IMG/VR virus record: IMGVR_UViG_3300006916_000047
Reading direction: 5' to 3' (one strand)
Length of the DNA stretch: 23,918 nt
DNA from: an uncultured virus (IMG/VR IMGVR_UViG_3300006916_000047)
Lineage: Duplodnaviria > Heunggongvirae > Uroviricota > Caudoviricetes
Position numbers and translations under genes: made by a program. Each line of letters starts with the position of its first letter. Positions within the stretch are counted from its first letter, which is position 1. The notes below the pieces were generated by a model. It saw only the letters and a program-made list of their open reading frames with translations, made no database searches and was not told the origin of the DNA. Of the stretch, positions 1 through 23,918 are shown one piece after another.

Positions 1-203
1 CACCAGCATTTCCCAGTGGACACTCCATGTTGGCGTATGGATTGGAAAGAGTATTGGGCAAAAGGTTTCCCGAAAAGAAGAAAGAACTCAAAGCGATGGC
101 TGATAAAATCTCACTATCAAGAATGCAAATGGGAAGCCATTATCCAAGTGATATTCAAGCAGGAAAGAAAATAGGCTATATGTTAGGTGATGCTTATGAA
201 TGA
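1..203 (+). CDS. PAP2-superfamily phosphatase / haloperoxidase-like protein, 3' part (5' end outside window; not in the ORF track)
   Basis: Frame starting at nt 3 reads PAFPSGHSMLAYGLERVLGKRFPEKKKELKAMADKISLSRMQMGSHYPSDIQAGKKIGYMLGDAYE* (TGA 201-203). It contains the PAP2 motifs PSGH and SRxxxGxHYxxD. Confidence 0.85.
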   Translation, partial: PAFPSGHSMLAYGLERVLGKRFPEKKKELKAMADKISLSRMQMGSHYPSDIQAGKKIGYMLGDAYE

Positions 204-528
204 TTGGCAAAATGTTCTCAAAAGAAAGAAAGACCCTCGCCTAAAAAGGGCAGGAGTTTCGGGTTTTAACAAACCAAAAAGAACACCAAAGCACCCTAAA
301 AAATCTCATATTGTTGTAGCAAGAGAAGGAAAGAAAACCAAGACAATTCGCTTTGGGCAACAGGGAGTAAAAACAAATCAAACTGCTGGACAGCGTAGAG
401 CGTTCAAATCTCGCCATGCTAAGAACATCAAGAGGGGCAAACTTTCTGCGGCATATTGGGCGGATAAAGTAAAATGGAGTCCGAGTAAAACCAAGTCAAA
501 GAGTAAGAAATGGAAGAAGGGGTCGTAA
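196..528 (+). CDS. Small, very basic virus protein with N-terminal W-x-x-V-L-K tag
   Basis: AGGTGA (185-190) precedes ATG 196, which is preferred over GTG 187. K/R-rich; the motifs IRFGQQG, FKSRH and SAAYWA recall an uncharacterised family common in marine viruses (recall only). N-terminus MNDWQNVLKR. Confidence 0.7.
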   Translation: MNDWQNVLKRKKDPRLKRAGVSGFNKPKRTPKHPKKSHIVVAREGKKTKTIRFGQQGVKTNQTAGQRRAFKSRHAKNIKRGKLSAAYWADKVKWSPSKTKSKSKKWKKGS

Positions 529-530
529 AA

Positions 531-764
531 ATGGTTCGTAAGATGACAGATGATAGGCTAAAACAAGATGGCCGAGAGTTGGTTAAGCAATTAAGCGAAA
601 TGGCCGACACAATTAACGACATGAAAGAAATCGTGTATGAATTTGTAGGTGGAGAGAATGTTGATTTAGAAGAACTTAAGAGATTACTTTTAGGTTTTGA
701 TGCAAGAGTTTCTAATATTGAAGGAGCCTTTGCGAATATTTTTAGAAGTGCAAGGGATTCGTGA
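531..764 (+). CDS. Hypothetical small helical protein
   Basis: ORF 510..764. ATG 531, just after the upstream stop, is the likelier start. Its stop overlaps the terminase ATG (TGATG). Confidence 0.55.
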   Translation: MVRKMTDDRLKQDGRELVKQLSEMADTINDMKEIVYEFVGGENVDLEELKRLLLGFDARVSNIEGAFANIFRSARDS

Positions 765-2188
765 TGGAGTTAGATACATTCAACTTTGAACATGAAATGG
801 ATATGAAGTTATCCAAAAACTCTTTTCCATACTTCTTTCAAAATGTTCTTGGCTTTGATTTTCCTTCCTACATTCAAGAATGGCACGAATTGATGAACAC
901 CACGCAAAGAACAGTTATCATTTGTTCACGCGACCACGGTAAATCAGTATTCATGCATTCGTGGGTTGTGTGGAAACTCATTTTTGAAGAGCCTCCTTTT
1001 CAAATGCTTTACATTTCTTCTAACCAAAAGCAGACTCTCGTTCACATGAGGGACATTGATAAAATGTTCACCCATCCGATGCTCAAGAAATTCAAACCTG
1101 CGAGAGGTTGGGCTATCGGAAACATTACCCTCACCAATGGAAACCAAATCCTTGAGCGTTCAGTAGGCTCACAGATTCGTGGTTTGCACCCACAAGAAAT
1201 TGTTATTGACGACCCTTTGAAAGAGTTTAGTATGACTGGTATTCAAAAGGTGACCGATTGGTTTTATGGTGATATGATTCCCACACTTCACCATACCGCT
1301 TCTCTCCGTGTTATTGGAACTCCGTTCTCTTACACGGATATTTATCAGCAACTTGCAGAGAATCCCGCATATACAGTGAGAACATACCCCTGCCTAAATT
1401 CTCTCAATGAACCGTTATGGCCTGACCGTTGGAACTATGAAGCATTGATGGCCCGTAAAGCAGAAGTTGGCTCAATGATGTTCACACGGGAATATATGTG
1501 CGTTCCAATTTCAACAGGAACTTCTCTGTTTAATCCTGAATATTTAGATGCGGCGAAGAACAAGGATTTGGTTCTAAAACCACATCGTAGAGAGGGCATG
1601 AAATACTTTGTAGGTGTAGACCCCGCCATTTCAACAGACGGAGATTACAATGTGATTACTGTTATTGAGATGGACGAAGACGAAAATAAATCTATTATTT
1701 ATGTTGATAGAGCCAAGAATGTTCAGTTCCGAGAAAACATACAGAAGGTCAAAATTATCGGGCAACTATTTCGTCCAGAAGCAATCCTCTTTGAAACAAA
1801 TACTTTTGCCAAATCATTTACTCAAGAATTACGCCAAGTCGCTGATTTAAATATTCACGACTTCAATACCACCAGAAGAAAAAAGCAAGAAATTATTCTT
1901 AATCTTCAAATGACCCTTGAAAATGGTAAAATGAATTTCCCCTACGGCAATGAAGAAAGTCGGCGGGTTTCTTCTACTTTGATTGAGGAGTTATCCATGT
2001 TTGCCATCACCGAAAGAGGCAAGTTTGAGGGTATTGGCGCACATGACGATATGGTGATGAGCCTTGCTTTAGCAAATGCCGCTACTTATCAAGCCACGGA
2101 TAACTTCATACTTCTTGACGATTTGGGACTCTTTGAGGAGGCGAAGCCTGTAAGGACAGGCTATCGTGGAATCGGTTTGAACTTTTGA
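764..2188 (+). CDS. terL: Terminase large subunit
   Basis: Walker A SRDHGKS, Walker B IVIDD, motif III GTP, RNase H-fold nuclease residues GVDPA and HDDMVM. ATG 764 is coupled to the upstream stop (GTG 761 is an alternative start). Confidence 0.95.
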   Translation: MELDTFNFEHEMDMKLSKNSFPYFFQNVLGFDFPSYIQEWHELMNTTQRTVIICSRDHGKSVFMHSWVVWKLIFEEPPFQMLYISSNQKQTLVHMRDIDKMFTHPMLKKFKPARGWAIGNITLTNGNQILERSVGSQIRGLHPQEIVIDDPLKEFSMTGIQKVTDWFYGDMIPTLHHTASLRVIGTPFSYTDIYQQLAENPAYTVRTYPCLNSLNEPLWPDRWNYEALMARKAEVGSMMFTREYMCVPISTGTSLFNPEYLDAAKNKDLVLKPHRREGMKYFVGVDPAISTDGDYNVITVIEMDEDENKSIIYVDRAKNVQFRENIQKVKIIGQLFRPEAILFETNTFAKSFTQELRQVADLNIHDFNTTRRKKQEIILNLQMTLENGKMNFPYGNEESRRVSSTLIEELSMFAITERGKFEGIGAHDDMVMSLALANAATYQATDNFILLDDLGLFEEAKPVRTGYRGIGLNF

Positions 2189-2197
2189 GGTGATATT

Positions 2198-3556
2198 GTG
2201 CCTACCGCAGAACAGTATGATAAAATCTCGGAAAAGGCCAAAGAACTGGCTGAACTTCAAAGAAGAGAAGAGGAAGTCAAGGAAGAAGCAAACAGAGATG
2301 CTGATACCGAAATTTTCAAGACCCTTTATTCGGACTTTGTTATGTCCGAGTATGATGAAATTAATACGCTGTGTGATGTGTTAAAGGTAAATGCGAGTGA
2401 AGCACGAAAGATGATTGATGAGTTTCCTCAAGAATATACCGTAGAAGAGAAGAATATCCCCGACCTCATTAAGCAGATGAGAATGTCTCGCAGGAAACTA
2501 AAGGGAGAGAATAGGGACAATATGGCAAAGGCTATTGATACAATGATAGATGCCTACTCCGACCATTTATTTAAGTGCATTGATTCAATTTATTGGCTGG
2601 CTCCATACAAGAATCCTCTTTTAAAGATGAGATACAACGAAAAAGACTTGAGAAAACTGCATAAGATGAAAACTGTGGAGCAAAGAAGAGAAGTAGTAGA
2701 TGCTCTTTGTAAATACTGGGAAGCAGAAATAGAACAAAGTGGTATGGTATATGGCAAAGATTATTCTGTGCTTTCAAAAGAAATGAGAGTCGCAAAGAAA
2801 GCATTTCGTGAAAGTATTGCCAAGATTACGAATCAATCTCTCAATAAATCAAAAAAGGAAAAACAAAGAGAATTTATCTTGAAGACTGTTTGTGAAAACC
2901 ACGGGATAGGGGCTAGAATGATTCATGAAATGATGCCTACTGACTTACACAAAGCGAGTAGTCCGAATGTCATTTCCCAAGAGATTAAGAAGTTAGGAAT
3001 TGTTTCTGTAAATGGTGCATTTTACAAAATGCCCGATGAAATTAAGAAAAACATTTGGGCATACACGGCGGCATTTATTGACTCGGATGGCTACATTACT
3101 CTTGACCGTAAAATGAATCCAAGAGTCGGCTTAGTGGCTACGGGAGAAAGAGGAAAGGCTTTCATGCAGGAAATGTATAAGTCAATTGGATTTGGCCGTA
3201 TGCACCTTGACCAAAAATCACCCCAAGATACTCGGCTTATCAATCGGCTAAACTTCTATTCTCAAGACGATGTAGCCAGCCTTTTGACGAAGTGCTTACC
3301 CCACTTCCGCTTGAAGAAAGGAAACGCACAATTACTTTTAGAATTGATTCGCATGAAAAAATCATATAAGAAAAGCGACTGGTATAAGAGCCGTTGTGAT
3401 GAGATTTTTAAATTAATGAAGTGGGAGAATCACAAAGACCATGTGGGCTTTGACTGGGCAAAAGAGAACATTAACCTTGACGATATTCAAAAATATGCAG
3501 ATAATTGTAAAATGTCTGTGATGGATTCAATGGAACAAATTGGAACGGTGTTGTAA
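2198..3556 (+). CDS. Multidomain protein: helical/coiled-coil N-terminus, possible winged helix, C-terminal single-motif LAGLIDADG domain
   Basis: WAYTAAFIDSDGYI motif (about 3056-3097) followed by LAGLIDADG-like elements (IGFGRM, LPHFRLKK). GTG start follows TGAGGTGAT. Confidence 0.75.
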   Translation: MPTAEQYDKISEKAKELAELQRREEEVKEEANRDADTEIFKTLYSDFVMSEYDEINTLCDVLKVNASEARKMIDEFPQEYTVEEKNIPDLIKQMRMSRRKLKGENRDNMAKAIDTMIDAYSDHLFKCIDSIYWLAPYKNPLLKMRYNEKDLRKLHKMKTVEQRREVVDALCKYWEAEIEQSGMVYGKDYSVLSKEMRVAKKAFRESIAKITNQSLNKSKKEKQREFILKTVCENHGIGARMIHEMMPTDLHKASSPNVISQEIKKLGIVSVNGAFYKMPDEIKKNIWAYTAAFIDSDGYITLDRKMNPRVGLVATGERGKAFMQEMYKSIGFGRMHLDQKSPQDTRLINRLNFYSQDDVASLLTKCLPHFRLKKGNAQLLLELIRMKKSYKKSDWYKSRCDEIFKLMKWENHKDHVGFDWAKENINLDDIQKYADNCKMSVMDSMEQIGTVL

Positions 3557-3724
3557 ATGCCTCGCCAGCACTATCATATTTTTAAACATAAAGTAAGAAC
3601 CAAACTACCTAAGAAAATTAGATATGCTACCGTTTGTAGAAAGTGCAAGAAGACCAACAAAATTAGTGATTTATGTTTTACCTGCCAAATTGAACAAGCA
3701 AAGCATTGGGCAAAACCATATTGA
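3557..3724 (+). CDS. 55-aa basic C4 zinc-finger protein (not in the ORF track)
   Basis: MPRQHYHIFKHKVRTKLPKKIRYATVCRKCKKTNKISDLCFTCQIEQAKHWAKPY*. Pattern CxxC-x9-CxxC. The ATG directly abuts the upstream TAA and the ORF fills the gap between two genes. Confidence 0.7.
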   Translation: MPRQHYHIFKHKVRTKLPKKIRYATVCRKCKKTNKISDLCFTCQIEQAKHWAKPY

Positions 3725-3733
3725 GGAATTATT

Positions 3734-4183
3734 ATGACTTGGAAAGAAATACTTAAGGCTAGAATTAGCGGAAAATTGAGAAGATACATGGGCTATGCGA
3801 AGGCTTCCCAACATAATATCCGTGATAGAATGTCAATGGAAACTTTTGCTGAAAGAGTCCACAGTCAGTTGAGACGGATTTTGAGTATTTATGGCGTTGA
3901 AAAGCCAATTGAAAAAGAAGTATTTGATGAAATTAATCAAATGGATGAAAGCGACCCTAATATGCCCTTTGAACTTCCGTTTTCTTATGAAGAATATATG
4001 GAAAAATATGGGAATAAAATTCAAAGCAGGGGAGAAGAAGACGCTAAATTCCTTGACAGTCATATTAGTAGTGTTAAAGAAAGAAGAAAGGAAAGGGCAA
4101 GGAAAATGCGAGAAAAGAGAACTCCTGAATATTACCGCCAAACTTTGCCACAACCCCTAAGAACGAAAGACGAAGAGGAATGA
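3734..4183 (+). CDS. Hypothetical protein with N-terminal MTWKEILKA tag
   Basis: 149-aa ORF with GAGGA RBS upstream; charged and helical; no recognised domain. Confidence 0.7.
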   Translation: MTWKEILKARISGKLRRYMGYAKASQHNIRDRMSMETFAERVHSQLRRILSIYGVEKPIEKEVFDEINQMDESDPNMPFELPFSYEEYMEKYGNKIQSRGEEDAKFLDSHISSVKERRKERARKMREKRTPEYYRQTLPQPLRTKDEEE

Positions 4184-4238
4184 AGGGGCATCTTCATAAA
4201 GAGGGTTCAGCGTAGACAAACGAGGGGAGGCGGTCAGC

Positions 4239-5885
4239 GTGGTTGAAGAGAAGCGTCGTTTCAGTTTTACAAATTTGTTTAGGAGAACAACCCCAAAGCC
4301 AGAAGATAGGTCTATTTATAACATTGGTATTCAAGAAAGGCAACAGAATAACTTAATGACCGCACCGATTATTTATCACATCGTTCAAAATTCTGTTATC
4401 GCTAGAACCTGTATTACTCAACTTAAGCAAGAAATTTTCCGAAGAGGTTATGTCTGGGAGAAGGCCTACGAAGCAAGGTGCAAAAATTGCGGTAAAGAAC
4501 ATAAAAGACCCGTTCAAGAGTGTTCTCGTTGTGATAGCACTGACCTACAACTTCCCGATGTTAAACAATTAAAGTATGCAGAAGATTTTATTGAAGGTTA
4601 TGTCAATAAAGCAGAACAATTATTTATTGATGTTCTTAAAGAATTAGAAGACGACCTCAACATTATGGATGATGCTTACATTGTCCTTGTTAAGGAATAT
4701 TTCATTGATGGGAATCAAAAGATTAGAATGCATCGTATTAAAGAAGTTTATCGTGGCGACCCAGTGACCATGGCTATTTATTCCGATGAGTTAGGACAGC
4801 GAGGAACAAAAGGCTTTACTTGCGTCAATCATAGGCATTTCCTATCTACGGAACCCCATGAAAAATGTGAAGAATGTGGAAGCACTACTCACCCCGTTCA
4901 TTATGTGAATCGGGTGGGGGGCAAAGACCAGTATTTCATTAAGGGAGAGGTGCTTCATTTCAGCAAGTATAGCCCTTCCCGACTCTATGGACTATCGCCT
5001 ATCATCACCCTCTATAATCACATCACAACTCTTCTCGCTATGGAGAATTATGTTAATTCCTCGTACACCAAAAGCCGTATGCCGAGGGGCCTTTTGGCAG
5101 TGCAGACTCGCAACATGGATTCAATGCGTTCCTTTTGGCGTTCAGTCAAAGAAAAGATGGAAACAGACCCGCACTTTATTCCTGTTATGGGGATTGAAGC
5201 AGAAGGAGGAAAGGGTTCTGTTGAATGGATTAAGTTCATGGACAGTCTCAAGGAAATGGATTATGTCTCCGTCAAGGACGATTTAAGAGATAGGATTTCT
5301 GCGTTCTACGGTGTAAGCAAAGTCTTCATGGCTGACAACACTACAAGCGGTGGTTTGAATAATGAAGGCATGCAGATTTTGGTCACGAACAGAGCCGTTC
5401 AAATGGCACAAAATGTCTATAACAATTATGTGTTTCCGTTTTTGGTTAAGCAATTTGGAATCACTGATTGGAACTTAAAATTACCTCCAAGCGAAGAAGA
5501 GGATGAAATTGCTGTTCTTCGTAAGAGAGAGATTGAAGTAAATATTGCCGCATCTACAAAGAATCTTGGCTTTGAGGTAGAAATGGATGAAGATGGAAAC
5601 TTTACTTTCAAGAAACCTGAACCTCAACCTGAACAAACCCCTACTGAAACCGGAGATGAGCCAACAAAGAAAGACCCCCTCGCAGGTTCAAACTTAGACC
5701 AAAGAGATTTAGATGAACAAACAAGAATGTTTGCAGAAGGAGCAGGTTCAAAGCCCCAAGAAAATCCACCAGCCACAAGAAATAAAAGCAGGATGAGCGT
5801 AGGGCCAGATAAGCGAATGACTGGCTTACCGCAAGAGGCTGGAAATCAAAATGTTGATACGAGAAACGAAAGGAGGATACCCTGA
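4239..5885 (+). CDS. Portal protein with two Zn-ribbon-like insertions
   Basis: Lies between terL and the protease/MCP. Portal-like segments EVLHF, YGLSPI, MPRGLL and ISAFYGV. Cys clusters CKNC/CSRC and CVNH/CEEC. GGAGG at 4226-4230 precedes the GTG start. Confidence 0.9.
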   Translation: MVEEKRRFSFTNLFRRTTPKPEDRSIYNIGIQERQQNNLMTAPIIYHIVQNSVIARTCITQLKQEIFRRGYVWEKAYEARCKNCGKEHKRPVQECSRCDSTDLQLPDVKQLKYAEDFIEGYVNKAEQLFIDVLKELEDDLNIMDDAYIVLVKEYFIDGNQKIRMHRIKEVYRGDPVTMAIYSDELGQRGTKGFTCVNHRHFLSTEPHEKCEECGSTTHPVHYVNRVGGKDQYFIKGEVLHFSKYSPSRLYGLSPIITLYNHITTLLAMENYVNSSYTKSRMPRGLLAVQTRNMDSMRSFWRSVKEKMETDPHFIPVMGIEAEGGKGSVEWIKFMDSLKEMDYVSVKDDLRDRISAFYGVSKVFMADNTTSGGLNNEGMQILVTNRAVQMAQNVYNNYVFPFLVKQFGITDWNLKLPPSEEEDEIAVLRKREIEVNIAASTKNLGFEVEMDEDGNFTFKKPEPQPEQTPTETGDEPTKKDPLAGSNLDQRDLDEQTRMFAEGAGSKPQENPPATRNKSRMSVGPDKRMTGLPQEAGNQNVDTRNERRIP

Positions 5886-6250
5886 TGAGTGAATGGGAAG
5901 AAATTATTAAAGCGGCAAGAGATAGAAAGGGGAAAGTTGGTGGAGGAAAAGAAATTCCTGAAAAGGTTATAACTGGAAAAACCAAAAGACCTGTCCAAAC
6001 TAGAATGAAGGGCGGTAATCCAATTCAAGACATTGGCGCAAAAGACTCCCCTGAAAAAGATTTATTTGAATTTGGTAGAAAAAAGGAGAAGGAGTTCAGT
6101 GAAAAGATTGCTGACGAAGAACTTCAAGAACTTATGCAAATGAAAAGAAGTGAATTGATGGACGAAGTTATGGACAAGATAGGTTCTTTTAGTACAATGG
6201 AACTTATTAAACTAGTTGTTATGGCTAGAACAGGCGAATTGGAGGAGTGA
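5885..6250 (+). CDS. Hypothetical protein with N-terminal MSEWEEIIKA tag
   Basis: 121-aa ORF with TGATG overlap to the portal stop. Confidence 0.7.
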   Translation: MSEWEEIIKAARDRKGKVGGGKEIPEKVITGKTKRPVQTRMKGGNPIQDIGAKDSPEKDLFEFGRKKEKEFSEKIADEELQELMQMKRSELMDEVMDKIGSFSTMELIKLVVMARTGELEE

Positions 6251-6252
6251 AT

Positions 6253-6480
6253 ATGACAGAAGATATGAAACAAAAGGAAATGAGATTGCGAAAGGAATTG
6301 GCTAAGGTTAAGGCATTGAATCAAAATGCCGCTATGCAAAGAAAACCTCAAAGAAACTTAGACATTGCCGGTATTCCCGTAGATACTACTCCTAAGCCCG
6401 CACCCTCAAGCCGTGATATTCCAGATGTAATTACCTTGCCTCCAAAGCGCAGAGGCCGTAAAGAAAACATTCCATTTTGA
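6253..6480 (+). CDS. Hypothetical small basic protein
   Basis: ORF 6247..6480. GGAGG at 6241-6245 favours ATG 6253. Coiled-coil N-terminus, Pro-rich C-terminus. Confidence 0.6.
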   Translation: MTEDMKQKEMRLRKELAKVKALNQNAAMQRKPQRNLDIAGIPVDTTPKPAPSSRDIPDVITLPPKRRGRKENIPF

Positions 6481-6486
6481 GGTGAT

Positions 6487-8322
6487 TTGTTGCTTTCTAC
6501 TTTTCTTAAAGCAGAAGAGGGCGGGGAAGCGACGAGCAAAACATATGCTCAATATGTAAAGTTATTTAACGATTTTGACTTAGCAAGAAGAATGCTTGCG
6601 CCCCTAAAAGCCCTATCCGAAGAGATAGTTATTGAAGAGGATGATTCCGAACCTTCGGGCTTAAGATTTGAGAATATTCTTGAATATAATAAACTAGGCG
6701 CAAAGAAAAATGCTGAAGCCATTTCCAATCTATTGGCTAAGAGTTTAGATGAGAGTTGGAATCTTTTAGCAGATTTGCCTTTCACGGTTGAAAGGGAAGG
6801 AGATGTTATTTTGGAACCACAGGTTCCTCCTGCCTCAAAGAAAACAAGACAGGATTTAGGCGAGGTACAATCTAAGGATGGGAAAGAAACTCGCCAAGCC
6901 GGAGAGAAAGAAAGAAAAATTAGATTAAAGCCTGAGTTGAATCTTACAAAAATTGTCAATGATATAAAAGAAGTGGCAAGTAAGACCTACGATAACGAAG
7001 ACTTAGAAGGAAAACCCTTGACCTTTGAAAAAGCCCTCATTTATTTGTATCATAAAAGAACTGGAGAAGTTCCTAGAAATGCAAAAAATCCAAAGTTAAG
7101 AGATGCTACTATTACTAATGCAAGAAAAAAAATAAAAGAAAAACTTAAGGAAGCAGAGAAGCAAAAGAAAGATGATTACGATAAAGTTTTTGAAGGTAAA
7201 GATAGAGCAGAAAAAGTAAAATTTAATGTTGTCTATAATAGAATGCAAAACTATGTAATCAAAGTGGGTCTTATTGAAGAACAACTGCAAAAAACAATTA
7301 AGGAGTCTAATGAAAGGGTTGCTGCCTTAGAAAGAGAAGCAGAAAAACCCGAATATGAAAAGGTAATTCTTAGAAGAGTGTCTGAAATTTTGCGTCAAAG
7401 ATACAAAACTCCTCGCCAAGATATTTCCGAAGACCTTCCGCCACAACAACGCCTTGAAGAAGAATCTCTTAGAGAAAGGCAGGACTTAAAAAAACCAAGT
7501 GTTGCCATTACTGGGAGAGAATATGCAACTAAAGTCAAACAAATAAAAGAACTGAATCAAATTGCTTTAGAATTTAAAAACAACCCAGACTCTCTATCAA
7601 AAAAAGCAAAGACCCTTAAAGCACAAATAGACATAGAAGTTCAAGAAGCCATTGAACAAGAGAGAGAAAAAAACTTAGAAATTAAAAATACTGCTGAAGA
7701 CGCTTTGCGATTTGTACCCAGAGTTAGAGAATTAGAAGAGTTTTTTAAGCAAGGTTCAGATTATCCAACTCTTAATGAAGTAAATGCAGAGATAAAGATT
7801 ACTGACAGATTTATAGAGCAAGAGGAAGATAAGGAAGAACAAGACCAAGATAAAAATGCATTGAGGGACTTTAAAAAAGACCTCGCTGATTTGAAAAAAT
7901 TCCATGAAGCACAGAACAATTTACAGAAAAAATTATCAAGGGCTCTTACTTCTCTTAAGGACATTGTTCCCATAGAAAGAAAAATGAAAGAAATGCTAAG
8001 TAATTATTCTGCCGATGAAGAGTTTAAATCGGCTATTGAGCAATTAGGCATTGCTGTTGCTCTTGAATCAACAAAGGATATGAAAATGTTCCCAGATTTA
8101 CAGCCCTTACTTCAAGATAAAGAAGAAAAGACATTAAAAGAAATGTTGGGCGGGACAGAACTTGCGCCACTATTAGAAGACAAAGAAGCATTTAAAATAT
8201 TAGAGCAGTTTGACGAATTTATTCAAGCAGTAGATAATCTTGATGATGGTTTTTCTGGTCTTGAAGAAGACTTTGAAGAACTTGCAGGAAAATATAGTAA
8301 AATTAAGTCTTTATTTGAATAA
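6487..8322 (+). CDS. Large coiled-coil, E/K-rich hypothetical protein
   Basis: 611-aa ORF with TTG start after TGAGGTGAT; no catalytic motif recognised; N-terminus contains FLKA. Confidence 0.7.
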   Translation: MLLSTFLKAEEGGEATSKTYAQYVKLFNDFDLARRMLAPLKALSEEIVIEEDDSEPSGLRFENILEYNKLGAKKNAEAISNLLAKSLDESWNLLADLPFTVEREGDVILEPQVPPASKKTRQDLGEVQSKDGKETRQAGEKERKIRLKPELNLTKIVNDIKEVASKTYDNEDLEGKPLTFEKALIYLYHKRTGEVPRNAKNPKLRDATITNARKKIKEKLKEAEKQKKDDYDKVFEGKDRAEKVKFNVVYNRMQNYVIKVGLIEEQLQKTIKESNERVAALEREAEKPEYEKVILRRVSEILRQRYKTPRQDISEDLPPQQRLEEESLRERQDLKKPSVAITGREYATKVKQIKELNQIALEFKNNPDSLSKKAKTLKAQIDIEVQEAIEQEREKNLEIKNTAEDALRFVPRVRELEEFFKQGSDYPTLNEVNAEIKITDRFIEQEEDKEEQDQDKNALRDFKKDLADLKKFHEAQNNLQKKLSRALTSLKDIVPIERKMKEMLSNYSADEEFKSAIEQLGIAVALESTKDMKMFPDLQPLLQDKEEKTLKEMLGGTELAPLLEDKEAFKILEQFDEFIQAVDNLDDGFSGLEEDFEELAGKYSKIKSLFE

Positions 8323-8336
8323 TTGGAGGAAGAAAA

Positions 8337-8696
8337 ATGAGTTGGGACTATTATGAAGAAGGCATAACCTTTGAAATCAGTAAGAAAGAAGCACCAAAGA
8401 AAAAGATTCTTGATTCTTTGGACGGCAAGCAAAAGAAGCGACTCAAGAAGACCCTTCAAGCCGCCGAACCCACGGAATTTTTCGGCCAAGACTTCACCAA
8501 GTTAGGCGAACTGATTGAGACTCTACGAGAACTTGACCTCACCAAGTCCGATAAGAAGTTGAACAAGAAGATGAAGTCAATGGATGAGCGCAACATTGAC
8601 ATAGTGGCTACTGCTACGAAGTTGCGTAAGGAATATGAGTTGCTTTACCGACAACTCCGAGATTTAGTTTATCCACAGAAAAAGAGAGATGATTGA
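8337..8696 (+). CDS. Hypothetical helical protein in the head module
   Basis: 119-aa ORF with GGAG RBS upstream. Confidence 0.7.
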   Translation: MSWDYYEEGITFEISKKEAPKKKILDSLDGKQKKRLKKTLQAAEPTEFFGQDFTKLGELIETLRELDLTKSDKKLNKKMKSMDERNIDIVATATKLRKEYELLYRQLRDLVYPQKKRDD

Positions 8697-8697
8697 T

Positions 8698-8940
8698 ATG
8701 GCAGAAGAAAATACAATTAATGAAGAAATGCTTCAAATTATTAAAGCATTAACTGAAAAAATTGAGAGTTTGGAAAAGGCAGTATATAACAAAGATAACC
8801 TACTGATGAAGTCTGGCTTTGTTATTGCTGAAACACCTACCCCAACAATTGATAGTTTGGGTGCTTCTTCCGGCGTCAATGTTGATTCAATGGAGTGGTC
8901 GGACATTCATAAAATGGTTGAAAAGGCAGGTGGTCAATAA
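8698..8940 (+). CDS. Small coiled-coil protein with scaffold-like C-terminal motif
   Basis: ORF 8689..8940, with ATG 8698 likely. The C-terminal MEWSDIHKM matches MDWNTIHKM at the end of the protease/scaffold. Confidence 0.7.
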   Translation: MAEENTINEEMLQIIKALTEKIESLEKAVYNKDNLLMKSGFVIAETPTPTIDSLGASSGVNVDSMEWSDIHKMVEKAGGQ

Positions 8941-9173
8941 TGCCAGAAAGAGTGAAGAAGGAAGAGAGAATCATTTCAATGACTGTTGAAAAAGCAAGAC
9001 AGGTAAAGGAATTACTTCGTGAATCCATGGAAGGAAACCGCCTACCCGATGAAAAAGATGACAGAATGGAACAGGTCAAGGTAAAGCGACCAAAAGCCGA
9101 GAAGGATAAGACCAAAATTGAGAACAATACTGGGACTCATTCGGGATATGGTTTGGCTGGCGAATCAAATTGA
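8940..9173 (+). CDS. Hypothetical small charged protein
   Basis: 77-aa ORF with TAATG overlap and AGGTGG RBS. Confidence 0.6.
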   Translation: MPERVKKEERIISMTVEKARQVKELLRESMEGNRLPDEKDDRMEQVKVKRPKAEKDKTKIENNTGTHSGYGLAGESN

Positions 9174-9182
9174 GGTGGCTAA

Positions 9183-12134
9183 ATGCGCCTCTCAAACATT
9201 GAGAAGGATAAGCGTCCTTCGGAAGAGATTCTTCGTTTGTTTGAGAAAACGAGGGTGGCTTACCTTTCTGCCGCCAATGACCCCAATGAATACGGGAATC
9301 GTTGGCGTAAAACCGTGGATGTCATTATTGAGTCCTACAATGACTTGGACTCAGCCGCAAATGAAATAAAGGATTTTATTTCGGAAGACCTCATAGAAGA
9401 TAATGACATCAAAGACCCTTCCTCGCTTAAGGCAAAGGAGTTATTTGAAGCCATTAAAAATTTGCGCTATGCTTCGGATTTGGTAGATGACCCATTCGCA
9501 AAGCGTTTCAAAGGCAAGGTTTTGGAGGCATTACTTGAAAGTCCCGAACAGATGGTCAAGTTTGTGCATTATGCTTTACGAGAAGACAAGGAACCTCTTC
9601 CCAAAGAAGTTTATGCAATTAAAGACATGCAAGAAGACGATATTACCTATGGTTTAGAGGGTCTTGACCTAGAACCAGACGATATAGCCCTGTATATTAT
9701 TGAACATTACGGGGATGGAAAAGACTCCAAACGAACAGAAAGGGCTGTTAAAGCCGCTATGGAAATGTTAGACTTGTTAATGCTCTCAAAATACGATGAA
9801 GGCGACTTAGATGACCTAAAAGATATTGAGGGTGTAGAAACCCAAAGAGAGACAAAGGCTCTCTCTACAATTAAAAAGGAAAAGAAATCAGAAAAAGAAA
9901 AATCGCTGTCTGATTTTATTGTTCCAAATAAACCTATGTATAGAATTTTTGATATTGATGACATTAATCAACTAAAAGGTTTTAGTGGAGAATGGTTTGT
10001 TCAAGAAAAATACGATGGTATGAGAATTCAACTGCATAAGATTGATAATAATGTCAAGGTATTCTCTTACAATAAAAAACTTATTACAGATAAGTGCGGA
10101 GAAATTGTAAAGGAATTGAAGGCTAAACACTTTGGCGATTGCATTCTTGATGCAGAATTAATTCTTTTTGATGGGGAGGAATCCTTGCATCGGGCCGATA
10201 CAATCGCCCATGTGTTTAAAAATAAATATCCTAAAGCAACCCTCAAGTGCCATGTCTTTGACATTATGCGACATGAGAATCAAACGCTTCTTGATGAAGA
10301 GTTAGAAAACAGAATGACAATTATGTTCAACAATTATGCTCAACATTCAGCCGATGTTCTTAAATTCCCCTCAAAGAAAGATACTCGTAGAGCAGATAAT
10401 CTAAAAGATATTGCTGAATATGCAGAAAAAATTATGGAAATGCCTACTTCCGAGGGAGTCGTTATCAAAGATGCTACTTCCACCTATTATGTAGGAACAA
10501 AGAAGAACCCCAAGTGGATTAAGTGGAAGAAGTTTGTGGACTTAGATGTTGTCGTTCTTGACAAGAAGAAGACTAAAAGCAATCTATATTCTTATACCGT
10601 GGGTATTGGGCCTGTTGAGGAAGAAAACAAATTTACACAAGAAGTTAATGGCATCAAATACATGAATGTGGGTAAGGCCCTCAACACAAAAATTTCGGTT
10701 GATGTTGGTGAAATTATTCGTGTAAAGGTTGATGAGGTTAAGAATGCTGGTGATAGATATACTCTTTACTCCGCAAAGGTGATTGAAGTCCCCGAAGTAG
10801 AATACCCAGATAAAATCATCACTTTAGAATTATTAGCACAAGATACTAAAAAGTCTCTAAACTATTCTATTGAAGGATTGAAGAAAGGCATCACAATTAC
10901 TGACCATATTCACGGTACTGCTACCATTATTTGTAAATCCGATATGAGTGGATTTACTGTTTATGGTTTTGAAGAAGACAATCTCATGTCAAAGAATGCC
11001 ATCATCAATTTAGACGATTGGAAATCTCAAGCAGAAGAAATCATGAAAACAAAAGCAGGGACATTAACTACTGCTATTACAAATTATCTTCAAAACATGG
11101 GAGCAAAGACCGTAAAGCAAGTTCATAACTTCTTAATGTCAAAACATAAAGGTCTGTATGAAGATGTTGTTGATGGTGGCTTACAGGGTCTTAAAGAATG
11201 GGCAAATGCAAGAGAACATATTGAATTTAAAGAAAATAAATTGCATGGAGATGCTATCCTCAAAAGACTCTTAAAATCTCCAGTTTTAATCCATAGAGAT
11301 GCCGAGCCAGAAGAAAAGGAAATTGAGGATATTACTATTGACTATTCAAATAAAGATGGTGAATGTTGTAATAAATTAAAAGAGGCTGTTAAAACAAACA
11401 GAATACTGGTTCTTGATGTTCTTTCTGACGACTATGGCACTTATGAAAACTTTCGTAATAACATAGTAGAAGAAGAACAGAGCAATTGGGCAAAAACATA
11501 TGAAGAAGAAGTTAAGGTCATAGAAGATTCAATAGATATTTTAGAGTGTGATAGGTTATTAGGAGTGATAGATTACTTTCTCAATAATAAAGTTGGTGAT
11601 GTAGATTATGGCCCATTAGAACAAGCCTTAGAAGAATATCAAAATTGCATTCAAGGTGATTCTAGTTTTACAGACAAATATGCTATGCTTAAAGCAGAAT
11701 ATAAAACACCAGAAAAATACCGAGAAGGGCAATTTAAGTTATACTCTCGCAAAGATGACAATCTAAACATGGTGATGAAACTTGGTGATGAGACAATCAA
11801 CTGGTTAATTGATGTTCAAAACGAAGAAGAAATGTTTGACCTATTCGGAGCCGCAGGAAAGTACCCTGCTGAAGTTGCTCAAAACATTGACAGAGAAAAA
11901 ACAGTTGATGCCGGAACGGTCAAGTTAGGAATACAGAGAAACGGCTACCATGAATATTTCTTAGAAGGGAATAAGTTTGAGACGAAGTTTCATGTGCGAT
12001 ACCTGCCGGTTGGTGAAAATAAAATGTGGCTTGCTTGGACTGGCTATGAACAAAAACCCGCAGATAAAGAAGGCGATGAGGGGTTATGGGATATCTATGA
12101 GGACAAATTCGCAAGCAAGAAAATACCGAGATAA
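9183..12134 (+). CDS. lig: ATP-dependent DNA ligase with long N- and C-terminal extensions
   Basis: Nucleotidyltransferase motifs I (QEKYDGMR), III (ILDAEL), IIIa (HVFDIM), IV (EGVVIK) and V (WIKWKK), then an OB-fold-like segment. About 240 aa extra at the N-terminus and over 400 aa extra at the C-terminus. Confidence 0.9.
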   Translation: MRLSNIEKDKRPSEEILRLFEKTRVAYLSAANDPNEYGNRWRKTVDVIIESYNDLDSAANEIKDFISEDLIEDNDIKDPSSLKAKELFEAIKNLRYASDLVDDPFAKRFKGKVLEALLESPEQMVKFVHYALREDKEPLPKEVYAIKDMQEDDITYGLEGLDLEPDDIALYIIEHYGDGKDSKRTERAVKAAMEMLDLLMLSKYDEGDLDDLKDIEGVETQRETKALSTIKKEKKSEKEKSLSDFIVPNKPMYRIFDIDDINQLKGFSGEWFVQEKYDGMRIQLHKIDNNVKVFSYNKKLITDKCGEIVKELKAKHFGDCILDAELILFDGEESLHRADTIAHVFKNKYPKATLKCHVFDIMRHENQTLLDEELENRMTIMFNNYAQHSADVLKFPSKKDTRRADNLKDIAEYAEKIMEMPTSEGVVIKDATSTYYVGTKKNPKWIKWKKFVDLDVVVLDKKKTKSNLYSYTVGIGPVEEENKFTQEVNGIKYMNVGKALNTKISVDVGEIIRVKVDEVKNAGDRYTLYSAKVIEVPEVEYPDKIITLELLAQDTKKSLNYSIEGLKKGITITDHIHGTATIICKSDMSGFTVYGFEEDNLMSKNAIINLDDWKSQAEEIMKTKAGTLTTAITNYLQNMGAKTVKQVHNFLMSKHKGLYEDVVDGGLQGLKEWANAREHIEFKENKLHGDAILKRLLKSPVLIHRDAEPEEKEIEDITIDYSNKDGECCNKLKEAVKTNRILVLDVLSDDYGTYENFRNNIVEEEQSNWAKTYEEEVKVIEDSIDILECDRLLGVIDYFLNNKVGDVDYGPLEQALEEYQNCIQGDSSFTDKYAMLKAEYKTPEKYREGQFKLYSRKDDNLNMVMKLGDETINWLIDVQNEEEMFDLFGAAGKYPAEVAQNIDREKTVDAGTVKLGIQRNGYHEYFLEGNKFETKFHVRYLPVGENKMWLAWTGYEQKPADKEGDEGLWDIYEDKFASKKIPR

Positions 12135-12142
12135 TCACGGTC

Positions 12143-12150
12143 TTTATATA
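12143..12150 (+). promoter_or_regulatory. Putative archaeal TATA box for the protease-capsid operon
   Basis: TTTATATA in a short intergenic gap, ending 30 nt before ATG 12180. The spacing fits a near-leaderless archaeal transcript. Confidence 0.55.
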
Positions 12151-12179
12151 CCAGATAACACAACGAAGGTTTGTTGGAA

Positions 12180-13382
12180 ATGTCCCTCCTACTCAAGAGA
12201 GAACAACTACAAGAGTTTCGGATTCTAAAAAGCGACAACCTAATGATTGGTGGATATGCAAGCATTGAAATTGTTGATAAGCAAAATGATTTAATCACAC
12301 TCAAAGCATTAAACGAAGCAGTAGATAAATACATGGAAAACCCAAAGTTTAGAAATGTAATGACAAATCATTCAAATGTTCAAGTCGGAGAAGTAATAAA
12401 ATCATACCGAGACAAAAGCGGAAAGTTATGGAAAACCGAAGTTGATGATGTAGGATTCTTTGTAGTAATTAAATTAAGAGACGACATAGAAAAAGCAAAG
12501 GAAATTAACCGAGGCATCAGAAAAGGTTCATTGAGGTCATTTAGTATTGGAGGACAGGCAATTCAAAAAATAAAGAAGAGTCATCCAGAATTAGGTCAAT
12601 ACAATGAAATAAGCAAATTAGAACTACACGAAATTACTATCTGCGAAAAAGGAATTAACCCCGAAGCAAAATTTGATATTTTGAAACAAGACAAAAAACA
12701 GGTGAAAAACATGAGCAAACTGGAAAAAGCACTGGAAGAGTTGGATGCACTAATGAATGAAGTGAATACTCTCCGAAAGGAAGAAGAAGAAGATATGGGC
12801 AAACTCGCTGATGAAGACGAGAAAATGATGCCTGAAAAGATGATGGACGAAAAGATGGAAGATTTGGAGTCTATGGAAACAGAAGACCCTGAAAGAGAAG
12901 CAAAGGCATATGTCTCTACTCTTGACGGTGCTGGTGTTGAAATTGGCGAACCTGCTGACAGAATCGTTATTGACAACGGAAAGCCAAGAGCAACGGATAT
13001 GCCAGTTGTTAAGGCATTTGAGAACACTGAATTGGAAACCCTTGACCTAAGCGTTGGAAACATTGAGAAGGCTTACGAGGCTTTCCGTCAAGAACAACTT
13101 GAGAAGTTGGCTTATGACAACCTCCAAAAGCAATTTGCACATCGCTTTGAGGCTGAAAAGGGAACCCGTGAGAACATCCTCGCAAAGTCCCAATACGATG
13201 CCGCTTCCGAGATTGCATCTCTTAAGGATGAATTTACCGCACTTCGCAAGTCTTTGACTTCCGAAAAGGCCCAAATCATCAAGGCTCAAGAAGAAGCCGC
13301 AATTACACTCCCATCAATGGATGAACTAGCCGAAATGGATTGGAACACGATTCATAAAATGGCTTTTGGAGGAAACCTTTGA
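12180..13382 (+). CDS. Prohead (capsid maturation) protease fused to a scaffold domain
   Basis: HK97/S78-like pattern IGGYAS..VDKQNDLI..NH..VG..SFSIGG..LHEITI..NPEA, then an acidic coiled coil. Directly upstream of the MCP. ATG 12180 is preferred over TTG 12171. Confidence 0.9.
   Translation: MSLLLKREQLQEFRILKSDNLMIGGYASIEIVDKQNDLITLKALNEAVDKYMENPKFRNVMTNHSNVQVGEVIKSYRDKSGKLWKTEVDDVGFFVVIKLRDDIEKAKEINRGIRKGSLRSFSIGGQAIQKIKKSHPELGQYNEISKLELHEITICEKGINPEAKFDILKQDKKQVKNMSKLEKALEELDALMNEVNTLRKEEEEDMGKLADEDEKMMPEKMMDEKMEDLESMETEDPEREAKAYVSTLDGAGVEIGEPADRIVIDNGKPRATDMPVVKAFENTELETLDLSVGNIEKAYEAFRQEQLEKLAYDNLQKQFAHRFEAEKGTRENILAKSQYDAASEIASLKDEFTALRKSLTSEKAQIIKAQEEAAITLPSMDELAEMDWNTIHKMAFGGNL
12711..13382 (+). 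CDS. Putative nested in-frame scaffold protein (223 aa)
   Basis: Internal AGGTGA (12700-12705) lies 5 nt before in-frame ATG 12711, at the protease/coiled-coil boundary. Confidence 0.6.
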   Translation: MSKLEKALEELDALMNEVNTLRKEEEEDMGKLADEDEKMMPEKMMDEKMEDLESMETEDPEREAKAYVSTLDGAGVEIGEPADRIVIDNGKPRATDMPVVKAFENTELETLDLSVGNIEKAYEAFRQEQLEKLAYDNLQKQFAHRFEAEKGTRENILAKSQYDAASEIASLKDEFTALRKSLTSEKAQIIKAQEEAAITLPSMDELAEMDWNTIHKMAFGGNL

Positions 13383-13391
13383 GGTGATAAC

Positions 13392-14726
13392 ATGGTAGGA
13401 TACATTAACACTATTGCAGATTTAGAAGCACAAACTTATGGACTTAACTTCAACGGAGCAAACAATATGCTCTTGAAGACCGCCGGAGCCGTTAGTGGAC
13501 TCCACGGTGGCCATGATGCCGCTACTCAAACCTCCCCAACTACTGGTATTGCTGGAAACCTTTACAATGTTCTTTTCGGACAGAAGGTTTGGTCAATGCT
13601 AAACCGTGAAGTGAACGCTCTTTCTGTTATGTCAAAGCGTCCTTATTCTTCAAGCGGTTGGAGAGTTCTTTCAAAGCGTCCTGCTGGTGGAACGGGCAAC
13701 ACCCATTCCTTTACCCAAACTGGAACGGATTTGGCTGGAACTGATGCTCCACGCCTTGACCATATCGGTGGTGTGCCAGAGAATGCTTCTCTTTCAACTT
13801 CCGGTGATGGTTTAATCGCTATTGCTCCCGAATACAGCACTCTTTTCATGAGTCCAAAAATCGTTGCTCATCAGTTTGATTTCAGCGAATTGGCTATGGA
13901 AATGGCTCAAATTGATGATGGTATCGGTGATATTAGAGCGCAAATGCGTGAAGATATGGGTAAGCATCACGCTGAATCCCAAAACCTCATGTTGATGGCT
14001 CCTCTTGAAGCATACCTTCAAGCAGATAAGACCAACGCCGCCGCAGAGATTGAGAGAAACTATACTTCGCTTTACAAGATTGTTTCGTCTAACGCTGAGT
14101 TAGACCAAATGGACGCAGATAACTTCCCTGTTTCTTCAATTACCAACGACATTTCGGAAGCATACCACATTTACGGAACCAACCGTGATAGTGCTTCTTT
14201 CCTTGATTGTGTCGTTAATGGTGCAAGCAGTTATGCTTCGGGTGGTTCTCGGCCATTTACTTTGAGCATTCTCAACGCAACGCTTCGTGAATTGCGACAG
14301 AACGGTGGCTCTCCAAAGGTTATTCTTACTGGATATGACACCCTTCAAACGCTTTCCGACCTCTTGCAGAGCCAAGAGCGATTTATGGACAGAAAGGAAA
14401 TTGTGCCAACCGTGAACGGTGTTCGTGGTGTTAAGGGTGCAGAAGTTGGTTTCCGTGTGGCAACCTACTACGACATTCCTTTGATTCCAGTTGCTCAAAT
14501 GCAAAGCACTTCGGCTGATTCGGGAACCATTTCGGATATGCTCTTATTGGACACTGACCACCTTTGGATGGCTGTTATGAAACCAACTCAATACTTTGAA
14601 GATGGTATTAGCAACGGAAACCCATTCGGCGTCGGACAACTCGGCAACCGAGCATTGTACCGAACAATTGCTGAAATGGGCTGTTCGTACTTCAAGGGTC
14701 AAGGCAAAATTACCAACCTTAAGTGA
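13392..14726 (+). CDS. Major capsid protein (HK97 fold)
   Basis: 444 aa, follows the protease/scaffold, strong GAGGTGA RBS. C-terminal pattern (..ATYYDIPLIP..MLLLDTDHL..GQGKITNL) is typical of HK97-fold capsids. Confidence 0.88.
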   Translation: MVGYINTIADLEAQTYGLNFNGANNMLLKTAGAVSGLHGGHDAATQTSPTTGIAGNLYNVLFGQKVWSMLNREVNALSVMSKRPYSSSGWRVLSKRPAGGTGNTHSFTQTGTDLAGTDAPRLDHIGGVPENASLSTSGDGLIAIAPEYSTLFMSPKIVAHQFDFSELAMEMAQIDDGIGDIRAQMREDMGKHHAESQNLMLMAPLEAYLQADKTNAAAEIERNYTSLYKIVSSNAELDQMDADNFPVSSITNDISEAYHIYGTNRDSASFLDCVVNGASSYASGGSRPFTLSILNATLRELRQNGGSPKVILTGYDTLQTLSDLLQSQERFMDRKEIVPTVNGVRGVKGAEVGFRVATYYDIPLIPVAQMQSTSADSGTISDMLLLDTDHLWMAVMKPTQYFEDGISNGNPFGVGQLGNRALYRTIAEMGCSYFKGQGKITNLK

Positions 14727-14736
14727 GGTGTTTTAG

Positions 14737-15099
14737 TTGGCACTTATCAAAGCAATTACGGTCTTAGCAGACCATAAAGGTATGACAACACCTAGAGTTT
14801 CGGGAGACGAATATTTCGTGGATGCAGTTATTGATATTAGCCAAGTCGTTGCGGCTGGTTCAGTGATTCCTGCCTCCGATTTTGGTCTTAACACCATTAC
14901 TGCGGTTATGATTACAGGAGACGACAATCCTAACAACAGCACGAATGACATCGCTATCAAAGTAGAATGCAGTGCTACTGGTGCTTATGAATCAGCGACT
15001 TCGGTTGCTTTTATGCATACAACAATGGCTAGTGGAACAACGCTTTCTAACGATGCTAACGGCGGAAGTGTTCGTGTTCGTGTTTATGGAAACCTTTGA
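14737..15099 (+). CDS. Probable capsid decoration / minor structural protein
   Basis: 120 aa, beta-rich, directly after the MCP; TTG start after TGAGGTG. Confidence 0.55.
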   Translation: MALIKAITVLADHKGMTTPRVSGDEYFVDAVIDISQVVAAGSVIPASDFGLNTITAVMITGDDNPNNSTNDIAIKVECSATGAYESATSVAFMHTTMASGTTLSNDANGGSVRVRVYGNL

Positions 15100-15108
15100 G
15101 GTGTTAAT

Positions 15109-15432
15109 TTGGCTCTAGTCAAATTTTCTTCCCAATCAAATGTGGGGAGATTAGAAACACCTTTTGGTTTGCTCCGAACAAATGCAGAGTTAGAAGTGGG
15201 AACAGAATGGGCTATTGCTAAAATTGGCGATAGAAACCTTATGTTCACTTTCGTTGAGTCCGATAGAGAAGCCTTAGCAGAAACTACTGAAAAACAGTTA
15301 GTAATTTTGCGAAAGCAACTTGAAGAAGACCTTTCCGATGCTTCTGCGCTTTGTGGCCTATTACTCCCTAAAGCAAAGAAGACTCTTAAGAAGAAGACTA
15401 CCAAAAAGGCTTCTTCTGCGCTAAAGGAGTAG
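15109..15432 (+). CDS. Hypothetical protein with Lys-rich C-terminal tail
   Basis: 107 aa; TTG start after TGAGGTG; ends KAKKTLKKKTTKKASSALKE. Confidence 0.65.
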   Translation: MALVKFSSQSNVGRLETPFGLLRTNAELEVGTEWAIAKIGDRNLMFTFVESDREALAETTEKQLVILRKQLEEDLSDASALCGLLLPKAKKTLKKKTTKKASSALKE

Positions 15433-15436
15433 GCGG

Positions 15437-15450
15437 AAAGCCTAAATATA
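15437..15450 (+). promoter_or_regulatory. Putative BRE/TATA promoter for the downstream membrane/GTPase operon
   Basis: GAAAGCC-TAAATATA: purine-rich BRE-like bases then an AT-rich box, ending 31 nt before ATG 15481. Nearly the same spacing as at 12143. Confidence 0.5.
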
Positions 15451-15480
15451 GCCCCCGCAAGTGGGGAATGAAGAGAGGTT

Positions 15481-15807
15481 ATGCGTATGCCACAATGCCG
15501 TTCAAGTGGAGTCAAGACAGCCAATGCCGCTATTTTTGCGGGCCAAGTTAGACTGATTTCAATTCATGCCGTCCTTACAGGAACGAAGCCGACAACAATT
15601 AAGGTCTTTGATAATGCTTCTGCCGCAAGCGGAACAGAGTTAGCAAGGATGATTGTTGCTCAAACCGACCCTGCCGACCCTGCCGCAAGAACAGGGCCGG
15701 AAATGATGGAGTATGATATGCATGGCGTATTGGCTGTAAATGGTCTTTATTTGAGCATTTCTTCTGGAACGGGAGAAGGTGCGGCAGTTTCCGTTGAATT
15801 TAGTTGA
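15481..15807 (+). CDS. Small beta-sandwich-like, probably structural protein
   Basis: 108 aa rich in small residues with alternating beta patterns (TIKVFDN, GLYLSI). Confidence 0.6.
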   Translation: MRMPQCRSSGVKTANAAIFAGQVRLISIHAVLTGTKPTTIKVFDNASAASGTELARMIVAQTDPADPAARTGPEMMEYDMHGVLAVNGLYLSISSGTGEGAAVSVEFS

Positions 15808-15816
15808 GGTGATATA

Positions 15817-16203
15817 ATGGCGGCTCTTAATCAAGACACTCGCTTAGTTATGACAATTCTTTTTGTCGGGGCATTGAGTGGAGCAAATGTATATGCTTAT
15901 GCTATGATTGGTCTAGGGTTTCCTTATGGGCCTTTAGCCCACTCAATATTATTTGGCCTTGGAACAATAGGAGCAATCATGGTTGTTAAAGCCCTCTTTG
16001 ACTTATCCTTAAATGATAAAATTGAGATGTGGCTTCTTGATAGAAAGATTGCGGCATACTGGGAAAGAAAGGCTAGAGACGAGCAACAAAAACAAAAAAT
16101 GCGAGAAAGTGCAAAACAGTTTTCAGTTCCATTTGCCTACTCTCAACCTGTTGAACAGGAAGAAAATACTCTTGGGACGGAATTCTTAGCCACACTACAA
16201 TGA
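15817..16203 (+). CDS. Membrane protein, 2 predicted TM helices plus cytoplasmic coiled coil
   Basis: Hydrophobic stretches LVMTILFVGALSGANVYAYAMI and ILFGLGTIGAIMVVKALF; charged C-terminus; TGAGGTGAT RBS. Confidence 0.75.
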   Translation: MAALNQDTRLVMTILFVGALSGANVYAYAMIGLGFPYGPLAHSILFGLGTIGAIMVVKALFDLSLNDKIEMWLLDRKIAAYWERKARDEQQKQKMRESAKQFSVPFAYSQPVEQEENTLGTEFLATLQ

Positions 16204-16212
16204 GGTGGTTAA

Positions 16213-16431
16213 GTGGTCTTTGGAGATTTGATGGGCTTTTCCGATTCGGATTACGCTTACAATGCTCAAAGAGCGCACTCTGCTGACATTTTCTTTTTGA
16301 AAATGAGAGCCGTTTTTTGGGGCTTTTGTGCCTGTCTTTCGGGTTTTCTTATTGGAAACATTCTTGGTGTTTTTGATATAAACATCATGGGTTTCCTGTT
16401 TGACACTTTGTTAAACGGGTGGGGGCATTGA
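16213..16431 (+). CDS. Small membrane protein
   Basis: 72 aa; hydrophobic AVFWGFCACLSGFLIGNILGVF; GTG start after TGAGGTGG. Confidence 0.7.
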   Translation: MVFGDLMGFSDSDYAYNAQRAHSADIFFLKMRAVFWGFCACLSGFLIGNILGVFDINIMGFLFDTLLNGWGH

Positions 16432-16432
16432 T

Positions 16433-16936
16433 ATGTGGAAAGAAATATTGAAGGCTCCTGTAAGGACTAGGAATGAGGTTTTCTTTCAAGATAAGCCCAA
16501 AAAATATAGAAGTAAATTTTTAGATTCGGGAGAGGAATTTGAGATTTTAGATGATGTGGGAAGTAGAATCACAGACTCAAAATTTGAAGGTTTAAGAGCA
16601 TGGGAATCCGAAGATAAAATGGCTAGAGGGACATTTAGAAAAGTTTCCAAATCTAAAAAAGGCCCACTTTGGCACATTGACGCATTTTCCGTAAATAAAA
16701 AATTAATGAATCAAGGCAAAGGAGAAGAATACCTTAGAGAAATGGTCAATGATTTGAAAGAAATAGAGGATTTGAAAATATATGGGCAACCTGTTCATAG
16801 AGCAGTATCATTTTGGAAGAGAATGAAAAGAAAGGGGATTGTGGATTTTGTTTTGCCACCCATTAATATGTATAGAGATGTGAGCGGAGGTTCAGTATTA
16901 AGGCCGCCAACTAGAGATTTAACAAGGCGTGGTTAA
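16433..16936 (+). CDS. GNAT-family acetyltransferase-like protein with N-terminal MWKEILKA tag
   Basis: HIDAFSVNKKLMNQGKGEEYL resembles GNAT motif A (acetyl-CoA-binding QGxG); AVSFWKRM resembles motif B. Confidence 0.7.
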   Translation: MWKEILKAPVRTRNEVFFQDKPKKYRSKFLDSGEEFEILDDVGSRITDSKFEGLRAWESEDKMARGTFRKVSKSKKGPLWHIDAFSVNKKLMNQGKGEEYLREMVNDLKEIEDLKIYGQPVHRAVSFWKRMKRKGIVDFVLPPINMYRDVSGGSVLRPPTRDLTRRG

Positions 16937-16938
16937 AA

Positions 16939-17607
16939 ATGTCCCTAATGACGGGCTTTGCTATTTTAGTTGGTGAAGCAATTATAGGATTCTACAAAAA
17001 AATTCATGCGATTAACTTCGGAGTTTATGGTGCAACAATGGTTGGAAAAACAACACTCAGTCATCAATTAAGAACAAGAGGAGAAGTGCCACAGATTAAT
17101 CAAAGAACAGTTGGCAAACATAGAGCATCAAGAAAGAATATTAAAATTGATGGAAACTCACACACAGTAAGAAGCGCAGATATTGGAGGAGAAGCAATTT
17201 ACTGGAAAGAATGGGAAAAGGATATGAAAGAACGCCGAGTCAAATATGTTATATTTATGATTGACCATAGGCATTTAGATAGCACTTCAAATTTAGACCA
17301 CCAATTAGCATGGAAATTTTTAATAGATACAATCATTTCAAACACATGGTCAAATGGCAAAAAGAAAAAAGACTCTGATTTTCCAATGGCAGTAGGTATT
17401 TGGGCAAATAAATATGATATATGGGGAAAGAAATATCCACTAGCAGAAGGGCAACAGATAGACAAACATGAAATATTTGAACCGTTTGCATACGGAATGA
17501 GAAAACTTAACGACAAAGGAATACCTTGTTTTAAATATATTGTATCAGCAAAGTCGGAACCCGAAATGGTTTATAGAGGAATTACCACGATGATAAAGGA
17601 TTACTGA
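16939..17607 (+). CDS. Ras-superfamily small GTPase, Arf/Sar1-like features
   Basis: G1 GATMVGKTT, G2 RTVG, G3 DIGGE, beta4 VIFMID, G4 NKYD and G5 SAK, in the right order and spacing; hydrophobic/amphipathic N-terminal helix. Confidence 0.88.
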   Translation: MSLMTGFAILVGEAIIGFYKKIHAINFGVYGATMVGKTTLSHQLRTRGEVPQINQRTVGKHRASRKNIKIDGNSHTVRSADIGGEAIYWKEWEKDMKERRVKYVIFMIDHRHLDSTSNLDHQLAWKFLIDTIISNTWSNGKKKKDSDFPMAVGIWANKYDIWGKKYPLAEGQQIDKHEIFEPFAYGMRKLNDKGIPCFKYIVSAKSEPEMVYRGITTMIKDY

Positions 17608-17612
17608 TTATT

Positions 17613-18152
17613 ATGTGGAAAAATATCTTGAAGGAACGCATTGTGCGAGACGGTAAAGAAATTGAATTTTCTAGGGAAATTTATCATGCTAGAACGGAAG
17701 AACAAATGTTAGACAATATTCGCAAACGCTTGAATGAAGTAGAGAAAAAACACCCAGTAATTGCAGACATTATTTCCCAAATATTAGAGTTAGAAGAAAA
17801 AAAGACCCTTTCCACTAAAAGAGCCTTTCAATCAATAGTCGCTATGTTAATTGAGATTGATATGAGAATTCATGTCTTTCCCCGCCGTAAAAAGAGAGCA
17901 AATTGGGACGATATAAACCCCATAGAAGAAGTACAAGAAATTGTTGCTATTCAAAACCTTATTGAGTCAGCAGGTTTGTTAGAAAAACACCCAAGAGAAA
18001 AGGAGTTGGTTTTAAGCCAAATTAAGTTAATGCGGAAAAGAGGGATAACTTCAACAGAAGCGCTTTCTGTAATTAAACCTCTTTTGAGAAAATTAAAAAT
18101 TAAGATTGTAAATAGAAAGGGAAGACTTAGAGCATGGAAATATAGGGAGTGA
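17613..18152 (+). CDS. Hypothetical helical protein with N-terminal MWKNILKE tag
   Basis: 179 aa; basic C-terminus that could be winged-helix-like (weak). Confidence 0.7.
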   Translation: MWKNILKERIVRDGKEIEFSREIYHARTEEQMLDNIRKRLNEVEKKHPVIADIISQILELEEKKTLSTKRAFQSIVAMLIEIDMRIHVFPRRKKRANWDDINPIEEVQEIVAIQNLIESAGLLEKHPREKELVLSQIKLMRKRGITSTEALSVIKPLLRKLKIKIVNRKGRLRAWKYRE

Positions 18153-18156
18153 TTAA

Positions 18157-18810
18157 ATGTATCAACAACAAATTATAGGACAAAACGCACCAACGGCATT
18201 CAACCCAATGTTGAATCCAATTGAACAGGCAAGAACGGCAGGTAATGTAATAGAATACCAGTTTATGAATATTAAACCAAAGAAGAAAGAAAAAGAATTA
18301 ATTAAAGTTCTTTCTCCTGAACCAAAGTCCTTTCTTTTCTTCAAGTTCGGAAAGAAATTTAATCTCAAAGACCGTTGCGTAGTCTGCGGAATGCACCATA
18401 TTTGGGAATCGGGCGACCATTTAAGACCGCCTATTCCCTTAGAAAAAGTGAAGAAGGGACGACCCCTTAGAGGAACATACTGCCCTAAACACGCATCAAT
18501 GTTTAAACAATTAGAAATGCTTGAGCAACAAATTCTTGCTGAGAAACATGGCTTAGACTTCAAGGCATTCAAGCCAAGGATGCCGAAAGCCCTTTCGGGA
18601 AAACCCACTACTCACCTAAGCAAAACCGAAGTGGCCTCACTCACGGCGGCAGGTTATTTTATTAAACCACCCACTCTACAAGATAACAGGTCGGCCACGA
18701 ATGAGGCCATAGAGTTGGTCGGGCAAATTAATATTTTGACGGATAGATTAAACTACTTGATGATTCAAAACGGAGTTAAAGCACCAGAACAACTTGAAAA
18801 GGAGGAATAA
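18157..18810 (+). CDS. Zn-finger-like protein with C-terminal coiled coil
   Basis: CVVC..HH and CPKH clusters; C-terminal heptads (IELVGQINILTDRLNYL). Confidence 0.7.
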   Translation: MYQQQIIGQNAPTAFNPMLNPIEQARTAGNVIEYQFMNIKPKKKEKELIKVLSPEPKSFLFFKFGKKFNLKDRCVVCGMHHIWESGDHLRPPIPLEKVKKGRPLRGTYCPKHASMFKQLEMLEQQILAEKHGLDFKAFKPRMPKALSGKPTTHLSKTEVASLTAAGYFIKPPTLQDNRSATNEAIELVGQINILTDRLNYLMIQNGVKAPEQLEKEE

Positions 18811-18812
18811 AT

Positions 18813-19463
18813 ATGGGATTTTTAGGAACAAGTAATGGAACTGTTTTAGGAGCAGTTCAAGCACAGAACGACCAGCAGTTTAAGAATGTAAATAATTTAC
18901 TTTCTTTGCAGGATAACCATGTAGAAGAATTTTTCCAATACCATGGCGAAATGTTTTTGGCCGCACTAGAACAATTGATGGAAGATGTCGTTCAAAGAAC
19001 AGTCTCGGATATGTTGGGCAAATTGTCTTTTACAAATAATGGCGGTAATATGACGGTTAATCCAGATACTCTTATGGAGTACCAAAAAATCACACAAGAA
19101 AATATTGATTTAGACATTCAAAAAATTCTTGGGGCGGCAATCAATACCGAAGTCATCATGCAAAGAAAAATGGCAAAACAGCAATACCTTGAATCTCAAG
19201 GCTTTGGTGGGGGACAACCACAACAACCCTCCGCAGGTATGGCTGTGGCAGGGCTAACGGGAAATACTCAACAATACCAACAGATGCAGGGAGCCGTGAA
19301 CAATGGTTCCGGCTACCCTATTCCTCCAACTGGAACAGATGGCTACGGAAGGCCTTATTGGGTTGATGCTCAAGGGCAAATGTCATATGAGCCGCCATCA
19401 AGTGGGCTTCATTTAGGTGCGGCAATCCAAAAAGGTGCGGCTTGGGCTAAATGGTTAATGTGA
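18813..19463 (+). CDS. Helical protein with Q/G-rich linker, WW-like motif and amphipathic C-terminal helix
   Basis: AGGAGG RBS; GGGQPQQP and QQYQQMQG low-complexity region; GRPYWVD..MSYEPP; ends LGAAIQKGAAWAKWLM. Confidence 0.7.
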   Translation: MGFLGTSNGTVLGAVQAQNDQQFKNVNNLLSLQDNHVEEFFQYHGEMFLAALEQLMEDVVQRTVSDMLGKLSFTNNGGNMTVNPDTLMEYQKITQENIDLDIQKILGAAINTEVIMQRKMAKQQYLESQGFGGGQPQQPSAGMAVAGLTGNTQQYQQMQGAVNNGSGYPIPPTGTDGYGRPYWVDAQGQMSYEPPSSGLHLGAAIQKGAAWAKWLM

Positions 19464-19473
19464 GGCGTTTAAC

Positions 19474-21057
19474 ATGGAATATGGCATTTCTTGGATTGGG
19501 GGCGGAAGCCAAATTATGCCCAGAGATAGAGATGTTGTTAAACAAAGCATTGAAAGGTACATTCTTGCGGATTCAAAGGAACACAATACTTTGAGTCCTC
19601 AAATGTATGATACTCTTGATACTTTATTTGATGATTTAGAACAGGAAGAAGGCGAAGATTTTAAGCGAGTTCTTGCCGAGATTGTTCAAGAAATTATCAA
19701 TGATAAAGAAATTTCTTACGATTTCTACAAGAGCGATAATTACGCTTGGTCGCAATACTTGAGGGGTGGCGGAAATGAAAAGGCAAGAGAAGCGTTGCGT
19801 GTTGCCTTGGATAACTACGCCAGAGAAACCACTCTTTATGAAGTATATACTGGTTCAAATGACTATCAAAGAATGAAAGGATATTCTATGTTTAAATTTG
19901 GCAGGGATATGGAAAATCTACCCGAATTTGCTTTAGAACGATTCTTAAGAGAAAACCCACTTACAGTTAAGGCAGATAAGCCGCCTTATGTTTTAGAGGT
20001 TAAAATAAAGAAAAAAGACACAACTAAAAAAACTATGAGTTTTGCAGTAGAATATAACAAATACGCAAAGGAACGGCTTAAGGGCATAGAAAACTCTAAA
20101 GAACTCTATGGTAAAATGAAAAAAGAACAACTTCTTAATTTATATAATGAATCTCTTGAAGGCGACGGTTTAATGGGAGTTGGACAAAGAACCATGACAA
20201 AACCACAACTAGTAGAAGAATTATCAAATAGAGAGAATAGCCTCACTAGAAATCCAGTATTTTCAAAGCAAATAGGAAAGGCATTGACTTTATCGTTTAA
20301 GTTAGTTCCCGAAGATGCAAGGGATAAACCCACTTTATATTATTCTCTTGAAAATAATCCCAGAGGAATACTACAAGCATCGGAAAACTTGGCTCAAGCA
20401 TTTTTAGATGCGAAAGAAAAGCAAATCAAATCCAGAGGGGTTTTTTCTGGTGGGTTCTTAGCAACAACAGACTTAAAGTGGACAGAGGGAAAAACAGTAG
20501 AATTGAAAGATTTCAAGGGGGCAGTTTCTTTACTTGCTAAAACCACAAGTGGGCAACAAAAGCCGATTCTTTCTTTTACCTTTGAAGACATGATACCGGA
20601 GGATTTTTTGTCCAGTGATAAGGAAGAAGAAGTGTATTACTATAAAGTAGGGATAGATGAAATAATGGAGTCATTAAAAGATGAACCAGATGTTATTAAA
20701 ATGCTACAAGGTTCCTTTGAATTAATTGATACTGTTTCAGTCAATAAAGTAGAATTAAAACTTTCTTTTCCCTCTCTTGCGAAATTAGTAGATGATGACA
20801 TAAAAATATCAAGGGCTGGTGGAGATTTTGCGTATAAAATGAGAGGCTTAACAGAACAATTAAAGAGAATAAAAGCCGACCTTATTCCTTTTGGGGCATT
20901 AAAGGCTGAGTATGATTCAGGCCCATATGCCTCTGGTGGTCAATACATTTCAGCAGAGATGGCTAATCATATTGATTTAATGAAAGAGCGATTAGAAGAC
21001 CTTGCAGATTTTGGTGTTGAGATTAAAGGCCAAGTAGATAACATGGAGGAAGATTAA
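19474..21057 (+). CDS. Large hypothetical protein with possible internal HeH/Rho-N-like motif
   Basis: 527 aa after TGAGGCG; contains LYGKMKKEQLL..G..MTKPQLVEEL. Confidence 0.7.
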   Translation: MEYGISWIGGGSQIMPRDRDVVKQSIERYILADSKEHNTLSPQMYDTLDTLFDDLEQEEGEDFKRVLAEIVQEIINDKEISYDFYKSDNYAWSQYLRGGGNEKAREALRVALDNYARETTLYEVYTGSNDYQRMKGYSMFKFGRDMENLPEFALERFLRENPLTVKADKPPYVLEVKIKKKDTTKKTMSFAVEYNKYAKERLKGIENSKELYGKMKKEQLLNLYNESLEGDGLMGVGQRTMTKPQLVEELSNRENSLTRNPVFSKQIGKALTLSFKLVPEDARDKPTLYYSLENNPRGILQASENLAQAFLDAKEKQIKSRGVFSGGFLATTDLKWTEGKTVELKDFKGAVSLLAKTTSGQQKPILSFTFEDMIPEDFLSSDKEEEVYYYKVGIDEIMESLKDEPDVIKMLQGSFELIDTVSVNKVELKLSFPSLAKLVDDDIKISRAGGDFAYKMRGLTEQLKRIKADLIPFGALKAEYDSGPYASGGQYISAEMANHIDLMKERLEDLADFGVEIKGQVDNMEED

Positions 21058-22382
21058 TGTCTATCATCTCATCGCCTAGTGATTACTCTAATTCCTATCA
21101 TACTGGTTCGGGTGTAGCACAATCTTATGAAACTGGATATGGTTTTTATACAGATTTTAAAGCAGTTGCTCATTTACTTCAAGTGCCAGAATTTGGCAAT
21201 ACTACTTACCCAACTGTTAAACAGGTTGGAGAAATTATTAAAAGAATTGAAGGTACAGTAGATGATAAACTCAAAAGAAGTTATAGACCAATAATTACTA
21301 AAAAAGAAATACATAACTTTGAATTTAGAAATCATCCAGGCCAAACTCTTTATGGTGGTTATGTTGGGTTTATTCAACTAAGGCAGATGAAAGTTCGCAA
21401 AATTGTTTCTTTGTTGGTTTGGGAAGGAAGTCAATATAAGGAAATTGCATCTGCTCAAGCAAAAATACAACTACATGATGGTTTTAGAGATATGCATTCT
21501 ATTATTTTGGAACTGCCAAATAATGGAGTTTCTTTTGAACTTGTTGCAGAAAATACCATTAGTGATTTGGCTCGTGCTGAATTTTGTAATACCTTTGGGA
21601 TTAAAACTACCGCAAGTGAAATTTCTTCATTAGTAAATGAAGACTTTCCATCAACAGCGCAATATACTGGAGCAACTTCTCCTAAACGCCTTACTTCTTC
21701 TAATTTATCCCTTTCGGACTTTTTCTTTGCCCAAAAGGAGGAAGGAAATGGCGGGACTGTCCTCATCTCATCCCTACTTTCGGGAGATGACGGGGCTGAT
21801 TGTGTCATCAAAGCCACCATAAAACAAACCTGCACAACGGTAAATACGAACACTTCCATAACAGTTGCAGACTCAAGCAAACTTAAGGTTGGGATGACCG
21901 TAAGCGGAACAGGTATCACGGGAACAACTTCTACTATCACTTCTATCACGGACTCAACAAATGTTGTTCTTTCTGCGGCGGCAAGTGGGAGTGGCACAAA
22001 TGTTCTTACATTTACAACCACCGATGAAATTCCAGAAGTCTGCACTCTAAGTTCCTTTACGGACAAAGATAACATGAAACGAGATGGAAGTTATTGGCTA
22101 TTAAATGAGGAGGGTCGGATTTTCTTCTTACAAGATTACCCCTACCATACGCGAAACTCTGTTCTTGTTTCTTACATCGCTGGAAATGCAAGGGTTCCCG
22201 CCGCAGTTCACGAAGCCGCTACGAAATTAGTTGCGGCAGAAATTATTCGGCATGATGACCAAAGTATTCTTATTGCTGAAACAGGAGCAAATATTTCAAC
22301 AAAAGAAAAGTATGATATTCTCAAGAAAGAAGCGATGGATATTCTCAAAGGCAAATCCGATATTGTCTATTTTATTGATTAG
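21057..22382 (+). CDS. Head-tail adaptor (connector) with large internal insertion
   Basis: N-terminal helices (VAHLL..VGEIIKRIEGTVD) and C-terminal VSYIAG..VPAAVHEAATKLVAAEII fit gp15/gp6-type adaptors; T/S-rich beta insert in the middle. Confidence 0.7.
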   Translation: MSIISSPSDYSNSYHTGSGVAQSYETGYGFYTDFKAVAHLLQVPEFGNTTYPTVKQVGEIIKRIEGTVDDKLKRSYRPIITKKEIHNFEFRNHPGQTLYGGYVGFIQLRQMKVRKIVSLLVWEGSQYKEIASAQAKIQLHDGFRDMHSIILELPNNGVSFELVAENTISDLARAEFCNTFGIKTTASEISSLVNEDFPSTAQYTGATSPKRLTSSNLSLSDFFFAQKEEGNGGTVLISSLLSGDDGADCVIKATIKQTCTTVNTNTSITVADSSKLKVGMTVSGTGITGTTSTITSITDSTNVVLSAAASGSGTNVLTFTTTDEIPEVCTLSSFTDKDNMKRDGSYWLLNEEGRIFFLQDYPYHTRNSVLVSYIAGNARVPAAVHEAATKLVAAEIIRHDDQSILIAETGANISTKEKYDILKKEAMDILKGKSDIVYFID

Positions 22383-22390
22383 GTGATAGT

Positions 22391-22951
22391 ATGTGGAAAG
22401 ATGTTATTAGAAAAAGTCGTTATAAGATGCCTGATGAAGAAAAGGTTTTTGCAGAGATTGACAGGATTGTTGATTACTATGAAGGTAGGCTCCATGCAGA
22501 GATTAGAAGTGCGGCTATGAGAATATACGAAAGAGATAGTCCCTATACCGGAGACGGGTTTATATTAGATACAATTAAGAAGGGGAATGTTCAGGTTGAG
22601 GCTTTGGGATTAGAATATAGAGACTCTAATCGGAGAGAGGAAGATGATAATTTAGTAGAATATCAATTTTATTATGTTGACCCACATTCTAGCGGCTATG
22701 ATAAAATTAAAATTAATTCTGTAGTAATTTACGGTAAGAATGAAAAACAAGGCAATAGCAAAATTACAAACTATCCCGATGTTGAAGATTACGATTCAAG
22801 AAAGTTCAAAAGAAGTGCCAAAGGTTATGCTAGAAATAAAGCCATGATGATGGAACCTCCAGAAGAAGAAGGATTACAGCAATACAAAAAGTATGCAGAT
22901 ATAACAGAAGATTTGATGGAAAACATCGTAAGGGATATTATGGGGTTGTGA
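22391..22951 (+). CDS. Hypothetical protein with N-terminal MWKDVIRKS tag
   Basis: 186 aa; TAGGTGAT RBS. Confidence 0.7.
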   Translation: MWKDVIRKSRYKMPDEEKVFAEIDRIVDYYEGRLHAEIRSAAMRIYERDSPYTGDGFILDTIKKGNVQVEALGLEYRDSNRREEDDNLVEYQFYYVDPHSSGYDKIKINSVVIYGKNEKQGNSKITNYPDVEDYDSRKFKRSAKGYARNKAMMMEPPEEEGLQQYKKYADITEDLMENIVRDIMGL

Positions 22952-22953
22952 AT

Positions 22954-23169
22954 ATGTGGGAAGATATTTTAAAAAGAGTGGACAATAACTACGACAGATT
23001 AGAAAGTGCTATTGAAGATGCAATAGATGAAGCAGAAAATACAAAGAAACCCCAATATATCAAAGAGAGCGATGATGGGACATACTTTATAGACAGTAAA
23101 AAACAAAGATATTATGGCGATTACATAGTAGCAATTGTTAATGCCGATGGCAAAGTAGAAAGAAAGTGA
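22954..23169 (+). CDS. Small hypothetical protein with N-terminal MWEDILKR tag
   Basis: ORF 22948..23169; ATG 22954 chosen by analogy with the other tagged ORFs. Confidence 0.65.
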   Translation: MWEDILKRVDNNYDRLESAIEDAIDEAENTKKPQYIKESDDGTYFIDSKKQRYYGDYIVAIVNADGKVERK

Positions 23170-23173
23170 TAAA

Positions 23174-23389
23174 ATGGCAATTGAAATTGACATGAAAGTG
23201 TTCAATGAACTATTGCAGATTCAAAAAGAAAGAAAACTCGCTATGGATGAATTGTCTCTTGTACTTGGTTATGATGTTTCATTTTCCGATGATGAAGTAA
23301 AGCAATTTGCTATGGAAGAATATGAAAAATACATCAATAAACAAATTAATGAGGAGGTGCAAAAATGGATGAAGTCTCTTTACTCATAG
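23174..23389 (+). CDS. Small helical hypothetical protein (neck region)
   Basis: 71 aa; contains the GGAGGTG RBS of the next gene. Confidence 0.6.
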   Translation: MAIEIDMKVFNELLQIQKERKLAMDELSLVLGYDVSFSDDEVKQFAMEEYEKYINKQINEEVQKWMKSLYS

Positions 23390-23877
23390 ATTTACTTAGC
23401 AATAACTGGTCTTCTAACGCCACGGCTTTAGTCTCTAGTGGGGATATTGGTGCTTCTCATGCTGTTGTTCCCCAGTTTATTGACATTAGAACAACCACTG
23501 CAAATAAAGGTGTTCGTGTTGATTTGAACCAATCTCCGGCAACAATCGTTGTTTTTGAAGATTCTCAAAATTTAGAATACCCTACGGTTCATTATGATGT
23601 AAGGAATGAAACCTATTCGTTCACTTTACACATCCGAGTCCTTCATGATGAGAGGGGAGGACTGGATGCAAACTACGGGAAAGACAGGCTAAGGGCTATA
23701 TACTTGATACTTCGTAGGGTTCTTGAGAGCAAGCGTACTGGTTATACTGCTTCGGACGGTTCCCGTTTCCAGCAATTATTTGTAGGTTCCCGAAGTGAGT
23801 CAAATGACCGAGCAAAGCGATTATTTGGATATAAAGTGAATTTAGAAGCGAAACGATTTGCAGTAAGTATTCCCTAG
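23365..23877 (+). CDS. Probable tail-completion/terminator protein
   Basis: 170 aa downstream of the adaptor. Helix, beta strands (ATIVVFE, YSFTLHIRV), helix, beta (YKVNLEA) match the layout of gpU/gp17-type proteins. Confidence 0.55.
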   Translation: MDEVSLLIDLLSNNWSSNATALVSSGDIGASHAVVPQFIDIRTTTANKGVRVDLNQSPATIVVFEDSQNLEYPTVHYDVRNETYSFTLHIRVLHDERGGLDANYGKDRLRAIYLILRRVLESKRTGYTASDGSRFQQLFVGSRSESNDRAKRLFGYKVNLEAKRFAVSIP

Positions 23878-23907
23878 TAGGTTTGTTAAATAGGGGAGGA
23901 AAACAAC

Positions 23908-23918
23908 ATGGCGATTAA
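23908..23918 (+). CDS. Start of next gene (truncated by window end; tail tube expected by position)
   Basis: GGGGAGG RBS then ATG GCG ATT; only three full codons visible. Confidence 0.35.

Follow-up and report, generated by a model that had tools for sequence, protein, structure and literature searches.

What short peptide do seven otherwise dissimilar small proteins of an uncultured virus share at their N-termini, and what is it for? This is the question raised by the 23,918-nucleotide stretch of DNA analysed here (the window). The original prediction, made from the letters of the window, was that the peptide is a modular tag that packages interchangeable effectors into the prohead, is cut after its lysine and delivers them to the next host. 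The window was assigned to a magrovirus-type archaeal tailed virus from the ocean. Magroviruses, which we take to be tailed viruses of marine group II archaea with a Poseidoniales archaeon as candidate host, count among the archaeal viruses most abundant in surface seawater, and their small genes are nearly all without known function. An ATP-dependent DNA ligase gene lies inside the structural module of the window, between the portal and protease genes (9183–12134; Pfam DNA_ligase_A_M, E = 2.9e-29), and a ligase within the structural module is a described feature of magroviruses (PMC5434244). The window spans the capsid arm only, and the genome size of 80–100 kb and the archaeal-type replication arm are judged on relatives. 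One of these is a complete record of 96 kb (G002), which encodes on the opposite strand a split PolB, a second ligase, Cpn60/TCP-1, RNR, UvrD and ThiF. Another record (G001) overlaps the window and adds 12.7 kb upstream with a block of more tagged genes. A scan of genome-collection contigs gave one match, a contig of 12 kb assigned to a Maricaulis MAG.

All seven predicted N-termini were found exactly as proposed, each on the plus strand. Tagged gene 1 (196..528, 110 aa) starts MNDWQNVLKR, with the tag MNDWQNVLK at 196–222, and encodes a small basic body that belongs to a very large marine-phage family, phrog_7595. Tagged gene 2 (3734..4183, 149 aa) starts MTWKEILKA (tag MTWKEILK, 3734–3757); it occupies a variable slot before the portal gene and is without a match in Pfam or PHROG. 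The portal gene is followed directly by tagged gene 3 (5885..6250, 121 aa), which starts MSEWEEIIKA (tag MSEWEEIIK, 5885–5911), and all five members of its family in the fetched loci (5/5) are tagged. Tagged gene 4 (16433..16936, 167 aa; MWKEILKA, tag MWKEILK at 16433–16453) fills a slot before the P-loop gene, and relatives sharing the upstream flank hold different tagged genes in this slot. Tagged gene 5 (17613..18152, 179 aa; MWKNILKE, tag MWKNILK at 17613–17633) lies between the P-loop gene and a 217-aa gene, in what we call slot B, while slot C holds both tagged gene 6 (22391..22951, 186 aa; MWKDVIRKS, tag MWKDVIR at 22391–22411) and tagged gene 7 (22954..23169, 71 aa; MWEDILKR, tag MWEDILK at 22954–22974). 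ESM Atlas look-ups for 17613–18149 and 22391–22948 gave no usable match, and an AF2 model of the protein encoded at 196–528, built with 70 homologues, had a pLDDT of 51.8, too poor to read the shape of the tag.

Although all seven tagged proteins are present, seven is too low a count. The start of the window cuts through one more tagged gene, the eighth, which encodes a 191-aa phosphatase of the PAP2 family. Its C-terminal part lies at 3..203 on the plus strand and its start, MNWFSILKK, lies upstream, at position 12198 of G001; N-terminal tag matches number 18 in G001 versus 7 in the window. A GNAT had also been listed among the tagged proteins, but none of the seven (0/7) is one by Pfam at E up to 5, and the real GNAT gene carries no tag and is located outside the window, farther upstream (G001 10915–11424). 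The statement that none of the core genes starts this way held for TerL, the portal, the ligase fusion, the protease and the major capsid protein (MCP). The tag consensus is M-(S/T/N or none)-W-(K/E/Q/F)-(D/N/E/S)-I/V-L/I-K. In a six-frame translation of the window, the motif W..[IV][LI][KR] occurs seven times on the plus strand and once on the minus strand. All seven plus-strand matches lie 0–3 residues past the ATG of ORFs of 71–186 aa, and the lone minus-strand match sits in a 10-residue dead frame. The motif is thus far commoner at N-termini than chance would give, being found in 7 of 32 window proteins versus a mean of 0.004 per residue shuffle (20,000 shuffles, maximum 1). Full-text literature searches on magroviruses and with tag peptide strings, and the main text of published magrovirus papers, yielded no mention of the tag.

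The original prediction had argued from synonymous codon variants (ATA CTT AAG, ATA TTG AAG, ATC TTG AAG and ATT TTA AAA, all read correctly) that conservation acts on the peptide. A larger sample bears this out: 125 non-redundant tags are encoded by 120 distinct DNA versions that use all six leucine codons, with third-position identity of 0.43 versus 0.97 at second positions, and conservation ends directly after the K of the tag. The proteins that follow have diverse relatives. The body of the protein at 196–528 is ~83% identical to marine bacteriophage homologues that start MPKKKDPRL... and have no tag; only 6 of its best 120 homologues are tagged, and another homologue, Roseophage CRP-13 gp69, starts MSVPDRVK. 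More broadly, Pfam and PHROG matches of the tagged proteins start downstream of the tag, and the outside families that have tagged members (PAP2, DUF6321, DUF6943, DUF5754, phrog_7595, phrog_17747 and phrog_14910) lack it in their outside members. Judged by these comparisons, the tag is a portable add-on selected at the peptide level, and the tagged and untagged homologues show that genes have recently passed between viruses of bacteria and viruses of archaea, the tag being added on arrival.

Related genomes carry 14–18 tagged genes each, and the tag follows one strand. The original prediction would have been refuted by a tag equally common in early or replication genes, and this was not so: the tag is absent from the replication arm, with 59 of 279 ORFs tagged on the strand that encodes the MCP versus 1 of 281 on the other (Fisher p = 1.6e-18). 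The description of the tagged genes as variable genes slotted among core morphogenesis genes likewise agrees with slots B and C. Across 49 loci, slot B is empty in 27 and holds one gene in each of the other 22, of which 21 are tagged, in 12 families; slot C is empty in 18 of 27 loci, and the remainder hold 12 genes, 10 of them tagged, in 9 families. Altogether ~92 BLAST families carry the tag (125 non-redundant tagged proteins), on proteins that span 38 to 994 aa. When the motif was relaxed to W..[IV][LIH][KR] and sought throughout six related sequences (126,975 residues), 83 of its occurrences lay within 5 residues of an N-terminus, 15 among the final 25 residues and only 5 internally. A TM-like segment is found in none of 72 tagged proteins versus 34 of 344 untagged small ORFs, and by this measure the tagged proteins look soluble.

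A near copy of the tag also stands near the C-terminus of two head-assembly proteins. The gene at 8689..8940 (plus strand) encodes an 83-aa helical scaffold-like protein with a tag-like MEWSDIHKM (8890–8916) that lies 7 residues from its C-terminus, and the gene at 12171..13382 (plus strand) encodes a fusion of an S78 prohead protease of assemblin-like fold and a helical scaffold domain, with a tag-like MDWNTIHKM (13335–13361) near its C-terminus. The 83-aa protein can be aligned with the final 50 residues of the protease-scaffold. In both, M[DE]W..IHKM stands near the C-terminus with few exceptions among relatives (81/82 for the protease-scaffold, 39/41 for the 83-aa protein). Among distant representatives at 50% identity, M[STNDE]W.[DEN][IV] is found in the last 30 aa of 14 of 150 and internally not once in 68,970 residues. 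In the AF2 model of the protease-scaffold the tail motif forms a short helix (residues 388–396) after two long helices, and the fold of the protease is that of T4 gp21 (5jbl, TMt 0.58) and of herpesvirus assemblins. Written as M-x-W-x-[DE]-[IV], the tag coincides with positions one to six of the scaffold tail motif, and the next two positions match partially. When a tag PSSM was run over 7,630 six-mers, WSDIHK of the 83-aa protein ranked ninth, and WNTIHK of the protease fell outside the top 16. The tag peptide is also found at the C-terminus of a 375-aa family. Because a near copy of the tag stands near the C-termini of both the protease-scaffold and the 83-aa scaffold-like protein, capsid targeting appears to be its best reading. 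The original prediction had not seen these scaffold-tail copies, from which, by sequence, the link between the tag and capsid assembly gains support.

Cleavage of the tag after its lysine is a weaker part of the original prediction. HK97 gp4 cleaves after lysine (Lys103), the tag ends in a hydrophobic-hydrophobic-Lys sequence, and the HK97-type MCP of the window (13392..14726, plus strand) has an invariant LLK in its N-terminal region (L27-L28-K29, after a variable loop). By analogy these features suggest, weakly, that the head protease may cut the tag after Lys. Sister lineages have scaffold tails that lack this lysine, and their tags still read I-L-K. A second tag-like sequence in the protease, KFDILK (12669–12686), was rejected as evidence of such cleavage because AF2 models it with confidence as the last β-strand of the protease domain, in a buried-looking position, and because an NPxAKFxILK end is conserved in distant S78 relatives, often as their very C-terminus.

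Taken together, these data suggest a mechanism in which the tag, in one large clade of magrovirus-type viruses, is an address, derived from the scaffold tail, that loads exchangeable accessory proteins into the head, a reading that we regard as evenly poised between right and wrong. In other tailed phages and in herpesviruses, it is through its C-terminal part that the scaffold binds the capsid protein, on the inner face. The tag would copy the first six positions (M-x-W-x-D/E-I/V) of the C-terminal helix of the protease-scaffold and of the small scaffold protein, and would bind the same capsid-protein site in procapsid assembly, the MCP being the presumed receptor. Small soluble accessory proteins, numerous and quickly exchanged and some of them captured from bacteriophages, would thereby enter the head. 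There the assemblin-type protease may clip the tag after Lys, and the next host would receive the cargo together with the DNA. The fuller proposal, that throughout the clade an eight-residue "zip code" taken from the virus's own scaffold docking helix loads dozens of exchangeable proteins that are injected into the next host, is plausible, though we incline somewhat against it. Several observations count against packaging. There are 14–18 tagged genes per genome, and proteins of 681–994 aa are among their products; we know of no capsid of a ~90-kb genome with so many kinds of cargo. The likeness of the tag to the scaffold tail is also partial. Sister lineages whose scaffold tails read INAL, IHGL or LDSL keep I-L-K tags, and across lineages no co-variation of the tag with the scaffold tail was found at W+4 to W+6, which include its L-K. 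Moreover, a sister lineage with a similar scaffold tail, MSWEEVHQL, is tag-less, with 0 tag matches in five genomes of 86–107 kb; a naive N-terminal 3-mer count, confounded by core-gene families, showed no other tag there. Finally, the main block of tagged genes lies between a divergent region and the terminase and therefore could consist of early genes.

The same features can be read in other ways. The tag could be what the head protease recognises, or could give the scaffold a handle, such that the accessory proteins are processed, activated or destroyed at head assembly instead of being packaged and the tails of the scaffold and protease are substrates too. The sharp stop of the tag at Lys, the T4 gp21/assemblin fold of the protease, the invariant L-L-K of the MCP after its variable N-terminal loop and the I-H-K-M of the tails in the window lineage would all fit. 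We nonetheless hold this to be quite unlikely, given that sister scaffold tails end without the Lys (INAL, IHGL, LDSL) while the proteases are at least 55% identical and the tags keep I-L-K, and given that KFDILK is a structural strand. Furthermore, prohead proteases of the gp21/assemblin fold are generally active inside the procapsid, and therefore even a protease site would still imply entry into the head. Also unlikely is that the tag binds some other common partner, for instance a chaperone of the virus or its host, an adaptor protein (ubiquitin-like or otherwise) or a site at a factory or membrane, for the folding, stability or localisation of late accessory proteins, with the scaffold and protease sharing that partner. 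Peptide-in-groove binding would typically use a motif of this kind, short, terminal and hydrophobic on one face (W, I, L), and the W-x-x-I of the tag bears what we take to be a resemblance to the Atg8-binding core. A Cpn60/TCP-1 chaperonin and a ThiF-like protein are among the gene products of these viruses, and so many tagged genes are more readily explained by general handling than by a list of cargo. The chaperonin, however, is encoded in 5 of 5 genomes of the tag-less lineage, and so its presence does not track the tag and its candidacy as the partner is weakened. Accessory genes of the replication arm go without the tag (1 of 281 ORFs on that strand has it), and the sole core proteins that share it are head-assembly proteins.

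Two further explanations dispense with a signal that acts through the peptide or with its independent addition. The shared start might be a feature of nucleic acid or gene flow, either a translation-initiation context for closely coupled genes or a recombination joint at which cassettes are exchanged. Tagged genes start 1–9 nt past the preceding gene, AAA outnumbers AAG at W+1 by 43 to 2, the tandem run in G001 has a common 28-nt junction upstream of the tag, and close relatives differ in the cassettes of one slot. Yet the 120 distinct DNAs among 125 tags, with their six leucine codons and low third-position identity, make this very improbable, as does the invariant Trp, which has a single codon and for which we know of no initiation advantage. 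In addition, the same peptide is C-terminal in the scaffold, the protease and the 375-aa family, and exchanged cassettes carry their own, differing tags. Alternatively, the tagged genes could be diverged paralogues of one ancestor in which only the N-terminus is still recognisable. Many of them do lie in tandem runs, and most of their products are without detectable relatives beyond these viruses, but tagged members of unrelated outside families (PAP2, DUF6321, phrog_7595 and others), whose outside members have no tag, and the span of lengths from 38 to 994 aa render common descent most improbable.

The proposed loading of the head by a scaffold-derived address has counterparts in known systems. 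The internal proteins of T-even phages are described as diverse, with the capsid targeting sequence (CTS) alone in common (PMC3012670). As in the magrovirus-type viruses, the T4 CTS (IPI–III, Alt) is a short N-terminal peptide on unrelated proteins whose genes lie in polymorphic loci, close relatives having different sets, and the head protease of the magrovirus-type virus has the gp21 fold. Unlike here, T4 has a handful of tagged genes versus 14–18 per genome, the likeness of tag to scaffold tail has no described equivalent in T4, and encapsidation and clipping are proven for T4, whereas here, in an archaeal virus, they are predicted. To our knowledge the CTS sequence has no likeness to the magrovirus tag, and the tagged proteins had no PHROG or Pfam match to internal-protein families; the T4 analogy is thus functional only. 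A parallel in form comes from SaPI1, whose CpmB protein binds the capsid protein by means of a copy of the 80α scaffold's C-terminal helix-and-hook, the RIIK motif (PMC5644958). In both cases a short terminal amphipathic scaffold helix has a copy in unrelated protein sequence, binding being known for 80α and predicted here, and the RIIK end and the I-L-K or I-I-K of the tag are both hydrophobic-hydrophobic-Lys. CpmB is one competitor protein that carries a C-terminal copy and changes capsid size, while the tag is N-terminal and found on ~92 families; we claim no homology.

Encapsulin cargo-loading peptides are short terminal peptides that direct diverse cargo into an HK97-fold shell and are transferable to foreign proteins (PMC7355545). 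The shell here, by contrast, is a virus MCP encoded beside portal, terminase and tail genes, and encapsulins are without DNA, protease or scaffold, whereas this head must also fit a ~90-kb genome. The encapsulin consensus, of the G-S-L type, differs from the magrovirus tag. The herpesvirus assemblin and HK97-type protease-scaffold fusions resemble the present arrangement in that the protease is carried on a helical scaffold whose C-terminal end is common to a separate scaffold protein. In herpesviruses this scaffold C-terminal end binds the major capsid protein. The herpesvirus system is defined by its release and maturation cleavage sites, while the magrovirus-type protease is known here from sequence and a model, and we know of no cargo tags in herpesvirus or HK97-type protease-scaffolds.

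For viruses whose small genes have been so hard to interpret, the tag sorts about one fifth of the capsid-arm ORFs (59 of 279) into one functional class and points to candidate partners, namely the protease, the tail of the scaffold and the capsid protein. If cargo loading is true, the tagged proteins would be the first to enter the host and hence the ones to consider for takeover of the host and for counter-defence in a virus-host system that is uncultured. The capsid would then be a protein-delivery vehicle at a scale unknown for viruses of comparable size, and the tag would provide a minimal natural peptide handle for putting foreign proteins into archaeal virus heads or HK97-fold shells.

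All seven N-termini matching W-x-x-[IV]-[LI]-[KR] (hereafter the tag), and the codons quoted for them, are exactly as the original prediction gave them. In a six-frame translation of the window, the motif occurs seven times on the + strand, each time 0–3 residues past the ATG of a real ORF, and once on the − strand, within a 10-residue frame. Shuffling the residues of the 32 window proteins 20,000 times gave 0.004 N-terminal matches per shuffle, and never more than one, versus the seven real ones. A PSSM derived from 107 tags in other genomes placed the same seven at the top of all 7,630 six-mers in the window proteins. The count of seven is an undercount, as further tagged genes exist: the window opens inside an eighth, which encodes a PAP2 phosphatase, and the overlapping record G001, with 12.7 kb upstream of the window, contains a block of additional tagged genes there, giving 18 N-terminal matches in the whole record versus seven in the window. 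By Pfam, none of the tagged proteins is a GNAT, contrary to the original prediction. The observation holds and extends beyond what was first reported.

The genes of the window are all on the + strand and tightly packed, with intergenic gaps of −25 to +55 nt. Pfam and PHROGs matches identify a large terminase (764–2188), a portal (4239–5885), a 983-aa protein with an ATP-dependent DNA ligase domain (9183–12134), an S78 prohead protease with a long C-terminal extension (12171–13382) and an HK97-type major capsid protein (MCP; 13392–14726). Among cultured viruses, the closest relatives of this MCP are from tailed viruses of haloarchaea (24% identity) and from methanogen viruses; 591 relatives are present in IMG/VR, where the longest contigs reach 96 kb. 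A complete relative of 96 kb, G002, carries a different gene set on its opposite strand, with a split family-B polymerase, a second ligase, a Cpn60/TCP-1 chaperonin, RNR, a UvrD helicase and a ThiF-like protein. A ligase within the structural module is a feature of magroviruses singled out in passages of Philosof et al. (PMC5434244). Because of the ligase in the structural module and the gene set on the opposite strand of G002, we take the window to be the capsid arm of a magrovirus-type archaeal virus. The 452-aa protein after the terminase (2198–3556) has a weak HNH match, and the ligase domain of the 983-aa protein spans residues 264–449, leaving large N- and C-terminal parts unexplained; passages of the same paper mention both HNH-like and ligase gene insertions in the structural module of magroviruses (PMC5434244). 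The head-completion and tail genes are separated by a conserved gene for a P-loop NTPase-like protein (16939–17607; weak MMR_HSR1 match, E 0.0016), and this is an unusual position for an NTPase. Downstream of the 611-aa head protein, a conserved core gene (8337–8696) starts with M-S/T-W-D-Y-Y in the window, G002 and the related record G005, which amounts to half the tag (M-S-W) without I-L-K. Among species-representative genomes, the MCP has a sole match, at 66% identity, on a 12.2-kb contig (L105) that was assigned to a Maricaulis sp. MAG but is probably viral and misbinned with the bacterium.

The enrichment suggested by the window extends to related genomes. N-terminal tags on the MCP strand number 18, 16, 14, 16 and 15 in G001, G002, G003, G004 and G005, respectively, and matches elsewhere in these records are at chance level. 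By strand, 59 of 279 ORFs are tagged on the MCP strand versus 1 of 281 on the other (Fisher p 1.6e-18, from a crude ORF caller that included spurious ORFs on both strands), the sole exception being a hydrophobic ORF of 38 aa. The DNA pattern ATG NNN TGG NNN NNN RTH HTN ARR is found 14, 14, 9 (plus 2 on the other strand), 13 and 10 times in G001 to G005, and the same pattern reversed gave no match in these five records. Tagged genes occupy two locations. Some form a block of small genes that separates the divergent region from the terminase, and the rest are scattered through the head/tail module. One family of approximately 375 aa within the block (G002 82846–83970, G003 76790–78049, G004 49695–50822, G005 53996–55114) has a tag-like motif right at its C-terminus (KKSWQDILRW, KKQWREILKGL, KKSWIEMLWA) and none at its N-terminus. 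Upstream of the window, at 4120–5870 of G001 (L081), seven small tagged genes stand in tandem and share a near-identical 28-nt junction, AAATGCAGGAGAGATTACAATGAGTTGG. This junction spans the ribosome-binding site and start, and the tag codons beyond it vary; since it is conserved above the level of the tag DNA, the junction seems to be a local feature, tied to regulation or duplication. In another tagged family, I-N-W-R/K-x-I-L-K (G001 11628–11654; also G003 at ~690 and G004 at ~62450), no ATG, GTG or TTG directly precedes the tag in G001. There, an ATT codon sits in the Met position, overlapping the stop of the previous gene, with a good Shine-Dalgarno sequence upstream, which suggests an ATT or ATA start codon.

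The consensus from 125 non-redundant tagged proteins reads, in order, M; S, T, N or no residue; W; K/E/F/Q; D/N/E/S; I (110) or V (15); L (93) or I (32); and K (120) or R (5), and there is no conservation past the final K/R. One explanation for such a shared start is a nucleic-acid or recombination feature. However, the conservation lies in the peptide and not the DNA, as originally predicted: there are 120 distinct 21-nt versions among the 125 tags, all six codons are in use for the tag Leu, and the I-L-K codons have an identity of 0.43 at third positions versus 0.97 at second positions. Another explanation is that the tagged genes are paralogues. With the first 12 residues trimmed, however, the tagged proteins separate into ~92 BLAST families (the MCP was left out of this count, as an artefact of the relaxed pattern). 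Five of 85 representatives have Pfam matches (PAP2, DUF6321, DUF6943, DUF5754 and a weak HTH) and five have PHROG matches, every one of which begins past the tag. A TM-like segment is present in none of 72 tagged proteins of 45–250 aa versus 34 of 344 untagged small ORFs.

On sequence evidence, the tag is an add-on that travels with the gene. The window protein at 196–528 belongs to a family of more than 8,000 database members (phrog_7595, which also weakly matches a portion of a PHROG annotated as "minor head protein and DNA pilot"). Among its 120 best matches, all at least 70% identical, only 6 are tagged; the rest start with MPKKKDPRL... or similar, and the alignment begins one residue past the Lys of the tag. 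Its cultured homologues are marine bacteriophage proteins (roseophages, cyanophages, SAR116 phage), and in none of 44 such records does the alignment cover the tag. The body of roseophage CRP-13 gp69, for example, is 81% identical, and this protein starts with MSVPDRVK; the gp69 gene adjoins an endolysin gene. The ~81–87% identity of the 196–528 body to cultured marine bacteriophage proteins, shared with thousands of metagenome contigs, suggests that genes have recently moved between bacterial and archaeal viruses. The claim that tagged genes are slotted between conserved genes also stands, as in window relatives the slots are either empty or filled, and the fillers are nearly always tagged. 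Between the P-loop gene and a 217-aa gene, 21 of 22 genes are tagged (12 families, 49 loci), and at the site of the tagged genes 22391–22951 and 22954–23169, 10 of 12 are (9 families, 27 loci). Different cassettes in one slot each bring their own, differing tag; thus, the tag moves with its gene instead of being a permanent part of the slot.

A tag-like motif also lies near the C-termini of two other proteins. The protease-scaffold (12171–13382), in which the S78 protease is fused to a helical scaffold domain, ends in ...EMDWNTIHKMAFGGNL, and an 83-aa protein (8689–8940) ends in ...SMEWSDIHKMVEKAGGQ; the motif is kept in 81 of 82 relatives of the former and 39 of 41 of the latter. The 83-aa protein shows 27% identity to the last 50 residues of the protease-scaffold (E 0.003). 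Across six sequences (126,975 residues), W..[IV][LIH][KR] occurs 83 times N-terminally, 15 times C-terminally and 5 times internally, two of the five being starts missed by the ORF caller. A third C-terminal carrier, at the very end, is the ~375-aa family. Among the best 150 matches from a search of the protease-scaffold against 1.84 billion representative proteins, M[STNDE]W.[DEN][IV] lies in the last 30 residues of 14 and nowhere in the remaining 68,970 residues. Because of this confinement, we take the first six tag positions to be ancient and conserved in the scaffold tails of this protease family. An AF2 model of the protease-scaffold (pLDDT 80.5) predicts a protease domain, a floppy linker, two long helices and then short helices at 380–385 and 388–396, the last being the W..IHKMAF motif; structurally, the protease domain resembles herpesvirus assemblins and T4 gp21. 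The last 16 residues of the phage 80alpha scaffold form an amphipathic helix and a hook with a RIIK motif, and this end binds beside the capsid protein N-arm and is copied by SaPI1 CpmB, according to sections of PMC5644958. The T-even phages, as portrayed in parts of PMC3012670, have diverse internal proteins with the capsid targeting sequence alone in common.

Three sister lineages were fetched via divergent protease-scaffolds and their tags counted by strand (protease strand/other). The window lineage has 65/0 in 909 kb (tails MEWSDIHKM, MDWSDIHKM, MDWNTIHKM), P0124 has 144/0 in 864 kb (MDWSDINAL, MSWDDINNL) and P0128 has 64/0 in 807 kb (MSWDEIHGL, MSWNEVHEL, MDWSDLDSL). P0124 and P0128 are thus densely tagged with an identical consensus despite differing scaffold tails; therefore, the L-K of the tag does not track the tail, and the tail Lys is not general. 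P0131 (tail MSWEEVHQL), with a protease-scaffold 46% identical (L106–L179; records G006–G010), has no tags above background on either strand (8/10 in 947 kb), and five of its genomes, of 86–107 kb, gave no matches to the tag DNA pattern.

The best reading, on the scaffold likeness and the analogy with known systems, is that the tag would copy the docking helix of the scaffold and act as a terminal address, loading exchangeable soluble proteins into the procapsid; we consider its chances about even. More weakly, we infer that the tag may be clipped after its Lys and the cargo delivered to the next host. The highly conserved MCP N-terminus (13392–13480, residues 1–29) has an invariant L27-L28-K29 after a variable-length loop, where some relatives read S-D-I-L-K or N-S-I-L-K. 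This L-L-K is a possible propeptide cut site, which would fit a cut after Lys and proves nothing. KFDILK, which closes the protease domain and is invariant in 56 of 56 unique relatives, was rejected as a cleavage site, as it forms the final beta strand of the protease fold and also occurs in distant relatives. We place the tag among capsid-targeting or cargo-loading peptides; no mention of it was found in the literature searched, including the text of magrovirus papers.

Counting against the loading reading, the number and sizes of the tagged genes, with some proteins of 681–994 aa, are to our knowledge beyond any known capsid cargo set, and the genes of the main tagged block could be early ones, which would count against it too. 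Among rival readings, the tag may be a protease or processing signal, or it may bind another common partner. The chaperonin is one such candidate, but it is encoded in all five genomes of the tag-less P0131 lineage, which speaks against it. This lineage provides a natural contrast group for finding the receptor of the tag.

Follow-up and report, generated by a model that had tools for sequence, protein, structure and literature searches.

Gene content and genomic setting

The window analysed here, 23,918 nt of DNA from an uncultured virus (IMGVR_UViG_3300006916_000047), represents a magrovirus head-to-neck module. The host is likely to belong to Marine Group II (Poseidoniales), which are abundant archaea of the ocean, rather than to the haloarchaea. 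Within the window is a run of seven ORFs, all on the + strand and separated by 1–10 nt, encoding two membrane proteins (A and B), a small GTPase, a Cys/His protein, a Q/G-rich protein and two interrupting genes (W1 and W2). The capsid gene expected upstream of this run is present at 13392–14726; its product matches Pfam SU10_MCP (E 3.5e-7) and the PHROG major head protein (E 1.5e-24), and is 24% identical to the major capsid protein (MCP) of HCTV-1. Neck genes had been predicted downstream. These are suggested by weak matches of the C-terminus of one ORF, o21057, to HCTV-1 gp117 (E 1.35e-4) and to phrog_17057, a family without known function, and this assignment is at best tentative. No lysis enzyme family was matched among the 33 window ORFs scanned, in agreement with the earlier statement that the window has no recognisable endolysin.

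The only intergenic gap of more than 10 nt in the run is at 15433–15480 (+ strand), 5' of o15481, and contains TAAATATA with a GC hairpin (CCCC-GCAAG-TGGGG) behind it. This had been read as a TATA-like promoter of the five genes. The site precedes o15481 and not gene A, and of the 54 distinct sequences from upstream of o15481 only 4 retain a strict TATA pattern, which weakens this reading. In related viruses, the gap upstream of o15481 keeps TTAAGA or TTAATA and a GAGGG..CCCTC hairpin. A weak promoter and an RNA stem-loop are both conceivable here.

Membrane proteins A and B

Gene A (15817..16203, + strand, 128 aa) encodes a predicted membrane hairpin with an FPYGP loop, a strong hydrophobic segment at residues 43–61 and a weaker one at 10–35. 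The hairpin is followed by a highly conserved charged helix (approximately residues 62–100) and an acidic C-terminal motif, EENTxGxEFLATLQ. Two transmembrane segments had originally been proposed for this protein, in line with these two hydrophobic stretches. No Pfam, PHROG, NCBIfam or PADLOC family matches gene A. Gene B (16213..16431, + strand, 72 aa) has a GTG start and an in-frame ATG at 16231. Its polar N-terminus (GFSDSDYAYNxQRAHSAD) is conserved, as are N49, D55 and D64, and its one hydrophobic segment (residues 33–63) fits the small transmembrane protein expected.

Small membrane proteins within a late morphogenetic block are also a feature of holin-endolysin cassettes, and in phage P2 such a cassette is placed between the head and tail genes. 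The locus described here is unlike these in having no endolysin, in the strong conservation of A and B, and in the presence of a GTPase. Gene B scores 18.5 bits against NCBIfam holin_4, where the cut-off is 70. With this score and the absence of lysis enzymes among the scanned ORFs, a holin-endolysin cassette is not supported. The conservation of A and B is far above that of typical holins, which favours a stable complex over a simple pore former.

The small GTPase

The GTPase (16939..17607, + strand, 222 aa) has all five G motifs, as had been predicted. G1 (17029–17052) is G31-ATMV-G36-K37-T38, a GxxxxGK[ST] P-loop; G2 is T57 (17107–17109); G3 (17179–17193) is DIGGE, D81-IGG-E85; G4 (17407–17418) is N157-KYD160; and G5 (17545–17553) is S203-AK205. 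The motifs are invariant in 19 out of 19 aligned relatives, and G1 and G4 are found in all unique sequences of both the near lineage (61/61) and a divergent lineage (74/74). The fifth residue of G3, where the catalytic Gln would stand, is Glu throughout the near lineage (61/61 sequences). Among the 74 divergent sequences it is Gln in 47, Glu in 14, Asp in 6 and His in 3, with 4 unmatched. Glu in place of the catalytic Gln makes intrinsic hydrolysis by the window GTPase uncertain.

An N-terminal hydrophobic helix is predicted at residues 3–22 (nt 16945–17004), and residues 1–19 pass the hydrophobic-segment threshold. Mean hydrophobicity (0.54–0.69) and hydrophobic moment (0.19–0.30) are closer to those of an anchor than to those of an amphipathic helix; moments of up to 0.4–0.5 are reached in divergent relatives. 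Helix 3–22 has a pLDDT below 50 in the AF2 model, which has a Ras-like order of strands and helices, a mean pLDDT of 66 and poorly modelled switch regions. This model was matched by Foldseek to Rab33, G-alpha and KRas at E ~1e-7, and by VIA-align to Arl-, ArfR- and G-alpha-type chains at Z 12–13.

On its own, the window protein does not reach the cut-offs of Pfam MMR_HSR1 (19.0 bits against 21.9) or TIGR00231 (20.3 bits against 42.5), and does not match Pfam PF00025 (Arf) at E <= 0.01; significance is reached by the family profiles only. The strict profile, A3, has the Asgard ArfR structure 8oun_A as its best match (E 7.1e-8), with Arl8A (4e-5), KRas (1.9e-4) and Rab33B (3e-4) further down. 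The broad profile, A2, matches miniGq (2.3e-13), 8oun_A (2.3e-12), Arl3 (1.8e-11), SAR1a (3e-11) and NRas (7e-9), and its alignment with SAR1 is full-length, including the N-terminus (~1e-10). By profile, the nearest solved relatives are members of the Arf family. Distant members score against PF00025 (P0159 27.2 bits, cut-off 22.3; P0169 57.2 bits) and against Pfam SRPRB (P0194 26.2 bits, cut-off 25; P0188 24.7). The JGI name of P0194 is 'signal recognition particle receptor subunit beta'. The Arf/Sar likeness originally noted is thus upheld by the family profiles (8oun_A, SAR1) and by fold comparison.

Of nine module genes, that of the GTPase evolves most slowly. Pairwise divergence (250 random pairs, 43 loci) is 0.133 for the GTPase, 0.181 for the Q/G-rich protein, 0.199 for A, 0.235 for the MCP and 0.239 for B. 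The protein is a small GTPase of the Arf/Sar type that is under strong constraint and carries a hydrophobic helix at its N-terminus. A family search gave 78 matches in 1.84 billion representatives, all of 280 aa or less. Relatives are absent from cellular genomes, except for two contigs that are probably misbinned, and none is present in 50,697 phage records, including those of HCTV-1 and HVTV-1. As judged from these sequences, the family is virus-only and deeply divergent.

The Cys/His and Q/G-rich proteins

The Cys/His protein (18157..18810, + strand, 217 aa) has a Q-rich N-terminus, a helical C-terminal half and a conserved core, rCVVxG...GRxLxGTYCPxH. It had been described as a Zn-finger/coiled-coil protein. 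C74, C109 and H112 are kept across the family, but C77 is not, and the protein matches no Pfam zinc-finger and no other Pfam or PDB entry; conservation of the proposed Zn-finger is thus partial. The AF2 model is unusable (pLDDT 51). It has a homologue in the divergent lineage, where the corresponding gene comes after that of the GTPase (hhalign probability 96.5%, E 8.6e-10).

The Q/G-rich protein (18813..19463, + strand, 216 aa) begins with MGFLG and ends with GAAWAKWLM. A conserved helical core at approximately residues 39–129, containing ITQENID, is followed by a Q/G-rich low-complexity region. The C-terminal helix was expected to be amphipathic, but its hydrophobic moment is low (0.27) and the GAAWAKWLM end is limited to the near lineage, so this feature is weak. 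The PDB and Atlas gave no lead. A link to the divergent lineage is provided by the protein from locus L165 (HMM E 4e-6; hhalign E 3.8e-4).

Conservation of gene order and the passenger genes

The order A-B-GTPase-Cys/His-Q/G is unchanged in 80 related contigs, as far as each contig reaches. A and B are each present at 79 of these loci, the GTPase at 80, the Cys/His protein at 75 (counted by tblastn) and the Q/G-rich protein at 71; the missing genes are explained by contig ends in every case. Inserts are confined to two junctions, with none between o15481 and A (0/78), A and B (0/79), or the Cys/His and Q/G-rich genes (0/65). The order is therefore constant and the interruptions are variable, as expected of a contiguous five-gene unit once the two interrupting genes are set aside.

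These two genes are W1 (16433..16936, + strand, 167 aa), with an MWKEILK tag, at the B/GTPase junction, and W2 (17613..18152, + strand, 179 aa), with an MWKNILK tag, at the GTPase/Cys/His junction. W1 is present at 3 of the 80 loci and W2 at 2. Two loci that are 100% identical to the window, L001 and L002, are among the carriers, and both W2 loci have this identity. The first junction is occupied at 11 of 78 loci and the second at 16 of 71, by MW-tagged ORFs every time; all 24 unique ORFs inserted in relatives start with an MWxxILK-type tag. In a contig from an RNA library, position 16393 is joined to 16938 and W1 is missing. W1 and W2 are rare passenger inserts outside the cassette, as the original prediction had it.

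The tagged accessory genes at two of its junctions, the predicted membrane location of its proteins and their being viral genes of no known family would suit a superinfection exclusion or anti-defence device, which at the membrane would block the entry of competitors or counter host systems. Genes with such roles tend to be variable and non-essential; the cassette here is near-universal and contains the slowest-evolving of the nine genes compared. No PADLOC family was matched, save for a chance-level match to Cas13c (E 0.0087). A role in exclusion or anti-defence is therefore considered very unlikely.

The divergent lineage and the relation to head genes

In the divergent lineage, the GTPase is found at 84/84 loci. 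A homologue of the Cys/His protein, recognised at 40/84 loci by HMM and at 45/84 by phmmer, follows it together with a Q-rich protein. At four of these loci, a protein with one transmembrane segment precedes the GTPase in 4/4, and the small protein that also precedes it is hydrophobic enough to span the membrane in 3/4. Homology of A and B across the lineages is not detectable, and the divergent membrane proteins are analogous. In the complete genomes G002, G004 and G005, the block is ~8 kb upstream of TerL and 21–23 kb from the MCP gene. This indicates an autonomous cassette that is part of neither head nor neck. The block shifts as a whole with respect to the head genes, and the GTPase is co-inherited with the Cys/His and Q-rich proteins and with two small membrane proteins. 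Head or neck structural proteins were rejected as an explanation, given this distance from the MCP gene and the absence of any PHROGs family for A, B, the GTPase, the Cys/His protein or the Q/G-rich protein (0 families).

In both lineages, the cassette keeps to the same strand and the same side as the morphogenetic block, and this position fits a role in virion assembly equally. The five proteins might be a membrane-anchored, GTP-dependent platform for assembly or maturation of the head, neck or tail, or might chaperone the hypervariable protein encoded next to them, and could be non-structural or minor virion components. The window cassette is embedded between the MCP and an adaptor-like gene, the divergent one, on the same strand as the packaging and head block, lies immediately 5' of it, and the conservation of the cassette equals that of the protease and MCP. 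HCTV-1 gp116 is also a transmembrane-plus-helix protein at the position of A; however, its similarity to A is not significant (E 0.26), and no structural family of PHROG or Pfam was matched. The GTPase is missing from HCTV-1 and HVTV-1, which indicates that these Druskaviridae, with the same head module, assemble without it. Tailed-virus assembly is not known to require membranes. On balance, a morphogenesis factor is rather unlikely.

Ejection or pilot proteins, packaged in the capsid and forming a channel in the membrane through which DNA is delivered in the following infection, would also be membrane proteins in this setting, as the ejection proteins of some phages contain transmembrane segments and are encoded inside structural modules. 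The divergent cassette is outside the head and neck genes, and to our knowledge there is no precedent for a packaged small GTPase, making this reading extremely improbable.

Comparison with cellular and viral GTPase systems

The viral GTPase shares with Arf, Arl, Sar1 and Asgard ArfR (GerdArfR1, 8OUN/8OUM) its small size, an N-terminal hydrophobic helix ahead of strand 1, a DxGG-type G3 with W at +11 after it, NKxD and SAK. Fold comparison gives Z 12.4–12.6 with GerdArfR1, Arl1 and Arl8b, but identity with the Arf family is ~15–17% and the Pfam Arf cut-off is not reached. It differs further in the Glu for catalytic Gln, an insert of ~20 residues before G4, an IDHRH motif and a helix that is more hydrophobic than amphipathic, and it comes from a tailed virus of a non-Asgard host. 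SR-beta, a GTPase of the Arf clade, is anchored in the membrane through a hydrophobic helix at its N-terminus, as is predicted here; distant family members match SRPRB, the window GTPase does not, and no SR-alpha-like partner is present. The Rab-type GTPases of giant eukaryotic viruses are likewise virus-encoded members of the Ras superfamily. They are close copies of host Rab genes, whereas the GTPase described here is deeply divergent and found only in viruses.

Outside Asgard archaea, ArfR is reported from Korarchaeia only (bioRxiv 10.1101/2024.02.28.582541). A parallel in gene arrangement is ArvA-ArvB-ArvC (OapABC) of Haloferax volcanii and other archaea. According to PMC10927574, vesicle formation in Haloferax is driven by ArvA, an Arf-like GTPase whose N-terminal helix is amphipathic; its operon has a Zn-ribbon protein downstream, and ArvC is proposed as a GAP. 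A role in membrane vesiculation has thereby been demonstrated in a euryarchaeon. The likeness to the viral GTPase is one of description, and the Cys-containing protein 3' of the GTPase, of Zn type in ArvABC, parallels the Cys/His protein by analogy only. ArvABC has no counterpart of the two membrane proteins or the Q-rich protein of the viral cassette. DUF2073 (ArvB) was not matched by the seven ORFs of the run or by five cassette proteins of the divergent locus L086, DUF2072 (the ArvC Zn-ribbon) by 0 of 23 Cys/His family members at E <= 1, and no ArvA- or OapA-specific NCBIfam model by 20 GTPase family members.

This parallel raises the possibility of a viral counterpart of ArvA-type vesiculation, in which the host membrane is manipulated without lysis. 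Vesicle formation or membrane proliferation might be driven or redirected in the course of infection, for instance to make decoy vesicles, shed receptors or provide compartments in which replication or assembly takes place. An Arf/Sar-like GTPase with an N-terminal helix, directly followed in both lineages by a Cys/His protein, resembles the Haloferax pair of ArvA and Zn-ribbon protein that controls vesicle output (PMC10927574). Against this are the DUF2072 and DUF2073 results, and tailed viruses have no envelope, so that vesiculation has no obvious role in virion production. This alternative is on the whole unlikely.

Proposed role of the cassette

No description of such a cassette was found in the searchable literature. 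It is a candidate for virus action on, or exit through, the host membrane. The five genes may be an autonomous viral cassette, expressed together with the late morphogenetic genes, that encodes a device switched by GTP and sited at the cytoplasmic side of that membrane. The membrane hairpin A and the small protein B would anchor or activate the GTPase, and in the GTP-bound form its N-terminal helix would engage the membrane. The Cys/His and Q/G-rich proteins would have effector or regulator roles, a suggestion based on analogy to ArvC and its proposed GAP function. The outcome would be local deformation or rupture of the membrane, freeing virions from a host without a murein wall. The broader claim, of a device that is switched by GTP and acts on the host membrane, has a somewhat better than even chance of being correct; that it breaches the membrane for virion release or lysis is given a probability of roughly 0.35.

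The players in egress of head-tailed archaeal viruses are called 'completely uncharacterized' in the review PMC10791045. It is tentatively suggested, with less confidence than for the release reading above, that the missing release system of these viruses may be a GTP-timed membrane-rupture machine, in which the virus-only Arf/Sar-type GTPase, docked on two dedicated membrane proteins, would deform and break the host membrane. If this is true, a switch of the vesicle-coat type would have the role that falls to holins in phages.

Genome setting and host

The long ORFs of the window are densely packed and all lie on the + strand. By Pfam and PHROGs, these include TerL (761–2188, +), the portal (4239–5885, +), an ATP-dependent ligase fusion (9183–12134, +), the prohead protease (12171–13382, +) and an HK97-type MCP (13392–14726, +). 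The MCP shares 23–24% identity with the MCPs of the Haloarcula viruses HCTV-1, HVTV-1 and HCTV-5; a search of 50,697 phage records, 8 of which matched, returned nothing beyond those Haloarcula virus MCPs. A ligase within the structural module is described as a magrovirus hallmark (PMC5434244), and a GTPase homologue that is 79% identical (P0072) carries the NCBI label hypothetical protein, with 'Poseidoniales virus YSH_150918' as its source. Based on the module genes, the MCP matches, the in-module ligase and the name of P0072, the window represents a magrovirus morphogenetic module. Magroviruses are tailed viruses whose assigned hosts are Marine Group II archaea. In the surface ocean they are reported to rank with the most abundant viruses of archaea (PMC5434244).

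Order of the cassette in near relatives

The run of seven ORFs is present as originally described, with spacing of 1–10 nt. Five of these are the cassette genes, starting at 15817 (A), 16213 (B), 16939 (GTPase), 18157 (Cys/His protein) and 18813 (Q/G-rich protein), and two are interrupting ORFs, W1 (16433–16936) and W2 (17613–18152). A scan of IMG/VR gave 289 pattern matches, corresponding to 278 GTPase-encoding stretches, of which the best 80 were kept as loci (81–100% identity). Conserved synteny, the check put forward with the original prediction, was found by tblastn in every one of these loci, the shared order being protease-MCP-o14737-(o15109)-o15481-A-B-GTPase-Cys/His-Q/G-(variable ORF)-o21057-o23174-o23365, where o-numbers are ORFs by start coordinate. 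Among these best 80 of 278, tblastn detects A and B in 79 each, the GTPase in 80, Cys/His in 75 and Q/G in 71, and all of the missing cassette genes are accounted for by contig ends. Because the flanking genes are equally syntenic, near-lineage synteny cannot separate a unit from a conserved head-neck block.

A single large ORF (377–861 aa; 19474–21057 in the window) is always present between the Q/G gene and o21057 in 46 loci. Its N-terminus is semi-conserved (M..F.WG..LS.P type) and the remainder is hypervariable, such that the window copy as a tblastn query is detectable in only 9 of the 80 loci (best 80 of 278). The product may be a virion protein that is exposed and subject to diversifying pressure. 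In o21057 (21057–22382; compare 14532–15203 of locus L081), the C-terminal ~100 residues match HCTV-1 gp117 (E 1.35e-4) and also phrog_17057, and the N-terminal 330 residues, including a T/S-rich stretch, are without counterpart. The protein may thus be adaptor-like, with an extra domain attached.

The two interrupting genes are indeed passengers, W1 being present in 3 and W2 in 2 of the best 80 of 278 loci; two of the loci bearing them are 100% identical to the window. Inserts are confined to the B|GTPase (11/78) and GTPase|Cys/His (16/71) junctions and are absent from o15481|A (0/78), A|B (0/79) and Cys/His|Q/G (0/65). All 24 unique inserted ORFs start with a tag of the MW[KFWE]x[IV][IL]K type, the rest of each protein being unrelated. 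There are four window ORFs that start MW[KE][EDN][IV][LI][KR] (16433–16936, 17613–18152, 22391–22951 and 22954–23169), and the DNA-level form of the window tag is ATGTGGAAAGAnATnTTnAA. The MW tag appears to be either a signal for insertion or recombination shared by magrovirus accessory genes, or an N-terminal function common to them.

Intergenic element and RNA data

A TATA-like promoter had been placed upstream of the cassette; the sole gap of more than 10 nt (15433–15480) is instead 5' of o15481, not of A. This gap contains TAAATATA and a GC hairpin. Across the homologous gaps of the near relatives, the hexamer is A/T-rich (TAAATA, TTAAGA or TTAATA) and a GC-rich hairpin comes after it, the element being positioned 35–45 nt before the o15481 start codon and after the MCP-proximal small genes. 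Only 4 of 54 distinct gap sequences contain a strict TATA pattern. The element could act as a promoter, or form a stem-loop in the RNA that sets transcript levels after the capsid genes. In four metatranscriptome runs, 5–8% of sampled words were present. Contigs from RNA libraries cover parts of the MCP, A, GTPase and Cys/His|Q/G junction of relatives; these are no measure of transcription, strand or level, and the uncovered parts carry no meaning.

An Arf/Sar-like GTPase

All five G motifs reported from the sequence are found in the protein encoded from 16939: G1 (G31xxxxGKT38), T57, G3 (D81-IGG-E85), G4 (N157-KYD) and G5 (S203-AK), with no variation in any of the 19 aligned relatives (70–92% identity). 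On its own the window protein falls under curated cut-offs, scoring 19.0 against 21.9 bits for MMR_HSR1 and 20.3 against 42.5 for TIGR00231. Its AF2 model (mean pLDDT 66) has the Ras-like order of strands and helices with an N-terminal helix at 3–22, and Foldseek matches this to Rab33, G-alpha and KRas at E about 1e-7. With VIA-align there is a tie at Z 12–13 between 9edt_G (a tubulin-cofactor-complex chain), G-alpha, GerdArfR1-GTP (Z 12.6, rmsd 3.5 across 159 residues), Gtr, Arl1 and Arl8b.

A strict family profile of 12 clear relatives has 8oun_A as its best match (E 7.1e-8), with Arl8A at 4e-5, KRas at 1.9e-4 and Rab33B at 3e-4. The broader profile finds miniGq, 8oun_A, Arl3 and SAR1a/b at 1e-13 to 1e-10, with SAR1 aligned from residue 1. 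The source of 8OUN is the preprint 'Arf family GTPases are present in Asgard archaea'. Pfam Arf matches 8 of the 23 GTPase family members (best E 1.9e-15), the window protein not being among these 8. Some homologues carry the automatic JGI name 'GTPase SAR1 family protein', and ten distant relatives, traced through their clusters, led to short contigs from metagenomes and to two automatic names.

The G3 pattern of Arf/Sar proteins is DxGG[QH]-x6-W. That of the window GTPase, D-I-G-G-E-x6-W, parallels it, as is visible in the 8oun_A alignment. The catalytic position is Glu in 61 of 61 near-lineage sequences; in 74 sequences of the divergent lineage, that is, viruses with the more distant GTPases dealt with below, it is Gln in 47, Glu in 14, Asp in 6 and His in 3, with 4 unmatched. 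Taking the profile, fold, cut-off and G3 results together, the GTPase is therefore called Arf/Sar-like, and is not filed as a proven member of the Arf family.

Constraint and distribution

In 250 random pairs from the 43 loci with nine module genes, mean protein divergence is lowest in the GTPase, at 0.133, although these loci were picked by similarity to the window GTPase, which may favour it somewhat. It is followed by Q/G (0.181), the protease (0.198), A (0.199), the MCP (0.235), B (0.239), o21057 (0.277), Cys/His (0.288) and o15481 (0.425).

The GTPase has no tblastn match in the 50,697 phage records. A pattern scan of cellular genomes, covering 185,579 prokaryote species with one genome per species, yielded only L166 and L167. 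These loci lie on short contigs, 12.2 and 28.9 kb long, from a single 'Maricaulis sp.' MAG, and their GTPase identities are 83% and 63%. L166 agrees with the viral locus L058 in length and range. Both are probably misbinned virus, contaminating a bacterial bin. For P0169, the nearest Arf-positive protein, the search for relatives returned P0169 alone.

Membrane proteins and soluble partners

Hydropathy identifies one strong (43–61) and one weaker (10–35) hydrophobic segment in A, one in B (33–63) and one at the GTPase N-terminus (1–19); none is present in the other 20 window proteins tested. The match of A to HCTV-1 gp116 is not significant (E 0.26).

The Cys/His protein had been described as a Zn finger. 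C74, C109 and H112 are conserved family-wide, but C77 is not, and there is no Pfam zinc-finger match. Its AF2 model has a pLDDT of 51 and a pTM of 0.26, a quality too low for fold comparison. Prediction of its complex with the GTPase, GTP and Mg scored 0.00 against a mark of 0.32; as the fold of the Cys/His protein is uncertain, this score speaks neither for nor against an interaction. For the Q/G protein, the proposed amphipathic C-terminal helix is weak, with a hydrophobic moment of only 0.27, and the GAAWAKWLM end is found in the near lineage only. Searched against PDB sequences, the Cys/His and Q/G profiles gave nothing beyond one chance-level row (E 0.02), and in the ESM Atlas the Q/G protein has unnamed clusters only, at the chance level of 0.80–0.81.

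The divergent lineage

When 1.84 billion representatives were searched exhaustively with a profile, only 78 GTPase proteins reached E <= 1e-3, all <=280 aa. The possibility that the GTPase is a fragment, or part of a fusion, was rejected on the lack of any match >280 aa in this search. Full-length distant members, such as P0133 and P0136, have 27–35% identity, and members of these types share the N-terminal hydrophobic helix, DxGG[QHE], an IDHRH motif and NKxD. Of 130 matched viral stretches, 127 carry a P0133-type gene; for P0136-type genes the count is 4 of 6. No P0132-type GTPase turned up in viral contigs.

Window-family HMMs identify the GTPase in 84/84 kept divergent loci and Q/G in 1/84. 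The ORF directly downstream of the GTPase is a Cys/His homologue in 40/84 by HMM and 45/84 by phmmer, and the remaining window proteins have no HMM match in these loci. Homology of Cys/His across the lineages is evident from profile-profile comparison (probability 96.5%, E 8.6e-10). For Q/G, a profile-profile E of 3.8e-4, against 0.1–0.6 for controls, and a bridging sequence in locus L165 suggest the same.

The divergent order is a 1-TM protein (170–240 aa), a small TM protein (78–100 aa), the GTPase, an optional small insert, Cys/His (256–348 aa), a Q-rich protein (190–227 aa) and a small 2-TM protein. The first of these against A is not significant, and the second against B gives E 0.008 over the TM stretch only. 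As homology is undetectable, the analogy of the divergent membrane proteins to A and B is one of position and architecture alone. Inserts also occur at the GTPase|Cys/His junction in this lineage, as small ORFs of 54–108 aa; one of 59 aa (L128, 7727–7906) begins MIRK, not MW. In L165, a thermosome-type chaperonin gene (3820–5481; Cpn60_TCP1, E 1.7e-140) is located two ORFs (~1.5 kb) upstream of the GTPase gene.

Three complete divergent genomes measure 103–118 kb. In one the GTPase is at about 15.8 kb, with TerL at 24.2, the portal at 27.2 and the MCP at 39.1 kb; the corresponding positions are about 56.2, 64.6, 67.6 and 77.4 kb in the second and about 72.1, 79.7, 83.8 and 93.3 kb in the third. 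In these viruses some 8 kb separate the cassette from the packaging genes downstream of it, and in the window the cassette is between the MCP-proximal genes and the adaptor-like gene. Its position differs between the lineages and it therefore moves as a block, rather than being a positional component of the head-neck array.

Possible function of the cassette

The cassette is a co-inherited, movable block linked to late genes, made up of a constrained Arf/Sar-like GTPase whose N-terminal helix is hydrophobic, membrane proteins and two orphan soluble proteins. Virion release is the favoured reading of its function, at roughly one chance in three. It is favoured because hosts of this class lack a murein wall, the 33 window ORFs scanned include no recognisable lysis enzyme, and a 2024 review describes the players in the egress of head-tailed archaeal viruses as completely uncharacterized (PMC10791045). 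On a positive-inside reading, A would be a hairpin with both ends cytoplasmic, displaying a conserved charged helix and an acidic tail, and B would display a conserved polar N-terminus. Together A and B may dock or activate the GTPase at the membrane, with the Cys/His and Q/G proteins as regulator or effector, and the outcome would be membrane deformation or rupture. A and B are far too conserved for a simple holin model. A role in assembly is fitted equally well by the linkage of the cassette to morphogenetic genes.

ArvA (OapA), an Arf-like GTPase of Haloferax volcanii, is the closest functional precedent. It has an amphipathic helix at its N-terminus, and extracellular vesicles are abolished when ArvA is deleted (PMC10927574). 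In its operon are also ArvB (DUF2073) and ArvC (DUF2072), the latter a Zn-ribbon protein and proposed GAP whose loss increases vesicle output (PMC10927574). In contrast to ArvABC, no cassette protein matches DUF2072 or DUF2073. Among the searchable papers, none treats magroviruses and a GTPase together. The main texts of PMC5434244 and PMC11706807 do not contain 'GTP', though their supplements could list the gene, and among the matches listed for magrovirus literature mentioning GTP there is GTP cyclohydrolase only.

The cassette is conserved and virus-confined, and contains a type of switch that deforms membranes in eukaryotes and in Haloferax. It is a concrete five-gene candidate for egress that can be expressed and assayed without host culture. 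With it, the range of Arf-like GTPases comes to include viruses of an archaeal lineage outside Asgard, which bears on the history of this protein family.

Follow-up and report, generated by a model that had tools for sequence, protein, structure and literature searches.

A gene for a small GTPase resembling those of the Arf/Sar1 group, which are master switches of eukaryotic membrane traffic, raises the question of what such a protein is and what it might do when encoded by a tailed virus of prokaryotes. The gene lies in a 23,918-nt stretch of DNA from an uncultured virus (the whole stretch is referred to as the window), which corresponds to the late (virion) gene module of a magrovirus, a virus of Poseidoniales/Marine Group II (Magrovirales); the hosts, Marine Group II archaea, are abundant in the ocean. 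An earlier sequence-only reading had pointed to an Arf/Sar1-like GTPase in a head-tail virus, and the viral setting was borne out by the four viral hallmark genes identified in the same window (Table 1).

Table 1. Positions of the viral hallmarks, the GTPase gene with its motifs, and the neighbouring genes in the window
Feature	Position	Strand	Basis or remark
TerL	761-2188		viral hallmark
Portal	4239-5885		viral hallmark
Prohead protease	12171-13382		viral hallmark
Major capsid protein (MCP)	13392-14726		viral hallmark
128-aa membrane protein, cluster 7, upstream cassette gene	15817..16203	+	hydrophobic segment ~39-65; charged Gln/Lys-rich tail
72-aa small membrane protein, cluster 8, upstream cassette gene	16213..16431	+	hydrophobic windows, residues 33-63
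Variable accessory ORF, 167 aa, start MWKEILK	16433..16936	+	insert between cassette genes; matched in 3/80 set-A loci
Small GTPase P0001, 222 aa, ATG start	16939..17607	+	ORF call, motifs, profile and fold comparisons
N-terminal hydrophobic helix, residues 1-22, then K20-K21; candidate membrane anchor	16939..17004	+	AF2 and hydropathy
G1 / P-loop, G31-A-T-M-V-G-K-T-T39	17029..17055	+	G31, G36, K37 invariant in alignment A1; T38, T39 invariant in A3
G2 / switch I, R56-T57-V-G	17104..17115	+	T57 aligned with switch-I Thr of Rab33B and GerdArfR1
G3 / switch II, D81-I-G-G-E85 ... W92	17179..17214	+	D81, G84, W92 invariant
G4, N157-K-Y-D160, guanine specificity	17407..17418	+	N157, K158, D160 invariant in A1 and A3
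G5, S203-A-K205	17545..17553	+	VSAK in 120/121 database proteins
Variable accessory ORF, 179 aa, start MWKNILK	17613..18152	+	insert 3′ of GTPase; matched in 2/80 set-A loci
217-aa Cys/His protein, cluster 1, downstream cassette gene	18157..18810	+	no known family
216-aa Gln/Gly/Asn-rich protein, cluster 16, downstream cassette gene	18813..19463	+	present in 71/80 set-A loci

Judged from its motifs and predicted fold, the ORF is real, and its product is a true Ras-superfamily small GTPase. The five G motifs, read earlier as intact, were confirmed, including the RTVG of G2, the DIGGE of G3 and the aromatic stretch Y88-W89-K-E-W92 directly after it, and all five were invariant in 26 sequences of several clades. 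They make up the set typical of the Ras superfamily, GxxxxGK[ST], the G2 Thr, DxxG, NKxD, and SAx within a single domain of ~20 kDa. Among the 121 database proteins P0001-P0121, D[IVLM]GGE and the P-loop were retained in every one, NK[YHF]D in 120 and RT[VI]G in 119, while the more distant set B described below carries ATK or ATR at the G5 place. AlphaFold2 predicted a confident G domain of Ras-like fold (pLDDT 86.3, pTM 0.82), with a ~20-residue insert bearing a Lys run ahead of G4 (residues 134-150). A search among 2061 candidates gave no fused or longer GTPase forms at E ≤ 1e-3, which is weak evidence against such forms.

The gene proved to be widespread in magroviruses. There were 353 related proteins at E ≤ 1e-3, the 120 matches listed being 70-92% identical, and 278 stretches in IMG/VR have a gene for a relative. 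At least three deeply separated lineages of magroviruses (sets A, B, and C) have the gene, with 31-38% identity between lineages, and it was found in 80 of 80 set-A loci. The median pairwise dN/dS was 0.065 in the set-A clade (258 pairs) and 0.051 in a clade distant from it (74 pairs). These results show that the GTPase is a conserved late-module gene of magroviruses under strong purifying selection. An exhaustive phmmer search of 1.84 billion representatives returned only 64 matches in all at E ≤ 1e-3, and the contigs of the full-length relatives looked up were either 59 to 104 kb long or short and of unknown origin. That protein search suggests that the GTPase is absent from host genomes. 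No match was obtained by tblastn against 50,697 phage records, a set from which archaeal virus records, or that of this very genome, are possibly absent, nor in the nearest genome record (G001, a 27.8-kb fragment), and a locus search from the relative P0134 found no viral contig.

These data bear on whether the ORF could be a recently captured host moron with no conserved role, or else a non-Ras P-loop NTPase, two of the outcomes that the sequence-only reading had named as fatal to its proposal. Both ORFs flanking the GTPase in the window are indeed variable morons, but the GTPase itself is present throughout set A and in two further lineages with dN/dS of 0.05-0.07, the few relatives from the exhaustive search are placed as described above, and NKxD, SAK, DxxG, and the fold are those of the Ras superfamily; we thus regard either version as scarcely credible. 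The magrovirus GTPases also differ from the Rab, Ras, and Ran proteins of giant viruses (Nucleocytoviricota), which infect eukaryotes and carry close copies of eukaryotic host families, whereas the former make up a private, deeply divergent family of an archaeal tailed virus, characterised by a hydrophobic anchor and constant viral neighbours.

To which GTPase family the protein is closest was less evident from family models. All Pfam and NCBIfam scores of the window GTPase were sub-threshold (MMR_HSR1 19.0 bits, Ras 13.8, TIGR00231 20.3, and the SRbeta family SRPRB, PF09439, 11.9 with E 0.14 vs. a 25-bit cut-off), and Pfam Arf (PF00025; gathering score 22.3 bits) gave no match at E ≤ 1. Because no Pfam gathering score is passed, the Arf affinity leans on intermediates, profiles, and fold. 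When profile A3, made of magrovirus sequences only, was searched against the PDB, the best true GTPase match was 8OUN (E 1.7e-6), reported as the Asgard Arf-family protein GerdArfR1 (bioRxiv 10.1101/2024.02.28.582541), followed by Rab33B (~1e-4), Arl8/Arl10 (5e-4 to 9e-4), KRas (0.008), and SRbeta (0.009). With Foldseek, Rab and Ras ranked level with Arf for the GTPase model.

Further, the sole non-magrovirus relatives from the exhaustive search include P0167, P0176, P0163, and P0177, which scored 57, 36.5, 27.2, and 24.5 bits against Pfam Arf, respectively, all above 22.3. Of the 21 proteins in alignment A1, seven matched Pfam Arf at E ≤ 0.1, and in a Pfam run on 13 A1 members Arf was matched only by these same four distant proteins; one Chloroflexota relative also exceeded the threshold, at 31.6 bits. 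By hhalign, the magrovirus profile matched the P0167/P0224/P0225 group (99.4%, E 7e-22) and the Chloroflexota group (98.2%, E 3e-14). A profile search that included distant members (A2) returned mostly two-domain Der GTPases, with P0224 and P0225 as the only new relatives. In a 48-row tree rooted by the Chloroflexota and the archaeal P0167/P0224/P0225 group, the magrovirus GTPases were monophyletic (SH-aLRT 98). The Chloroflexota proteins (L162-L176) and archaeal P0167, P0224, and P0225 share with the magrovirus GTPases DVGGE or DVGGD in G3, IIFLIDH after strand 4 and NKxDxW in G4, but they are cellular genes with Pro-Thr in switch I, other neighbours and scores above the Pfam Arf threshold; the L161 gene adjoins GluRS, primase, integrase, and transposase, and the Chloroflexota contigs extend up to 1 Mb.

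Compared with the Arf family (GerdArfR1 8OUN and Arf6/Arl3/Arl8), the window GTPase is alike in its G-domain fold, the DxGG of G3, the Trp eleven residues past the G3 Asp, the hhhD after strand 4 (FMIDH), a helix ahead of the G domain, its best PDB profile match and tied best fold matches, and in that its nearest non-viral relatives score above Pfam Arf. It is unlike Arf in having Glu for Gln and Arg for Pro before the switch-I Thr, a sub-threshold Pfam Arf score, a uniformly hydrophobic helix, and the insert before G4. Intermediates, profiles, and fold therefore support best affinities with the Arf, Sar1, and SRbeta group, so that this part of the proposed Arf/Sar1-like identity stands, although no family threshold is passed. 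The magrovirus GTPases form a strongly diverged viral offshoot of an Arf-like group of prokaryotes.

The residue at the catalytic place was then compared among clades. Arf proteins have DVGGQ with the catalytic Gln in G3, of which the DIGGE of the window GTPase retains the GG pair and not the Gln; SRbeta has His at this place, as do the set-C proteins, where the window has Glu. Sar likewise has His, according to the introduction of PMC3199381, in which set C agrees with it. In detail, Glu85 was fixed in the set-A clade (81/81 loci and 121/121 database proteins), Gln was found in 15 of 15 sister-clade sequences, set B (n = 76) was mixed (Gln 50, Glu 19, Asp 6, His 1), set C had His in 4 of 4, and the P0157 cluster had Ala or Ser. 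The nearest cellular relatives carry DVGGE in the Chloroflexota (7/7), Glu in archaeal P0167 and P0224, and Asp in P0225. Because cellular relatives have Glu or Asp and the magrovirus clades vary, Glu at the catalytic place is, as far as the sequences tell, a family trait or a recurrent state and not a virus-specific loss of Gln; the 'Q-to-E change' posited earlier is not supported in that form. The variation after DxGG, down to Ala or Ser in the P0157 cluster, could mean that hydrolysis is inessential or that the catalytic residue comes from a partner.

A second feature of the active site was nearly constant. Arg-Thr in switch I was present in 168 of 170 magrovirus sequences, every clade having the Arg except the small one of P0134, with Ser-Thr, whereas Pro-Thr was found in 13 of 15 outgroup sequences. 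In MglA, Arg53 before Thr54 was shown by experiment to be an intrinsic arginine finger (PMC3199381). Since the same-placed Arg of MglA is intrinsic, completion of the catalytic site in cis is plausible, and this analogy suggests that Arg56, directly before the switch-I Thr57, is a candidate built-in arginine finger. MglA differs in other respects: it is described as being without a conserved G3 Asp (PMC4316618), whereas D81 is invariant in the magrovirus GTPases, and no MglA-type sequence similarity was seen. MglA genes are further recognised by an MglB (roadblock/LC7) gene within four genes (PMC4316618), and in agreement with the sequence-only reading, Pfam and PHROGs family profiles gave no roadblock/MglB match among the 23 or 24 ORFs of the window.

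The fixed Glu of set A and the Ala or Ser of the P0157 cluster would also suit a hydrolysis-poor pseudo-switch, that is, a permanently GTP-loaded membrane adaptor that recruits soluble partners without cycling, as would the finding that Pfam and PHROGs recognised no GAP-like or GEF-like family among the neighbours. This appears rather unlikely, as all residues seen at place 85 apart from Ala and Ser (Gln, Glu, Asp, His) are polar and could hold a water, and the switch-I Arg in nearly all sequences is hard to explain without catalysis; in addition, the Q61E change in Ras is reported to speed up GTP hydrolysis and not to slow it.

The N-terminus of the window GTPase reads MSLMTGFAILVGEAIIGFYKKIH, and AF2 predicted a helix at residues 2-22 (pLDDT 58-71) with a mean Kyte-Doolittle value of 1.78 over 18 residues and a hydrophobic moment of 0.19. 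In other clades the anchor is less hydrophobic (Kyte-Doolittle 1.04-1.28), so a transmembrane helix is not assured. SRbeta carries an N-terminal transmembrane anchor. For the Arf family, the defining feature is given as an N-terminal amphipathic helix released on GTP binding (bioRxiv 10.1101/2024.02.28.582541). Because the helix of the window GTPase is uniformly hydrophobic with a low moment, it resembles the anchor of SRbeta more than the amphipathic helix of Arf. The suggestion of a membrane-inserting helix thus holds for the predicted hydrophobic helix and not for an Arf-type amphipathicity, and we infer that the G domain is on the cytoplasmic side of the membrane.

The genes around the GTPase were compared across lineages. 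The cassette ORFs are co-oriented with gaps of 2 to 10 nt (operon-like packing). Upstream, the cluster 7 membrane protein (Kyte-Doolittle windows >1.6) had a tblastn match in 79 of 80 set-A loci and is two genes ahead of the GTPase in the listed set-A loci, and cluster 8, also in 79/80, is immediately ahead of it in 62 of 74 three-gene loci. In sets B and C, the positional analogue of cluster 7 is cluster 11, a membrane protein of ~180 aa; with an hhalign probability of only 4.9%, homology between the two is weakly indicated. Downstream, the Cys/His gene invariably follows the GTPase in sets A, B, and C. Its protein forms one blastp cluster of 155 members in sets A and B, has set-C homologues at E 3e-44 and 9e-31, and keeps C74, G78, V98, G101-R102, T107-Y-C-P110, and H112 invariant. 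It matched no Pfam, PHROG, PADLOC, or PDB family (best PDB profile result, a single match at E 2.3), ESM Atlas scores were at chance level (≤0.82), and its AF2 model was poor (pLDDT 58, pTM 0.41). PADLOC on nine cassette and neighbour proteins gave no match save a chance-level Cas13c (E 0.0087). ArfGAPs contain a Cys4 zinc finger, and an ArfGAP-like identity was considered for the Cys/His protein; none of the searches supported it. For the Gln/Gly/Asn-rich protein of cluster 16, hhalign with its set-B counterpart (cluster 5) gave a probability of 72.9% (E 3.1e-5), and its HMM matched set-C locus L180 (E 7.9e-9) and not L177.

The place of the cassette within the late region differs among sets A, B, and C. 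In set A it follows the MCP and three small head-completion-like genes and precedes large putative tail genes, and in set B it comes after a giant ORF of 2310-2356 aa that matched no family and ahead of the terminase region. The set-A position is as compatible with a role in the virion or in ejection as with one in egress. The cassette products might accordingly be virion-borne internal or ejection proteins, delivered to the host envelope at entry to form a DNA conduit that the GTPase gates or powers; podovirus ejection proteins, too, are membrane-active and encoded among late genes, in set A the cassette is embedded in the structural gene order, and the set-B arrangement also speaks for this reading. 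It is nevertheless rather improbable, since no cassette protein matches a PHROG structural family, the location with respect to head and tail genes changes from clade to clade, and we know of no precedent for a GTPase in the virion of a tailed virus. Action on a host pathway, for example as an SRbeta-like membrane receptor that redirects the targeting of host or viral proteins, or by interference with host division or motility, is quite unlikely: the SRPRB score is less than half its cut-off, Pfam and PHROGs recognised no SRalpha/SRX-like or longin-like partner, and the close association with four viral genes, seen in three lineages, speaks for a viral complex over a host target.

The reading that we favour, and hold on balance to be probable, is a membrane-anchored, self-catalysing switch of an Arf-like viral lineage that organises a late viral membrane complex for egress. 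The hydrophobic helix would tie the GTPase to the host cytoplasmic membrane in SRbeta-like fashion, with the G domain in the cytoplasm. With NKxD and SAK intact, the protein is expected to bind GTP and act as a nucleotide switch, and its catalytic site would be self-contained, with Arg56 as a built-in finger like that of MglA. The water may be positioned by the polar residue that follows DxGG (Glu85 in the window). Most speculatively, the switch would act late in infection on a virus-encoded membrane complex with the constantly linked genes, namely the two small upstream membrane proteins, the Cys/His protein, probably a zinc protein, and the Gln/Gly-rich protein, and this complex might reshape the host envelope or break through it to allow egress, or set the time of egress. 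In its complete form, a five-gene, GTPase-controlled machine with a virus-private anchored Arf-like switch, a built-in arginine finger, two membrane proteins, a zinc protein, and a Gln/Gly-rich protein that times or executes virion release, the proposal is doubtful. If true, it would be the first case, among all viruses of prokaryotes, of egress or lysis governed by a small GTPase, and the Arf-type membrane switch would be one that is active beyond eukaryotes and Asgard archaea.

In the literature, we found no paper linking magroviruses, Marine Group II viruses, or Caudoviricetes with a small GTPase. The term GTPase is absent from the main texts of PMC5434244, PMC10160649, and PMC11706807 and from the supplements of PMC5434244 and PMC11706807, while the description of YSH_150918 (Zhou et al. 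2023, Environ Microbiol) may mention the gene. The gene is annotated as hypothetical in the reference genome (QKV95_gp088), and only an automatic JGI label names relatives 'GTPase SAR1 family protein'. A conserved late Arf-type gene accompanied by membrane proteins is a concrete candidate, open to experiment, for a membrane process between virus and host in archaea of the ocean that are uncultured. With it, the Arf-like proteins gain a lineage from prokaryotes and viruses in which the catalytic place has Glu or Asp and, in the viruses, switch I has an Arg; both are useful natural variants for studying Arf-type hydrolysis without a classical GAP.

The accessory ORFs interrupting the cassette vary between loci, and no insert was present between the GTPase and the next cassette gene in 55 of 74 loci. 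Unrelated insert families, including that of the ORF directly ahead of the window GTPase, have in common the N-terminal heptapeptide MWxxI[LI]K.

The ORF that had been read from the sequence alone as a small GTPase gene was confirmed, as its translation gives exactly the proposed 222 residues (P0001), and the gene is real. At E ≤ 1e-3, 353 proteins match P0001, the 120 listed being 70–92% identical, and 278 IMG/VR stretches encode a relative. All 121 sequences of P0001–P0121 have the P-loop and D[IVLM]GGE, 120/121 have NK[YHF]D, 120/121 have VSAK, and 119/121 have RT[VI]G. Further, the median pairwise dN/dS was 0.065 (258 pairs) for the window's clade and 0.051 (74 pairs) for a distant one.

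The genes of the window form one strand-coherent block of a tailed virus, as listed in the table. Relatives of P0001 are carried by ~60–105 kb contigs from marine metagenomes, and one of them, "hypothetical protein QKV95_gp088", comes from Poseidoniales virus YSH_150918, type member of the Aoguangviridae in the order Magrovirales (PMC10768690); therefore, the window is a magrovirus, whose hosts are Marine Group II archaea. The DNA-ligase-domain protein, encoded inside the virion module with the portal region on one side and the prohead protease on the other, has a homologue in 60/80 related loci. The 452-aa ORF directly 3′ of the large terminase gave only a weak PHROG HNH-endonuclease match (E 2.4e-4). 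None of the 54 set-B loci (a distant magrovirus lineage) with a TerL homologue has a homologue of this ORF, which may be a mobile endonuclease insert. G+C is 0.44–0.45 over the capsid and head-completion genes (13001–16000) vs. 0.33–0.42 elsewhere, and the GC skew drops to about 0 over the same segment.

Features of the window, with positions in nucleotides
Feature	Position	Strand	Remark
Large terminase	761–2188		
452-aa ORF	2198–3556	+	
Portal	4239–5885		
983-aa protein with ATP-dependent DNA ligase domain	9183–12134	+	Pfam 2.9e-29, residues 264–449
Prohead protease	12171–13382		
Major capsid protein	13392–14726		
MW[FKWE]x-I[LI]-K ORF	16433–16936	+	accessory
Small GTPase, P0001	16939–17607	+	222 aa
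MW[FKWE]x-I[LI]-K ORF	17613–18152	+	accessory
MW[FKWE]x-I[LI]-K ORF	22954–23169	+	accessory

Small GTPases had been described as not standard genes of head-tail viruses; P0001 had no match in PHROGs, and no small GTPase of its type was found there or in 50,697 phage records. Full-text search found no literature linking magroviruses or Caudoviricetes to a small GTPase, and none is mentioned in the magrovirus papers examined. Some P0001 relatives were labelled automatically by JGI as "GTPase SAR1 family protein". Small GTPases are already known from giant viruses, and all 50 listed BFVD fold matches are Nucleocytoviricota proteins.

The sequence-only reading had called P0001 an Arf/Sar1-like GTPase, to be checked by HMM and structure searches. 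P0001 alone stayed under the cut-offs of Pfam (MMR_HSR1 19.0 bits, Ras 13.8, SRPRB 11.9) and of NCBIfam small_GTP (20.3, cut-off 42.5), with Rab33B (E 0.3) as the best match of a single-sequence PDB search. Its AlphaFold2 model, of good confidence (pLDDT 86.3, pTM 0.82), is a Ras-like G domain. With this model, Foldseek gave probability 1.00 for Rab7, Rab33, H-Ras/K-Ras, mimivirus Rab, and Arl3, all near E 1e-9, and the leading rows of a Foldseek-independent fold search tied within 1 Z. The A3 profile, made of 26 magrovirus sequences and no others, found 8OUN as its best true GTPase match in the PDB (E 1.7e-6), followed by Rab33B (~1e-4), Arl8/Arl10 (5e-4 to 9e-4), KRas (0.008), and SRbeta (0.009). 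8OUN is GerdArfR1-GDP, a GTPase of the Arf family from Asgard archaea (bioRxiv 10.1101/2024.02.28.582541). RecA concatemers ranking around 8OUN were set aside as P-loop-only repeats.

Exhaustive phmmer search of 1.84 billion cluster representatives yielded only 64 proteins at E ≤ 1e-3, with no canonical Arf, Ras, or Rab among them, indicating that these 64 are specifically closer to P0001. The Pfam Arf gathering score (22.3) was passed, with nearly full-length matches, by four relatives, P0167 (57.2 bits), P0176 (36.5), P0163 (27.2), and P0177 (24.5). P0001 itself carries GG in G3, Trp92 eleven residues after Asp81, and FMIDH after strand 4, which we take to be of Arf/Sar/SRbeta/G-alpha style. 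Taken by fold and motifs, P0001 is certainly a member of the Ras superfamily, and by profiles and intermediates it likely belongs to an Arf/Sar/SRbeta-like branch, while membership of the Arf family proper is not established.

More distant relatives (P0134, P0136, P0138, P0140, and P0157) stand at 31–38% identity, and their cluster members lie on 59–104 kb contigs. Set A (L001–L080), the window's own clade, was compared with set B (80 loci kept from 127 P0138 relatives) and set C (four P0136 relatives, a second distant lineage). A quick maximum-likelihood tree was made of 48 hand-chosen representatives, with 7 Chloroflexota proteins serving as outgroup; the other rows were all clade representatives, 8 distant relatives, and a random draw of 8 from the 76 set-B ORFs. 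It united all magrovirus sequences at an SH-aLRT of 98, with P0179, a long-branch unknown, also inside, and joined the window's clade to a Gln-bearing sister at 99, the tree carrying a long-branch warning.

Cellular genes are the nearest relatives outside viruses. One of them, P0224, comes from a groundwater archaeal MAG, where GluRS, a Toprim primase, and a phosphorylase lie beside it on a contig of 30.8 kb. The Chloroflexota homologues, whose contigs reach 1 Mb, pass the Pfam Arf cut-off (31.6 bits). Profile-profile comparison, made against these two cellular groups only, matched the magrovirus set to the archaeal group at 99.4% (E 7e-22) and to the Chloroflexota group at 98.2% (E 3e-14). 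A tyrosine integrase, a transposase fragment, and a Fic/DOC gene (L161 2497–3573, 6776–7267, and 9410–9805) also neighbor P0224, an island hinting that the GTPase family is mobile in cells too. In Chloroflexota, the DVGGE Arf-like GTPase is closely followed by a conserved gene of 210–230 aa, either as the very next gene (L170 10611–11243, L173 10663–11355, +) or after a short ORF (L163 11490–12170, +); the product of this gene matches no Pfam family, begins roughly with xLxIEYxLxGxxRGYxFT, and may be a cellular partner of the Arf-like GTPase family.

At the catalytic-Gln place, the window's clade carries Glu in all loci (81/81) and database proteins (121/121), which had been read as a Q-to-E change. 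The sister cluster, 60% identical, has Gln (15/15), as does the P0134 cluster (6/6); set B has Gln 50, Glu 19, Asp 6, and His 1 (n = 76), set C has His (4/4), and the P0157 cluster Ala or Ser. Among the cellular outgroup and unplaced relatives, Glu was found in 12 and Asp in 3 of 15, with DVGGE in 7/7 Chloroflexota. E85 is therefore not a virus-specific loss of Gln; across these alignments, an acidic residue is a trait of the wider family, recurring within it. The direction of change at position 85 inside the window's clade falls in a polytomy of the 48-row tree.

In alignments, Thr57 of P0001 falls on the switch-I Thr of both Rab33B and GerdArfR1, and Arg56 directly precedes it. This R-T pair occurs in 81/81 set-A, 4/4 sister, 76/76 set-B, 4/4 set-C, and 3/3 P0157/P0221/P0149 sequences, sets B and C being offset by two columns in the MAFFT alignment and read by eye. 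The P0134 clade has S-T (2/2); the outgroup has P-T in 13/15, as Arf does. MglA Arg53, directly before Thr54, is an experimentally shown intrinsic arginine finger (PMC3199381), and by analogy we infer that the catalytic site of the magrovirus GTPases may be completed in cis. Despite this likeness, MglA membership of P0001 was rejected, because MglA lacks the G3 Asp (PMC4316618), while D81 is invariant in magrovirus GTPases.

The N-terminus had been suggested as a membrane-inserting helix. AlphaFold2 predicted a helix at residues 2–22 (pLDDT 58–71), of which the first 18 residues have a mean Kyte-Doolittle value of 1.78 and an Eisenberg moment of 0.19; it is thus hydrophobic all round and not amphipathic. 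Lys20-Lys21 lie on its G-domain side, and the layout is more reminiscent of SRbeta than of Arf. The N-terminus is less hydrophobic in other clades (1.04–1.28) and weakly so in the cellular P0224 (0.77), where it looks amphipathic by eye, against a computed moment of 0.01.

ORFs called on the gene strand of 160 loci and the window (2411 ORFs) were clustered by blastp. The set-A order is the major capsid protein, three small genes, membrane proteins of 128 aa (cluster 7) and 72 aa (cluster 8), the GTPase, a 217-aa Cys/His protein (cluster 1), a 216-aa Gln/Gly-rich protein (cluster 16), and two large genes. In set B, a giant ORF of 2310–2359 aa (L112 176–7108, +; counterparts in L084, L086, L088, and L102) lacking any Pfam match at E ≤ 1e-3 is followed by a ~180-aa membrane protein (cluster 11), a ~80-aa protein (cluster 15), the GTPase, cluster 1 (~297 aa), a Gln-rich protein (cluster 5), and, further on, the terminase. 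Set C has a cluster-11 homologue (E 1e-15, 1e-18), a 72–79-aa protein, the GTPase, a cluster-1 homologue (E 3e-44, 9e-31), and a Gln/Gly/Asn-rich protein, which matched cluster 16 in L180 (E 7.9e-9), with no such match in L177. Clusters 16 and 5 aligned with a probability of 72.9% (E 3.1e-5), and clusters 7 and 11 with only 4.9%. On these comparisons, the GTPase and the Cys/His protein are, by sequence, solidly common to all three lineages and the Gln-rich protein to most, while the two upstream small membrane proteins of set A vs. sets B and C are matched by position and character only. The Cys/His protein, with C74, G78, V98, G101-R102, T107-Y-C-P110, and H112 kept in 17 sequences, has no known family or solved relative in Pfam, PHROGs, PADLOC, or PDB profile searches. 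The cassette changes its place in the late region en bloc, and 2–10 nt separate its ORFs in the window, which argues for a functional unit.

Accessory ORFs occur beside the GTPase, upstream in 12/74 and downstream in 19/74 set-A loci. Although these ORFs fall into at least 11 sequence clusters unrelated to one another, all of them open with the heptapeptide MW[FKWE]x-I[LI]-K, which might serve as a tag for targeting or cleavage or be a trace left by a mobile gene-cassette mechanism.
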